Source: Folioceros fuciformis (lineage: Eukaryota). From it: DNA of 64,000 bases. Within the stretch, counting starts at the first letter, position 1. Each line of letters begins with the position of its first letter. This document shows, piece after piece, positions 1-64,000 of this stretch. The stretch covers positions 153,434-217,433 of the forward strand of contig JBNGIO010006284.1 in NCBI GenBank assembly GCA_049999805.1, written 5' to 3'. The notes beneath the pieces are model-generated. The model was not told the origin of the DNA. It saw nothing but the letters and a program-made list of their open reading frames with translations, and made no database searches. The position numbers and the translations under genes were made by a program.

Positions 1-128
1 TTTTTGTTCTCTAAACCCTAAACCTCCCTATTTTTGTTCTCTAAACCTTAAACCTCCCTATTTTTTTCTCTAAACCCTAAACCTCCCTATTTTTATTCGT
101 TAAACCCTAAACCTCCCTCCCTATTTTT
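1..128 (+). repeat. ~30-bp tandem repeat (about 4 copies) containing the plant telomere motif CCCTAAA
   Basis: Unit approx. tttttgttctctaaaccctaaacctcccta repeated with small variations from the window start. Confidence 0.85.
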
Positions 129-154
129 GTCCGCAATGCTCTACATCCATTCTT

Positions 155-460
155 CTGCTGCCATGCTTGTCCTCCTCCCTAAATCCATTCTTGTGGTGCT
201 GCTAAATCCATTCTTGTGCTGCCATGCTTGTCCTCCTCCTCCTGTCTAGGTGCACCGCTGCCATGCTTGTCCTCCTCCTCCTGTCTAGGTGCACCGCCCG
301 GGGACCCTTCTGCTGCCATGCTTGTCCTCCTCCTCCTCCTGTCTAGGTGCACCGCCGGGGGACCCTGATGTCTAGGTGCACTGCCCGGGGGACCCTGATG
401 TCTAGGTGCACTGCCCGGGGGACCCTGATGTCTAGGTGCACCGCCCTGGGACCCTGATGC
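155..460 (+). repeat. Compound minisatellite: ~40-bp and 30-bp units
   Basis: gctgccatgcttgtcctcctcctcctgtctaggtgcaccgc-type units followed by 3-4 copies of gggggaccctgatgtctaggtgcactgccc. Confidence 0.85.
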
Positions 461-469
461 CTTCGTCAT

Positions 470-1088
470 CTCCCCTACTACGCCTAAGCTCCAGGCCCCA
501 GAATTGCTGCAATACACGCCGACCACGTCCGCCGGGTAGCGACACTGCGCAGTGGCAACTACCTTGAGCCTGGCCTGCTTGGCCGCCTGCAGCACCTTCC
601 CGGGGCCCTTCCAGTCTTCCCTCTGCACGAGGCCCCCCAAGGGGAGGTCCAGCCCTGATCTGTCGTCGGAATTTACGAGGTAGACGACCAGGCTGCGATC
701 CCTCCCTTCCGCACAGCACACCGCCCCGCTATTGAAGCTCACATACTGGAGGAGGAAGCTCACCTCGTGCTCGACTCCGTCAAGGCGGGGCCGGAAAGGG
801 TGCAGTTGAACGTAGCGGATTCCGTACCGGGATGGGGAGAATCTCTGCACCGTCCGCAAATGGCTGATGTCTCGATCATGTCTGGCTCATGTCGCGCAAT
901 GACGAGTCCCACATATCCTGCTTCATGAAGGATACGAGAGTCACCCGCGGGCGCGGCCGGGGCGGACCCAGCAGCTCCTTCCACCTTTTGCTCACGGTCC
1001 GGAACCTTGGCCTGCTCCACGCTGGCAGAGATTTCACAACCGTCTCCAGGATATCTTCAGGCAGCTGGCTCCAGAGCTCTGCGTCCAT
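470..1088 (-). pseudogene. F-box protein gene, apparently disrupted (stop at 876; plausible continuation in another frame 859->)
   Basis: MDAELWSQLPEDILETVVKSLPAWSRPRFRTVSKRWKELL is a typical plant N-terminal F-box motif; the frame stops ~30 codons later and a GC-rich open frame continues into the minisatellite. Confidence 0.6.
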
Positions 1089-2084
1089 GTCGGGGACCTG
1101 GAGGTGTTGAGATGCAAACCGCTGCTCGTCCACCAGATGCAGCAGCAAATGCGTCATGGCGGATTCTGGAGCGCTGTGATCCGCCATCGCCGCCTCCATC
1201 TCGAGCTCCGAATGAGGGGATGAAGAATCCATCATGCTCCTCCTCACCGTCGTCCCTGAGTGGATTCCCAATGCCGAGATGTTGAATCTCATTTTCCTGC
1301 AGTGTGCCTCAAGATACCCGGTCGCTAGGCTAGGATACAGGGAATATGCCAACGTACAGGGCAAAATTGTTGCCTTTCTTGATGGTAAAAAATATCCCCT
1401 CAAACGACTGTGATTCTCTTCCCGCATGAGAATCCTTGAAGACCAAGGCAGAGGTAGTTTCCTCCTGTATGCACCAATGATATGACGGTGACCAAGTTCT
1501 TCAGCCCTCGCCGCCTTCCGCGCTTGAACCCTGTTGAATATCTCAGACACACAAGCTACGATCATCAAAAATCGTCCCCAGTTCTGTTAGGATCGGTGTC
1601 GTTTCCAATTCGTTTCCAGAGAGCAACGACTTAACATCACATGAATGATGAGACAGATCCAGACTCTTTCCACAGATATCAGCGCGCACTCCTCAATTGC
1701 TAGCACGGATAGGATGAACACGTCTCCGAATGCCTCATGGCCGCCCTGACAATCATCTGCATCTACTTGAAGGGAGTCAGATCAGCGTCACCATCTAGAA
1801 CTTCAAGCGTGGATCACAGGCTTGAGGAGGCAAGCTGAGTAACGGTGATTGAACCCTAAACCCTAGAATGAAATCAGAGCTCGCATATGGCCTGAGAATC
1901 CGCTCCGTTGGGCTTGCTTTCCCGGACACTATCAGGACAAACGCTGGCGGAGCAATGAAATTGCTCCGAGGCCTAATAAGGGCACGAAGACCCTGCCTCC
2001 TCGAAAACAGAGTATCTAGTAAATGTTTAAAATAAACTTTTTCAATAATGAAATTTTTGCCACAAATAGATAAGCGACTGTTTA

Positions 2085-2156
2085 GTGGCTGTAGTTCAGT
2101 GGTTAGAATTCCACGTTATGGCCGTGGAGATTTGGTCTCGAATCTTAACAGCTACA
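2085..2156 (+). pseudogene. tRNA-His pseudogene (anticodon reads ATG instead of GTG)
   Basis: gtggctgtagttcagtggttagaattccacgttatggccgtggaga... closely resembles plant tRNA-His(GTG) but the T-stem and acceptor stem carry mismatches. Confidence 0.75.
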
Positions 2157-2449
2157 CTGTTGAGGCTTAAATCCAGCATTCTACTTTTTCCCCTCCTACG
2201 CCAAAGTTGTAAGACAAGGCCAGAGGTCTTTTTCCTCCACCAAAGTTCTAAGACAAGGTCGGAGCTAAGCTAAGAGGTCTTGCTGTGAGCGTGATTTCAG
2301 CCAGACGCAGTTGCCGGATAGAGTCGTTTTTGGATTCAGGAGCAAAGACACTGCATATGTTTGGAGAGTGTGACCTTTATTGTCATGTTGTGCCTTCTCA
2401 TTGTCTATTGTCCGCTTCCGAGGAACCCACAGTTTGGAGTGTGTCACAT

Positions 2450-4450
2450 TTGTGATCTCCCCTCTTGATCTCTGTCTTCATGTTGTTGCTTGTTTTTTTT
2501 GTTCACATGACGAATGCTTGCTGATTGTCCTTCCGAATCATATGAAGTGGCTTATGTATGAAAGTGAGAGTGGGTTGAGACTACCTGATATTCGTCCTCC
2601 GTTCCTTTTTATCACTTTGATCATGGATAGGCTGGACGGTCCAGTGACCCCTATTCTGAACTATTGAACTTACCAACTTCCGTGATCACAGTTCTTTTCG
2701 TAGCCGACAAACCAGAGTTTGTCCCAGCAATCCTGCAACTCGGCTGCAACTGGAAAATACCTTTTGTGGAAGAGGCTATGGTTCCTTGTTCGTATACTGT
2801 GAGCCATTGATTCAGTCCATGGGCCGCGAGCTGAATGCAGGAGCTCAGCACAACAGAGTGCTCTTGACGCATCTTTCAAAGATCTGTTGGTGATCACAGG
2901 TATGCCCTAAGATCACTAGGCGTCGCAGTCTGGTCTGTATGAATCCTCTTGTCTCCACTAGCAGGCTGAGGGTCTGTGCTCTCAGGATGTCGTTCCATCA
3001 TGGCAGGAAGATTCCTTCCTCAAGTCAAATATGTACGTACGACAAGTTCGGTGATCTTGTAGCCATAAAGAAGACGGTTGATGAACTTCAGTACAGCTTT
3101 ACAAGCAACCAGAAGGTGCAGACACCGGGCACACTTCCACACTGCCATGATTGTGAGGCTTCACGCTCAGTTCAGTGGGACACCGTGACGCATGTGTTCT
3201 GGATGGAGATTACACGGTTCGCGTGGTGGCAACGTAGTCTATACCGAGTGTCGAAAAGTGCAGGGTAAGACGACGTTTTCGAAGACGTGAGACTACGACG
3301 AAAGACGAATCAACTTGCGGGGTGATTCTTCCGTTCATAGACGGAGGACGGACTTTCACGTAAGCCTGGAATACACTACGAACAACCCCGCCAAGTCTGA
3401 GAGGTAAGCCTAAGGAGCATCTCGGAGGGACCACACAAGCTAACGTGGTTGGTGATGAGGCTGCATGGAGTGCGATTGGTGGATCTGCCGTGCCCCCAGC
3501 GCGCATTGGGCGGGCCTGTGTGTCCCACCACCCACTCTCCTTTTACGACCAGACCTCTACCCTGCAAGTGGACAAGCCAAGTCCCTTTGTCCCATACTTG
3601 GCCTTTCCTTGTAGGCGATGTACTGAGGCCATCCTTGCAGCTCGTTAGAGACCCGTTAGTAAAACGGAGCTGATGGATCCTTTTTCTGTTTGTCTTACCT
3701 ATCCTCTGATATGGGAGTCTGGATTAATGTCTGCTTTTGGTTGTTGACTTCTGCTCAGACTGTTATCTCCTGGTCCAAAGTCAGCAAAGTCCTAACAGGT
3801 GAGCAATCAGTGATTACGGAATGTGATCTTCGTGTCTCATTTACTTGGCTGCACTTTCATGTATGCTTTGTGCAGTACGGTACTACCATCAGGCAAGGCA
3901 TTCGGAAGAATCTGGTTGGTGACTTTTGGTCCTAGCATTTTCCCCCAGCTTGTAGCTATGTTGGTATGTGTCCGTACAAACTCTTCTAAGCTAGCAAAAA
4001 TTGTAGCACATCAATGTCATCTATTATGCTGAATGTTTCATCTAGACCAGAAAAACAAAGTTTGGGTGTATGTCTTCATGTCCTTCTAAGACATCTTGAG
4101 AACAATTTTCCACAAATTGGATGTTGCAAGGTATGCTTCTTCCTCTTCTTCCTTTGAACTGGTTTCTCTGTCGTGTTTTATTTAGAGCTTCCTATTCTTG
4201 CTGCATAGTTTGTAGGTTTTGTGCCACGATTTTCTTCTCCTTTCAAGTGTAGTTTGTAGGCACAATGTATTGAAGTTGAGATGAGGAGTTGAAGTACTCT
4301 ATTCTAGGGCTTTGCTGTTGTTGCTGCTCCATTTCAATGCTCCTTTGTTGCATTTGGTAGATGTCTTTTCTCCATCCTCTTCATTCTTGTAAAGTACAGC
4401 CTTCCCAAGAATATTTCATGAGGAAAATAATACGACAGAGATGGAGGGTG
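2450..4450 (+). mobile_element. Possible degenerate transposon-derived sequence
   Basis: Coding-like composition broken by many stops, no splice-consistent gene model, no diagnostic motif found. Confidence 0.25.
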
Positions 4451-4963
4451 AGAGGCTATGTAGTTAGAGTGTGAGTTTAGAGGGGTGATAGCCATAGCAC
4501 ATGACCAGGCGAGCTAAGCCGGCCGAGATGTGAGGGTTCACGAAACCAGACATACAGACAAGGACACGGGAGATGGACACTTGAGACGATCGTGGCCACC
4601 AGTTTTGCACGAGGCTGTACGAAACTGTTGCTGAAATGCAGTGGATGAGAGAAGTATGTATGGACAAGAGGAAACGAGGCTGACCCAGGTCCAGATAGCC
4701 GTTTCCTTCGTCGGTCTCCGTGTCCAAGTGGCAAGAAATTCAGGCCAGAGGTTTATCTGGCCGTGAAACGTATGAATGTGTGCAAACGCTATGGAAGGCT
4801 AGAAATGGAGATGGAAGAAGATAGCTTTGAGGCAGCTTTTGGGCCTCAAGCTTTCTCCGACTTCATCGCACTCTAAGGAGGTTAACGGGCGTGCACGCCA
4901 TTTACTCCGCGGTGTGAAGGAGTAGAAGGGTGTGTGGGAGAGTGTAGGAGACGGAGGCGAGAC

Positions 4964-6586
4964 ATGGCCGCAGCAGGAGGTAAGCAGAGCAGTCGGGACG
5001 TCGTGCTGGTGCTGTTGCTGGCCCTGTTGCTGTTGCAGCTAGCCTGCGCGCACCTGTTGCTGATCCCGCATTGTGGCTGCAGGGCTTGCGCTTCCTTGCA
5101 GGTCCGCCCTGGATTTGGGCGGGTCGGGGTCGGGGTTGGCCGCCAAGCAGGTCAAGGCTGGATCCGTGGCCTTCCTCGGGGAGGCGGACGGCCTATGGCG
5201 GGCTAAGCTCGCTGCTTGCTTTGTGAGGACCAATCGTACGGCGCGCTGGAGAGTTCTCGTGTCCCGGATGCTATTGAATCCAGTGGAGGCGGACAAGCAG
5301 AAGGAGGAGGCGAGGCTGTACAGGAGGACGGTCTATGACCACGAGCAGTGGCGGCGGCACCGCAGCAGCACGCGCCATGCCCGCCACATTTTTTCCATCG
5401 CTTCCTCCAGGGTGATACTCTCGTTGGGTCCCGCGGTATACAGCCTCACGCTATTTTCTGCAGTCGTTGCTGTCTACAACGAGTTTGTGTCGTACAAGCT
5501 CATTCCGTTGCCGGAATGGCTGCCTGTCCTGCACATCTCCCCGCTGCCCATCCAGTTGTCGGCCCCGGCCTTGGCCTTGTTGCTGGTCTTCCGGACCAAC
5601 TCTGCTTACGGCCGGTTTGACGAGGCCCGGAAGATTTGGGGGTCCAATGTGAACAGGACGAGGGATATCGCTAGGCAGGCCTTGTCCTGGATCGATGCTC
5701 CTGAAGACGCTGGCAAGCTGAAAGAGTTTCTACGCTACTTGGTGAGTAGGGATGGAATGGCAGTCGTGATTGTGGCTTGGAAGTTTGTGGGTGAATCTGA
5801 TGCCGTGGCCCTGTCGTTTGCCACAGATAGCGTACCCGTATTGCCTGAAGGACCACCTTGTCCAGGAGGATGATCTGCGGAAGGAGCTCGCCCCTATTCT
5901 TCAGAAGAATGAGCTCGACAAGCTGCTGGCCAACTTTCACAGACCTAACCATGCTGTGCAGATGATGTCGGACACTCTTGCCAAATGCCACTTGTCGGAT
6001 ATCAACAGGTCTTCCATGGTGAGTTCGGCTCCAAGTGGATTCCTGGTGTGGTGAAGCCTTTCCGCTGCTGCCCACCTTCTCATTCCTCGCTTTGCATGAG
6101 CCGGCTGCAGGATCACAACTTGACCCAGTTCCACGACAACACGGGGGCCTGTGAACGTATCTTCAAGACTCCTATTCCTGTGTCCTACACACGGCTTACA
6201 TCCCGTTTCCTGGTCCTCTGGCACATCGTGATGCCTTTCTGCCTCTGGGATTCTTGCCAGCTGCTTCTGATCCCTGCAACTTTCGCTAGCGCAGCGGCCT
6301 TGCTGTGCATTGACGAGGTGAGCATCTTCCACTGCTCCGGCGACCAATCCGAATTGCAATTGCGTTCCCACCTGTTCTAAGCGTTCTTAACGCATCCACA
6401 CCCAATTGTTCGCAGGTTGGTGTGCTGATAGAAGAGCCCTTCTCAATTCTCGCCCTGCCAGCTCTGTGCCAGGGCATGCAGAAGGGTGTTGAGGGCCTTG
6501 TCATGTCACACGCGGACTGGCCTTCTCTCAGATCCGCCGGTGAAAGAGTTCAATCTGGAGTGCAGACTGTCAATGGCGTGAAGTAG
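4964..6586 (+). CDS. Bestrophin-like (UPF0187 / VCCN-type) chloroplast anion channel; exons ~4964-4979, 5083-5741, 5827-6018, 6111-6317, 6416-6586
   Basis: Motifs WRRHRSSTRH, LALLLVFRTNSAYGRFDEARKIWG, GACERIFKTPIPVSYTRLTSRFL, IDEVGVLIEEPF; phase-consistent GT-AG introns. Confidence 0.9.
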
Positions 6587-7319
6587 ATCTCTGTCGTGTG
6601 CAAATTAGGTGAAGCAACTGTGCATCCCATCGAATCGGGTTGGGAACTTGAAGGATTGCTCAGCAGGATGAAATAGAGCGAGAGCCATGTATCGATCAGT
6701 GTGGTGAAACAGTGTAATGTCGTGAGCCAACACAAACGAAAGTACAGGTGAGATATGTCATGGCTTCTCCACATAATACTCACTTGACACCATCTTCACA
6801 TGCTATAGAGCTGCCACCAGATGGACTGCCAACTCATGGTTATAGCAGGTCCTTCTAAGGGAATTCCTGTTCTGTGTATCAAGTTGTCCCCATATCTGCC
6901 TGCGGGATGCAGGAACAATGTCCTTCCACGCAAGGTTATAAAGTGTTTGTGGATATAATAAAAGCACCCAAACTCTTGCCCCCGAGATAAGGGAGTAACA
7001 CCAGACGACAGACCGACCACAATAGAAAATGCTCCTAGTTAGCACCACAGCCCTTCGTTTACTACTACACGACGCCAATGAATGGCCAGCTGTCTCCTTC
7101 CAGTTACTCGGGAAAGGCTGTAGCAAGACTCTGCAAGTCCTTTACCCATCAATCTATTGTTCACCGACTGCGCAGAGATGCCCAAGCTTATTCCTGCACA
7201 ATTCCACCACAGTCCATCAGTTTACCATGCTCTCAACATCAAATCCCCGAACACTGAAAATGGACATATCGGTACACTGTCTCTCAGCAGAGGAAACACT
7301 CATCACACGAATCTCCGCG

Positions 7320-8000
7320 TCAGGTGTTCCAAACAGACGCTCTCAAGGAACGAAGCGAATTGCAGCATCGGCAACCAACAGGCAACACAGGATCAGCAAA
7401 GAAGGGTTTGCACTCAACCACGAAAGACTGATGAGGAGGAGGAATCAAGCGTCCTCCAGCATAGCTGTTGTATCCGGCGGCCTCCCTATACTTGAGCTCC
7501 CTGTGCTCTTGGCAAATGGCACAGTACCAGCAGAAGTAGTGCACCAGGAAGTCAGGCAACGGCCGGCTGGGAAGGTTGTACTTCCTCCTCAGCTTCTGCC
7601 GGTATGCAGTCGAATAAAGGCAGCCACAGGTGGTGAACTGCTGTAGCACATACCACACCAGAGCTGCCGTAGTGCAGGACGTCTCGCCATCATCCAATCG
7701 CTCTGCCACTCTCCCAAAGGCAATACAAGGGCAGATGAGCGTAAACAAGCAATTGCAAGGATCCATCATGCAGCCACACAGATCCGTCATCCATTCCCTG
7801 CGCTGGAGGTACTCCGGAGGCCGCGTGTAGGTCACAGGATGGCCAGAGGCCGGGGCTCCATAGGCCTGATAAGAAGGATGAGGCGCCGGCGCGTGCTGCC
7901 CCTGCTGCTGCGCTAGCCATGGTGAATGGTGCTGTGCCACAGGCGTCCCGTATGCTGTAGCCTGGTAGTGAGGATATCCTGGAGCAGGCTCGTCCGCCAT
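7320..8000 (-). CDS. PLAC8-family Cys-rich protein (PCR/CNR/FW2.2-like)
   Basis: WMTDLCGCMMDPCNCLFTLICPCIAFGRVAE...YRQKLRRKYNL...DFLVHYFCWYCAICQEHRELK; first in-frame ATG at 8000; 3' end uncertain. Confidence 0.9.
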   Translation of the reverse strand: MADEPAPGYPHYQATAYGTPVAQHHSPWLAQQQGQHAPAPHPSYQAYGAPASGHPVTYTRPPEYLQRREWMTDLCGCMMDPCNCLFTLICPCIAFGRVAERLDDGETSCTTAALVWYVLQQFTTCGCLYSTAYRQKLRRKYNLPSRPLPDFLVHYFCWYCAICQEHRELKYREAAGYNSYAGGRLIPPPHQSFVVECKPFFADPVLPVGCRCCNSLRSLRASVWNT

Positions 8001-9114
8001 AGCGTCACCAAGCCGGCCGACGTCGTCCCTGCTGCCTTGCAACGTACTGGCACGAACCACAGCCAAAACCTCCTCCAATCCACCACTTCAGCTGAACTCC
8101 AGATGCAAAGATAGCGCAGCCAGCAAGTTTGCTCGTTTACCGTGGAAAGTGATCGAACTGGTAAAGCAACGATAACCCGGTAACAGTAGGGCTGGCTGGA
8201 GAGCGCTGACATGTTGATAGGATGCTGTAGCAGTCTGGAAAGGGCGATCGAGCTCACATGTCCAAGATGCCACTCATAGAGCTCTGCAAGGGGTCCTGAT
8301 GTTCTGCAGATGGTTGCGCGTTTGGCATCATCGATTGCAGGCATGTTTTTCATGTTTGGAGGAGCCACAGGCTGTGCTTAAGGCGCTGAAGACGTCGCTG
8401 CTGCCTTGCCCCAGACGCGGGGCCACCATGGTTGAGTACGAGCCAGTTTCTCGGTTCTTTGCTGCTGCTGCTCCGGCTAGAGGGCAACAATCCTGCCATC
8501 TACTGCCCTGATTGCCAACTGCTGCTGCCGATGCATGAGACCAATACAGGCCATCGGAGAGCAGAATGGCAAGCGGTTGGGGCAAATCTGATTCCACGAT
8601 GGGCACTCCCTCCAGGAGTGTTGAACAGAATGAGTACCGGTTATGCCCGGCACCACTCAGCGGAATACAAGTACTGTTCCAGATGCGGAGCTGTGCATTA
8701 GGAATCTGTCCTCCGTCAGGCTGTTGTTCGTTTGTTTTGCCATCCTATCCTGAGTCATAAGAATCCGGCCTTGGATTCCTGACTGCCTTGTTATCATGGT
8801 GGATTGGCAGGATTGATTAGCGGAGAGGATGGCAGCCTTCTGGCTTGCTCTTGCTCTTGCTCTCCTGGTATATGCTTATGGTTGTAGCCATCCATCCCTG
8901 CATATGCAAATGCACCTTGGGAGAACAAATCCGTCGGCATATACCTTGCCAACATGCCCCTCAAGTTCAAGCCAAGAGTACATCAGCATCAAGTCCATGA
9001 GTATTTTCTGTTCCTCTTTCATCTTCATTGGATATACATGGAATTTCGTATTGAAAATAAAAAAATTCATCTACCTATGACAGCCTAAAATAGTCTTAAC
9101 ATCGTTGCCTGTGA

Positions 9115-9143
9115 CGACCTAAGTTCGATTCTAGGCGGGTGCA
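9115..9143 (+). pseudogene. tRNA 3' half relic (T-arm/B-box, Gly-like end)
   Basis: gacctaagttcgattctaggcgggtgca resembles GACCCGGGTTCGATTCCCGGCTGGTGCA; no intact D- or anticodon arm. Confidence 0.35.
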
Positions 9144-9512
9144 CCGGGTTAATATGCTAAGTAATGTGTTTATTTTATTATTTATGATTTGGTTTTATGC
9201 AGTTGATCAGAACGTTTCCGCGAGTTTACGAGGCGAAACGCTAGACATGCCTTCTCAGCATGCCCAGAAAGTGAAGTGGCCTACTTCTTGACAGGCATTC
9301 GTGCTCTCTACCTTAATAATCTAACTGACATTTTCAATATCCAGTATCCAAGGATCAATTTTTGTAGAACCTCTCACCTCTTATGCTTTGCTAACAAGAC
9401 AGATCGGGATTTCAATTCAAGTTGTCTTTATTCAGAAGCTTTTAACTCCGGCAGTCGAAGCGCCTATTAGCCTGGGCCCTGTTCACACCGCGTACAAATG
9501 CCGCAGGAGATG

Positions 9513-10991
9513 TCATTCCAGAATCACAGTTGATGAAGCTGGTGTTCTCTTGGCCCACAAGATGGCTATCACAAAGCTTACAATGGAAGCAACTAATATG
9601 ATCAGAAGAGCAGAGAGTTTTGTTGTGAGGCCACTGTGAGGGCTGGCAAAGAACGCCGCCGATGTTGCAGCACTCTGCCAGATCTTCCATTGGGCAAACG
9701 CAGCCTCGGTGTCGTAGGGATAGAGGGTGCCCAAAAGTGCACTGATTTGCGTGTTGAAAGCAGCATCCCCTATACCCCACAGGCTAGCAATGCCAAATAG
9801 AGCCAAGTAGTCCTGCAGCGTCTCTGTGTAGCTCTGTTTGGAGAACAGCCTGAGTATGACTATCAGTTGCAGGAATGCACCACCGCAAGCTATGACTGCG
9901 ATGGACGTCAGACCCGTGGGGTATCGACCCACCAGCACAGAAGCTAAGGCGTCTGCTGCACCATGCACTGCCATCACCCCTCCCACCCAGGATATGCCTA
10001 GAGCTGGAGTGACTATATCCTTGGTGAAGTCCCCCCATATGAAAGCCTGTTGCAGACCCGTGTAGACCAGGAGGAGGATGAATAGCAGCATTCTCCTCTC
10101 ATAGAGGATGGAGAATGTGGACCTCACAAAATCGCTGTCAGGACCTCCTGGCCTTGGTGAATCAATCAGAGGCCTGTGCTTGGCCAAGTCGGTGTGAGAG
10201 CGGAGAAAGCATGCCAAAATTGTGCCTACTAGCAAAAACCCCAAGAAGACGGAGAAAAGAAGCACAGTCCCAGGCGTGGCTTCATTTGGCCTGATGTCAG
10301 AACCTTTCTTGTAAGACAGCATGGCAAGAGTGACCAGATTCCCTAGCACTTGATTGGCAGCAAACACTCCCCAGAACTCGCCGTTGAAGCTCCCAATTGC
10401 AGCCGCCTCAGATATGTTGCACAGTGCAGCATGGTTCTTGGCTGCGCAGGTGAGGTACGTCCCCTCCGCAACCCATAGCAGCGAAGCTGTGAAACCCAGA
10501 AGCATCGAGGCAGGAATCAAGGTGTACCAGGTTGGATACAGATTAGCTCCTATGAAAGCCCAGTATCCTGACAACCCGAAGACAATGGCCTGCTTGGAGC
10601 CCAGCCAGATGACGAGAAGGGGAGCCACGAGAGACGATAGGGTGAGCGACAGATACAGCACCCCCAAAGAGATGGATCCCAGACCATGATCCACATGAAG
10701 ACTGCTCTCCAAATTCTGCGTGGCACCATAAGCCAGAAAGACGAGGAGGAAGCAGAGACTGAGCATGTGCAGGTCTCTCAGAAACGGGCTGCTGCTAGTC
10801 TTCTCCTGAGAATCGGATCGGACAAGAGCAGGCCCTCTCTCCTCCCCGCTGATGCTCTGCTGCCTCCACGGAGCTGGAGCAGATTTCCGAAGTAGAGCTT
10901 CCTCTCCATCATCAGAACTGTCCAATGCTGGGGATGGTGGTGCCACCTCTTCAGGGCCCGACACAAGACTCGATGATCTTGAGATTGCCAT
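9513..10991 (-). CDS. UNC-93-like MFS membrane protein, single uninterrupted ORF
   Basis: RDLHMLSLCFLLVFLAYGATQNLESSL, ASLLWVAEGTYLT, YTGLQQAFIWGDFTK, EAAFAQWKIWQS; many hydrophobic helices; first ATG 10991 (frame open further upstream). Confidence 0.9.
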   Translation of the reverse strand: MAISRSSSLVSGPEEVAPPSPALDSSDDGEEALLRKSAPAPWRQQSISGEERGPALVRSDSQEKTSSSPFLRDLHMLSLCFLLVFLAYGATQNLESSLHVDHGLGSISLGVLYLSLTLSSLVAPLLVIWLGSKQAIVFGLSGYWAFIGANLYPTWYTLIPASMLLGFTASLLWVAEGTYLTCAAKNHAALCNISEAAAIGSFNGEFWGVFAANQVLGNLVTLAMLSYKKGSDIRPNEATPGTVLLFSVFLGFLLVGTILACFLRSHTDLAKHRPLIDSPRPGGPDSDFVRSTFSILYERRMLLFILLLVYTGLQQAFIWGDFTKDIVTPALGISWVGGVMAVHGAADALASVLVGRYPTGLTSIAVIACGGAFLQLIVILRLFSKQSYTETLQDYLALFGIASLWGIGDAAFNTQISALLGTLYPYDTEAAFAQWKIWQSAATSAAFFASPHSGLTTKLSALLIILVASIVSFVIAILWAKRTPASSTVILE

Positions 10992-12437
10992 CTCCACTAC
11001 GCACACCTTCACCGTCTTCCTACAAGATGATCCACCTGAACCTGAACCTACACCTACACCTACACCACATGAAGCCTTCACGTCCACACTACCATATCCA
11101 ACGCCTCTCCCCTACTCAGCTACAACCCACCATCACATCACACTGCAACCTCCTTCTGCCAAATCCGCTATTAGTCATCCTCATATAGAGCATTACAGAA
11201 CAGAAGTACTACTCCTCCAATGCCCCATACCACCGTCACCTTTCCAGATACCCATCGCCAAGAATCTCATCGCCAGTTCCTTCAGCTCCACAGTCACAGA
11301 AATGCATGGCTGCCACTCCGGTTCGCCCCATTGCTCTCAAACTCTGATTGCACACGACCTCGACCAGAGCCGATCACGACAGCCCCCGGGCCCCTGCTCG
11401 CCCCAGGTCTGTCCCCGCGGGACTGCCATGACCCAACCCAAAATCGGGTCTCCCACTGCCATGCTACCTGGATGCTGTCCGCCCAGGAACCCACAACAGC
11501 CAGCCCATCACGGCACCCGTTACAGGCAGACCGCACGGTCACAGGATCGAGGTGCTGCAGCGCCAGCTGCGAGCGGCCCAGTCTCTAGCTGCTCTCCTGG
11601 GCATCGCCCACAAGAAGCGACCAGGACGCAGAGCGCAGCACTCTGGCATTTATACTGGCTCATGGCCCGATTCAGCTTCCATCGCAGAGGGAGAGAGAGG
11701 CTGGGCTGCGGCGGCGGCGGCGGCGGCTGCGGCTCGGCTTCGGTTTCTCTGCTTCGGTTGCTGACTGCCCAGTGGCTGCCCCCCTCAGTTCCCTGCGCAG
11801 TAAAATCTTCCTCTCCTGGCCATCTTCTTCTTCCAGTATGTATGCATGTACGCAGCTCCCGCTGCTCCCTTCGGCTTTTCTACGTTCCAGCGTCTCGCAA
11901 TTCCAACAGTAGATTCCAAACTGTACAACAACGCCGGACAAACAACGTGTGCTCTGGCCAGGTGTCTGCTGTGCCCACCGTGCTCTCGAGCCCTGTCCAC
12001 ACCGCGGGGTTGTGGCCCGTGTCCACGCCAGGGCATGTCCGGACTCCACAACTGCCACTGCGTAGACGCTGGTGGGGCTCGTTCGATGCTCCAGATTTTT
12101 CCCCTGCATGTCCTGCCGACATGACCATGGGGCGAGAGTGACGTGAGATACGTAGCATCGGAATCTGCTCATGCTCCCAGTGGGGTCCTTGGTCAAGCTG
12201 GAATTCTTCATCCGATTTGACTCCAATCAGTGCAACCCAACTGCCCGGGGTGATTGGAATCAAGCTTGATCAGGCGTCATTCAATTTGGGGGTTACGGCT
12301 CCGGCACTGTCACTTGCAGACCAGCGTTTTGCCGCCATGGCCGTGACACCGGTCCAGGCTCGTGAGACTGGGGAATAATTGCACTGGACAGACAGGATTG
12401 CCGTATCTCGAATCGTTTGGACTCGCATTTGGAGGGA

Positions 12438-15400
12438 ATGGCTCTTGTGAGTCCCAAGACTGACAGCCTGCCCAGCTCCAGGAAGGGCAGCCAGGAAAAC
12501 CGATTGTTCAGTATCCGAATTGTCAACTTCGACTACTACACGGCTCCCCCTTTGCCTGAGCTGGACTTGGGATACTCCACCTTCCAGGGTAGGGGGCCCC
12601 TCTGCCACCACATATCTGGATTGGTTGTTCAGCTGAAGGGAGCATAAGAGTTTGCTCTCTGTCTCGACTGTGCAGGCCGCACAATTGAAGAAGTTCCCGT
12701 TGTTCGGATTTTCGGGTCTACTACAGCGGGCCAAAAGACATGCCTGCACTTGCATAGGGTACGGGTGAACTTGGGTACAACAGTACTTGCATGTCATGCT
12801 GTGTCGGTCCATTCGTTCAGCAATTGTTGATGCAAAGTCTGCAACAGATCTTCCCTTATTTCTACGTCCCTTACGAGGACGATCTCCCCCAGGATGTGAA
12901 TGAAGGTATTGCACCGTGTCGTCGGGCACTGAGTTCACTTTTGTTTTGATTGTGGCATGTAGACATTCTGGGTTCTCGCATGTTGCAGTGGGTGTATGAG
13001 TCTTTTGTTAACTCAATAAGAATGCTGACCTGCTCATTTCTTCTGCTGTTTCTTCAGCCTTCGCGTATGTCCGCTGTCTCGGATTGGCCATTGAGCAAGC
13101 CATGAAGGTACTAGCGTTTGATACTTACCATCTTGACCATGGACCGGCATGACAGCGGGTGCATCTCAAGAGCTTAGGCATTGAAAATGTAAGCCCACCT
13201 TGCAGATGTCCAGCCGCGCTGCTGGGAAGAAGCAACATGTTCACTGTTGTAGCCTGGTCCGTGGTAGGAGGTACTATGGATATCATCCAAATGAGCAATT
13301 GTTTGTAAAGATTGTCCTGTATCCTTACACACCTGCTGGATGTGCTGCTGGTTAACATGTTCTGCCTGCTCGTACTGAATTCAGTAATTCTGCCGCATGT
13401 TCAAGTTTGGCTAGTCTTTGTGCAGAGATGTTTTATCACTCTGAAAGAGTATACACTTAACATCATTCAGCTACCATCCACAGGACGTACCTCGAATAAC
13501 TGCTTTGCTCACGGTAAGCCCTGCTCAGTTTTGCCCATCTCATCTAGACAAGACAGTGAGATGCCTGATTGTCAAATAGTGTTCATGTTGTTACAGGCTG
13601 GTGGGATTATGAATCGGAAGTTCCAACCACATGAGTCTCACATTCCATACCTCCTTCAGTTTCTGGTATGGTTTTTGGCCATTCTTGAGGCCAGCGTTCT
13701 TCGTGCTGTCCTGGTCATATGGGGTAAGGTGATTAGGACATCCTCACGGTTTCTTGTGCTTGCTGCTTCTGGGTATCTCACTTTATAAGATATTCGTCCA
13801 GATTGACCACAACTTGTCTGGAATGGCTCATATACATCTTGCAAAAGTGAGGCTACGACATCCGCTGCCAGATCACTCATTGGACAGAGCTCAGCTGTTG
13901 AAACATCTAAAGGAATCGTTAAGGAAGCAAGATACTGTGACACAGGCCGGGAAGGAAGGTCGTTTGGACATACTTGTAAATCAAGCGAAGACGAGCACTG
14001 CATACAATGACTCTAAGCTGCCTGGAGGTCCACCGTCCTCTCTTTCAGTGGGAGATGAGTCCAATGTCTGGCTGAAAAACACGGTTCCAGTAGAATGGAT
14101 TTGGACTTCGGATGGAGATGCTGCACCTTCAAGGCACAGCGCTTGCGAGCTGGAAGGTGACGGCTTAGCTGAAGGTATGTCGTTTGCTTGGTAGCTGAGA
14201 TGAAAACTATCCTGTTATGTGTCCAAATTGCAAGGCTACCCTAAAGATATGGAATGAAGTAATTAACTGTTGCGTCTGCAGACATTTTGAACAAGCGCGA
14301 CCTTCTGTTTGTGCCGTTGCAAACTGCAGGGCCTGATATTAGGACGGTGCAATCACTGGTACCTATTTGGGAGGTTGGTTTCTGAAACTCTAAGCAGGGT
14401 GTTTGAAGGTGGTGTAAAAGGAAAGCGTTTTTTCAGCAACTCTGTGCTTTTGCATGAGCTGGGTGCGCATGCCGTTATATCAAGCTTGTGAACAGCTTCC
14501 GAAACAAGATGCTCACCATGTGTCTGTGTGTTGGGTCATCAATATGTTTGCAATGCAGGAAGAGCTTCAAAGAACAGGTGAAGAAGGAGCTGCCGGATCC
14601 CTCGCTCAATCTTCTCCCGGAGAAAGGGTGTTGCCTCCCATAGCCTCTCATGAGCAAGCAATGCGAAATGTGCTTTTGGACATAGTTCGCGAATTTGAGT
14701 CTAGGCATGCAGGAACTGGGAACACACAGGACGGCAGTCCTTTAAAGGGGGCACTATCTGTAGAAGTCGCAGCTCCTTCAGAAGTAACACCTGACAACAT
14801 GGGTGAGGTTGTTCAGAACCAGGCTCTGGAGATCGAGGAGAAGAGCAATGCCACGTTGGAACAGCGAGGCCTGGGTCGGAAGGAGGGCGGACTATCGGTA
14901 ACATCAGATCAGGTTTCTTCAGTGTCACCCCAACGAAAAGCAAGGGATATGTGGATTGCTGGTAGCCTTCTGAAGTGCACACAAGCGGCAAATGTGCAAG
15001 AAATTAGTGGTCCCCAAGATGAAGCGAGATTACCACAAGATTGGATACCAGGATCGGGAGAAATATATTTTCCTGGACAAGATCATATGCAAGGCCTTGT
15101 GAATGAAGAAATTGTCAAGGAACAGTTTACACAAGCTTCTGAGCCTCAGGTATTCATGCTTATGCTGCAGTTGATTCTCAGACAGCTAATCTTTGAACGT
15201 TTATACTAACCCAGTGTTGCTTCCAGGGCACAGAAAAGGAAGTTCTTGATTTGCTTTGTTGGATGGGTGGTGCCCAAGATGAGATAGATGTTGAGGCCAG
15301 CGATGATGGAGATGAGCAATGCTCTCAAGAGCTCGAGTTTAGCCAGATGTTTCGTTCGTCTGGGGTGCAGGCAGCATTAACTCGAGCTCTATCAGCATAT

Positions 15401-18400
15401 GAAGTTGCCTCCAACGCTGAATGCCAAGAGATACTGAGCTGTTACACAGAGGGTAAAGATAAACTCGAAGCAGGATCTTCAGAGGAAGAAGGCAGACATG
15501 ATCAAGGGCTGACCGAATCCAGCGATGAAGACAGTATCACGAGTTTGAACCCAATTCAAGCAGGAGCAGAGTCATGGCAGAGGAGCCAATCTCCAAAATC
15601 AGGAGAACACATGGATCACAAAAACGATGTTAGAAGTTCACAAGCTGGACCTACAATCCCGCAGGTTGACGGTCAGTATGATGAGCAGAATGACATTGAT
15701 ACTAAAGGGGCTCCCTGCTGCTCTGGAGATCGACCCATGGAGACAGAGACCCCTGAGTTGACCATAGACCTTGATTCTATGTCATCCAGTCACCCACAAT
15801 TAGTGCGTGCATCTTCTTTGCACCCCCCAAAGGGTCTGAAGAGGAAAACCTCGTCAATCTTACAAACCTCCAAACTTCCAGCTGTCAGGGCCACCAAGCC
15901 ACAGGTCTCCTGGTGCACTTTGCCTGTAACTGGCGTGGAGACTGCGTCAGCAGCATCAGGGCACAAAAGTGAGGAACGGTTGCCTTCTGGGAAGGAACTT
16001 TCGAGGCCTTCCATTGCTGAAACAGGACTCTGTGGGGAAACGTCAAAATTGAATCCAGAAAGGAGTTCCTCCTTACGTGCTTTAATGAGGCGACGTCGGG
16101 GAAGAAAGCGAAAGCAGCGGGAAGCTGGGCATCAGAATGAAACCAGCATGCCTGTGGATGCTACTGAGCCTAAAAGAATTGCTGGGATGGAGGTGAGTGG
16201 GAAGAGCGACGAGATGGAACAAACGCTGACTGGCAAGTGGGATACGGGACTAGCTGACAGAGGTGACAACCGAGACTGTGGCGGAGGACAGAAACATGAT
16301 GATGGTTCTGTTTTGGGTCAGGAGGGTGCACTTAGTTTGCGGGAACCAGCCCTTGAAACTGGCTATGTACATAAGTTCAGTTTGCTGAATACTTCATGTC
16401 TTCCAGAGGACCAAGAAAATCTGTCTTTTGGATTTAAGTCCACTCTAAAAGGGGACAACAGGGTGGATCTAAGACATGATGAGCTGCCGTTTGTTGGCAA
16501 CCAGTTTTCTGTGTCCGACACTGTTTGTTTTCATGATGTGAAAAACGTTAAGCTTCGCACAAGGGGAGAGGGCCATGAACACTCTACAGATAGGGAGAGA
16601 TGTGTTTCAGAAGATTTTTCGCCAAGGAAGGTTTGTGAGACATTAAAACAAGCAGTTTGCTACTCTAACAACCCTGGTGGTGACGTATCAGTTGTGTTCA
16701 AGAAACCACAAACCCAGTGCCGCTCTTTCGGTGGTGCCCAGCATGGATCTGACCATGAGGCGTCAACATCTACTTTTGTTTCAAACGCTGATTCAATCTC
16801 ACTGCAGAGTCTGAAAATGAAGTCTGAGAAAATGGAGACTGCCCACCCCAAGACTCAGCTTGATAGAACAGGGAAGGTGGATTTAGAGCCTTGCCCTGGT
16901 GAGTCGTCTTTTGAGCTTGGCCTTCAAGTACCTGCAGGACACGTCCCTCCAGCAGAATCAGATGAACAAAGGGATGGTGAGAAGGATCTTGCAGAATGTA
17001 CACCGAAGCAAGATTGCGACAGTGATTCATGGTGGAGAAAAGGTCGCTCGTCATTGATGAGCTATTCCACACTGCCGGTTTACCAGGATGATGCAAGTGA
17101 AACTCTCTACTCTTTACGATATAACAGGAAGCCACCAAGCCCAGCTCACTGCCTCGACACTTTTTCCAACCATGGTCTCAATTCAGAAGAGCATGGCACA
17201 GTCTTTTTTGGAAATGTCAAGGATGTATCGGCTCAGCCCACGGTCATGGCTGGTTTAGTATTTCACTGTGAGTAGTACGCTTGAATTTTGAGTCAATGCT
17301 GCTGATTTTCTTTTAAAGGCAAGTCATCTCACACAACTTCTAATTTGCTGCAGGGAGGTCAAAGGAAGGTGTGCATTTGCCGCCATTCCTTTTTGGATCA
17401 CCAGGGAAAGTGAGCAGATCTGAGCAAGCATCTAAGGAAAGGGAATATGTGGAGACGGAGCTCTGGGGTCTACAGCAGGGTGGAGATGGTAGAATGGGAG
17501 TGCCCGTGCACTTTGAAAATGATGGGAGCATGTTCTACGTCCTGACACCGGCCCGAAGTCCTCCCTCCTGCTCAGCCGTTCAGGACTGGCTGCAGCAGAA
17601 GACGTCAAAAGGTGGTGATGGCCCTGGCAAGAAAGACAAACAAGTTTTCACCGTGGATCCGAATACAGGAAAGCTGGTTGCACTTGAAGGTGATGCACAA
17701 ACCCAGACGACCCAGTCGTTCACTCAAGGATCCCTGGAGGATAATGAGTACTACAGACCTGCATCGCCAAAGTATGATGAGAAGCACGTGCTGACTGTGC
17801 CTTTCACTTCCACTGATCACCATCTTGCGGCCTTGTCTGTTGATAAGAATTTATCTGTACAAAGACTGGGTGGGAAGATGCCCCCAGATGTTAACACGAA
17901 AACCCACAACCCAGGCAGTAATGAAGGCCTGCTGAATGCTCAGGATGAAGTAATTGGAGGTGAAGAGAATCAGGGCGCCAAAAAGGATCATGCCAGTTCC
18001 ATAGTCCTTGGTGAAGCTATTGATACAACGAAGGATATTGCAAAGCTTACCCGACAATGGCGTGATGTTTCACAAATAACAGCCCCAGTCATCACAGCAG
18101 CTCAGATAACCCCTCTCAGTCAATCTGGATTTCGAGATCCAGCAAGTGAAGGTGGTGGTCAGCAACTCACTTTGGCAAGCATAGAGGTCAGACATGTTTG
18201 CAAGGACTTGACTGGTGCGTGTTGCTTAATTGCCATCTTGCTGAGTTAAAGTGTTTCGCATTTCAGATCTATGTACAGACCAGAGGAGATTTGCGACCTG
18301 ACCCTAGATATGATGCGATCGGCTGCATAATTATAGTGTTTCAAGATGACCATCAGAACCGAGAACAGACTACGTTTGTTTTGATTAGAGATGAAACTTG

Positions 18401-21400
18401 CTGGCTTCAGAATAAGTAAGCGGAAGATTCTGATGTCTGTCTATTTCCTTGTATTATGCGTTCGTATTTTGAGTAACATCGCCAGTTTGCGTGTAACAGG
18501 AATGTGGATGGAATCACTTCTTGTGAGCTGATATATTTACCCAATGAAGCCGCGCTGTTCAGCTGCCTTGTACAGTTGGTGAAGCTGTATGATCCAGATA
18601 TTTTGATAGGATGGGAGATCCAGCGTTTCTCTCTGGGGCTTTTGGCAGAAAGGGCTTCCAATATTGGCATTGGACTCCTCAAGCAACTTTCTCGAACACA
18701 GCGAGGGAAAGATGCGGATCTTCCTGGACAGCAGGATGCCCAAAGGAACTCAGATAAGAGCCTTTTTGAAGGAAAGCAGGTCGAGACCACAGGGGCTAAT
18801 GAACCTATCATAGATGATGAGTGGGGAAGAACTCATGGAAGTGGCATATACGTTGGTGGTCGGATTGTTTTGAACTTATGGCGGATCATGCGCGGGGAAG
18901 TTAAACTTGGAATATACTCGTTGGAAGCGGTAGCAGAGCTGGTATTGAGAAGAAGGGTTCCTCGCATACCGTGGAGAACTTTGTCAGAATGGTTCTCTGG
19001 GGGACCAGGTGGTGCCCGGTTCAGGTGTCTAGAGTATTTCGTGGACAGAGCAAGGCTTAATCTGCAGATAATGGATCAACTTGACCTGGTGGGAAGTTAC
19101 TTGTCCTCTTGTGTTGTTTTCTTGGCCGAATGAATGATGAGATCTTCTCCAGAGACCTGATGCATCTCAGTTCCTGATAAGCAGGTCAATCGTACAGCTG
19201 AACTGGCACGAATTTTTGGCATAGACTTCTTTTCAGTATTTTCACGTGGATCACAGTATCGAGTTGAATCTATGATGCTACGCTTAGCGCACACGCAGAA
19301 CTTTCTTATGGTCTCTCCAAGTAAACAGCAGGTATATGAGTCTCCAAGCCCAAGTCCAGATACCATGAGCCGGACCTGATGCCCCCATGAACTGAACTTG
19401 AATGACTGTCTGTAGGTAGCTGCACAACCGGCAATGGAATGTCTTCCCCTGGTCATGGAACCAGAGTCTAGATTCTACACCAGCCCGGTGGTGGTGCTAG
19501 ACTTCCAGTCACTGTACCCATCAATCATCATTGCCTACAATCTCTGTTTTTCCACGTCCCTTGGAAAGATTGTCTCGCAGAACCCAAAGCAACTAGGGGT
19601 GACCTCAATGTATGTCCAGCCAGCTTTGTTGGCTGAACTCAAGGAGAAGCTGATACTCACTCCTAATGGTGTTATGTTTACTCCTCCTGAGGTCGGTGGT
19701 GAGTTGTTGCAATCGTTAGCATGCAGACTGTTCCATGTGTGTGTCAGATGCATCGCTCACTCGGGAGCTGGAAATGCAGGTCTGTCGTGGTGTGCTGCCC
19801 AGGTTACTAGATGAGATACTCAGTACCCGCATTATGGTGAAGAAAGCAATGAAAAAACTTGCCCCGAAGGAAAGGGTCAGACAAAGGGTATGAACTTCAC
19901 CAGAACTCATTGGGGCATTTGCATGGCCCATCTCCTCATGTTGTTGGTACATAAGTCGCCATGATGTCCGATCGTGCTGAAAATGACAAACCCTCGTGCA
20001 GGTTCTCAATGCAAGACAATTTGCTTTGAAGTTGATAGCAAATGTGACTTACGGATACACAGCTGCCGGTTTCAGTGGCCGTATGCCATTTGCAGAGCTT
20101 GCTGACAGCATTGTCCAGCTTGGACGCATAACTTTAGAGCGAGCAATCCATCTGGTGAATGCACATCCGACATGGGGGGCCAGGGTTGTGTATGGGGACA
20201 CGGACAGGTAAGGATGATGATCTTGTTGATAATCGTGGATGCCTATAACTCTACATCTGGCTCCAGAATGGTGTGTTGGTTTCTCGGATAAGCCATCGAA
20301 GTTCTCTGTTGTTGGCAGCTTGTTTGTTCTTTTAGAAGGTCGAACACGAGAGCAGGCATTCAAGATTGGTCAGGAAATTGCCTCGACCGTAACAGCAGGA
20401 AATCCTCCACCCATTGTCCTGAAGATGGAGAAAGTATACCATCCGTGCGTTCTTCTCACCAAGAAACGGTATGTGGGTTACAGCTACGAGAGTGTGGGAC
20501 AACAAAAACCGTTTTTTGATGCCAAGGGCATTGAAACAGTACGTAGAGATAGTTGCGCTGCAGTGAGGAAGACTATGGAAAGCTGTCTGAGGATTCTTTT
20601 TGAATCTAAAGATCTGTCCAAGGCAAGTTTGTTTGTTTCAACTGCTCTACCTTCTCTACCAGCTGTTGGGTGTATGACATCCTCTTGCTTTCTTGCAGGT
20701 GAAACAATACCTGAGACGACAATGGGGTAAAATAATTAGTGGAAGAATATCTGTGCGTGACTTCATTTTTGCGAAGGAGGTGCGATTGGGTACATACAGT
20801 GCAAATGCATCAGTGCTCCCTCCAGCAGCCATAGTTGCTTCTAAGGCTATGAGTGTCGATCCACGAGCTGAGCCACTGTACGGTGAACGGATCCCTTACG
20901 TTGTCATCCATGGTGAACCAGGCGCTCGCCTGGTGGACATGGTTGTAGATCCTCACACACTCTTGAGCAACCCCCTTACTTTGCGGCTGCATGATATTTA
21001 CTACATCACAAAGCAGATCATACCTGCTCTGCAAAGGATTTTTGGCCTTGTGGGAGTTGAGCTGAAGGTATGGTACAACGAAATGCCTCGGGTTTATCAG
21101 CTTCCGTCCAAGAAGCCCCTTCATCCAAAAGGCAAGTCAGATTTGGTGAAATTGCAATATCGAGCCACTCATAGAGCGACGATAGATAACTACTATCTTT
21201 CTCGCCATTGTCCTGTCTGTGGAACTTTTACTCGTGGTTCGGGTGCTGTTTGCCCCACCTGCTCCAAGGATCCTATGCTGGTGACAGTGGTCATGACTGG
21301 CCGAACATCTCAGTTGGAGCGCGAACTGAAACATCTGGAGACCGTAAGCATCAACTCTCTTTTCACACCACTGGTTGTCTTTGCAGTACCAAGTTGGATA

Positions 21401-21659
21401 GTATGCCACTTGTCAGAATGAGTTAGAGCTAATAAGTTACAGTATTGCACCATTCTGATCTCCCTCCTTTTCTTCTCAGATATGTCGGCATTGTGGTGGT
21501 GACGATGGCAAGCCCGAGCGAAAGATAAGTTGTGTGTCATTAGACTGTCCTGTCTTTTTTGAAAGGCGTAAAGCGGACACAGAGTTACAATCTGCTGTAG
21601 CTACACAACTACATGCCTGCACCAGTCCACATGGTTTGCTTCAATCCGAACTTTTCTAG
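12438..21659 (+). CDS. REV3: DNA polymerase zeta catalytic subunit (multi-exon)
   Basis: N-term [42 protein letters not shown], region [22 protein letters not shown], region [18 protein letters not shown], region I YGDTDS, C-terminal CxxC CysA/CysB motifs; stop TAG 21657-21659. Confidence 0.96.
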
Positions 21660-22159
21660 AAACCTGAGAATGCCGGCTGTCGGCACTCCCATGTATACAT
21701 ACTATCTTCTCGCTGCTGGTTAGGTTAACCCATAAAAGCGAGGAGCAATTGTTTGATGCTTTCAAGCTTTAAGGACTTGCCTCCGCTGTTCTGAAGTCCC
21801 TTATGGCTTCGAAGTTTAAAGAGAGGCTCAAAGGGTCTCCCCTCCAACACAAATCTAGAGCATATGCCGTGAAAATATGAAGTAGACTGCTTCCATCGTC
21901 CTTCGGCGAGTTCGATTCTTCCACTGTCTGTCGATGGGTCCATTCCGTCCTTTTCCGTACTTAAAAAGGAAGTTTTCCCTTCTGGCTGAAATGCAGACAT
22001 ACAGGACGTGCCTTCTGGAATGTAAAACATGGAGCATGTTCCTCCCTGAATCACTGTAAGACCAATTGTGATAAAACCGGGTTCCAGTTTCTTCAGAGCT
22101 CGCTGTTTTGTCCCAAAGTCTCTGCTCATAGCATCCGACCACTATTGACAGATGATGGG

Positions 22160-25100
22160 TCAAGACGGTTCACCCAGTCCTCCCATCGTTTTGGAGCGAA
22201 CATGATGAAACCTCGCACCGTCATCTTCACTGTCGAAATGTATTTTATCTATAACCAGGAAACCATGCACAACTCCGTCCATGTCTGTCCACCAGCTCTG
22301 ACCTGGCTGCTTCCACGCTCTGACTCTTCTCCTCCTTTCCTGCATCTCTTTTGCCTGCTCCCACATTTGGGCACTTACGTATATGTTCGCCATTAACACA
22401 TATGCTGCAGCATCACTTTTGTCCAAATTCATTGCTTCATCGAAAGCATGGCATCCTACCTCTACATTACACCACTTTCGACAAGCACCTAAGAGAGTGT
22501 GCCAAACTGCTGCATCAGGCAGTGCAGGCATTCTCCTTACCAAAGCTAGTGCCTCCTCAAGGTGGCCTGCACGACCCATAAGATCTACCATGCATGTGTA
22601 GTGCTCTGCTGTCGGAGTAACGCCATAATGGGTGCTCATGGCATCAAAATGCTCGAGCCCCTTACGCACCAGACCTGCATGACTGCATGCTTTCAGAACA
22701 CTCAGGAATGTGATGCCAGTGGGTTCTACACGATGCTCGCGCATTTTATGAAACAAGTCAGAGACCACAGCACCGTTCCCCTGATCCGTGTAGCCTGAGA
22801 TTAGCGCGTTCCAGGCTACAATGTCTTGTTCAGCCAACTTATCAAAGACCTTTTGTGCATCAACCATGCTCCCAGACTTTCCATACATGTTTATCAAACT
22901 TACAGCTACTAGCACATTGCTGTCCAGCCCTTGTTCTTCAATCTGCGCATGAATCTTTCTTCCCAGATGTAAAGCAGCTACATTTGCACATGCTTGCAGG
23001 AGGCACACAAATGTCAAAGTATCCGGTGCAACAGTGTCTTCTTCATGCATAGCCCGGTAGAGAGATAGGGCTTCGAGGTCCAATCCCTGCTGGGAGTATC
23101 CTGTTATCATGGCATTCCACGTCACCACGTCTTTCTGGGTAAGCCTGTCAAACATCTTCTGAGCATCTCCCAGGCTGCCACACTTGGCATACATATCTAC
23201 CAAACTATTGGCTACCATCATATCAGATTGAAGACCTAGTTCTCTGATTTGCGCATGAAGCTGCTTGCCCTTCTCCAAAGCTGAGATGCCTACACATGCA
23301 CATGCTTGTAGGACGGACACACAAGTCATGGAATCTGGCGCAACCCTTCCTCCTTCCATAGCTTTGTGAAGGCGAAGGGCTTCCTCGCCCATGCCCTGCT
23401 GCGAATGTCCTGCGATCATGGCATTCCACATCACGACATCTTTCTCAGAGAGCCTGTCAAATATTCTTTGCGCATCTTCAACCTTCCAGACTTTGCGTAT
23501 CCTGCTAATAGAGTGGTAGATGTAACCATATTTTTCTCATCAAGTCTGTAGAACACATGCTCAGCGTCCTCTAGGCTTCCACACTTTGCGTACATGTCGA
23601 CCAAGCTGCAACTAATAACAGCGTTAACCGTGAGTCCTAGTTCTTCAATCTGTGCATGAAGCTGTTTCCCTTTCCGCAAAGCTTGGACACCCAAACTTGC
23701 GCATGCCTGCAGAAGAGATACGTATGTTACAGGATCTGGTACAGCAATGCCCTCATCTTGCATAGCTGTGTAGAGATGAAGGGCTTCCTGACCCATGCCA
23801 CGCTGGGCGTATCCTGCTATCAAAGCTGTCCATGTGACCACATCTTTTTTATCAAGATCGTCAAATACTCTTTGCGCATCTTCCAAGCTGCCGCACTTGC
23901 TATACATGTTCACCAAACTGTTGGCTACAAACACATCAGATTGCAGGCCTCGTTCTCTAATATCCCACTGCATGTGCCTTCCCTTCTCCAAAGCAAGGGT
24001 GCCTACACTTGCACACGCCTGCAGAAGGCACACAAATGTCACAGAATCGGGTGCAACAGTGCCTACTTGTTGCATCGCTCTGTACAATAGAAGAGCTTCC
24101 TGCAGCATGCCCCGGTGGCAATACCCTGCAACCATAGCATTCCATGCCGTCACATTCTTATGGGTAAGGCCGTCAAACACACCCTGGGCATCCACTAGGC
24201 TGCCACACTTCAGGTACATCTTCACCAGACTGCAACCTACAACAACATCAATCTGAAGTCCTCGTTCTCCAATAAGTGCATGCAGCTGTCTACCTTTCTC
24301 CAAAGCAGGAGCGCCCATACTTGCACATCCCTGCAGGAGGCACAAAAAGGTCACACAATCGGGTGAAGCCATATCTTCCTCTTGCATAGCACTGTAAAGC
24401 CTGAAGGCTTCTTGCCATAAGCCCTGCTGACAATATCCTGCGATCATAGCATTCCACGACACTATATCCTTATGGCCAAGTGCGTCGAACACTCTACGAG
24501 CATCATCCAAACTGCCACACTTCGCATACATGTCCATCAAGGAATTCCAAACAAACAAATCAGGCTCGAAACCATCAACCCCACTGGCTAGCACATAAGC
24601 ATGCACCTGCTGCCCAGCTTCCAAATCCGATTCCCTTGCACACGCTTGAAGGGCTGCGACATATACATGCCCATCGGGCTTCACACTTGACCTGCCCATC
24701 TTGTACAAGTCTATCGCCTGCTCAGCCAGCCCCTGGTTCACATAAGCAGAGATTATGGAGGACAACATAAAAGCATCTGGCTTGGCAACCACAGCAAAGA
24801 CAGCCATCGCTTCGTGCAACCTACCATGAGAAGAATACATTCGAATGATGTGGTTGCACAAGGATGTGTCCAACTCGTACCCCTGCTCGACAATGAGAGC
24901 ATGAACACGGCGACCCAGAGCCAGATCCCTCTGAACCACACATTTCTTCAGGACAGTATAGAAAGCAGATGCAGTTATACTACTCCCTGTCTGCACCAGA
25001 ACTCCCAGACCCTCAACAGCCTCAGTGTCCTGCTCCTGCTTACAGAGTTGTCTCACGCTTTCATCCGATACGGCTCTTTGATACTCTGCAGATCTGTCAG

Positions 25101-25446
25101 GGTCACGGTCACGACCCGTCCGCATTTCCATAGCAGACAATTCCACATCACCCCAAGATGGCTTGCACAGGGACTCTGTATGCCAGAAGCCCCGAGAATA
25201 CACCCTGTGTTCAAATTGCCTGCTGTGCCCCCAAAGCGTATGGTCCAGAGAACACCGTCGACAAAGGAACTCATGCCGTCTACCCTCCCCAGACAGGAGG
25301 CATTCTCGTGAGTGGTATGAAGGCGGTGCAAGGCTTCCCCCACTGGAGGCAGCCTTGCTCCGTAACTTTTCCCACCTTGAAGTCAGGCCAGTGGGCCTTA
25401 TCCTCCGGGACCTGTAATCCCACCAATGCTTTCTCCAAGCATCCAT
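22160..25446 (-). pseudogene. PLS-class PPR protein (PPR-1), WW-type E+/truncated DYW, split by a 1-nt frameshift at ~23479
   Basis: ORFs 23431-25446 and 22160-23434 join into a continuous P-L-S array if one base is restored; ends AWKQPGQSWWTDMDGVVHGF. Confidence 0.85.
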
Positions 25447-25872
25447 AATTCACCCAAACCAGATGAGCTGATGACAGTGTCCATATCCACAGGATTCGGG
25501 CTTCTGCGATGTCAAGCTTACCCATGATCAACTCCAGGTTTGCTGTCGGCCTTTCTTGGTCTTCATTGCAGTTGCTCACATATCTCAGTGCTGCTTGAAA
25601 GATCGCAGGCATGTGGACTCGATCTTTGTTGCTTTCATACCTCTGGTGCCTTGAAGAACTCAAGTTTTTCAGTTCGGAAAGTTGCTCCCTTATGGATTGA
25701 GTCTGGAAGATCCGAAGAAACTGCACCTTGTAAGCATTCGTTTTCGAAATTTCTCAAAAGGAGTCGAAAGGGGCGTGGGGTGTAGAGAATGGGAATGGCA
25801 AAATCTCTCCGACGTGGCCATCAAAATGAAGCTAAGGTTGAACATCCTCCGGCAAAATCCAGAGTAATGGAT

Positions 25873-25972
25873 NNNNNNNNNNNNNNNNNNNNNNNNNNNN
25901 NNNNNNNNNNNNNNNNNNNNNNNNNNNNNNNNNNNNNNNNNNNNNNNNNNNNNNNNNNNNNNNNNNNNNNNN
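25873..25972. other. Assembly gap (100 N)
   Basis: N run; gagtaatggat repeated on both sides. Confidence 0.99.
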
Positions 25973-26338
25973 GAGTAATGGATTAATCTGAAGCCTTTGC
26001 GTTTGCGATCCATCCTCGTGCTTACTTGTCGTGTGCATAGGAGAGTTGTTAGAAGATAAAGGGCACCAGGTGGTTTCGTGGTTGGTTTGGCCGATTTGTG
26101 AAGAACGATGAATTTGGGGAGGTTTGGATCATGAGACATGTTATCCACGAAGTCTTGGTCGCCCCGCTATGTCAGATCCTTCATGATTTGACGCGTTCGA
26201 TGCCTCCCTTGGTTGGGCAACTGCTCACCCTTCCAGCGGTCATGGACGAAAACGTACCTTGGACTATATCGATTTTTCTTCTTGTTGGCCATGATTCGAT
26301 CATCGGTGTATTTGAGGTGTTTCTGCCTCGCTAGCATG

Positions 26339-29300
26339 TCATCCAACTCTCCAGAGGCTTTCGTCCGCAACCAAGAAGTTATGCACCAGACCATCCACGT
26401 CGGTCCACCAGCACTGTCCAGGCTGCTTCCATGCCCTGATTCCTGTTCGCCTCGTCTGCGTTTCATGTGCCCGCTCCCACATCCGGGCACCTCTGTATAT
26501 ATTCAACATCAAAACATAAGCTGCGGCGTCCATTTTGTCTACCTTCAAGGCTTCATCAAAGGCATGACATCCCAGCTCGACTTCGCCCCACTTTTGACAA
26601 GCACCTAACAGAGCGTGCCAAACGGCAGCACTAGGTTGAACAGGAATTGTCCTTAACAAATCCAGAGCTTCCTCCAATCGGCCTGCACGACCCAGGAGAT
26701 CCACCATGCATGTGTAGTGCTCTGCGGTAGGAGTGATGCCATAGTGTCTGCTCATAGCCTTGAAGTACTGTTGCCCCTCGTGCACTAGCCCCTTGTGACT
26801 GCATACTGTTAAAACACAGAGGAATGTGATGTCTGTTGGCTGTATGCCATCCCATCTCATTCTGTGGAACAAGTCAAAGACAACTTTGCTGTCTCCTTGA
26901 CAAGTGTACCCTGCTATCAGCGAATTCCAGACTACGCCGTCTCTTTCAATCAATGTGTCAAAGACCTGCTGTGCATCAACCATGCTCCCCACCTTTGAAT
27001 ACATGTTTATCAGACTAGCTGCTACAAGAACATCAGTGTGAAGCCCTTGTTGTTCAATCTCTGCGTGGAGCTGCCTTCCCACCTGCAAAGCTGCCACATT
27101 TGCACATGCCTTCAGAAGGCACACATATGTCACAGGGTCCGGTGCAATTATGCGGCCCTCTTGCATAGCCTTGTAAAGACACAGGGCTTCCTGTCCCATC
27201 CCCTGCTGGGAATATCCTGAAATCAGAGCATTCCACGTGACAACATCCTTCTGAGCAAGCCCGTCGAATATCCTGTGCGCATCTTCTAAGCTACCACATT
27301 TTGCGTACATGTAGACCAAGCTATTCGCAACAAGCACATCTGCTTGAAGTCTTCGTTCTCTAATTTGTGCATGAAGCTCCTTCCCTTTCTCCAGAGCGAG
27401 GGTACCCACACTTGCACATGCTTGCAAGAGGGAAACATATGTCACATAATCAGGTGACACAAGGTCTTCATCTTGCATAACATTGTATAAAGAAAGGGCC
27501 TCCTCACCCAATCCTTGTTGGGAATATCCTGCAATCACGGCATTCCATGTCACTACATCTTTCTCAGGAAGCTGGTCAAAAATGCTTCGGGCATCTTGCA
27601 ACTTGCCAGATTTTGCATATCCTGTTATGAGGGTGGTCCATGTTACCATGTTCTTTTGACGAAGTCCATCAAACACGGCCTGAGCATGCCCTAGGCTGCC
27701 ACACTTTGCATACATGTTTACCAGACTGCAGCCTACAACAGCATCAATATTAAGTCCTCGTTCAACAATCTGTTGATGAAGCTGTTTTCCCCTTTCCAAA
27801 GCCAGTGTACCAACACTTGCACATGCCTGCAGCATAGACACAAATGTCACGGCGTTGGGTGCAGAGATGCTCTCCTCTTGCATGGCACTGTAGATTTGAA
27901 GGGCTTTCGGACCCATGCCTTGCTGGGAATATCCTGCTATCAATGCTGTCCAAGTCACAACATCCTTGTATGCGAGTGCATCGAACACGCTTTGAGCGTC
28001 TTCCAAGCAACCGCACTTTGCGTACATGTTTACCAGGCCACTCCCAACACGAACATGAACCTCATGCCCTTGTTCTCTAATCTCTGCATGAAGCTGTTTC
28101 CCCTTCTCCAAAGCCGGTGTTCCCACACTTGCACAAGCCTGTAACAGAGACACAAACGTCACAGCATTGGGTGCGGCAACACCTTCCTCTTGCATAGCAC
28201 TGTAAAGCTGTAGGGCTTCCTGACCCATGCCCTGGTGGGAATAGCCTGCCAAAAGAGCAGTCCAAGTCACCACATCTTTCTTACCGAGTCCTTCAAACAT
28301 TCTTCGGGCATCTTCCAAGCTGCCGCACTTTGCATACATGTTCACCAAGCTGTTCGCCACAGAGACATCAGTTTCAAGCGCTCGTTCTCTAGTTTGAGCA
28401 TGAAGCTGCTTCCCACGCTCCAATGCCGGGTTACCCACAAGTGCACAGGCCTGCAGGAGAGAAACAAATGTCACAGCATTGGGTGTAGCAACGCCTTCCT
28501 CTTGCATGGCACCGTAAAGGTCAAGGGCCTCTTCACCCATGCCCTGCTGCGAATATCCTGCAATCAAAGCGGTCCATGTCACCACATCTCTCCGCCGAAG
28601 TCCATCAAACACTCGTCGAGCATCTTTCAAGCTACCACACTTGGCGTACATGTCCACCAAGCAGTTAGAAACAATCAGATGAGGCTCAGTACCTCTGGCC
28701 AATATATCAGCATGCACCTGGTGCCCGGTTTCCAAGTCTCCCATCTTTGCACAAGCCTGAAGGGCTGCCGCAAACACATGCCCATCTGGCTTCACATTTG
28801 AAGCTCGCATGTCATGGTACAGCTGTACGGCCTGCTGAGCTTGTCCAAGGGCAACATGTGCAGAGATTACGGAAGACCACATGAAGGCATCTGGCACAGC
28901 AACCACGGTAAAGACTTCCATCGCCTCCTGCAACTTGCCCTGAGAAGCATACATCCGGAGGATGTGGTTGCACATGAAAGTATCCGATTCATACCCAACT
29001 CTCACAGTGAGAGCATGCACACACCGACCCACAATCAGGTCCTTGTAAACAGCACACTTTTTAATCATAGAATAGAACAGCGTTCGAGAAACACGACAGT
29101 CTGTCTGCACCAGAACTCCCAGAGCCTCAACAGCCTCAGAGAGATGCCCCTGCTCACATAACTGGCTCAAGCCCTCTGACATTACTATCCTTTCATATCC
29201 TACAGGCCTGCGAAGGTACCCGTCATCTGGCATGCTCCAGTTTGAACCATGAGCAGGACACAAACAGCCTCTTGGAAGAGGCCCTGCCCCTCTTGATGAC

Positions 29301-29428
29301 AACGATGTGCACCCATGATTTCGTGAAGTATTCAGTGAACCCATCCAGCCAAGACTGAGCCTAAAATGCAACCCTAGAGCCAGAGCACCGGAGCTGAATG
29401 TTGGGCAGACGATAGTTGGCACGTCCAT
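26339..29428 (-). CDS. PLS-class PPR protein (PPR-2), E1-E2 plus WW-type box, DYW truncated
   Basis: Repeated SLVNMYAKCGSLEDA / VVTWTALIAGYSQQG / VTFVSLLQACA motifs; ends AWKQPGQCWWTDVDGLVHNF. Confidence 0.93.
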   Translation of the reverse strand: MDVPTIVCPTFSSGALALGLHFRLSLGWMGSLNTSRNHGCTSLSSRGAGPLPRGCLCPAHGSNWSMPDDGYLRRPVGYERIVMSEGLSQLCEQGHLSEAVEALGVLVQTDCRVSRTLFYSMIKKCAVYKDLIVGRCVHALTVRVGYESDTFMCNHILRMYASQGKLQEAMEVFTVVAVPDAFMWSSVISAHVALGQAQQAVQLYHDMRASNVKPDGHVFAAALQACAKMGDLETGHQVHADILARGTEPHLIVSNCLVDMYAKCGSLKDARRVFDGLRRRDVVTWTALIAGYSQQGMGEEALDLYGAMQEEGVATPNAVTFVSLLQACALVGNPALERGKQLHAQTRERALETDVSVANSLVNMYAKCGSLEDARRMFEGLGKKDVVTWTALLAGYSHQGMGQEALQLYSAMQEEGVAAPNAVTFVSLLQACASVGTPALEKGKQLHAEIREQGHEVHVRVGSGLVNMYAKCGCLEDAQSVFDALAYKDVVTWTALIAGYSQQGMGPKALQIYSAMQEESISAPNAVTFVSMLQACASVGTLALERGKQLHQQIVERGLNIDAVVGCSLVNMYAKCGSLGHAQAVFDGLRQKNMVTWTTLITGYAKSGKLQDARSIFDQLPEKDVVTWNAVIAGYSQQGLGEEALSLYNVMQDEDLVSPDYVTYVSLLQACASVGTLALEKGKELHAQIRERRLQADVLVANSLVYMYAKCGSLEDAHRIFDGLAQKDVVTWNALISGYSQQGMGQEALCLYKAMQEGRIIAPDPVTYVCLLKACANVAALQVGRQLHAEIEQQGLHTDVLVAASLINMYSKVGSMVDAQQVFDTLIERDGVVWNSLIAGYTCQGDSKVVFDLFHRMRWDGIQPTDITFLCVLTVCSHKGLVHEGQQYFKAMSRHYGITPTAEHYTCMVDLLGRAGRLEEALDLLRTIPVQPSAAVWHALLGACQKWGEVELGCHAFDEALKVDKMDAAAYVLMLNIYRGARMWERAHETQTRRTGIRAWKQPGQCWWTDVDGLVHNFLVADESLWRVG

Positions 29429-29721
29429 CCGCCTTTGCAGAGATAACCTGTTTCCACAAGCGTTGCAGGAGGCATCGCTACACACCCATGTGGATCTTTG
29501 GAAGAATATTGAAGAGTGTCTATCAACTTGCCGAATTCAGAACTGAATGAAGCCCGGTATGAGAAACTCGGTCAAGCAGCCTAAAGAATTACAGAAGCTG
29601 TGACCCTCTAAGCTGGCATGGTCGACCCCAACCATCCTCCATCCCCGTACATGGCGAGCCACCCTGGTTCAGCCACGCATAAAATATTAAAATACCTAAA
29701 ATACAGTTAAACTTGTACGGT

Positions 29722-29794
29722 GGGGATGTAGCTCAGATGGTAGAGCGCTCGCTTAGCATGCGAGAGGTACGGGGATCGATACCCCGCATCTCCA
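29722..29794 (+). tRNA. tRNA-Ala(AGC)
   Basis: ggggatgtagctcagatggtagagcgctcgctTAGCAtgcgagagg...catctcca, intact cloverleaf. Confidence 0.96.
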
Positions 29795-30731
29795 TAATCG
29801 TACAATGTGTTAACATACTGTGATTCCTCGGAAATTTTGTAACTCTATTTTAACAAGTTTTGATATATCTGGAATGTTTAATCAAAGGGGAATGAATATA
29901 GGCGCATACATGATTTTCATAGCGCAGGTGATTAGCATCCAAGAGTTGGTTGGAGAGAGCAAAGCACAGCACTGCTACATTACTCATATTATCTCAAGAT
30001 AAAAAAGATTGTCTGGGACAAACGAAATCACTTGAGGGAGTCTGCACGACCGTGTGAACAATGTGGCTTGGGTTGGCCTACAAGGGGACCACACATCTTC
30101 CTTATTGCTTTATCAACATATGCAAGAAAGAGGCTTCCTAAGCTTCACTCTGATACACTAACAACTCAAAAAACCCTCAACTCAATAATGCGGCTCTTGA
30201 GAACTTTGAACGACCCTACACACTACAATGCTGCACTTAATAGCTGTAACCACGTCTCATCGGCTTAAGGCCACAAACAAAGAGACTTAGCAACATGTGT
30301 TGGCTGAGCTGCTGTGACCAGGACAGCCAAACGGTGGGAATCCTTCGCTTTCACGTGTTTCTCAAAGCGTAGATTTTCCAACGCTAGGGAGTAAGTCTTC
30401 TCCTAATGCTGCCGCTTGCTCATGGAGGAGCTGGTTCTCACATGCTCAAGAGGGCTTGTCCACGAGCTTGCCTGTGATGGAAGCTTGGTCTTCCTTGCCA
30501 GCCGACGAGGCCAGCGATACATACGTAGTAGTCCTGTGCTCCAAAAGAGATTCTCACATAAACTCGTTCCGTATGTCAAAGTAGGCTCGTGCATAATTCC
30601 ACTCCTCATGCATGTGGAGTACTTGGCTAGTGCGTAGGAATCAAATGGCGAGCTGTAGGAGCACGAGAGCTTTGCCTTGAGGCCTGCACCGTGCTCATGG
30701 TCATCTGATTACCTCCCATCTTCTTTCCATG

Positions 30732-33700
30732 TCACCAGCATGCCCATTCCCTCGCTTTTAAGTCACAGTCGAGAGCCGGAGATGAGGGCTCGGGAGCCTC
30801 TCTCGTCATTTCAGAGACGAGCTGTTTCAGTCTGGCATATATGTGTTCAATCTCAGGATGCCTCGTGTCCCCAACCACAAAACTGTGAACCAGTCCTGCA
30901 TTGTCTGTCCACCAGCTTCGGCCTGGCTGCTTCCATGCTCTGATTCCTATTCTCCTCGCCTGCATCTCCTCTGCCTGCTCCCACATGAAGGCATTTGTGC
31001 ATATGTTTGACATCAAGACATACGCTGCAGCATCTTTCTCATCTAGCTTCACTGTTTCATCAAAAGCATGGCATGCAACCTCAACGTCATCCCACTTTTG
31101 ACAAGCACCCAACAGAGTGCGCCAAACAGCAGTATTGGGCAGCACAGGCATCGTCCTTATCAAAGAAAGTGCCTCGTGGATTCGGCCTGCCCGCCCCAGG
31201 AGATCCACCATGCATGTATAGTGCTCTACGGTGGGAGTGATGCCAAAGTATCTGCTCATAGCCTTGAAGTATTCTTGCCCCCTGGTCACCAGACCTGCAT
31301 GGCTGCACGCCGTCAGTACACTGAGGAATGTGATATCGGCTGGCTGTATGCCATCTTCACTCATTTTGTGAAACAAGTCCAAGACTCCTGCAGTGTCCCC
31401 TTGACGGGCGTAACCTGCAATCAGTGCATTCCAGGCCACATCATCTCTTTCGGGCATTGCATCAAATACTTGCTGCGCATCAACCATGCTCCCAGACTTC
31501 CCGTACATGTTTATCAAACTGCTGGCTACGAGCACATCAAATTGAAGGCCATGTTCTTCGATGTGTGCATGCAGCTGCCTTCCCAGATGCAAAGCCGCTA
31601 CATCTGCACATGCCTGTAGCAGGCACACAAATGTCACAGAATTGGGTGCCACAATGCCTTCGTCTTGCATAGCACCATAAAGACGAAGGGCTTCCAGTGC
31701 CATGCCCTGCTGCGAATAGCCGTTTATTATGGCAGTCCACGACACCACGTTCTTTTCATGAAGTCCGTCAAATACGCCCTGGGCATACTCTAGGCTGCCA
31801 CACTTTGCATACATGTCTACCAAACTGCTGGCTACAACTACATCAGATTGAAGCCCCTGTTCTCTGATTTCTGCGTGAAGTTGCTTTCCCTTCTCCCAAG
31901 CTGGGTTGCCAACATTAGCACATGCCTGCAGCAGAGACACAAATGTCACAGAATCAGGTGCCGTGATACCTTCTTTTTTCATAGCCAAGTAGAGATGAAG
32001 GGCTTCCTGACCCATGCCCTGCTGGGAATATCCTGCTATCATGGCATTCCACGTCACAACATTCTTTTGACCCAATCCATCAAACACTTCCTGGGCATTT
32101 TCTAGGCTGCCACACTTTGCGTACATGTTCACTAAACTACTGGCTACAAACACATCGGGTTCAAGTCCTCGTTCTCTAATTTGCGAATGAAGTTGTCTAC
32201 CCTTCTCTAAAGCCAAAGTGCCTACACTTGCACATGCCTGCAGGAGGCACACAAATGTTACTGAATCTGGTACAGCCATGCCTTCTTGTTGCATGCTGTT
32301 ATATAGATGAAGGGCTTCCTGGCCCATCCCCTGCCGAGAATAACCTGCTATCAAAGCAGTCCAGGTCACAACACTTTTTTGACCAAGCCCACCAAACACG
32401 ATCTGAGCATCTTCCAAACAGCCACACTTTGCATACATATTTACAAGGCTGAAACCTAGAATCTCACCGACGTCAAGTCCTTGTTCTCTAATCTGTTCAT
32501 GAAGTTGCCTCCCCTTTTCCCAAGCCAGGGGACCAATACTAGCACATGCCTGCAGGAGAAACACAAACGTCAGAGAATCAGGCATGGCACCGCCTTGTTC
32601 TTGCATTGCACTGTAGAGGCCGAGGGCTTCGTGAGCCATTCCCTGCTGGGAATATCCTGCTATAAGAGCTGTCCAAGTCACCACATCTTTTTGACCAAGT
32701 ACACGAAAAAGTCGTTCAGCATCTTCCAAGCTGCCACACTTCACATACATATTTACCAAACTGTTGGCTACAAATGTGTTTGATTGTAATTGTTCCCTAA
32801 TTTGTGCGTGAAGCTGCCTCCCCCTTTCCAAAGCTGGAGGGCCCATACTGGCGCATACCTGCAGCAAGCAAGAAAATGTCACAGAATCAGGTGCAACAAT
32901 GCCCTCTTCTTCCATAGCCCTGTAAATGCGAAGGGCTTCTGAGCTACTTCCGCGGTGAATATACCCTGCTATGAGAGCATTCCATGTGACCACATTTTTC
33001 TGCCCGAGACAGTCAAAGACACGTTGAGCATCTTCCGGGCTGCCACACTTTGCATACATGTTGACCAGGCTGCAACCTACAATAGCATCGACCTTAAACC
33101 TTAGCTCTCCAATACGTGCATGAAGCTGCTTCCCATTTTCTAGAGCGACGGGGCCCAAACTTGCGCATGCCTGCAAGAGAGACACCAGTGTCACGGCATC
33201 CGGTTCAACAATGCATCCTTCTTGCATAGCACGGTAGAGAGAAAGAGCTTCCTGACCCCTGCCCTGCTGTGCATATCCTGCTATTAGAGCAGTCCACGTC
33301 ACCACATCCTTGTTGCACAGTCCATCGAAGACTGTCTGGGCCTCTTCCAAGCGGCCACATTTTGCATACATGTTTACCAAACTGTTGGCCACACACACAT
33401 CCGCTTCATGACTACGTTGGATGATCTGTGCATGAAGCTGCTTCCCCTTCTCCAAACCCGGGACGCCCACGCTTGCACAAGCCTGGAGAAGGCACAAAAA
33501 AGTCACAGTATCAGGAGAAACCGCGCCTTCTTCTTGCATAGCACCGTAGAGACAAAGGGCTTCTTTGGCCATGCTCTGCTGGGAGTACCCGCCTATCATG
33601 GCATTCCAAGTTGACACATTTTTTCGACCAAGCCCATCAAACACACTCTTAGCGTCCTCCAGGCTCCCACACTTCGCATACATGTTTACCAGGTTGCATC

Positions 33701-34454
33701 CTACAACAACATCGACCATAACTCCTCCTTCACCCATCTGTGCCGCTCCCCACACGTCAGCATGCACGTGCTGCCCAGCTGTCAAGTCCCTAGCCCTTGC
33801 ACAAGCTTGAAGAGCTGCTGCAAATACATGACCATCTGGCTTCACACCGGACTCGCGCATGCGGTGATACAACCGTATGGCCTGCTCAGCCTCTCCATGG
33901 TTGACATGTGAAGAAATTATGGATGACCACATGAAAGCATCTGGCTCCTCAACCCAGGTGAACACATCCATCGCTTCCTGCAACATGGCATGAGAAGCAT
34001 ACAATCGCATGATATGATTGCACAAGAACGTGTCCGAGCCGTACCCCCGCTCCACCATGAGAGCATGAACACGGCGACCCAGAACCAAGTCCCTCTGCAC
34101 CACACACTTCTTGATGACTGCGTAAAATACAGATCGAGCTATGAGACAATCCGTCTGCACCAGCACTCCCAGAGCCTCAACAGCCTCACTGATCTGCGCT
34201 TGCTGGGATAGCCGCGTCACGGTTTCAGCAGTCACTCCTTGGACACACCCTGCAAGCGTACGCTCATCCGGGGAGTCCGACGCAGGGTGCATACCCGGTC
34301 CGCACCTTGGGGTGAGACAACCACCAGCTTTGTTCCTGGAGAATGTGGCATTCCACCCATATTTCGCTCCCGGGAACGCAAGAGCTGTAGCTCCAGGAGG
34401 CCCTCTGCGTGTGTGATGTGCGACGCGGCAGGCAGCAATCACTCGCACAAGCAT
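30732..34454 (-). CDS. PLS-class PPR protein (PPR-3), WW-type E+, DYW truncated
   Basis: Long P-L-S array; AWKQPGRSWWTDNAGLVHSFVVGDTRHPEIEHIYARLKQL; stops just before the HxE position. Confidence 0.94.
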   Translation of the reverse strand: MLVRVIAACRVAHHTRRGPPGATALAFPGAKYGWNATFSRNKAGGCLTPRCGPGMHPASDSPDERTLAGCVQGVTAETVTRLSQQAQISEAVEALGVLVQTDCLIARSVFYAVIKKCVVQRDLVLGRRVHALMVERGYGSDTFLCNHIMRLYASHAMLQEAMDVFTWVEEPDAFMWSSIISSHVNHGEAEQAIRLYHRMRESGVKPDGHVFAAALQACARARDLTAGQHVHADVWGAAQMGEGGVMVDVVVGCNLVNMYAKCGSLEDAKSVFDGLGRKNVSTWNAMIGGYSQQSMAKEALCLYGAMQEEGAVSPDTVTFLCLLQACASVGVPGLEKGKQLHAQIIQRSHEADVCVANSLVNMYAKCGRLEEAQTVFDGLCNKDVVTWTALIAGYAQQGRGQEALSLYRAMQEGCIVEPDAVTLVSLLQACASLGPVALENGKQLHARIGELRFKVDAIVGCSLVNMYAKCGSPEDAQRVFDCLGQKNVVTWNALIAGYIHRGSSSEALRIYRAMEEEGIVAPDSVTFSCLLQVCASMGPPALERGRQLHAQIREQLQSNTFVANSLVNMYVKCGSLEDAERLFRVLGQKDVVTWTALIAGYSQQGMAHEALGLYSAMQEQGGAMPDSLTFVFLLQACASIGPLAWEKGRQLHEQIREQGLDVGEILGFSLVNMYAKCGCLEDAQIVFGGLGQKSVVTWTALIAGYSRQGMGQEALHLYNSMQQEGMAVPDSVTFVCLLQACASVGTLALEKGRQLHSQIRERGLEPDVFVASSLVNMYAKCGSLENAQEVFDGLGQKNVVTWNAMIAGYSQQGMGQEALHLYLAMKKEGITAPDSVTFVSLLQACANVGNPAWEKGKQLHAEIREQGLQSDVVVASSLVDMYAKCGSLEYAQGVFDGLHEKNVVSWTAIINGYSQQGMALEALRLYGAMQDEGIVAPNSVTFVCLLQACADVAALHLGRQLHAHIEEHGLQFDVLVASSLINMYGKSGSMVDAQQVFDAMPERDDVAWNALIAGYARQGDTAGVLDLFHKMSEDGIQPADITFLSVLTACSHAGLVTRGQEYFKAMSRYFGITPTVEHYTCMVDLLGRAGRIHEALSLIRTMPVLPNTAVWRTLLGACQKWDDVEVACHAFDETVKLDEKDAAAYVLMSNICTNAFMWEQAEEMQARRIGIRAWKQPGRSWWTDNAGLVHSFVVGDTRHPEIEHIYARLKQLVSEMTREAPEPSSPALDCDLKAREWACW

Positions 34455-34743
34455 CCCAATAACCTGCGGACTCAAGCTTTAACACAAAACCACACTCAGT
34501 CACGGCATCGGAGCCAGTGCCACAGACGCTTGAGTCCATATCCGCATGCACCAGCACAGATGCGCTGCATACAGTAGTCCTTCTCATACACCAGGCCACG
34601 GACTTTCACGGAGTCCTGGGCTAGAACGTGAAGAAGAGCTTGCAACCATATCCAAAATCAATCTGACCACCATGGGAAGGAATGGTAGGATCCAAAAACA
34701 AATTCAAAGCGTTGGATGGAGATGTCAACGGATAGTGTAATCA

Positions 34744-34816
34744 TTCCGTTGCCGGGACTCGAACCCGGGTCGCTCGGGTGAGAGCCGAGTATCCTAACCG
34801 TCTAGACTACAACGGA
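34744..34816 (-). tRNA. tRNA-Glu(CTC)
   Basis: Reverse complement tccgttgtagtctagacggttaggatactcggctCTCacccgagcgacccgggttcgagtcccggcaacggaa. Confidence 0.96.
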
Positions 34817-34879
34817 TGTACATGCGATAGGGAGAGATTTTGTTATATATATGTTTAAATATTTTGTAGGCACAGGGTT

Positions 34880-35400
34880 CTCAAACTCCCAAAACTTTTC
34901 TACATAGTCGAATGAACCACAACTGTGTTGAACAACTATTGTTGGGTGGGGATCCTCTCGAGGTGCATCCTAAAACATTGTCTCTAGACCTCATATTGGT
35001 ACTCCATTTAAGAACTGGAGTAGAGGGAGAGACTCTCCACTCGAGTGTTGGGCCATCGATAATCCACCAGGGTCAGACAACTTCCAGAGGCTAGGAATTA
35101 TAGAAGAAGGTCAGACAACTTCCAGAGGCTAGGAATTATAGAAGAACATGAGATAGTGATGTACTAGATCCCTTCCATTGAAGAAGGACCTTGGTCTTCT
35201 TGAAATCAAATACGAGATTGTGGCCACCCGGATTCCTTCAACTGAAAGAAGAACATGACCTTGGTCTTCTTAAGGTTAGCTTCCACATCACTAGTTTCAC
35301 AGAAACGCCACAATACACCCAAATTGCTTTTGGAGACGTTTAGAAGAACGAGATAAGAGGGCAATGTCATTTGCATACAGCAAATGAAATGTTTATGAAA
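34880..35400 (-). mobile_element. Degenerate non-LTR (LINE, RTE-like) reverse transcriptase fragment
   Basis: Minus strand with one frameshift reads HLLYANDIALLSRSSKRLQKQ/LGVLWRFCETSDVEANLKKTKVMFF (YADD motif region followed by N.xKTKVM). Confidence 0.75.
35071..35146 (+). repeat. Perfect 38-bp tandem duplication
   Basis: ggtcagacaacttccagaggctaggaattatagaagaa x2. Confidence 0.95.
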
Positions 35401-36168
35401 AAAAAGAAAAAGAAAGGGAAGCAGATCCCTAAACTTTAGCTCATCAATGTGGCCTGTAGCCAAATCAGTGTATCAAAGCTTTGGAACCGAAATCCTGGAA
35501 CTTTGGCTCGGAGCACACCAATGTATGGACTGTTGCTGGAGCAGCTGCCAAGTCCTGGTATGTAGGCACTTAGGCAACAGGCCACGGACGCAGTTGGACG
35601 TCCTGGACTTCAATCAATGCACTGAAGAACTTGTAGCCACATTGAAAATAGCATGAGTTCCATGGACAGAACAGGAATGAAGACTTGAAGCATTCTACTT
35701 GGTGGCCTGGACACAGGCACGATGCGGGCAACGAAATTCGAACCCAAATTGTTTTATTGAGAACTGGGTATCTAACCATGTAACCTGCACCAGATCTGCC
35801 CCCTGGGTTGCCATCTGGCTTGACAACCTGGTCTCCAGATTCGCATGCTGCGTGTCTGACTTTGCAGCTCTCCAGACAACCATGTTTACAATCTTGGAAC
35901 TTTGGAAATTGGAATGCTTATCGCTGGGAGCATGCAGGCTTGAGGATGTTGAGTTTTGTCGTTTTTTTGTCTTTTGGCAACTTGCCGGGACAGCAGCAGC
36001 GCGCAGCAGCAAGCAATCCATCCAGCAGGAGCAAATTCCCTGTGGTTAGGTTGTTTTTGTCTACTTGTCCAAGCATCATGTGTGCTGGACGATCTCTTCC
36101 GAGTAGCAACGGAAGTGCAAGGGTGTGTACAGGAGACACAGGTTCAGGTTCACCGTGTGCTTCCAAAA

Positions 36169-39100
36169 ATGATGGTTGCTTGCCGCGTTGCACTCAACTC
36201 ACGGAAAGGGCGAGGGCCTCTTGCGGGGACAGCTCTCGTGACCCCGACAAGCCGAGAATGGTGGGATGACGGGTACAGTAAGGAAAGCTTTGCAGGGCTA
36301 ACGTCAACCCGCGAATCGGGTGACGCTGTGTGCACGTTATGTGAGCAAGGGCAGGTCGATGAGGCTGTCGAGGCTCTGGGAGTACTAGTGCAGACAGACT
36401 GTGGAATCTGTCACTCTCTCTTTTACACAGTGATCAGAAGCTGCATGCTTCGGAAAGATCTGGTTCTGGGTCGCCGTGTTCATGCTCTCATAGTGGAGCA
36501 GGGGTATGAGTCTGACACGTTCCTGTGCAACCAGGTGCTGCGAATGTATGCTTCCCTAGCCAGGTTGCAAGAAGCTGTGGATGTGTTTTCTCTGGTCGTC
36601 AAGCCAGATGCCTTCATGTGGTCTTCCATGATGTCTGCACATGTCAACCATGGACAGGCCAAGGATGCCGTAGAGCTGTACCATCATATGCGTAGGTCTA
36701 GTGTGAAGCCAGATGGGCATGTTTTTGTGGCAGCCCTTCAGGCTTGTGCTAGAGCACGGGACTTGAGAGCTGGGCAGCAGGTGCATGCTGATGTGTTGGC
36801 TAGTGGCGGTGAGCCTCACTTGTGTGTCAGCAATGCCTTGGTGGACATGTATGCAAAGTGTGGCAGTTTGGGAGACGCTCAGAAAGTGTTCGACGGGCTC
36901 GGTCAGAAAGATGTGGTGACATGGAATGCCTTGGTAGCAGGGTACTCCCAGCAGAGCATGCTGCAGGAAGGACTTCGTCTCTACAGGGCCATGGAAGAGG
37001 AAGGCATGGTGGCCCCAAATTCCGTGACGTACGTATGCCTCCTGCGGGCATGTGCAAGTTTGGACACCCAAGCGTTGGAGACAGGGAAGCAGCTTCATGC
37101 ACAGATCCGAGAACGGGGCCTTCAAGATAATGAGTTTGTGGCCAGCAGTTTGGTACAGATGTATGCAAGATGTGGCAGCCTGGAGGAGGCTCAGCGAGTT
37201 TTTGGTGAATCCGGTAAGAAGGATGTTGTCACCTGGACAGCTCTGATTGCAGGGTACTCCCGGCAGGGAATGGGTGAGGAAGCCCTTCATCTATACAGTT
37301 CCATGGAAGAAGACGGTATTGCTGTACCCAACACTGTGACATTTGTGTCTCTCCTGCAGGCATGCGCGAGCGTGGGTACCTCAGCTTTGGTTCAGGGGAA
37401 AGAGCTCCACGCACAGATTGGCCAAAGAGGACTCGAAGCTGATGCCTTTGTAGGCAGCAGTCTGGTGAACATGTATGCAAAATGCGGCAGCTTGGAAGAT
37501 GCGCGAGCCTTATTTGACGGGCTTCCACAGAAAGATGTGGCTACATGGAATGCCATGATCGCCGGATACTCCCAGGAGGGCATGGGCAAGGGCGAGGAAT
37601 CCCTTCGACTCTACCGCACTATGCAAGACGACGATATTGTTGCCCCCAATTCTGTAACTTTCGTGTGCGTCCTGCAGGCATGTGCAAGTCTCGGCTCCCC
37701 GGCATTGGAGGAGGGCAAGCAGCTGCATGCACAAATCGCACAACGAGGACTTGAAGAAACAGACTTGGTTGTAGCCAACAGTCTGGTTAACATGTATGCA
37801 AAGTGTGGCAGCTTGGAAGATGCTCAAAGAGTATTCGATGGACTTGGTCAGAAAGATGTTATAACGTGGGCCTGTTTATTAGCAGGATACTCCCAGCATC
37901 GCATGGCTCAGGAAGCACTTCATCTGTACAAAAGCATGCAGGATGACGGCATTGCTGTACCCGATTCTGCAGCATTTTCGTCACTGCTGCAGTCATGTGC
38001 AAGTGTAGGCATCCCGGCCTTCGAGGTTGGTAAGCAACTTCATGCGCACATAGGGGAACGAGGCCTCCAGGACGATGCGGGTTTAGGTTGCGGTCTGGTG
38101 AACATGTATGTCAAGTGTGGCAGTTTAGAATTAGCACAAAGGGTGTTCGACAACATGAGCGAAAAGAATGTTATGCTGTGGACTGCTCTGATATCAGGTT
38201 ACGCACAGCAGGGCAGAGGGCAGGAGGCGCTTCGTCTTCACCACGCTATGAAAGAAGAAGGATTGTCCACCCCCGACGGTTTCACGTACGCCTGCCTGCT
38301 GCAGGCATGCGCCAGTGTGGGAACCCCGGCTCTGGAGGCAGGCCAGCAGCTGCATGAAGAAATTGAGGACGACGGGTTTCAAGGTGACGCGTTTGTAGCC
38401 AGCAGTTTAATTAACATGTATGCAAAGTGTGGCAGCATGGAGGACGCGCGGTGTGTGTTTGACAGACTTGAAGACAAGAATGTTGTGATATGGAATGCCA
38501 TGGTAGCAGGCTACTCCAAGCAAGGAATGGGCCAGGAAGCGCTTGATCTTCACGGTGCTATGCAGGCGGAAGGCATACCTGACTCTGTCACGTTCGTATT
38601 CCTTCTACAGGCATGTGCAAGTGTAGGCAGCACCGGTTTGCATAGAGGGAAGGAGCTTCATGCGCAAGTTCGAATAGCAGAACTTCAAGATGATGCCTTC
38701 GTGGCCAGTAGCTTGATAAACATGTACTCGAAGTGCGGCAGCCTGGAGGATGCTGAGGACGTCTTCGACAGAGTTGCCGACAAAACTGTAGCGACTTGGA
38801 GTGCCATGATCGCGGCATACTCCCAGCAGAGCAGAAGCCAGGAAGCACTCCGCCTTTACAAAACCATGCAGGCAGGCGGCGGTACGGTCACCCCAGATTC
38901 CGCCACATTCTTGTGCCTCCTCCAAGCCTGCGCAAACACTGCAGATCTGCATCTGGGAAGGGAGCTACACGCGCAAATCTCACAGCAAGGGCTTCAACAC
39001 GACGTCCTCCTAGCCTCCAGCCTCATCAACATGTACGGCAAGTCCGGCAACATGATTGCCGCACAGCAAGTGTTTGACGCCATGGAAGAAAGATCCGACG

Positions 39101-39699
39101 CCGCCTGGAACGCGCTCATCGCCGGCTACACTCGACAAGGATCCAGCTCCGAGGTCTTCACCTCGTTCCAACGAATGCTGGACGACGGGATCCAGCCAGC
39201 CGGCGTCACCTTCCTCCACATCCTCACGGCATGTAGCCACTCCGGGCTAGTGCAGCAGGGGAAAGAATACTTCAACGCCATGACGAGCCTTCACAACCTC
39301 ACTCCCGGAGTGGAACATTACACATGCATGGCGGACCTCCTCGGCCGCGCCGGCCACCTCCACGACGCCTTCACTCTGATAAGCACCATGCCCGTCCCTC
39401 CGTCCCCCGCGTCCTGGCGCGCCCTCCTCTCCGCCTGCCAGAAATGGCGCAACGTGGACATGGCGCGCCGCGCCTTCGACGCCGCCGTGCAGCTGGACGA
39501 GAAAGACGCCGCTCCCTACGCCCTCATGGCCAACATCTACCGGTCCGCGCACATGTGGGAGCAAGGGCAGGAGATCCAGGCCCGGCGAGTGAGCGCCCGG
39601 GCGTGGAAGCAGCCGGGGCAGAGCTGGTGGACGGACATGACCGGAGAAGTGCACACTTTCTCAGTCAGCGGGTGTAAGGCTGAAGGCCAAGTCGGGTGA
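36169..39699 (+). CDS. PLS-class PPR protein (PPR-4), WW-type box, DYW truncated
   Basis: Long P-L-S array; ends AWKQPGQSWWTDMTGEVHTFSV; first in-frame ATG 36169. Confidence 0.94.
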   Translation: MMVACRVALNSRKGRGPLAGTALVTPTSREWWDDGYSKESFAGLTSTRESGDAVCTLCEQGQVDEAVEALGVLVQTDCGICHSLFYTVIRSCMLRKDLVLGRRVHALIVEQGYESDTFLCNQVLRMYASLARLQEAVDVFSLVVKPDAFMWSSMMSAHVNHGQAKDAVELYHHMRRSSVKPDGHVFVAALQACARARDLRAGQQVHADVLASGGEPHLCVSNALVDMYAKCGSLGDAQKVFDGLGQKDVVTWNALVAGYSQQSMLQEGLRLYRAMEEEGMVAPNSVTYVCLLRACASLDTQALETGKQLHAQIRERGLQDNEFVASSLVQMYARCGSLEEAQRVFGESGKKDVVTWTALIAGYSRQGMGEEALHLYSSMEEDGIAVPNTVTFVSLLQACASVGTSALVQGKELHAQIGQRGLEADAFVGSSLVNMYAKCGSLEDARALFDGLPQKDVATWNAMIAGYSQEGMGKGEESLRLYRTMQDDDIVAPNSVTFVCVLQACASLGSPALEEGKQLHAQIAQRGLEETDLVVANSLVNMYAKCGSLEDAQRVFDGLGQKDVITWACLLAGYSQHRMAQEALHLYKSMQDDGIAVPDSAAFSSLLQSCASVGIPAFEVGKQLHAHIGERGLQDDAGLGCGLVNMYVKCGSLELAQRVFDNMSEKNVMLWTALISGYAQQGRGQEALRLHHAMKEEGLSTPDGFTYACLLQACASVGTPALEAGQQLHEEIEDDGFQGDAFVASSLINMYAKCGSMEDARCVFDRLEDKNVVIWNAMVAGYSKQGMGQEALDLHGAMQAEGIPDSVTFVFLLQACASVGSTGLHRGKELHAQVRIAELQDDAFVASSLINMYSKCGSLEDAEDVFDRVADKTVATWSAMIAAYSQQSRSQEALRLYKTMQAGGGTVTPDSATFLCLLQACANTADLHLGRELHAQISQQGLQHDVLLASSLINMYGKSGNMIAAQQVFDAMEERSDAAWNALIAGYTRQGSSSEVFTSFQRMLDDGIQPAGVTFLHILTACSHSGLVQQGKEYFNAMTSLHNLTPGVEHYTCMADLLGRAGHLHDAFTLISTMPVPPSPASWRALLSACQKWRNVDMARRAFDAAVQLDEKDAAPYALMANIYRSAHMWEQGQEIQARRVSARAWKQPGQSWWTDMTGEVHTFSVSGCKAEGQVG

Positions 39700-39716
39700 G
39701 CAAACCCTTCCGTCAG

Positions 39717-39816
39717 NNNNNNNNNNNNNNNNNNNNNNNNNNNNNNNNNNNNNNNNNNNNNNNNNNNNNNNNNNNNNNNNNNNNNNNNNNNNNNNNNNNN
39801 NNNNNNNNNNNNNNNN
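39717..39816. other. Assembly gap (100 N)
   Basis: N run. Confidence 0.99.
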
Positions 39817-41751
39817 GCTGCTGCCATCGCCCTCTCGCAATGTGCCAACTGGTTACACAGCACGCTGGCTCCTTCTTTTGCACTGCAGTTCCAGTCCCTC
39901 GCCAACCCTCCGCTTTCGGCATCGTGGCTACGAGTCGGCAACTCCCGACATCGGAGTCCTGTTTCGGAAAAGACACATCGCTCGCTGCACTGGAAATCTC
40001 TTGCTGCAGTTCCTTCACGCTCGGGTCCGCGCTTCCCGCGCCACCCTTGTCCCCATCCCCCAAGCAGAATCTACACGTCGCTCAGAACCCCCGTGCTATC
40101 CGTCCGCGTCAAAAAGTGGCTTTGGTTACCCACGCAGCCATTTTTTTAAATAATAATATTTATTATATATTCAAGATATTTATTTTATAAATGATTTTCA
40201 ATTGTAGGTAGACTTTTGACCTTTAATAGTTATGAGAATGATATTCAAAGGGGCTAGTAATTTTGGGAATGATATTCAAGAGAGTTAATAATTTTTGGAA
40301 TCATATATTCCAGAATTTCGCTCTTCGTGTTGTTCTATTGTCTTGGGTTAGATGGGATTTTTCATTTCTTTTTTAATAATATATATTACTTTTTATTTTA
40401 CTTTCTAAAAAATGATAGATTTTATTATATAATTTTAATTTTCTGATTCTAAATCCTAATTAATTCCTAAATCTTAAATCTTCAGCGGTGCATAGTGCCC
40501 TAACAATTATTGGTGGTACTTAGCCTCTTGGTTGGTAAGTGCACGTAGTTAAAGTTAGTGGCGCATATTGTGAGAAAAGGGCAGCCCACCACTTATATAA
40601 GAGAGGATTCATGTTTCGATCTCTCTTATAAGGAGGGACTACACAAAGAAATGAACCACCACATTTTGCAGTCTTTTCATGGCAAGTTCTCATACTCAAC
40701 AAAGCGTAGGAATCTCGTTGCCGTCTATGTACCATCATAGCGCCTGGCTATGGCTGGAGTTGCAATGGTCGAAGTGCTTGGCGGAGGGCTCATATTCTTC
40801 CATGGGCACCTCTATAAGTTGCTTCCCTTGTGAATGGCTGTTGTATTGCCCTAGTCTAGGTGTGTGGCAATACCTGTGTGACTGTTGACTTGAGGGTAGA
40901 CTCTAGGGAAAGACTTCCTTGAAGTTCTCACTAGCAGGCACAAGCACGTAGCAACCAGCCTAAGGAAAAAAAATTTGGCCGTTTTTTGGATTGTAAGTGT
41001 TTTGTGATGAATAGTGAATCAACTTTCGTAAGCCTGCGTGGACATCTTGGCAGAAGAGGGAGCTGCGAGTGCCCCTTCTGTTGCCGATTGCAAAGTTTTT
41101 TGATGTTTGGTTGGAAGTATTGAACGTAGGGAAACGTAAAGTTGGATCGTGTGGAAGGTCTTGTGAAGAAACTTGTGGGGAAAGGTGTTGGGTGTAGATA
41201 GTTAGAAGTCGATAGGGGGAGGACCCCACTCTAACCCTAAACCCTAATTAATTAATTAACAATTATCTAACCTTAAATATATAATTTAAAATTAGGGTTT
41301 AAATAAGTTTGATATTAATTATAAATACGACGGCTTGGTGGTGAGTAGATTTGGGGAGGGTGGCCGAGAGCCAAGGGCTGGTCGTTAGCAGTGCTTGGGC
41401 CAGATAAAGCTGGCTAAGTGTCCGGAGGGCCGGACCCAGACGGCTCATGTAGCGCGTCAGCAGGATGTAATTGACGGGCCCACCGGTGGGGAGCGGGGAC
41501 CCGGGTTAGGCCCCGGTTAAGGCTTTATATTGCAGGGGTCAGGAGGGTCAGTCTAGGCATCTTCTTCTTCTGCCTGCGTTTCTCCGGCTCCTTATCACCC
41601 AGCAACTGCGGGCATTATCTCCTCCTGCTCCCTGCAGCTCTGCGGGCGGGTGTGTGGGAGCGGGGCGAGCAGCAGCGGCGGCGGTCTGGAGCCTGAGCTT
41701 GTGGTTCTCGCTCCCTGCAAAATTTGATTGCATTTGTCTCAATCCGACAGC

Positions 41752-42730
41752 ATGGGGCTTCTGGACAAGCTCTGGGACGATATTGTGGCCGGGCCTCAGC
41801 CGGAGAAAGGCCTCGGCAGGCTGCGCAAGGAAAACTCGCTGCGGCAGGGAGTCTTGGACGGCGCAGGTCTCGTTCTTGTTTTGTTGGAGTCCGTAGAGGT
41901 GCTGTTGCGAGCTTTGGTGTGGTGTGGAGACGGCGTGGCGGTGCTCCGGTAGCTGGATGAGTCTTGTGAGTGTGTTTCGTTCAGAGAGATGGTTGCATGC
42001 ATGCTGACGGACGGCCGGACGGATGGACGATGGTGTGAGTGCAGAATTGGATGAGAGTGCTGCCAGAATGATGTGTCGGAGGCGTAGTGGAGATTTCCAG
42101 TACCAGCAGGACGAGGCCCGGCGTGTGACGCAGAGCATTTCCATTGCTAAGCCTCCCATGCTCCAGACCGTCGTCCAGGAGGACGCTCCCGGATCCCTTC
42201 CTTCTACTCCGGTGGCGCAGAGTCCGCTCTCGTCTTGGCCGTCACCAAGTAAGCGTTGTTGTGTTAGGACGGGTTTTGGAAGTGGTTTGTTGTGATGGAG
42301 GATGGGGAGGGAGAGTTTACGAGTGGTGCTATCGTCGGTGAGCAGGTCCGAGGGAGAGAGACAATATTTGGCGGAGTGTATTCAATTCCGGGAGCAACAG
42401 GGCTGTGGATCGGGTCGGATCTTCCAAGTTCGACAAACAGTCTCCGAACTCTCCCACCGTGTATGACTGGTACGGCTTCCTGTGTGCCGTCTGCGTGTTC
42501 TTCGCTGGTTTGGTGTGGATAGGTGATGTTTAGCTCACGGGGGGTACGAGCTTGTTCTAGGGAGTTCGTGGATTCAGTTGTGTGAGATTGTCGGGTAGCA
42601 GCTTCTGATGCCTGCATTCGAAAGCTGTTAGTACTTGTATCCAAAACAAACTACCACCTTGCTAAACCTGTAGGTGCAACCCGTGCTGAATTTGCATCGC
42701 AGGGTAGTGATCAGTGCCCTGGACAAGTAA
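41752..42730 (+). CDS. Dormancy/auxin-associated protein (DRM1/ARP family), about 4 exons
   Basis: MGLLDKLWDDIVAGPQPEKGLGRLRK, VTQSISIAKPP, NIWRSVFNSG, PTVYDW|VVISALDK*. Confidence 0.9.
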
Positions 42731-43957
42731 AGGAGAAATGCACCGCTGCGCGCGGCGATCCCTTTGTGCCCGTAGGCGGGCGAATATTCCTTCTCTGGGT
42801 GGCTCTTGGTGCAGCTGACCGCCGTCAGTACGGCGCCAGTTCAGGCTGTCTGTGAGAGTCTCGGTTCACATCTTAAACGGATCTGTAGTAATCTGGCCCT
42901 CTTCTCGTGTCATGCCGACATGCTTGGTGCAGGCCTTATTGTGGGGACATGAAGTATGGTTGGCGCTGAAGAAGGAAGCATCAGTGCATGTAACATATGG
43001 TTTTCTTTCCTGTCTCTGGGAAAGCCAGGAGTGTGAGGAATCTGGTTGTGAATATGTTGAAGGGGATGCCAGATCAAGCCCATGAAGGAATGACAACAAC
43101 TATAATCGCTCTGCGCGCACTTGGAGTGAGCTGTCCGAGTGAGCAGTAGTCGCTGTGTTTTCCAGTAACATCTCATCTCAGGCATAGCCTCATTTGTACA
43201 TTTCAGTGTTCGAAGTGTGAAGGTGCGTGTTCTTCTCTCCCGACCTTTCTTGGAAGAGTAGAGAAAAGAGGTTGGGTGTACAGTTTTGCGACGCTTGGAG
43301 AGGGCATTTGGTATCTTCTATCTTGGATACCGCAGCTTGCAACATGTATGATAAATAAGTCGTGGCCTCTTTCCGTGACACTTTCTCTTCTCTGAATGCC
43401 TTCATTCTTTGTTACGGAGCGAACTCTGCTCCACAATGTTGTTCACTCTCTCCTCATATGTCGAGAATGCTTGTTGCCAGAATGTACAGAAAGCCTGGGA
43501 GAAGCTGCGTAGCGTGTTTCCCAGTTGCCCAGTTTGTCCTGACATAGAGAGCATATTTGGAACGTGACAAAGTCATACAACGACTATACTAAACCTGCAG
43601 CGTTGAAGAGCCGGAACCTAGCCCAGACTGTGCACCACGTCCCCTTGCTGATGTCACGAGCAGCTGGACGGTAGTTTGACCCTCTTTCTTTCCTTTAGCT
43701 ATCCTTGACCCTTTCTCTTGGCCCGCAGCCATACAAGAAATGGTGAAATAATCAATGCTTCCAATTTTCCAGCCAATCTGCAACAGACGGCAAACAAAGA
43801 TGTTGCTTCGAATTCATCATCCCGATCCACTACACAACCAAAGGGCAAATTTCGAAGAGGCAGAGAAAAATGGAGCACCTGGAAAGTGTGGGACAACGGC
43901 CCTGGAGGTTCGTGCAGATAAGAGCCCGATGGCAGATTGGATGACGCAACTTGCGTG

Positions 43958-46900
43958 TCACTGGTTATCCCCACATGAACAGAAACCATCCACGAAATGG
44001 TGGACGGAATGCGCATCTCTAACTATGATCTCCCTCTTCTCAATTCTTGACATAATCTTGGTGCCGCTGTGGCAGTCATCACACATCCGCAGGTTCTTGG
44101 TGACCAGCAACGTTGTGCCGTCTGGTGTGTTCAAGAGCCCATACGCTAATGCCAGTTTCTCAGCATGGCCACACAGGGCATCCTCCTTCTCGCTGTCAGA
44201 CAACGGCTTCAGCACCAAGTGTGCGTGGGGTACATGGCCTCCTTCCTGCTTCAATCGTAAGTTCACATTCGAAAGCTTTGAGGAGATGTCTTCCCTTTCT
44301 TCCCCCACCGTGAAGCCGTGGGCCTTTCTGTTCACCTCAATCCACGCCTTCGCTGGCTTCTTCCGAGCACCTGCTGCCTTTCTCAGCTTCTCTACCGCGT
44401 CCACATCCTTCCATCTGCCGGCACTTCCGTAAATGCTTGCCAAAAGCACGTACGCTGCTGCATTCTGAGGGTCCATTTCCACAAGAGAGTCGAAACAGCG
44501 TCTTGCGCGCTCCATGTCCCCATAGCTTTTGCAGGCAGTCAGCAGAGATGTCCAGCCGGCAGCAGCATTCTGGAAAGGCATTGTTCTCAACAGCTTCTCT
44601 GCCTCGTCTAGATGCCCGGATCTGCTCAGGAGATTAGCCATGCAGTTGTAGTGATGCACGGAGGGGGTGATGTTGTAGTCCTCCTCCATCGTCTTGAAGA
44701 GGTTCCGACCCTCCTTCACCAGGCCCTCGTGACTGCATGCTGCAAGAAGGCAGATGAAAGTGGCGTCGTTAGGCTGCACACCCTGCTGCTGCATCGCTCG
44801 GAAGCACTGTAACGCATTTCGACCATCTTTATGTTGCCCGTATCCATTCAGCAGAGCAGTCCATGTCACCACGTTCCTGCTCTGCAAGCTCTCGAAAACT
44901 CCTTGGGCTTCCTTCAGGCTGCCACACTTTGCATACATGTCCACCAGGCTGCTCCCGACAACCGCATCGCCTTCCAGTCCCCTTTCTTGAATTCGTGCGT
45001 GTATTTGCTTTCCCTGGTGTAACGCTCCGATGCTGGCACATGCCTTCAAGAGGCACACGTAGGTAACAAGGTCTGCTGGCGTGAGGCCCTCCTCTTGCAT
45101 GCTTGTGTACAGATCGAGGGCTTCTTGACCAAGTCCTTGTTGGGAGTAGCCTGCAATCATGGTAGTCCATGTGACCACATCCTTGAACTGTAAAGCCTTG
45201 AAGACTGCGTGAGCATCTTCCAGGCTTCCGCATTTTGCATACATGTCCACCAGACAGTTCCCAAGCACCGCATCGATGTCGATGCCTCTTTCTTGAATCT
45301 GCAAATGAATGGCCTGGCCCGCTCGCAATGCTCCGATGCTGGCACAAGCTTTCAGGAGGCACACAAAGGTGACACGATCCGCTGGAGTCCATCCCTCCTG
45401 CTGCATGCTAGCGTAAAGCTTGAGGGCCTCTTCACCAAGCCCATGCTGTGCATAGCCTGTGATCATGGTGGTCCAGGTCACCACGTCTTTTAATGGCAGC
45501 TTGTCAAACACTCTACGAGCATCCTCGAGGCTCCCACATTTTGCATACATGTCCACTAGGCTGTTTGCAACCACCATATTTGCTTCCAGCCCTCGTTTCT
45601 TAAGGTGCCAATGGAGATCTGTACCTTCCCGCAAAGCTCCCATGCTAGCACAGGCTTTGAGTAGGCAGACAAATGTGACATGATCAGCAGGAGTGATTCC
45701 CTCTTGTTGCATACTTTCGTACAGAGCCAAGGCTTCTGAAGCAAGCCCCTGCTGCGCATATCCTGTTATCATGGCAGTCCATGTCACCACATTTTTCGTA
45801 GGCAACCTGTCAAAGACGCTGCGGGCATTCACTAAGCTGCCACATTTGGCATACATGTCTACCAGACTGCTGCCTACGACCACATCAGTTTCCAGGCCCT
45901 TTTCTCGAATCTCGGAATGAAGTTGCTTTCCATGATTTAGAGCTCCAACACCAGCAGAAGCTTTCAGGAGGCACACCAAGGTAATCTTGTTGGGAGAGGA
46001 GATGCCCTCGAGCTGCATACTTGCATAAAGATTGAGGGCCTCCTGACCAAGCCCGTGCTGGGCGTATGCTGCAAGCATGGCATTCCAGGTAACAACATCT
46101 TTCGTGTGCAGTCCTTCAAACACACGATAAGCATCCTTTAAGCTCCCACATTTCGCATACATGTCCACCAAGCTGTTTCCAACAAACAGATCAGATTCTA
46201 ATCCTCTGGCCTGAATTTCGGAATGAAGTTCCTTCCCTTGCCGTAAACCCCCAATGCTAGAACAAGCCTTCAGTAATGACACATACGTGACAGGATCAGC
46301 CAGGATGGTGCCCTCCTTTTGCATACCAGAATATAGGGAAAGGGCCTCTTGCCCGAGCCCATGCTGAGCGTACCCTGTGAGCATCGTATTCCACATCACC
46401 ACATTTCTGGTAGGCCAGCTGTCAAACACTCTACGAGCATCCTTCACGCTTCCACATTTTGCATACATGTCAATGAGACTGCTGCCCACATACACGTTCA
46501 GATCTTCAACACCCTCTAAGACATCTGCATGAATTTGCTTTCCAGATGCCAAATCGGCTGCAGTCGCACATGATTTAAGCGCTGCCACAAATACATGATT
46601 GCTTGGCTTCACGGGGGACTGCCTCATCAGCTGATAGAGCCGAATCGCTTGAATTGGCTGATTGTGTTCCGCGTGTGCTGAGATGATGGAAAACCACATT
46701 GACGGGCTTGGAGCATCCAATCTTGTGAACACCTCTGCCGCCTCCTGCAAATTCCCATGAGAAGCATACATGCGGATGATATGACTTGCCAAGAATTTGT
46801 TCGATTGGTAACCATTTTTAAGAGTAAGGACATGGATAAGCCTGCCAACATCCCCATCTTTCTGGGCAGTGCACCTTTTAAGAACACGAGAAAACAGAGA

Positions 46901-47665
46901 CGCAGGAACAGACGATCCTTGGCTGACCAAGCGGTCCAGTGCTTCTACCGTCTCATGCAGTTTTCTCTCTTCACACTCTGTACTCCATAACCCAACCCTT
47001 GAAGCCTCTTCATCCCTTGCAACCCTGCAACATCATGATGACTGTCAGAACAACTGGGTTCTCTTTCGAGGCAGCACAGTCATATGGAAGATGGTGCTCA
47101 AAAGGGGAGAGGAGGATTAGACCTGCAACTGCTCTCCCAATCCGAGAACCCGTCGTCAGAGGATGCCTTCGACCTACTAATAGTCTGTGGTGGTAGAAAA
47201 AAATCCTCCTCCGTTCTGCTGGGATTGCAGTTCCTCTGAAATGCCGCACAGCTTTAGATCCCCTCTCCACCGATACACAGAACAAATTAATTGCGTCTAC
47301 GTCAGATAGCTACACAACAATTGCTGGGCATCTGATTTACCTGAACCGTATTTTGCAACCACTGGGAGGGATCGGTTTCCCACAATGCGTCCCTTGCACT
47401 TCGCTCGCCTGCAGGCCAACTTCATGTAAGATTCTGCCACCACATCGGCTGAAACTGAAAGCAAAGGCCACGTGAACTCCGTCCACATAGGCCATCACTC
47501 ACCGGGCCACGATGCATGATTGCGTTGCTCCGCTGCGCCCTGCAATGCTGATATGTACCTGCACCAATCCTCCACAGGGCCGCGAGAACTGGGTTTGATT
47601 AATATCAGGTTGGATAGAGTAAGACTACCGCCTTTCAGCATTTGTGCTGGTTCCCCCCGGCACAT
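43958..47665 (-). CDS. PLS-class PPR protein (PPR-5) with complete DYW:KP-type deaminase-like domain; candidate U-to-C editing factor; exons ~47665-47503, 47408-47341, 47235-47123, 47024-43958
   Basis: 23 P/L/S motifs, E1, E2, KPAKAWIEV, LCGHAEKLALAYGLLNTPDGTTLLVTKNLRMCDDCH, CSCGDNQ*; three 94-105 bp GT-AG introns with matching phases 1/0/2; start codon uncertain. Confidence 0.93.
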
Positions 47666-47998
47666 GCAACTCAGGAGCACCAGATCTCAGATTCAGGGGT
47701 AGACACGCTTCTTATACACAATTCCAGGGCCATAGCTAGCCGAGGCTGAATTCGAGTAGATGTATCCATATGTCCCGGTAAAGGGGAAAAAACGCTGCGT
47801 GATTGGAAACGGCCCACCAACTGGATCAGCATGCCGCACGCCTGGAACTGCGACTTCAGCCCTTCAGGGAGGACCTGGCACAAGCTTCAGATCGATTTCG
47901 CGCCAGAAGCCGAAGCTCCAGGTCCAGGGAAATACGTATACTCAAGAGTATGCGAACATCCGTGAAGCTGGACCTGCTGTCTCACAGCAGAAATAGTG

Positions 47999-50900
47999 AT
48001 GTTGTTGAAGGCAGTTCCTGCTACAAGTTCAGACAAAAGGAATATTCTAATTGCAAGGAGAGACCTGTGCTTGGGGATTCAGGCCTTACAAGAGGTGGAT
48101 GGCGATGGTCCTAATGTGAATGTGCAACCAGCAAGACTGAGGGAGTCAAAACTGGCCTTGGCTGCTGGCAAGGCCATTTGGTAAGCCTTATGTGCATTGT
48201 TGACTAGGAGTGTCTGCTATACATGCCAAGGTCAAGTGCTCTCTAAGAACCAAATGCTTCTGATTCTCTGCTCACAGGGCTGAGAGTTCGGGAGGTGGAT
48301 GTGCACTAAGAAAATCTTGCGACGATGGGCGGCTGGAAGGGGAATTGGATGCACTTTTGCTTATGGACCAGCGTGGCATTGTGCCTTCGGTGCAAATGTA
48401 TAAGCACCTTTTGCAGGCTTGCATAGCAAAAAAAGACCTGAACGAGGCCAGGAAGGTGCATGCTCATATAGCAAAGAATGAGTTGGAGTCCGACAGATTT
48501 TTGGGTGAGTGGATTGTCAACACTCTTGTCAGTTGTGGAAGCCTTGAAGAGGGGCTGCAGGTGTTTCAAAGGTTGTTGCACCCAACTACCTTCGCTTGGA
48601 CATCTCTTATCACTGGGTATGCAAAGGCTGGACGATGTCGAGAGGCTTTATCAGTGTATCAGTGGATGCAAGAAGAGAGTCCACGGCCTAACAAACATAT
48701 GTTGGTCTGCTTACTGAAAGCTTGTGGCAAGTTGAGAGATTTGGTTAACGGCAGGATGATTCATGCCAGCATAGTCAGAGACAGATGGGAGTTTGATGTA
48801 TTTGTGGGCACAGCTTTGCTTGACATGTATGCAAAGTGTGGGAGCCTTTTGGACGCACGGTATGTGTTTGACAAACAGCCTGAGCGGAACGTTGTATCCT
48901 GGAATGCTATGCTTGCAGCATATAGTCAACATAACAGGGGAGAGAAGGCTTTACAGCTATATGATCAGATGCAGAAGGAAGGTGTCTCTCCAGATGATAG
49001 AACATTTGTCAGTGTGCTTCAAGCATGCAGTAGCATGGCTGAAGAGGAGGAGGGAATTCTATTAGATGGACAATGCTTCAAGGTCCACTCGCTGAGAAGG
49101 GGGAAGGCAGTACACGCTGCAGCTGCCCGGAAGGGTTACGAGGGAGATGTATTTGTTGTTACCACTCTGGTTAGTATGTATGCCAAAAGTGGGAGCATCA
49201 CAGACGCCGAGCAGCTGTTCAATCGCATGTCATTCCGCAACGTGGTCTCATGGAATGCAATGCTTTCAGGATATGCGCAGCAGGACCAAGGAGAGACGGC
49301 TTTACGACTATATCTCCAGATGCAACAGAATTTCGTGATTCCGAACGATCGGACCTTTGTTAGTGTGCTACAAGCATGTGGCAGCCTTGCAGAGAAGGAG
49401 GAAGCATGGTTGATTGATGGGCAGTTTGTGAAAGTGAAAGCACTACGATGTGGGAAGGCAGCACACGCGGAGGCTGTTTCCAAGGATCATGAATCAGATC
49501 AATTCATTCGCAACGGCCTGATCAGTATGTACGCGAAGTGTGGGAGCATGGTGGATGCGCAACAGCTGTTTAATAGATTCCCCAAACGGGATGTTGTAAC
49601 ATGGACAGCCATGATTGATGGATATACCCAGCAGTCACTAGGAAAGAAGGCTTTACAGCTTTTTGATTTGATGTCTTCCGTTGGCGTTGCTCCAGACGAC
49701 AGGACCTTTATCATTGCGCTCCAAGCCTGTGGAGTCCTGGCAGAAGAAGAGGAGTACTTCCTTGTGGACGGACATTCTGTGAAGCTGGAGTCACTGCAAA
49801 GGGGGAAAACAATCCATGCAGCTGTTCTTCGTAGTGGTTACGAATCAGATGAGTTTGTTGCTAGCACTCTTGTTAGCATGTATGCAAAATGTGGGAGAGA
49901 GGTTGATGCAAAACTTGTGTTCGGAACAGTGGCCAAATGCAATGTAGTTGCCTGGTCTTCAATGCTTGCAGCATACGCTCAACGGGATCAAGGAGAGAAA
50001 GCTCTGCAACTTTATTGCCAAATGCAGGAGGCAGGCGTGCATCCAAACAAGAGGACATTCGTCAGTGTGCTCCAAGCATGTGGGAGCCTTGCTGAGAAGG
50101 AAGATTCTTCTTTTGAACAGGCAAAATACATAAAACCGGATTCGTTGATCCGAGGAAAGGCTATGCATGCTGAAGTTGTCAGGAGGGGTCTTGAATCCGA
50201 CGTATACGTGGGTAACGCTCTCATCAGTATGTATGCAAAGTGTGGAAGCATGATCGATGCCCAGCATGTGTTCGACAGACTTCCCAAGCGCAATGTGGTG
50301 TCATGGACTGCCCTGCTTTCAGGGTATGCCCAGCAGGATCAAGCAGAGAAGTCCTTGCAACAGTACGCCCAGATGCAAGCTGAAGGTTTGAAACCAACTG
50401 CGATCACATATGTGTGCATACTGCACGCCTGCAGCTCCATAGGTGCTCTGAACCACTGCATCCAGATCCACCGTGACATTCTAGAGAGTGGGTATGAGAC
50501 TCATCCACATGTAGCAACTGCCCTGGTTCATGCATATGCGAAGAGTGGCAGCATGTCAGCTGCTCGAGCGATGTTTGACTCACTCCCCCTGCACAGTCTC
50601 CGGTCATGGACTGCTCTGCTTGCCGGATATGCCCGACATGGGCAATATGAGTCCAGCCTGCAATGTTACCAAAAACTGTGTCTGCAAGGCATGGAGCCAG
50701 ATGGCGTCACATTCCTTTGTCTCCTGTCTGCCTGCAGTCATGCTGGCATGGTTTGTCAAGGCTTGGAGTACTTCAGGCTTATGACCACGCAGCATGGCCT
50801 GGCTGCTGGCATGGGGCACTACATGTGCGTCCTGGACCTTCTAGGCCGCGCAGGAGTCTTCCACAAGGCAGAGGAACTGCTTCTACAAATGCCATTCCAG

Positions 50901-51233
50901 CCTAATCTAGATTTGTGGTTGTCTCTGCTAGGGGCCTGCCAGAAACATGGTAATGTGGTGCTCGGAAGGCATGCCTTCAACCGCGCAGTCGAGTTGCAGC
51001 CCAAAGAGAGTGCAGCCTATGTGATCATGTCCAACCTCTACGCTCATGCTAGCATGTGGGACTCTGCAAAGGAGATAGATGAAATGAGGCACAGTTCGGG
51101 TGCACGGAAAACCCCTGGACATACTTGGATTGAACACGAACAAGAGGTGTACACCTTCTGGGCAGCAGACCGCAGGTATGGAGTGCTGTTGGGCTTGCTT
51201 AATGACCTCAACTGCCAGCTGAAGAACCAATGA
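47999..51233 (+). CDS. PLS-class PPR protein (PPR-6) with extra-long L motifs, PG-type box, DYW truncated; exons 47999-48180, 48278-51233
   Basis: P-L-S array with ~16-aa acidic insertions in four L motifs; ends ARKTPGHTWIEHEQEVYTF; 97-bp phase-2 intron GTAAGC...CACAG. Confidence 0.92.
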
Positions 51234-51442
51234 GACATCCAGAGACGTTTCTCTTTCAGTTCACATACCCAGATGTTGGAAGTCAAATTAGATCTCGACG
51301 GAACTCCACAAATCTCTCCCTCGCGGTGTCCAGGGTACCTATGTGCTTTCGAGCCTCCGGCTTCGCATACAGAAAGGAGAACCCTTCCTTCAGTTATGCC
51401 CTGCCATAACAAGTCTGACTGAGGGACATCCCCCGATGTCCT

Positions 51443-54400
51443 TCATGTTGGCCAAAACCTGCTCTTGCCTTGCATAGATGCTTCCGCTCTCAAGAGCTTG
51501 ACATCACCCGCCAAAAATCTGTGCACCACGCCATCTGAGTCAGTCCATGAGCTCTGGCCTGGCTCCTTCCATGCACCGATCTCTGTTCTCCTAACCTGCA
51601 TCTCCTGAGCTTGCTCCGACATCTGGGCACTGGAGTATATGTTAGACATCAAGACATGCGCTGCAGCATCTCTTTTGTCTAGTTTCACTGCTTCATCGAA
51701 AGCTTGTCGTCCCACCTCCACATCACTCCACTTCTGACATGCACCCAATAGAGTGCGCCAAACGGCAGCATCAGGAACAACTGGCATTGACCTTGCTAGA
51801 GATAGTGCCTCGTCCATTTGCCCCGCCCGACCCAGCAGAGCCACCATGGACGTATAATGTGCCGCTGTGGGAGTGATGCCATACTGTCCGCTCATGGCTT
51901 CAAAGTACTCCCGTGCCTTTTTCACTAGACCAGCATGACTGCACACTGTCAGTACATTAAGGAACGTGATGCTGGTTGGCTCGACCCCATCCTGTCTCAT
52001 TCTGTGGAATAAGTCCAAGACCACTTCACTGTCTCCTTGACGGGTGTAGCCTGCTATCAGTGAATTCCATGCAAGGGCGTCCCTTTCGGGCAATGCCTCA
52101 AATACCTGCTGGGCGTCAACCATGCTCCCAGACTTTGAATACATGTTTATTAAACTGACGGCAATCAGTCCATCACCTTGTAGCCCCTGTTCTACAATCC
52201 GTGCATGAAGTTGCCTTCCTATACGCAGACATGCCAGATCTGCACATGCCTGCAGAAGGCAGACAAAAGTCACAGAATCAGGATGAACAATTCCTTCTTG
52301 CTGCATATCAAAGTAAAGTCGCAGTGTTTCCTGCCCCATGCCCTGCAGGGAATATGCCGACATTAAGGCATTCCACGTCACAACATCTTTCTTGGGTAGC
52401 CCGTCAAACATACTCTGGGCATCCTCCAGGCTTCCACACTTTGCATACATGTGTATCAAACTGTTGGTTACAGAGGTATCAGCTTGGAGTCCTCGTTCTC
52501 TAATTTGTGAATATAGCTCTTGGCCCTTCCTCAAAGCCGGGTTGCCAACACTTGCACATGCCTGAAGGAGGGACACGTATGTTACAGAATTGGGTGCAAC
52601 CACGCCTCCTTCTTGCATATCCCTGTGCAGACGAAGGGCTTCCTGGCCCATGCCATGGTGAGAATATCCTGCAATCATAGTATTCCAACTCACCACGTCT
52701 TTCTGAGGATGGCCATCAAAAGCACTTTGAGCTTCCTCCAGGCTGCCACACTTTGAATACATGTCGATCAGGCTATTGGCTACAAACACATCAACTTGAA
52801 ACCCTCCTTCTCTAATGTGTGCATGCAGCTGCCTCCCTTCCTCCAGAGCCAAAGTGCCCATGATTGCACATGCCTGCAAGATGCACACGAATGTTGTGGA
52901 ATTGGGTACAATAGTGCCTCCGTATCGCATAGCCTCGTAAAGATATAAGGATTCCTTCAACATGCCCTGCTGCGCATATCCTGCAATCATGGTGTTCCAG
53001 GTCACAGCATCTTTCTCAGAAAGCCCATTAAATAATCTTTGAGCGTTTTCCAAGCTGCCGCACATCGCATATCCTGCGATCAGAGTAGTCCACAAAACAG
53101 TATTTTTTTCACTGAGTGCATCAAACACAACCTGAGCGTCCTCTAGGCTGCCACATTTTGCATACATGTTTACCAAGCTGCAGCCTACAACAACATCAAT
53201 CGTGAGTCCATGTTCTACAATCTGTTCATGAAGCTGTTTCCCAATCTTCAACGCTGGGGCACCCACACTTGCGCATGCATGCAATAGAGACCCAAATGTC
53301 ACGGCGTCGGGTATAGCTACCCCTTCTTCTTGCATAGCACTAAAAAGACGAAGGGCTTCCTGTCCCATGTCCAGCTGGGAATATCCTGCTATCAGAGATG
53401 TCCACGTGATAACATCTTTATCACCAATCCCGTCGAATACTCGTTGAGCTTCGTCCAAGCTGCCACACTTCGCATACATGTTCACCAAACTGTTGGATAC
53501 AAACACATTTTCTTGAAGTCCGTGCTCTCTGATTTGCTTGTGAAGCTGCTTTCCCTTTTCCAGTGCGTGTGTGCCAATACTTGCGCATGCCTGCAAGAGG
53601 CACACAAATGTCCCAGAATCAGGTGCAACAATGCTTTCTACTTCCATAGCCCTGTGTAGATCAAGGGCTACTTGTCCCATACCCTGCTGAGAGTACCCTG
53701 CTATCATGGCATTCCACGTTACCACAGTTTTCTTCCCAAGTCCATCAAACACTCGCTGAGCATCTTCGAGGCTACCACACTTAGCGTACATGTTTACCAG
53801 ACTGCCACCTAACACCACATCAACTTTAAGCCCTTGTTCTCCAACCAGAGTACTGGCCAACACATCAGCATGCACCTGCTGCCCAGTTTTCAAGTCTGCC
53901 CTCCTTGCACAAGCCTGAAGTGCGGCTACATACACGTGTCCATCAGGCTCCACCCCAGACCTGAGCATCTCCTGATACAGTAGTATGGCAGGTTTGGCTT
54001 GTCCGTGGTTCACATAGGCAGAGATCATGGAAGACCACATGAAGGCATCTGGCTTGGCAACCAGAGAAAAAACATCCTTTGCTTCTTGCAACCTGCCATA
54101 AGAGGCATACACGCGCAGGATATGGTTGCACAGGAACGTGTCCGACGTATACCCCCTCATCACGCTGAGAGCATGGACACGCCGACCTAGCCAGAGATCC
54201 CTCTTTACCACACAGGTTTTGAGGACAGCATAGAACATAGACTGAGGGACACGACATTCCGTCTGCACCAGGACTCCCAGAGCCTCAACAGCCTCAGAAA
54301 CCAGCCCCTGCTGACACAGCCGACTCAGAATTTTCTCCCCTCTCAAAGATTCTCTTAAACGGGCTGCATTTGCAACGTTGCCGTTGCCTGATGTGTGGTA

Positions 54401-54538
54401 TCTTGAAGTCAGCCACGCAGCTCTCTTCCTTTGGTCTTTGAGTTCCGACCCATTGTTCTTCGTTGGATCCAGAAGACTTGTTGCCAGGAGCTGCCCTCGC
54501 CTTCTGTGTGGATGAAATGCAACGCGGCAGACACCCAT
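51443..54538 (-). CDS. PLS-class PPR protein (PPR-7), WW-clade box, DYW truncated by frameshift
   Basis: P-L-S array; AWKEPGQSSWTDSDGVVHRF; E+ sequence continues in a shifted frame. Confidence 0.93.
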   Translation of the reverse strand: MGVCRVAFHPHRRRGQLLATSLLDPTKNNGSELKDQRKRAAWLTSRYHTSGNGNVANAARLRESLRGEKILSRLCQQGLVSEAVEALGVLVQTECRVPQSMFYAVLKTCVVKRDLWLGRRVHALSVMRGYTSDTFLCNHILRVYASYGRLQEAKDVFSLVAKPDAFMWSSMISAYVNHGQAKPAILLYQEMLRSGVEPDGHVYVAALQACARRADLKTGQQVHADVLASTLVGEQGLKVDVVLGGSLVNMYAKCGSLEDAQRVFDGLGKKTVVTWNAMIAGYSQQGMGQVALDLHRAMEVESIVAPDSGTFVCLLQACASIGTHALEKGKQLHKQIREHGLQENVFVSNSLVNMYAKCGSLDEAQRVFDGIGDKDVITWTSLIAGYSQLDMGQEALRLFSAMQEEGVAIPDAVTFGSLLHACASVGAPALKIGKQLHEQIVEHGLTIDVVVGCSLVNMYAKCGSLEDAQVVFDALSEKNTVLWTTLIAGYAMCGSLENAQRLFNGLSEKDAVTWNTMIAGYAQQGMLKESLYLYEAMRYGGTIVPNSTTFVCILQACAIMGTLALEEGRQLHAHIREGGFQVDVFVANSLIDMYSKCGSLEEAQSAFDGHPQKDVVSWNTMIAGYSHHGMGQEALRLHRDMQEGGVVAPNSVTYVSLLQACASVGNPALRKGQELYSQIRERGLQADTSVTNSLIHMYAKCGSLEDAQSMFDGLPKKDVVTWNALMSAYSLQGMGQETLRLYFDMQQEGIVHPDSVTFVCLLQACADLACLRIGRQLHARIVEQGLQGDGLIAVSLINMYSKSGSMVDAQQVFEALPERDALAWNSLIAGYTRQGDSEVVLDLFHRMRQDGVEPTSITFLNVLTVCSHAGLVKKAREYFEAMSGQYGITPTAAHYTSMVALLGRAGQMDEALSLARSMPVVPDAAVWRTLLGACQKWSDVEVGRQAFDEAVKLDKRDAAAHVLMSNIYSSAQMSEQAQEMQVRRTEIGAWKEPGQSSWTDSDGVVHRFLAGDVKLLRAEASMQGKSRFWPT

Positions 54539-55085
54539 GGTTCGCAGCCAAAGGATAGGCTGAACATTGGAGCCCAGAACCCAGCTCCAGTGCGCCAGCT
54601 GGGCTAGTTGCGTTTGAGGTAGTATCCATGTCCAGTAGCGCTAGGAAAGGGTCCCTGATTCCGCAATCTGAAACCCGAATTCTTCAGACACTCCGCAACG
54701 ACAATGTCTCCAGCCGGAATTCCCATACATCAATGTCACCCATCTATATCCTCAGGAAAACGTTAGTCATGAGTTCCGATTTCCTTCTCCAAGAACCAAT
54801 AGAGGTTTCAGTAGGGAGTCATATCGGCCTTCGATCAGGAAAGCCAATCTCAACAGTGATACGCCGCCCAAGGAGAACAGGAGTTCATAAATGAGGGACG
54901 CCATGCAGTTCGAACCCATCTTTCATGTTCCATGGAAGTCTTCAAGCGTGAGCCTTCCGACGACAGAATTTTAGATTGTAGTACGATGCATGGTTGGTAC
55001 ATGAGCGGTTCCATGAGTCCTTTAGCTAAACTGTTTGTACAAGCTGGCTTGTGGTGGTTGGCATGAGGATGTTTAAGATTTGCAG

Positions 55086-57539
55086 ATGGGTGCTGCTCCT
55101 CCTACATACAACCACGGGAGGTTACCGGATGAGGCTCCCCGGTCACCAGCTGCTCACCTTGTCAGAGCTGCAGGTGCAGGATACAGAACGGGAGCTCTGA
55201 CAGCGGAAACCGTGACAAAATTGTGTCAGCAGGGGCAGGTTGCCGAGGCTGTCGAGGCTCTGGGAGTCCTGGTACAAATAGAGTGTTGTTCTTCCTCATC
55301 TATCTTTTATACAGTGCTGAAAGCTTGTGTGGTTGAAGGGGATGTGGTGCTGGGTCGTCGTATCCACTCTCTCAGCGTTAAGCAGGGGTATGAGTCGGAC
55401 ACGTTCCTGAGCAACCACATCCTGCGAATGTATGCCTCTCTTGGCAGGTTGGGAGAGGCAAAAGATGTGTTTTTCATGTTTGACAAACCGGATGCGTTCA
55501 TGTGGTCTTCTATTATTCTTGCCTATGTTAAGCAGGGACAAACTAAAAAAGCCTTACAACTGTATCATCGGATGCAGAGGTCAAGTGTGCAGCCAGATCC
55601 TCATGTGTTTGTAGCCGCTCTTCAGGCTTGTGCGAAAGGAGCAGACTTGAAAACTGGGCAGGAGGTTCATGCCGATCTGTTGGCCAGCGGGCTTGGGCCT
55701 CATTTGTTCGTGTGGAACTGTTTGGTGGACATGTATGCAAAGTGTGGCAACGTGGACGAAGCTCGAAAAGTGTTTGACCAACTTTGTGAAAAAGATGTGG
55801 TGACATGGAATGCCATGATATCAGGGTACTCGCAGCAGGGTATGGGGGAGGAAGCTCTTCGCCTCTACAGTGCTATGCAGGAGGATGGCACGGCCGAACC
55901 TGATTCTGTGACGTATATTAGCCTCCTGCAGGCATGTGCAGGAATGGGCACACTGGCTTTGGAGGAAGGGAAGGACCTTCATGCACAAATAAGAGAACGA
56001 GGACATCATGCTGACTTGTTCGTAGCCAACAGTTTGGTTAACATGTATGCAAAATGTGGGAGCTTGGAAGATGCTCAAATAGTGTTTGACGGGCTTCATC
56101 AGAAGGATGTAGTAACATGGACAGCTCTCATAGTAGGATACTCCCAGAAAGGCATGGGCGTTGAAGCCCTTCAACTTCACAGTGCTATGCAAGAAGAGGG
56201 CGTTGCTGTGCCCAATGCTGTGACATTTTCGTCTCTGCTGCAGGCATGTGCAATCGTTGGTGCCTCTGCTTTGGAGAAGGGGAAACAGCTCCATGCAGAG
56301 ATCAGAGAGCGAGGGTTCAAGGTTGATGTTGTTGTAGGTAGCAGCCTGGTGAACATGTACGCGAAGTGCGGCAGTCTAGAGGATGCTAAGGGTGTCTTCG
56401 ATGGACTTGGTCACAAAAATGTGGTCACGTGGACTGGTCTGATAGCAGGATATGCAAACAGTGGCAGCTTGAAAGACGCTCAAAGACTGTTTGACGAGTT
56501 GCCTCAGAAAGATGTGGTGACATGGAATGCCATGATCGCAGGATATTGCCAGCAGGGACTTGGTCAAAACGCCCTTCAGCTTTACAGGGCTATGCAAGAA
56601 GAAGGAACTGTTGCACCAAATGCTGTGACATTTGTATGCCTCCTGCAGGCATGTGCAAATGTGGCAGCTTTGCATCTGGGACGCGACCTCCATGCACAGA
56701 TTGAAGAACAAGGACTTGAAGCCGATGTCCTTGTGGCCGTCAGTTTGATAAACATGTATGCAAAGTCAGGGAGCATGGTTGATGCTCAGCAAGTGTTTGA
56801 GGCGATGCCCACAAGAAACTGTGTCTCCTGGAATGCACTGATTGCAGGTTACTCCCGTCAAGGAGACAGTGACGCGGTTTTCAACTTGTTGCTCAGGATG
56901 AGGGCGGAAGGCGTCCAACCAGACAGCGTCACATTCCTCAGCATTCTAACAGTATGCAGTCATGCGGGTCTACTGAGTAAGGGCCAAGAGTACTTTGAGG
57001 TCATGATCAGCCAACATGGCATCTCTCCCACACCTGAGCACTACACATGCATTGTTGATCTCCTGGGTCGTGCAGGCCAACTGGAGGAGGCACTAGCGTT
57101 GGTGAAGGCAATGCCTGTACTGCCTGATGCCGCAGTTTGGCACACGCTATTGGCCGCTTGCCGAAAGTGGAGGAACGTGGACGTAGGACATCATGTTTTC
57201 CAAGAAGCTGTGAAACTGGACGAAAAAGATGCTGCAGCCTACATCCTAATGTCGGCCATATACACCACTGCCCAGATGTGGGAGCAGGCACAGGAAATTC
57301 AAGCAATGAGGAGAGAAATCAAGGCTTGGAAGCAGCCAGGCGAAAGCTGCTGGACAGACATGAACGGATGGGTGCATGCTTTTGTCGTTGGGGATGAAAA
57401 CCATCCCGAGAGTGAAGGCATACATGCAATGCTGAAACAGCTCTTCCCAGAAATGAAGGAACAAGGCTATGTGCCACATCTCCAGGAATTCCACCCGGAT
57501 ATATGTGCACCATGTCCAGAAGTGTTCTTGACCTTATGA
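55086..57539 (+). CDS. PLS-class PPR protein (PPR-8), WW-clade E+, DYW truncated
   Basis: P-L-S array; AWKQPGESCWTDMNGWVHAFVVGDENHPESEGIHAMLKQLFPEMKEQGYVP then stop before HxE. Confidence 0.94.
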   Translation: MGAAPPTYNHGRLPDEAPRSPAAHLVRAAGAGYRTGALTAETVTKLCQQGQVAEAVEALGVLVQIECCSSSSIFYTVLKACVVEGDVVLGRRIHSLSVKQGYESDTFLSNHILRMYASLGRLGEAKDVFFMFDKPDAFMWSSIILAYVKQGQTKKALQLYHRMQRSSVQPDPHVFVAALQACAKGADLKTGQEVHADLLASGLGPHLFVWNCLVDMYAKCGNVDEARKVFDQLCEKDVVTWNAMISGYSQQGMGEEALRLYSAMQEDGTAEPDSVTYISLLQACAGMGTLALEEGKDLHAQIRERGHHADLFVANSLVNMYAKCGSLEDAQIVFDGLHQKDVVTWTALIVGYSQKGMGVEALQLHSAMQEEGVAVPNAVTFSSLLQACAIVGASALEKGKQLHAEIRERGFKVDVVVGSSLVNMYAKCGSLEDAKGVFDGLGHKNVVTWTGLIAGYANSGSLKDAQRLFDELPQKDVVTWNAMIAGYCQQGLGQNALQLYRAMQEEGTVAPNAVTFVCLLQACANVAALHLGRDLHAQIEEQGLEADVLVAVSLINMYAKSGSMVDAQQVFEAMPTRNCVSWNALIAGYSRQGDSDAVFNLLLRMRAEGVQPDSVTFLSILTVCSHAGLLSKGQEYFEVMISQHGISPTPEHYTCIVDLLGRAGQLEEALALVKAMPVLPDAAVWHTLLAACRKWRNVDVGHHVFQEAVKLDEKDAAAYILMSAIYTTAQMWEQAQEIQAMRREIKAWKQPGESCWTDMNGWVHAFVVGDENHPESEGIHAMLKQLFPEMKEQGYVPHLQEFHPDICAPCPEVFLTL

Positions 57540-57941
57540 AATCAGAAGAAACGTTAACGATGAAGGCTTAGGCACAATTTTCCCAGATGAGAGAAAAGAT
57601 GGGAAAGATGAAATCTCGGACAGCTAGGAGGTAACATCACCGTTCCCTCATCCATTGCACAGCACGACTAGGAACTTCGCACCACAGCAGTGCGCAGCAC
57701 AGTTTCCGTTCACCACACGGTCGTTCCCGGTACGGCAAAACATTTCGATTCTCCTGGAAACCATGTTAAGTGAACACCGCGAAATGCTGTTAAACGATAA
57801 ACTGGGTTGCCATACGTACCTCCGGTACTTCCAAACGGGAGGACACTGCGTCGTGGGTTGGGCTGTCACACCCAGAGCTCAGCGACACCCAAGCTTAAAG
57901 TCCTTCCACACAGTGTTGAGCCGTCGGTGGGTCTCCGAAAG

Positions 57942-64000: not shown

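Follow-up and report, generated by a model that had tools for sequence, protein, structure and literature searches.

Angiosperm PPR-E and PPR-E+ editing factors share a PLS array, the E1 and E2 motifs and a PG-type box; the beginning of the gating domain may or may not be present, and HxE and CxxC are lacking. Their deaminase is supplied in trans, as described for CRR4 with DYW1, for SLO2 and CLB19 with DYW2 and NUWA, and for PPR-E proteins with MEF8/PCW1 (PMC11897456). According to the same source, E+ proteins pair with DYW2 and E proteins with MEF8/PCW1, the E2 motif and PG box of CRR4 complete the DYW1 pocket, and the E+ helix is strictly kept in angiosperm E+ proteins. As for the donors, DYW1 has neither PPR motifs nor a PG box, DYW2 has a degenerate gating N-terminus, and MEF8/PCW1 have few PPR motifs (PMC11897456). 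The MORF proteins, which are helpers of the angiosperm complexes, are reported to be confined to seed plants, and the E+ subgroup of PLS PPRs to be enriched in hornworts (PMC13386178, Mol Biol Evol 2026). DYW:KP proteins, comprising designer KP proteins and the hornwort DRH/GRP variants, are described as candidate U-to-C factors (PMC11845758; PMC9478123), with K88 being essential for U-to-C activity (PMC11845758). Editing in Selaginella is reported to be exclusively C-to-U (PMC4915041).

Here, we analyze a cluster of eight PPR genes (g1 to g8) within a 64-kb stretch of DNA, hereafter the window. The cluster illustrates well a class that has been described before, the DYW-less PPRs, and is not a new system. 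Its genes have the same architecture class as the hornwort E+ subgroup, for which the available text of the survey gives counts only and describes no WW box, tandem clusters or selection (PMC13386178). As in the 'E and partially E+' state of CRR4, g2, g4 and g7 stop just past the box, and g3 and g8 keep the E+ helix as DYW2 clients do (PMC11897456). However, the box of the WW genes is a variant, PGxSWWTD, one residue longer than the PGxSWIE of the angiosperm factors, and in a quick maximum likelihood (ML) tree these genes lost the DYW domain separately from the angiosperm factors.

An old tandem array of PLS-class genes

ORF listing combined with Pfam searches identified nine ORFs of at least 400 aa in 22160-57539 (35.4 kb), all nine of which match PPR families. 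They represent eight PLS-class genes (Table 1), because 22160-23431 and 23431-25446, both on the minus strand, are the two halves of g1, which is split by a 1-nt frameshift at ~23470-23487. The eight PLS genes in about 35 kb claimed in an earlier note are thus confirmed, whereas its description of them as long intact ORFs holds for g2, g3, g4, g7 and g8 (817-1240 aa, uninterrupted) and fails for g1. The Pfam E motif is found in eight of the nine ORFs, the exception being the upstream half of g1, and the E+ motif (PF20430) only in g3 and g8. The EAVE[AG]LG motif occurs exactly six times in a six-frame regex scan, once each in g1 (as EAVEGLG), g2, g3, g4, g7 and g8. These six WW paralogues all keep E1 and E2, and have in common the block and the WK(Q/E)PG..WTD box, as the earlier note had proposed; it was also right about one PG-type gene (g6) and one KP-type gene (g5). 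The EAVEAL block is not exclusive to the WW genes, since the open frame upstream of g5 encodes ETVEALDRLV..., which is homologous to their first repeats. The convergent g6 and g7 are separated by a 209-bp spacer. The stop codon of g4 (39697-39699) lies 17 nt before a gap of 100 N and the last 10 codons of the gene are unrelated to its paralogues, so its 3' end is provisional. Overall, PLS-class PPR genes form an old tandem array here, in the nuclear genome of a land plant.

Table 1. Features of the PPR gene cluster in window coordinates
Feature	Position	Strand	Description
g1	22160-25446	-	WW-type PLS PPR gene; EAVEGLG; 40 residues past box; frameshifted
g1 box	22283-22312	-	KQPGQSWWTD
Assembly gap	25873-25972	.	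second gap, 367 nt downstream of g2
g2	26339-29428	-	WW-type PLS PPR, 1029 aa, ~23 PLS motifs; stop 19 residues past box; no E+ helix or DYW core
g2 box	26399-26428	-	KQPGQCWWTD
g3	30732-34454	-	WW-type PLS PPR, 1240 aa, ~28 motifs; E+ (PF20430) kept; stop 56 residues past box
g3 box	30903-30932	-	KQPGRSWWTD
g4	36169-39699	+	WW-type PLS PPR, 1176 aa, ~28 motifs; 20 residues past box
g4 box	39607-39636	+	KQPGQSWWTD
Assembly gap	39717-39816	.	run of 100 N directly downstream of g4
g5	43958-46771	-	complete PLS-E1-E2-DYW:KP gene; 937-aa ORF from first ATG
g5 DYW:KP domain	43961-44359	-	133 aa; K1-P2 box KPAKAWIE, H65-A-E67, K88, C93-D-D-C96-H97, C-terminus DNQ
g5 box	in g5	-	KKPAKAWIE, KP type
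g6	48363-51233	+	PG-type PLS-E PPR, 956 aa; 32 residues past box
g6 box	51108-51134	+	KTPGHTWIE, PG type
g7	51443-54538	-	WW-type PLS PPR, 1031 aa, ~23 motifs; 31 residues past box
g7 box	51539-51568	-	KEPGQSSWTD
g8	55086-57539	+	WW-type PLS PPR, 817 aa, ~19 motifs; 59 residues past box; E+ kept as far as GYVPHLQ
g8 box	57330-57359	+	KQPGESCWTD
HMM low-scoring match	g7		profile 5-50, -3.7 bits
HMM low-scoring match	9215-9280		profile 40-61, -0.0 bits
HMM low-scoring match	46521-46574		inside g5; profile 92-110, -4.6 bits

Pairwise dN/dS ratios among the six WW paralogues range from 0.15 to 0.37 at dS values of 0.66-1.40. For the N-terminal segment, all 15 pairs yielded ratios of 0.18-0.37 (dS 0.66-1.23), and for the C-terminal segment 10 of the 15 yielded 0.15-0.27 (dS 0.77-1.40), the five pairs involving g4 being dS-saturated. 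The E+ helices of g3 and g8 gave a dN of 0.35 and a dS of 0.61, but over only 23 codons, a length insufficient to reveal constraint. The paralogues have between 19 and 28 PPR motifs and differ from one another in their position-5/last pairs. Thus, the WW paralogues are old, have been under purifying selection after duplication, and have diverged in specificity-determining repeat residues; the neutral evolution that would have spoken against the earlier note is not borne out among these within-window copies. Together with the transcription, the conserved box and the lack of a hidden DYW exon described below, these data support the view that the seven DYW-less genes are for the most part genuine and maintained, and not junk.

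Transcription was assessed with run X1, a putative RNA data set whose contigs carry no strand, ends or level, and which was compared at the contig level over 39900-59800, spanning g5-g8. X1 contains 69% of the sampled words of 48000-57900, and it contains spliced RNA, since 12 of the 15 joints listed in its contigs are GT..AG introns of two flanking non-PPR genes. Exact-match contigs cover the g5-g8 region, and no base differences or indels relative to the genome are listed in 39900-59800. In particular, a 2373-nt contig with zero differences spans 49674-52046 and includes the 3' half and stop of g6, the spacer, and the stop and 3' part of g7, without any joint. Hence, at least g6 and g7 are transcribed colinear with the genome. 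Summed bin depth over its unique 3' end suggests that g8 is transcribed as well, so the prospect of unexpressed truncated genes is countered by an exact contig for g6 and g7, and by summed depth only for g8.

A single complete deaminase domain

Among the nine ORFs, PF14432 (DYW_deaminase) matches only g5. In six frames, H-x-E-[KR]-x-A has a single occurrence (44150-44167, g5) and C-x-x-C-H has two, in g5 (44069-44083) and at 33985-33999; the latter was rejected as a catalytic motif of g3, because it falls outside the g3 reading frame and is therefore a chance match. The claim that only the KP gene has HxE and CxxC accordingly stands. With ~22 PPR motifs and a complete domain carrying its own KP box, g5 resembles the DYW:KP candidate U-to-C factors in its KP box, 133-aa domain, HAE, CDDCH and Lys88 (PMC11845758; PMC9478123), although it ends in DNQ, unlike the DRH or GRP variants. 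The domain is 78% identical to that of KP protein P0002, and the C-terminus aligns to residues 412-610 (of 612) of the synthetic PPR-DYW protein 9kfx. Upstream, the reading frame stays open as far as 47026 and no ATG precedes 46771; the first in-frame ATG falls within the first repeats, leaving the 5' end provisional. Judged by its sequence, g5 is predicted to be a self-sufficient DYW:KP factor and a candidate for U-to-C editing.

No second DYW core was found in the 64-kb window by tblastn with the g5 C-terminus as the query, and a six-frame regex scan of the window likewise yielded none, the one CxxCH outside g5 being the chance match noted above. An HMM of the WW-DYW tail (114 positions), run over six frames with stops read as X, scored 129 bits for g5 and 9.8 bits for the E+ part of g8 (profile positions 1-34), and all other matches in the window past position 35 scored ≤0 bits (Table 1). 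The DYW-like traces beyond the stops of g3, g7 and g6 are faint and non-significant, and the C-terminus of g8 aligns to residues 386-526 of the 612 in 9kfx and ends there. The six WW paralogues stop 19, 20, 31, 40, 56 and 59 residues past the box and their post-box sequence is not conserved, which implies that any docking surface would consist of E2 and the box alone in four of them. It thus appears that the catalytic portion of the deaminase domain is gone from the six WW paralogues, and that g6 is a separate PG-type gene whose DYW domain was probably lost independently. As for splicing of truncated transcripts onto a DYW exon, an outcome named beforehand as damaging, the window contains no such exon, and the RNA contig passes the stops of both g6 and g7 without being spliced.

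The WW lineage and its proposed role

In a comparison set of 391 gathered proteins, the WW box is present in 11, all from other plants, of which seven have HxE...CxxCH and four are truncated 42-77 residues past the box. The consensus WK.PG..WWTD..G..H.F is identical in 10 truncated and seven complete proteins. The complete factors (the Logan-assembly proteins P0216, P0274, P0275 and P0276, and the three Selaginella moellendorffii proteins P0279, P0286 and P0288) share this box and one clade with the window genes, and P0275 and P0276 also have the same N-terminal block (AVEALERLVQ and AVDALDRLIQ, respectively) and repeat style. However, past the box they continue for 126-128 residues that include HSE, CxDCH and a D[YF]W-like end, whereas the WW genes of the window extend 19-59 residues and have none of these motifs. 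In the ML tree, the latter form one clade (SH-aLRT 100). It sits within a larger clade of 20 rows (96), made up of WW-box rows plus three Selaginella rows with a WWID box, and its sister group mixes truncated with complete proteins.

The explanation that we favor as a whole, at a probability of about 0.55, is that the WW genes encode DYW-less site-recognition factors that use a deaminase in trans, most likely for C-to-U editing. They belong to a 'WW' sublineage of DYW editing factors, characterized by its PGxSWWTD box, and have kept an N-terminal presequence-like leader (as judged from residue counts in the first 40 aa), a long (P1-L1-S1)n-P2-L2-S2 array, E1 and E2, plus the E+ helix in g3 and g8 alone. 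The proteins may enter organelles and bind RNA sites that differ between them, where, lacking a zinc site, they would offer the target nucleotide to a DYW deaminase. By analogy with the angiosperm E/E+ PPRs and DYW1, DYW2 or MEF8/PCW1, they probably need such a trans-acting enzyme. C-to-U appears the most likely direction of editing, given that a plant with C-to-U editing only has complete WW-type domains.

It is possible, if unlikely, that the WW proteins are instead organellar RNA binders without a deaminase partner, acting in stabilization, end definition, splicing, translation help or the occupying or masking of sites. Purifying selection and transcription fit such roles equally well, as neither ties the genes to editing, and four of the six have lost the E+ helix that is strictly kept in angiosperm E+ proteins (PMC11897456). 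Yet all six retain E1 and E2, and the box, itself part of the deaminase fold, keeps its invariant residues alike in truncated and in complete members, which would be difficult to account for had the catalytic context become irrelevant. We consider it improbable that most of the seven DYW-less genes are relics decaying into pseudogenes while still expressed, with the pairwise constraint predating the loss of the deaminase. The frameshift in g1, the six different stop positions with unrelated tails in four genes, the faint traces past three of the stops and the long branch of g4 (0.40 versus 0.13-0.25 for the other WW paralogues) are all compatible with decay. However, five WW ORFs remain stop-free despite dS values of ~0.7-1.4 between copies, every computable pair, including those with g1, shows constraint where a long-drifting copy would push the ratio towards 0.6, and truncated relatives in independent assemblies have the same architecture.

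Those relatives also make it very doubtful that the truncations are artefacts of assembly or ORF reading and that the genes continue into a DYW exon. Such an error could be imagined for g4, given its position next to the gap and its aberrant last codons, and g1-g4 fall outside the X1 contig comparison, but the exact contig crosses two stops without a joint, the contigs list no genome differences, the only DYW core in any frame belongs to g5, and the array is followed after g8 by a metallophosphoesterase-like gene. Equally remote is the speculation of the earlier note that g5 supplies its DYW:KP domain in trans, letting the truncated WW readers direct U-to-C editing. The genes are neighbors, contigs of X1 cover both g5 and g6/g7, the domain looks active (H65, E67, C93 and C96, besides the K88 essential for U-to-C activity; PMC11845758), and over its N-terminal 162 aa g5 resembles WW proteins (47-54% identity) roughly as much as it does other KP proteins (45-53%). 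Nevertheless, a full-length specificity array with its own KP box is a stand-alone build, that of an ordinary long PLS-E1-E2-DYW:KP factor, and unlike DYW1, DYW2 and MEF8/PCW1 (PMC11897456) g5 is neither short nor N-terminally truncated; moreover, the ML tree puts its C-terminal region outside the WW clade. U-to-C editing by the WW readers likewise lacks support, as their lineage includes the complete domains of Selaginella, which has no U-to-C editing (PMC4915041). Adjacency is expected by descent in a tandem family, and g5 and g6 owe their place in the array to the clustering of PLS genes rather than to a demonstrated partnership. As a minor feature, four L motifs of g6 are 51 aa in length.

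Architecture of the PPR cluster

The window is plant nuclear DNA with a GC content of ~50% and contains three runs of exactly 100 N, two of which are gaps at 25873-25972 and 39717-39816. Within the cluster, nine open reading frames of at least 400 aa were found, all of which match the Pfam families PPR, PPR_1, PPR_2, and PPR_3. Because two of the nine belong to one gene, they represent eight PLS-class genes in 35.4 kb, here called g1–g8, in the strand order -, -, -, +, -, +, -, +. The divided gene is g1, where one base present in the paralogues is absent at the junction GYAKSGRL / EDAQRIF, shifting the frame and leaving two ORFs. Since dN/dS is as low for the g1 halves as for the intact genes, the frameshift must be either a recent event or an assembly error.

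An earlier note had described eight PLS genes in ~35 kb, six of them sharing an N-terminal block and a box, one of PG type, and one of KP type, with HxE and CxxC present in the KP gene only, and this inventory stands in every part. The block (EAVEALGVLVQ-type, searched as EAVE[AG]LG) occurs six times in a six-frame scan, in g1, g2, g3, g4, g7, and g8. The same six genes carry the box WK(Q/E)PG..(W)WTD, a PGxSWWTD variant of the PG box that we call the WW box, which is complete in g1, g2, g3, and g4 and has one W substituted in g7 (SSWTD) and g8 (SCWTD). Read directly, the boxes of the remaining two genes are KTPGHTWIE in g6 (PG-type) and KKPAKAWIE in g5 (KP-type).

A PG or WW box is found in all seven genes that lack a DYW domain, and all seven match PF20431 (E_motif; E 4e-6 to 2e-14), in the case of g1 through the half g1b. 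Five of them (g1, g2, g4, g6, and g7) stop 19–40 residues 3' of the box, and PF20430 (Eplus_motif) is matched only by g3 (23.6 bits) and g8 (20.6 bits), both slightly below the curated cut-off of 24. As parsed with our own anchor patterns rather than PPRfinder, the arrays consist of regular P(35-38)-L(35-41)-S(31) triplets with 19–28 motifs per gene (~19 in g8, 23 in g2 and g7, 28 in g3 and g4). The residue pairs at position 5 and the last position of the P and S motifs vary among the arrays, as would be expected if each array were specific for its own RNA. In g3, g4, and g7, the 40 residues at the N-terminus are homologous and have a basic excess (R+K 6–9 vs. D+E 0–4 by residue count), which would fit an organellar presequence.

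Some gene ends deserve comment. The 3' end of g4 is provisional, because its stop lies 17 nt 5' of a 100-N gap and its last 10 codons are unlike those of the paralogues. Just past this gap, a weak PG-box-like stretch (SWLRVGNSRH.., aligning to SWIEVDNQLH with E 0.1 in a small database) may be a chance match or the remnant of a further copy. In both g5 and g6, the frame encoding the homologous first repeat extends 5' of the first ATG and reaches a stop without passing a start codon, and a contig of the public sequencing run X1 places only partly between the two 5' ends; these ends may include an upstream exon. By the anchor-based parse, g6 has four L motifs that measure 51 aa instead of the usual 35–37 aa and have an acidic insertion, e.g., ..SSMAEEEEGILLDGQCFKVHSLRRGK...

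Coordinates of features in and around the cluster
Feature	Position	Strand	Remark
F-box	876-1565	-	left flank
Bestrophin-like	5268-5873	+	left flank
PLAC8	7320-8000	-	left flank
Tail-profile match beside the UNC-93-like ORF	9215-9280	-	
UNC-93-like	9513-10991	-	left flank
Low-complexity ORFs	14454-18249	+	
Family-B DNA polymerase C-terminus	20678-21421	+	left flank
PPR cluster	22160-57539		g1–g8
g1, first ORF	22160-23431	-	
g1, second ORF	23431-25446	-	
g1 missing base	~23470-23487	-	
Gap 3' of g4	39717-39816		100 N
PG-box-like stretch	39922-39978		
Small spliced gene	41567-44078	+	
Its open frame	41728-42727	+	~164 codons
Tail-profile match inside g5	46521-46574	-	
g5 open frame 5' of first ATG	46772-47026	-	
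Partly placed X1 contig	47502-48179		
g6 open frame 5' of first ATG	~48264-48362	+	
g6	48363-51233	+	
Exact X1 contig across g6 and g7 stops	49674-52046		2373 nt
Spacer between g6 and g7 stops	51233-51443		209 bp
X1 bin over g8	57164-57827		depth 14.7
Gene 3' of g8	57828-59800+	+	

The deaminase domain and the relatives of the WW-box genes

The zinc signature HxE(x)nCxxC is found in frame in none of the seven DYW-less genes, and PF14432 matches only g5 (one of the nine ORFs). In six frames, H-x-E-[KR]-x-A occurs once, in g5, and C-x-x-C-H occurs in g5 and once inside g3, where it is out of the reading frame and a chance match. Neither tblastn with the g5 C-terminus nor the six-frame motif scan found a second deaminase core in the 64-kb window. 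The six frames, with stops as X, were also searched using a profile of the 114 positions 3' of the box in ten complete WW-type proteins (WWTD or WWID box), which gave six matches in all: g5 (129 bits, profile positions 3–112), the E+ part of g8 (9.8 bits, 1–34), a stretch beside the UNC-93-like ORF (-0.0 bits, 40–61), the g3 tail (-3.5 bits, 1–26), the g7 tail continuing past its stop (-3.7 bits, 5–50), and a stretch inside g5 (-4.6 bits, 92–110). The catalytic part, profile positions 50–114, thus scores positively nowhere in the window but in g5. The C-terminus of g8 aligns to residues 386–526 of the 612 in 9kfx, the solved structure of a synthetic PPR-DYW protein, ending at GYVPHLQ; that of g5 aligns to residues 412–610. 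By Pfam, motif scan, tail profile, and structure match alike, a complete DYW deaminase domain is absent from the six WW genes. In-frame DYW traces returned by tblastn past the stops of g3, g7, and g6 were not counted, the profile giving at most 0 bits past position 35.

The window's own proteins were not found in the protein collections searched. Closest to g8 are P0058 and P0084, both taken from run assemblies, which share ~50% identity, the N-terminal block, and the WW box with it and are without a DYW domain; the best matches with a species name are lycophyte proteins of at most 44% identity. The box PG.SWWT[DE] is present in 11 of the 391 proteins gathered. Four of these (P0058, P0084, P0193, and P0241) are truncated, ending 42–77 residues past the box, and seven (P0216, P0274, P0275, P0276, P0279, P0286, and P0288) are complete and contain HSE and CxDCH before finishing in a D[YF]W-like sequence; P0279, P0286, and P0288 are from Selaginella moellendorffii according to NCBI. 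P0193, P0216, and P0241 were retrieved when 1.84 billion representatives were searched with a profile of six C-terminal segments, a search in which the rank of the 41724 matches tracked repeat number, not the box. A region-restricted word search with the g8 C-terminus gave 12 matches from 276 candidates, none of them WW-type. The consensus WK.PG..WWTD..G..H.F is identical in the 10 truncated and 7 complete proteins. The term WW, for a DYW subtype with an SWWTD-type box, is one that we take to be named elsewhere; the string 'SWWTD' was not found in the literature searched.

A quick maximum-likelihood tree of 272 C-terminal columns and 47 rows, for which the careful search is incomplete, places the six WW genes of the window in one clade (SH-aLRT 100). 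Its sister group (84) consists of eight WW rows, a mixture of truncated and complete proteins, and both groups are enclosed in a clade of 20 rows (96) that comprises WW-box rows and three Selaginella rows with a WWID box; g5 and g6 fall outside. The tree leaves out P0277, P0278, P0283, P0284, and P0285, which the box pattern missed, and the 17 rows labelled 'KP' are not typical DYW:KP, having KKPACSWIE (16 rows) or KKPAQSWIQ (P0133). Because truncated and complete WW proteins intermix, loss of the catalytic part is recurrent in the WW lineage. For the six window genes, the loss was probably single, their different stops then being later events. In P0084, a decayed GGSERLVGANALINK stands in place of the CGHSEKLAIAxALLxT of the complete proteins. 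Its catalytic His was lost before the shortening, an example of how the domain has decayed step by step in the WW lineage.

Constraint and transcription

Codon alignments were made for two segments, one of ~200 codons that surrounds the N-terminal block and another of ~270 codons that opens with the last P1-L1-S1 triplet and closes shortly after the box, and Nei-Gojobori distances were calculated for the 15 WW pairs. All 15 pairs were computable for the N-terminal segment, with dN/dS of 0.18–0.37 at dS of 0.66–1.23, and 10 of 15 for the C-terminal segment, with dN/dS of 0.15–0.27 at dS of 0.77–1.40; dS was saturated in the five C-terminal pairs with g4. The corresponding E+ helix comparison of g3 with g8 covers only 23 codons, too few to be informative. 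With dS of 0.66–1.40 and dN/dS of 0.15–0.37, the WW copies, g1 included, are old, with amino-acid change opposed by selection through most of their separate history. Neutral evolution of the truncated genes, which the earlier note had named as an argument against its own reading, is not what any computable WW pair displays.

Transcription was assessed by aligning contigs of X1 to the window. Of the words sampled from 48000-57900, 69% are present in this run. None of the runs listed is on record as RNA and X1 is only predicted to be, so the spliced contigs were used as the basis instead: X1 contains spliced RNA, because 12 of the 15 joints listed (35 in total) are GT..AG introns, 12 of 12 in two neighbouring non-PPR genes. 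Joints inside PPR genes (TG..TC, GA..TC, and AG..TC, sides 20–25) were rejected as repeat artefacts. On 39900-59800, the contigs match the genome exactly, the matches listed containing neither substitutions nor indels. One of them runs without a difference through the 3' half and stop of g6, the spacer, and the stop and 3' part of g7, and since it passes exactly through both stops, g6 and g7 are transcribed in their truncated form. The two genes are convergent, and because a single RNA contig spans both ends, antisense overlap of their 3' UTRs is probable. Exact contigs are found at both ends of g5, and g8 is represented by bin depth; bins of low or zero cover (e.g., 40564-41227, depth 0) were left out of the evidence. 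Splicing of truncated transcripts onto a DYW exon, another outcome that the note had set against its reading, is thus contradicted for g6 and g7 within the listed share of the data (15 joints out of 35, 8 contig pieces out of 1318), which a minor spliced form could escape. The comparison concerns g5–g8, with g1–g4 lying outside it.

Candidate roles and genomic surroundings

According to PMC11897456, Arabidopsis and maize PPR proteins that end after E2, the box, or the E+ helix recruit DYW1, DYW2, or MEF8/PCW1, and in CRR4 it is E2 together with the box that completes the DYW1 substrate pocket. By analogy, each WW protein would bind its own RNA, and a trans-acting deaminase would act on the target that it presents. 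What we observe are proteins with a PLS array, E1, E2, and a box but no zinc site, evolution under constraint, arrays that have diversified, and transcription of at least g6 and g7, and we consider this model as a whole somewhat better than an even bet (roughly 0.55). C-to-U would be the default direction expected, because Selaginella, in which editing is exclusively C-to-U (PMC4915041), has complete WW domains.

If the DYW-less genes were instead relics in decay, the low dN/dS of all computable pairs would be hard to accommodate, and we regard decay as improbable and the genes as very probably functional. A function does not have to be editing, and the WW proteins could be RNA-binding proteins with a non-editing role; this is unlikely yet deserves the most weight among the alternatives, and the one sequence feature that argues against it, and for editing readers, is the box, which is kept and equally constrained in the truncated proteins. 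More doubtful is the broader proposal that the WW-box genes are an independent, non-angiosperm invention of a split editosome, in which a reader could in principle use either a C-to-U or a U-to-C module, since the same organism also has DYW:KP enzymes.

The earlier note had gone on to suggest, as a speculative option, the neighbouring KP protein as the donor, and here it fares badly. The sequence of g5 is convincing as that of a DYW:KP factor: its 133-aa domain has K1, P2, H65, E67, K88, C93, C96, and H97, ends in DNQ, and matches PF14432 (7e-35) and 9kfx (2.5e-66), with 7o4e and 7w86 also matched. In the accessible parts of the sources, DYW:KP genes are confined to hornworts, lycophytes, and ferns (PMC13386178, PMC11897456), so that g5 limits the source of the window to these groups, and U-to-C activity is demonstrated only for designer KP proteins (PMC9478123, PMC11845758), in which Lys88 is essential for it (PMC11845758). 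It also has ~22 PLS motifs, E1/E2, and a complete domain that includes a KP box. Because of this full array and own box, it is built as a stand-alone enzyme and differs in architecture from the trans donors DYW1, DYW2, and MEF8-PCW1 as described in PMC11897456. Adjacency in the cluster carries little weight, and we find it barely credible that the KP gene of the same array is the donor. The EAVEAL block is just the first repeat of the superfamily, and g5 has ETVEALDRLV upstream of its first ATG. The N-terminal 162 residues of g5 are 47–54% identical to WW proteins vs. 45–53% to other KP proteins, and towards the C-terminus it is most similar to KP proteins, sharing 55% (C-terminal region) and 78% (domain) identity with P0002.

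DYW-less PLS proteins in early-diverging, massively editing land plants have already been published, and the cluster is a well-documented addition to this known class, with no new mechanism demonstrated. In the accessible text of PMC13386178 and PMC11897456, we found no test of hornwort PPR-E+ proteins. Separate reader and enzyme subunits in early-diverging plants would bear on editosome evolution and on the design of modular C-to-U / U-to-C tools, for which the cluster offers a compact test set within 35 kb, comprising a complete KP enzyme, a broken copy, and five intact readers whose arrays differ.

The left flank contains ordinary plant genes, and an atlas look-up of the UNC-93-like ORF placed it no more narrowly than in Streptophyta. 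Long low-complexity ORFs upstream of the polymerase piece may belong to the polymerase gene, and no direct repeats were found in 12500-20500. Inside the cluster lies a small spliced gene with three GT..AG introns, whose ORF pieces have no Pfam match and whose 3' part is long and runs ~120 nt into the 3' end of g5 on the opposite strand. The multi-exon gene starting ~400 bp past g8 has nine short GT..AG introns and is metallophosphoesterase-like, with DPQ, GDYFNGG, GNHD, and SGHDH in successive exons, and is not a DYW exon. As would fit a hornwort, introns in the X1 contigs are short (81–233 nt), and the genes are dense.

Follow-up and report, generated by a model that had tools for sequence, protein, structure and literature searches.

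A probable nuclear PLS-class PPR gene with a C-terminal DYW:KP domain in a bryophyte-like genome, encoding a candidate U-to-C editing factor

The minus strand of the window (the whole 64,000-nucleotide stretch of DNA that was analysed) holds a stop-to-stop open frame of 1024 codons at 43961–47032, closed by a stop codon at 43958–43960, that encodes a PLS-class PPR-E1-E2-DYW:KP protein. We consider it likely that this locus is a nuclear PLS-class PPR gene with a C-terminal DYW:KP domain in a bryophyte-like genome, most probably that of a hornwort, and that the gene is unexceptional within the clade containing the DRH and GRP proteins. No candidates for enzymatic U-to-C RNA editing other than DYW:KP proteins are known, and the protein encoded here is itself a candidate native U-to-C factor.

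The Pfam families PPR, PPR_2, PPR_1, PPR_3, E_motif, and DYW_deaminase were all detected in the 1024-codon frame, and the motif parse reads L1-S1-(P1-L1-S1)x6-P2-L2-S2-E1-E2-DYW. The N-terminal L1 and S1 PPR motifs (residues 44–109; 46706–46903, on the minus strand like all features of this gene given below) were placed by the motif parse and are aligned with homologues. They are followed by six P1-L1-S1 triplets of 101–102 residues each (residues 110–720; 44873–46705), which are evident from their periodicity as well as from the parse, and by the P2-L2-S2 motifs (residues 721–823; 44564–44872). The E1 and E2 motifs (residues 824–891; 44360–44563) were identified by Pfam E_motif (4.5e-18) together with the parse. 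This succession of P-L-S triplets and then P2-L2-S2, E1, and E2 is the architecture of PLS-class editing factors. The frame runs through its 1024 codons without interruption, with every motif and the catalytic residues preserved.

The DYW:KP domain comprises the 133 residues preceding the stop codon (43961–44359), based on its motifs, Pfam, and the tree and profiles described below. Its match to Pfam DYW_deaminase has an E-value of 7.1e-35, with PPR and E-motif matches in the same frame, and would not arise by chance. DYW:KP domains have been defined by Lys-Pro at the domain start, where PG domains have Pro-Gly (PMC11332814). HAE, as against HSE in PG, has been given as KP-specific (PMC9478123), and a deletion of three to four residues, by which xHP is missing, and a length of 132–133 residues have been described for KP domains (PMC9478123, PMC11845758, PMC11713852). 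The query domain starts with Lys-Pro, carries HAE, lacks xHP, is 133 residues long, and has a non-DYW end. Its KP box, KPAKAWIE (44336–44359), replaces the PG box; Ala at box positions 3 and 5 is found in 78% and 88% of the KP-side rows of our tree, respectively, where PG rows have Gly and Ser.

The HAE motif (44159–44167), in the context GHAEKLA, consists of the zinc-binding His65, Ala66, and the catalytic Glu67, and is aligned with the HSE of OTP86 (H892 and E894). Lys88 in domain numbering (44096–44098) is equivalent to K915 of OTP86 and K713 of KP6, and CDDCH (44069–44083) contributes Cys93 and Cys96 to the catalytic zinc site according to the alignment to OTP86. The deaminase signature HxE(x)nCxxC and the active-site Lys are hence all present (H65, E67, C93, C96, and K88). 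Lys88 and the zinc ligands are common to PG and KP domains, and they discriminate neither the class nor the editing direction. At the C-terminus, CSCGDNQ (43961–43981), the CxC of DYW domains (CSC, 43973–43981) and Asp131 are kept, and Asn and Gln replace Tyr and Trp as the final two residues (DNQ, 43961–43969). The motifs named in the original prediction (KPAKAWIE, HAE, CDDC, and the CSCGDNQ end) were all found on the minus strand at the positions given here, and the missing D..HP region that it had noticed was confirmed as an alignment gap opposite the xHP of PG-type domains.

Homology to DYW:PG domains is clear, with E-values of 6.3e-35 to OTP86 (PDB 7o4e) and 1.3e-50 to a synthetic PPR-DYW protein (PDB 9kfx). 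The zinc ligands, the catalytic Glu, the active-site Lys, and the C-terminal CxC of these two proteins are the same in the query. In contrast, the query has KP for PG, Ala for Ser in HxE, and V119 for Phe, and it has no DYW end. In the HMMER alignment, a four-residue gap in the query lies opposite chain residues 22–25 of OTP86. Because H892 is chain residue 70, this gap falls inside the segment described as the gating domain (H837–G891).

A word-based search with query residues 740–937 gave 100 proteins. The best 40 of these 100 were nearly all KPAxA/HAE proteins, with identities of up to 71%, and the named proteins among the best 40 were from ferns, at about 50% identity. The 133-residue domain was also submitted to an exhaustive phmmer search, which gave 2479 representatives at E <= 0.001; the best 150 of these were taken. 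The 244 proteins collected included 243 that match the domain; 219 near-complete domains were kept and the other 24 were dropped. The tree set of 132 rows consisted of all 86 domains that were not HSE-plus-W-ended, 45 drawn at random from the 133 HSE-plus-W-ended domains, and the query. In the tree, which was built from 136 columns with the quick IQ-TREE method and labelled KP or PG from motifs rather than from a published reference set, 63 PG-type and 69 KP-type rows split at an SH-aLRT of 99. The query lies inside a set of 23 KP rows (SH-aLRT 97), which includes nine DRH and four GRP ends. Its end branch is 0.13, and its nearest row is P0002, with 77% identity. Because the labels had been derived from motifs in the same sequences, the diagnostic columns (box and gap-region columns, the middle residue of HxE, and the terminal triplet) were removed and the tree was rebuilt; the same 23-row set was recovered at 99, and the KP/PG split dropped to 78. 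The query scored 208.8 bits against the KP profile, 195.4 bits against a KP profile without the 23-row clade, and 159.7 bits against the PG profile. Placement among the DYW types had been proposed as a check on the first assignment, and by both the tree and the profile scores the query domain is classified as KP type, not PG/WW.

Recognition of DRH and GRP subgroups is reportedly to be credited to Gerke et al. 2020 and Gutmann et al. 2020. Both subgroups are described as making up hornwort KP proteins (Ichinose et al. 2022, PMC9478123). The query shares with these proteins the KPAxA-type box, HAE, a domain length of 132–133 residues without xHP, and the PLS-E1-E2 architecture, and it falls in one 23-row clade with them at identities of up to 77%. 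It differs from them in ending with DNQ and in not being nested among the DRH or GRP rows. Its position is at the unresolved base of the clade with rows ending in VDH and DSP, outside a 20-row group (support 91) in which the DRH and GRP rows are found.

The DNQ end and the segment RDAHSVHHF had been proposed as marks of a variant subtype, and in the strongest form of this idea the DNQ end and S118, which is the Ser of RDAHSVHHF, would define a new functional DYW:KP subtype with altered catalysis. The DNQ end is indeed absent from the other 219 DYW domains extracted from the collected relatives, and position 133 affected the editing direction in KP6 (PMC11845758). However, one counts 52 distinct end triplets among the 69 KP-side rows, the majority of them found a single time, and 12 in the 23-row clade alone (DRH nine times, GRP four times, and ten singletons including DNQ). 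Measured against the clade consensus (80% or more), the query departs only at A13 (for Val) and S118 (for Arg), and its end branch is short within a well-supported clade. The query also retains Asp131 and Lys101; an Asp-Lys pair matching these positions is reported to stabilise the PG domain, with the Lys changed to Glu in GRP proteins (PMC9478123). Given the number of triplets, the two consensus departures, and the identity to the nearest relative, the two features do not hold as subtype marks, and we regard a separate functional subtype as extremely improbable. Within KP, the end triplet serves poorly for classification, and DNQ is no subtype marker. What stands of the reverse-editing factor of a variant subtype in the original prediction is a DYW:KP domain on a full PLS-class PPR protein, and with it a candidate U-to-C factor; the subtype has to be given up.

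The description of the locus as intact is correct for the domain and for the uninterrupted 1024-codon frame, but not for the start of the gene. The first in-frame ATG (Met88, full-frame residue 88; 46769–46771) lies inside the first S1 motif, and the 1024-codon frame contains no in-frame ATG before it, so that the start codon expected of a complete gene is missing. An ATGATG at 47036–47031 is one base out of frame and opens an 8-codon ORF (MMLQGCKG and a stop; 47010–47036), which overlaps the TGA (47033–47035) closing the main frame upstream. A further out-of-frame ATG is located at 47013. Because the ATGATG is out of frame and no in-frame ATG precedes residue 88, the full-length protein is impossible by ordinary initiation from this sequence. 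Translation from Met88 would give a 937-residue protein in which the six PLS triplets and everything C-terminal to them are retained.

The homology of the relatives extends up to 47026–47029, and several homologues start only a few residues away from it, their starts being gene-caller predictions on short contigs. One of them, P0020, begins MCRVA, and the window reads a stop and then CCRVA at the same place. A tblastn search of 47033–48400 on the gene strand, for which the N-terminal 260 residues of each of 100 homologues served as queries, gave nothing convincing as an upstream exon (best E of about 0.02 or weaker). No plausible intron adjoins the ATGATG, as the sole adjoining GT..AG spans 7 bases and is too short. 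The ATGATG is probably a former start codon, and a single extra base just behind the original start codon would be the simplest reading of this region.

DNA contigs of the sequencing runs X1 and X2, which come from one sample, cover 46755–47400 with zero differences from the window. Because these contigs match, the extra base is present in the reads as well, with the proviso that their sample may be the window's own source. Contigs of X3, a run from another sample that is taken to be RNA by guess only, match 43700–46782 with zero differences. Their depth, which is 125 at the 3′ end, declines to 7.5; cover is absent at 46800–47047 and has a depth of about 2 at 47048–47400. This cover may reflect a 3′-biased transcript that starts downstream of the out-of-frame ATGs, a reading to be taken with the reserve that contigs cannot show transcript ends and that gaps in them prove nothing. 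Many contig joints and loose ends were observed in the repeated PLS region (44740–46755). Introns were considered as their source and rejected, since the joints also occur in the DNA runs and lie in repeats, and we read them as cross-matches between PPR paralogues.

The same region bears on the alternative that the locus is a recently disabled copy, in which the extra base after the original start shifts the frame and abolishes the full-length protein. That the frame is still open over such a length would then reflect merely how recent the damage is. Such a loss would account for an ATGATG that is out of frame by one and whose ORF ends after eight codons, for the lack of an in-frame ATG before 46771, and for the homologue starts close to this point, with MCRVA in P0020 against CCRVA here; the X1 and X2 DNA contigs carry the identical bases. 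In addition, such PPR genes are reported to be very numerous in these genomes (PMC13386178), so losses of single copies are expected. On the other hand, all 1024 codons are open with their catalytic residues and motifs, the gene is covered by contigs of the run guessed to be RNA, and a start at Met88 would retain the six PLS triplets and the whole C-terminal part. The homologue starts, being predictions of a gene caller, also weaken the comparison on which the supposed loss depends. We regard a recently disabled copy as rather unlikely, although it deserves serious consideration, and we judge the corresponding account of the open frame to be equally doubtful. The reading of the locus as an ordinary PLS-class gene with a DYW:KP domain is retained below.

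In an ordinary gene of this kind, each of the 25 PPR and PPR-like motifs would contact one base of a single-stranded organellar transcript, and this binding would bring the DYW:KP domain to a uridine that lies a few bases further downstream. His65, Cys93, and Cys96 would hold the catalytic zinc, with Glu67 and Lys88 in the active site, and the KP domain would convert the downstream uridine to cytidine via Lys88, Glu67, and the zinc. By the published PPR code, the P and S code residues of the six triplets presumably correspond, from 5′ to 3′, to ?, A, U, U, C/U, A, G, U, G, U, G, A. Read from S1.1 to P2 with the same code, the P and S motifs would give A, U, U, C/U, A, G, U, G, U, G, A, A. With the L motifs left unassigned, the predicted target would be A U n U Y n A G n U G n U G n A A, and the edited base would be expected four bases past the one that faces S2. 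The RNA target, the organelle location, and the editing direction are inferred, as is whether any protein is made, given that the probable former start codon is out of frame by one.

The proposed U-to-C reaction has its closest precedents in designer proteins. Seven KP consensus designs have been described, among which U-to-C editing in Escherichia coli is reported only for KP2 and KP3 (GRP) and KP6 (fern), and the activity of designer KP proteins was lost in HAA and AxxA mutants (PMC9478123). The U-to-C activity of designer KP proteins needs the equivalent of Lys88, the loss of which switches them to C-to-U (PMC11845758, PMC11713852). This Lys corresponds to K915 of OTP86 and has been proposed to attack C4 of the uridine (Chun et al. 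2024, PMC11713852; Hayes et al. 2024, PMC11332814). According to their authors, the designer KP proteins are not derived from a single native enzyme (PMC11713852, PMC11332814). Our literature searches returned no title on an assayed native DYW:KP protein, and the U-to-C candidacy of the query therefore rests on the consensus designs. Compared with KP1 to KP7 on the basis of published descriptions, the query belongs to the same domain class and has the required HAE, CxxC, and Lys88. Whereas the designs are consensus domains on a three-triplet PPR tract, the query is native, with six triplets and extra N-terminal motifs.

The behaviour of KP6 raises the alternative that the active protein edits C-to-U or in both directions. 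In human cells, this fern-based design edits in both directions, and single substitutions shift the balance (PMC11845758). The balance moved towards U-to-C with substitutions at positions 6, 17, 47, 116, and 119, and towards C-to-U with those at 64, 113, and 133 (Ichinose et al. 2025, PMC11845758). The query already has G64 and V113 at two of the latter positions, and its active-site residues are common to the PG and KP classes, which would leave room for C-to-U activity. However, T17, A116, and V119 of the query are the consensus states that favour U-to-C in KP6, and Lys88, whose loss turns KP proteins to C-to-U, is retained. The query also belongs to the DRH/GRP clade and not to the fern clade, and GRP-based designers are reported to show only U-to-C in bacteria (PMC9478123). 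We thus consider C-to-U or bidirectional editing by this protein to be improbable, and U-to-C remains the direction for which it is a candidate.

The importance of a native protein with a defined target is that it would help to show how the U-to-C reaction finishes, as the assayed consensus designs stall in bacteria, where they are described as remaining crosslinked to the RNA (PMC11713852, PMC11332814). One could suppose that the query is a native DYW:KP protein that completes U-to-C editing with turnover, unlike the crosslink-stalled designs, and that N132 and Q133 tune the direction or the release. If this were true, its characterisation would be the first for any native reverse editor, and programmable U-to-C editing would gain a better scaffold, but we regard the supposition as very improbable. 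The query is an additional member of a known and very large family, with nothing beyond many other members. The expectation of a useful editor is weakened: the protein is a usable but unremarkable candidate, with its start out of frame. DRH is the commonest end in its 23-row clade, and KP1, the consensus mainly of DRH proteins, is not among the designs described as active (PMC9478123).

Another gene of the window points to its lineage. The UNC-93-like gene at 9516–11111 has its best named relatives in liverworts and mosses (59–62% identity), followed by ferns at about 55% and seed plants at about 50% or less. The gene at 43961–47032 contains the one complete DYW domain in the window; six other loci match over only 17–57 residues in tblastn with six DYW domains. 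Seven other PLS-type frames, which are these six partial-match loci and the frame at 48264–51230, stop in or just after the PGxSWW-type box. Pfam was run on three of these frames and detected the E motif in all three and the E+ motif in one. Across 364 surveyed genomes, DYW:KP is reported from no groups other than hornworts, lycophytes, and ferns, and E+ proteins are described as enriched in hornworts (PMC13386178). The one KP gene of the window, standing among seven truncated PG/WW-box genes, fits the picture that this survey gives of hornworts.

The KP gene, which encodes a PLS-class PPR protein with a C-terminal DYW domain of the KP type, is surrounded in the 64-kb window by seven more long, closely packed PLS-type PPR frames. 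Four of these lie on the minus strand (22163–25449, 26342–29536, 30735–34478, and 51446–54640) and three on the plus strand (35953–39696, 48264–51230, and 55077–57536). All seven end within, or just past, a PG-type box, the counterpart of the KPAKAWIE box of the KP gene, which reads PGQSWWTD in most of the frames and TPGHTWIE in one. Each of the seven lacks a complete DYW domain. They are of the E/E+ kind, for which a published survey reports enrichment in hornworts (PMC13386178). These proteins may require a DYW domain supplied in trans.

The frame at 22163–25449 consists of two overlapping frames on the same minus strand (22163–23536 and 23434–25449), which look like a single gene broken by a frame change. 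This pair is followed by a run of exactly 100 N (25873–25972). Two further runs of the same length are present (39717–39816 and 62996–63095); all three are assembly gaps, and two of the three come directly after PPR frames.

At the 3′ end of the KP gene, a contig of 1377 bases with a depth of 125 from X3, a sequencing run classed as RNA by the tool's guess only, runs from 44078 to approximately 1 kb below 43700 (window positions ~42700–44078), far beyond the stop codon at 43958. The neighboring X3 contig within the gene has a depth of 30. The deeper contig represents either a very long 3′ UTR or a more abundant transcript overlapping the end of the gene. Antisense to the DYW domain, there is a 226-codon open frame (43752–44432, plus strand), which is probably a by-product of coding-strand composition. 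Upstream, the frame of the ATGATG, which is out of frame with the KP gene, remains open for ~100 codons (47037–47340, minus strand); Arg, Ser, Leu, and Gly are abundant in this stretch, which contains no Met.

The window also holds a bestrophin-like frame (5064–5870, plus strand) and a UNC-93-like transporter gene (9516–11111, minus strand); among named sequences, the best relatives of the latter are from liverworts and mosses. Several open frames, from 14418 onward, carry parts of a family B DNA polymerase with exonuclease and polymerase domains (18477–19130 and 20678–21418, plus strand), and this locus is evidently a multi-exon gene.

Follow-up and report, generated by a model that had tools for sequence, protein, structure and literature searches.

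A PLS-class PPR gene of Folioceros fuciformis with a C-terminal DYW:KP domain and the RNA element predicted from its code

The gene and its 5′ end

The gene described here lies on the reverse strand of a 64,000-nucleotide window, by which we mean the whole stretch of DNA that was analysed, and, judged by its sequence, its product is a PPR protein of the PLS class that ends in a DYW:KP domain. It is one of a cluster of nine PPR open reading frames (ORFs) within the window; the eight others are long and lie between 22 and 57.5 kb, and one ORF of the cluster appears to be split by a frameshift. The parts of the gene, including those predicted upstream of the listed ORF, are as follows.

43958..46930, minus strand: listed PPR ORF, 990 codons, TTG start, stop-free
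43958..47024, minus strand: main exon with the PPR array, E1, E2, DYW:KP domain and stop codon, from the ORF, Pfam matches and DNA contigs
43961..44359, minus strand: DYW:KP domain, 133 residues, with KPAKAW start, HAE, CDDCH, Lys88 and GDNQ end
44360..44563, minus strand: E1 (pair TN) and E2
44564..44767, minus strand: L2 (pair IS) and S2 (pair NA), expected opposite positions -5 and -4
44768..46495, minus strand: decoded span of five S-P-L triplets followed by S-P2, predicted contacts -22 to -6
46496..46903, minus strand: N-terminal motifs L (residues 10-44), S (45-75, pair SS), P (76-110, pair FS) and L (111-145)
47122-47025, minus strand: predicted intron 3, 98 nt, GT..AG, from splice signals and open frame only
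47123..47235, minus strand: predicted exon C, from the X3 contig piece on 47235-47122
47340-47236, minus strand: predicted intron 2, 105 nt, GT..AG, from the X3 contig and splice signals
47341..47408, minus strand: predicted exon B, 68 nt, from a contig gap of 67 letters and flanking AG and GT
47502-47409, minus strand: predicted intron 1, 94 nt, GT..AG, from the X3 contig and splice signals
47503..47665, minus strand: predicted first coding exon with its ATG at 47665, from a probable-RNA contig and the open frame

Cutting the translation at regular anchors gave the motif order L-S-P-L, five S-P-L triplets and then S-P2-L2-S2-E1-E2-DYW. The P, L and S motifs are 36, 35 and 31 residues long, with P2 at 35, L2 at 36 and S2 at 32, so that the array consists of the tandem P (35-36 aa), L (35-36 aa) and S (31-32 aa) triplets, ending in P2-L2-S2, that define the PLS class; the E region is made up of two 34-residue motifs, E1 and E2. 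Pfam searches returned many matches to PPR families (2.5e-116 and 3.1e-111), the E_motif at residues 803-865 (5e-18) and the DYW_deaminase at residues 898-989 (7.5e-35). The original prediction had placed the decoding part of the protein at 44560-46500, which corresponds to the stretch from the second S motif through S2 (46495-44564).

The listed ORF offers no in-frame ATG until codon 54, and its frame is closed by a stop 34 codons upstream of the TTG; the stop-free frame of the main exon opens at 47032. Contigs of four sequencing runs were aligned to positions 43000-48400. The DNA contigs of runs X1 and X2, both from the likely source sample, showed no differences from the window across the gene and ran straight through the stretch that holds the predicted introns. 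Run X3 comes from the same organism, and that it is an RNA run is only a guess; its contigs, of very uneven depth (125 to 5.6), lie over 43000-46782, again with no differences. A single X3 contig, on the gene's strand, aligns to 48179-47502 and then to 47235-47122, with 67 letters of its own between the two pieces. Exon B was placed by eye, as the only segment of fitting length flanked by AG and GT that was found in the upstream sequence. X3 gives no cover at 46801-46981 and the last 15 letters of the spliced contig are unaligned, which leaves the junction to 47024 uncovered. Translation of the spliced model from the ATG at 47665 into the PPR frame yields 1137 residues, and the other two frames are closed. 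Taking together this one probable-RNA contig, the splice signals and the open frame, a 5′ model with three introns and its ATG at 47665 is likely, the 5′ leader of the first exon extending to at least 48179. If the run is indeed RNA, the same contig would point to expression of the PPR gene.

When the N-termini of homologues were searched against the upstream DNA by tblastn, matches fell in the frame of the main ORF only. A one-base frameshift after the ATGATG at 47036-47031 was also considered and then dropped, because the X1 and X2 DNA contigs are identical to the window there; the acceptor at 47025 is preferred. On the other side of the gene, positions 43000-43950 were checked for coding frames and held no convincing ORF. 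By hand count, 15 of the first 30 residues of the spliced model are Ser, Leu, Lys or Arg and only one is acidic. The N-terminus of the predicted protein would be rich in the same four residues as transit peptides are.

The C-terminal domain

Published work tells DYW:KP domains apart by an N-terminal box in which KP replaces PG, by a catalytic His that is followed by Ala or Cys and not by Ser, and by a variable C-terminal tripeptide (PMC11845758); they measure 132-133 residues and are devoid of the xHP residues of PG domains (PMC11845758, PMC9478123). The protein had been predicted to be of the KP type, and its domain agrees with this description throughout. Its N-terminal box reads KPAKAWIEV, the motif GHAEKLA carries Ala after the catalytic His and aligns to the HSE of the structures 9kfx and 7o4e, the tail GDNQ supplies the tripeptide DNQ in place of DYW, and the length of 133 residues is within the KP range. 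Lys88, which is conserved in the KP active site and required for U-to-C editing in designer proteins (PMC11845758), corresponds to the K of TKNLR, as counted by hand from the K of the KP box under the assumption that the numbering of KP6, likewise of 133 residues, applies.

Sequence alignment extended over the whole domain for both 9kfx (1.9e-66) and 7o4e (1.1e-34). The former is a synthetic PPR-DYW protein and the latter is OTP86, both of them DYW:PG factors of C-to-U editing, and like them it is deaminase-like, with the zinc motifs HxE and CxDCH, as well as CSC, conserved. It departs from them in having KP and not PG and HAE and not HSE, in a four-residue gap just after the box that marks extra residues of the PG domains, and in lacking the DYW tail; the reaction to be expected of it would be the reverse of the C-to-U editing that DYW:PG factors perform.

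Sequence comparison set the domain in the same place. It is 66-78% identical to proteins with KPAK and HAE (means of 70.6% for five proteins with a DRH tail and 70.8% for three with a GRP tail) and on average 45.0% identical to 60 DYW-tailed domains. In a quick IQ-TREE analysis of 122 domains, the query fell in a group of 13 rows with DRH- and GRP-tailed proteins (SH-aLRT 92), and this group was nested in one of 52 rows of HAE and HCE proteins whose tails are not DYW (SH-aLRT 93). By sequence criteria and tree together, the domain is a DYW:KP domain of hornwort type.

DRH and GRP are two named variants of hornwort KP proteins (PMC9478123), and the description of these subgroups, in Anthoceros agrestis, goes back to Gerke et al. 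2020 (via PMC9478123). Like them, our protein combines a PLS array, E1-E2 and a domain of 132-133 residues with a KPAKA box and HAE; unlike them, it ends in DNQ, and its fork relative to the DRH and GRP tails is left open in the quick tree. In the sources cited here the DNQ tail appears to be unreported, and the pair NA in S2 is unusual.

The PPR code and the predicted RNA element

Read from the second S motif (residue 146, position 46495) to P2 (end at 44768), the residues at position 5 and at the last position of each motif form the pairs SN, ND, (L), ND, NN, (L), SN, TD, (L), ND, TD, (L), ND, TD, (L), SN and TN. This series, read from the motif cut at regular anchors, is identical to the one listed in the original prediction. 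In the published rule, position 5 separates pyrimidines (residue N) from purines (S or T), and the last position separates U or G (residue D) from C or A (N) (PMC12733224). From this rule follows the pattern that had been derived, 5′-AUnUYnAGnUGnUGnAA-3′, in which the pair NN strictly means C and Y is the usual looser reading. Editing takes place four nucleotides 3′ of the base that S2 faces (PMC12733224), and L2, S2 and E1 lie at -5, -4 and -3 (PMC9478123); the proposed placing of S2 at -4 agrees with both sources. The predicted cis-element thus occupies -22 to -6 and is followed by five unspecified nucleotides and then by the U to be edited. Outside the listed span there are non-standard pairs, namely SS in the first S motif, FS in the first P motif and NA in S2, which brings the standard pairs to 12 among the 15 P- and S-type motifs (13 with SS taken as standard).

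As a measure of how specific this pattern is, we used the 64-kb window as a null, demanding T at the edited place. It contained 38 matches with at most three mismatches, of which 36 had three, two had two and none had zero or one; shuffled sequence gave 39.3 ± 5.8 matches at the same threshold. By itself a pattern of this length cannot single out one place in a whole genome, and half of its 12 specified positions belong to the low-complexity UGnUGn that the ND-TD repeats predict. Extrapolated from this null of 128,000 positions, chance would yield about a dozen two-mismatch hits in 800,000 positions; across organelle DNA of several hundred kilobases, a candidate would therefore need one mismatch at most to be conspicuous. 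If the search were restricted to called U-to-C sites, two mismatches would become meaningful. A matching organellar site is presumed to exist, and we advance only tentatively, at somewhat less than even odds, the proposal that the protein is a single specificity factor for one U-to-C site fitting AUnUYnAGnUGnUGnAA.

The code had further been called unusually clean and taken to suggest a functional factor under selection, and here comparison with homologues speaks against the claim. Canonical pairs make up 270 of 326 P and S motifs in KP-like homologues of the HAE type and 128 of 154 in those of the HCE type (about 83%), 426 of 475 in PG-type homologues and 69 of 100 in the eight neighbouring PPR ORFs. 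These fractions are approximate, as the baseline parser used P and S HMMs trained on the query's own motifs, misreads P2 (TD for TN) and misses the first P motif. Fully canonical arrays are not rare, being found in four of the 33 KP-like proteins with at least ten P and S motifs, the query included, and at p = 0.83 a run of 12 canonical pairs in 12 has a chance of about 0.11, that is, roughly once in nine.

The array is also repetitive. Its central five triplets are pairwise 58-72% identical in protein and 64-73% identical in DNA, and Tandem Repeats Finder reported a 306-nt period over 45024-45900 with 73% matches. Given triplets this similar within a 306-nt tandem array, the repetitive clean code looks in part like a reflection of consensus-like, internally duplicated triplets, and not of selection on this gene. 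Selection on this particular code could be shown only with orthologues. Protein searches returned none: no protein exceeded 65% identity over residues 600-990 or 56% over the array, the best values being 54% over the full length and 56% over the array. Nor, whatever the register, did any of the 221 homologues agree with the query in more than eight of its 12 predicted bases.

Proposed function, alternatives and setting

We hypothesize that this region codes for the RNA-binding array of a PLS-PPR DYW:KP protein, from a nuclear gene that appears to be intact, and that the protein is a U-to-C editor of one organellar site; we put the probability of this reading at roughly 60%. The protein would be imported into the plastid or the mitochondrion, where its P and S motifs would read about 12 bases of one transcript, 5′-AUnUYnAGnUGnUGnAA-3′, at -22 to -6. 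With L2, S2 and E1 sitting over -5 to -3, the DYW:KP domain, through its zinc site HAE...CDDCH and the active-site Lys88, would then convert to C the U that lies four nucleotides 3′ of the base facing S2. The expectation of U-to-C activity in the natural protein is drawn by analogy from consensus-designed KP domains, which edit U-to-C with S2 at -4 (PMC9478123, PMC11845758). The designer proteins KP2, KP3 and KP6 share with ours the order (P1L1S1)n-P2-L2-S2-E1-E2-DYW:KP, the placing of S2 at -4 and Lys88 (PMC9478123, PMC11845758). They differ in being consensus proteins of three triplets aimed at an Arabidopsis site, whereas ours is natural, has more triplets and has a target that is predicted only. 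For the designer proteins, proteinase treatment ahead of RNA extraction is reported to be necessary if U-to-C editing is to be seen (PMC11845758). As of February 2025, no activity or target had been demonstrated for a natural KP protein, consensus designs being the only ones assayed (PMC11845758), and among later literature titles and abstract openings there was no report of one with a validated site. Speaking against the proposed editing function are the want of an ATG before codon 54, the odd pair NA in S2 and the pairs SS and FS in the first S and P motifs.

The first of these points would also fit a gene that has no editing site of its own, being either a young or redundant paralogue or a 5′-truncated pseudogene, with a clean code that stems from duplicated consensus-like triplets and not from selection. 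In favour of this are the listed ORF itself, with no ATG before codon 54 and a stop 34 codons upstream of its start, the 306-nt tandem array of central triplets with their 58-72% identity, and the want of an orthologue or same-code homologue among the 221 proteins; membership in a cluster of nine PPR ORFs, one of them apparently split by a frameshift, points the same way. However, the main exon holds 990 stop-free codons with every catalytic and zinc residue kept, the spliced model supplies an in-frame ATG by way of three GT..AG introns with the other two frames closed, and the contigs of the probable RNA run cover 44050-46782 with no difference. Keeping in mind both sets of observations, we regard loss or redundancy of this kind as unlikely.

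Two other readings grant that the protein works in an organelle. One is that it is an active factor whose cognate site is a C, so that it edits C-to-U or in both directions. In human cells designer KP6 does both, and one substitution can be enough to switch the direction (PMC11845758), from which the direction of the reaction is uncertain for the natural protein as well; besides, its DNQ tail matches neither DRH nor GRP (PMC9478123). Against this stand the presence of Lys88, needed for U-to-C editing in designer proteins, the grouping of the domain with DRH and GRP KP proteins and not with PG domains, and the finding that in A. agrestis the count of full-length KP proteins tracks that of U-to-C sites (PMC12548569), and we consider this reading improbable. 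In the other reading the protein would bind organellar RNA without editing it, in stabilisation or processing, or would serve several related sites instead of one. It draws on the shortness of the element, 12 specified positions of which half are the low-complexity UGnUGn, and on a moss editing factor that has two native targets and more than 100 off-targets in E. coli (PMC10482289), and to our minds it is the least probable of the three. We retain U-to-C editing of one organellar site as the preferred reading.

Matching KP proteins to U-to-C sites by their code is established practice, and such matches are good according to Gerke 2020, cited in PMC9478123; the present gene adds a candidate, not a principle. 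Within its large, already known family it is nothing out of the ordinary, the literature describing many full-length KP proteins in hornworts. U-to-C conversion is the least understood reaction of plant RNA editing, and it could usefully be tested on a natural factor whose code is clear and whose site has been identified; such a case would also help to explain how hornworts keep up hundreds of edits. Should the protein indeed serve a single site, a knockout or a heterologous assay would make it one half of one of the first validated natural pairs of KP protein and site, and would tell us if natural KP domains are able to aminate U unaided.

The neighbouring PPR genes are of a different kind at their C-termini. 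None of the eight neighbouring ORFs had a Pfam match to DYW_deaminase. Six of them end in a PG box (WKQPG-like in five) followed by a truncated domain, which makes them E+ type, one has a truncated remnant only and the last, g23431, has none. The E+ subgroup is enriched only in hornworts (PMC13386178), and Anthoceros agrestis has many full-length KP proteins and only a handful of PG-type DYW domains (PMC12548569). One full-length KP protein among PLS proteins that have no DYW domain, as seen in the window, is the mix described for that species (PMC12548569). Together with the UNC-93 identities given next, which suit a bryophyte other than a moss or a liverwort, the KP and E+ proteins make a hornwort the simplest and most likely source of this genome. 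Apart from the PPR genes, the window holds an intronless UNC-93 gene at 9513-11087, whose product is 59-60% identical to those of mosses and liverworts, 53-56% to those of ferns and 45-50% to those of seed plants, the highest identity, 78%, being to a single assembly.

Composition and relatedness of the PPR cluster

Nine long PLS-class PPR ORFs are clustered at window positions 22160-57539, on both strands, and the DYW domain is absent from eight of the nine. Judging from the C-terminal segments inspected, six of these eight carry a PG box (WKQPG-like or KTPGH) together with a truncated domain (E+ type), one ends in a truncated remnant alone, and the ORF at 23431-25446 displays neither PG box nor remnant. 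Mutual identity among seven of the DYW-less ORFs is 49-68%, the outlier being the ORF starting at 48345 (37-40%). The KP gene, a minus-strand gene of the same class with a DYW:KP domain, is 39-53% identical to the other PPR ORFs of the cluster.

Apparently split and possibly duplicated PPR ORFs

Two adjacent ORFs lie in different frames and have 4 nt in common, and the first ends within a P motif:

23431-25446, minus strand, PPR ORF
22160-23434, minus strand, PPR ORF

They look like a single E+ gene of approximately 1095 residues split by a frameshift. Such a break would point to a pseudogene or to an indel introduced in the assembly. Another two ORFs are divergently oriented and identical in length:

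30732-34475, minus strand, PPR ORF of 1247 residues
35956-39699, plus strand, PPR ORF of 1247 residues

With 60% identity across approximately 1205 residues, this pair looks like an old inverted duplication.

Flanks of the KP gene

The region 43000-44078 is covered by a single 1377-nt contig of X3, a putative RNA run, at a depth of 125. Elsewhere along the KP gene the depth of X3 is 5-30, and that of the DNA runs is flat (approximately 10-19). No convincing ORF was found in 43000-43950. The X3 peak may represent a highly abundant 3' UTR, or else a transcript of its own that could be non-coding or overlap the gene. On the other side, in the stretch 47503-48345, the predicted leader exon at the 5' end of the KP gene extends to at least 48179, approximately 170 nt or less from the start of the divergent PPR ORF at 48345, and the two genes would thus have a very short common intergenic region.

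Other ORFs and assembly gaps

Three ORFs gave no Pfam match at 1e-5:

14454-15209, ORF
15251-17275, plus strand, ORF of 674 residues
17371-18249, ORF

Runs of exactly 100 N mark assembly gaps:

25873-25972, gap
39717-39816, gap
62996-63095, gap

The second of these begins 18 nt past the end of the ORF at 35956-39699.
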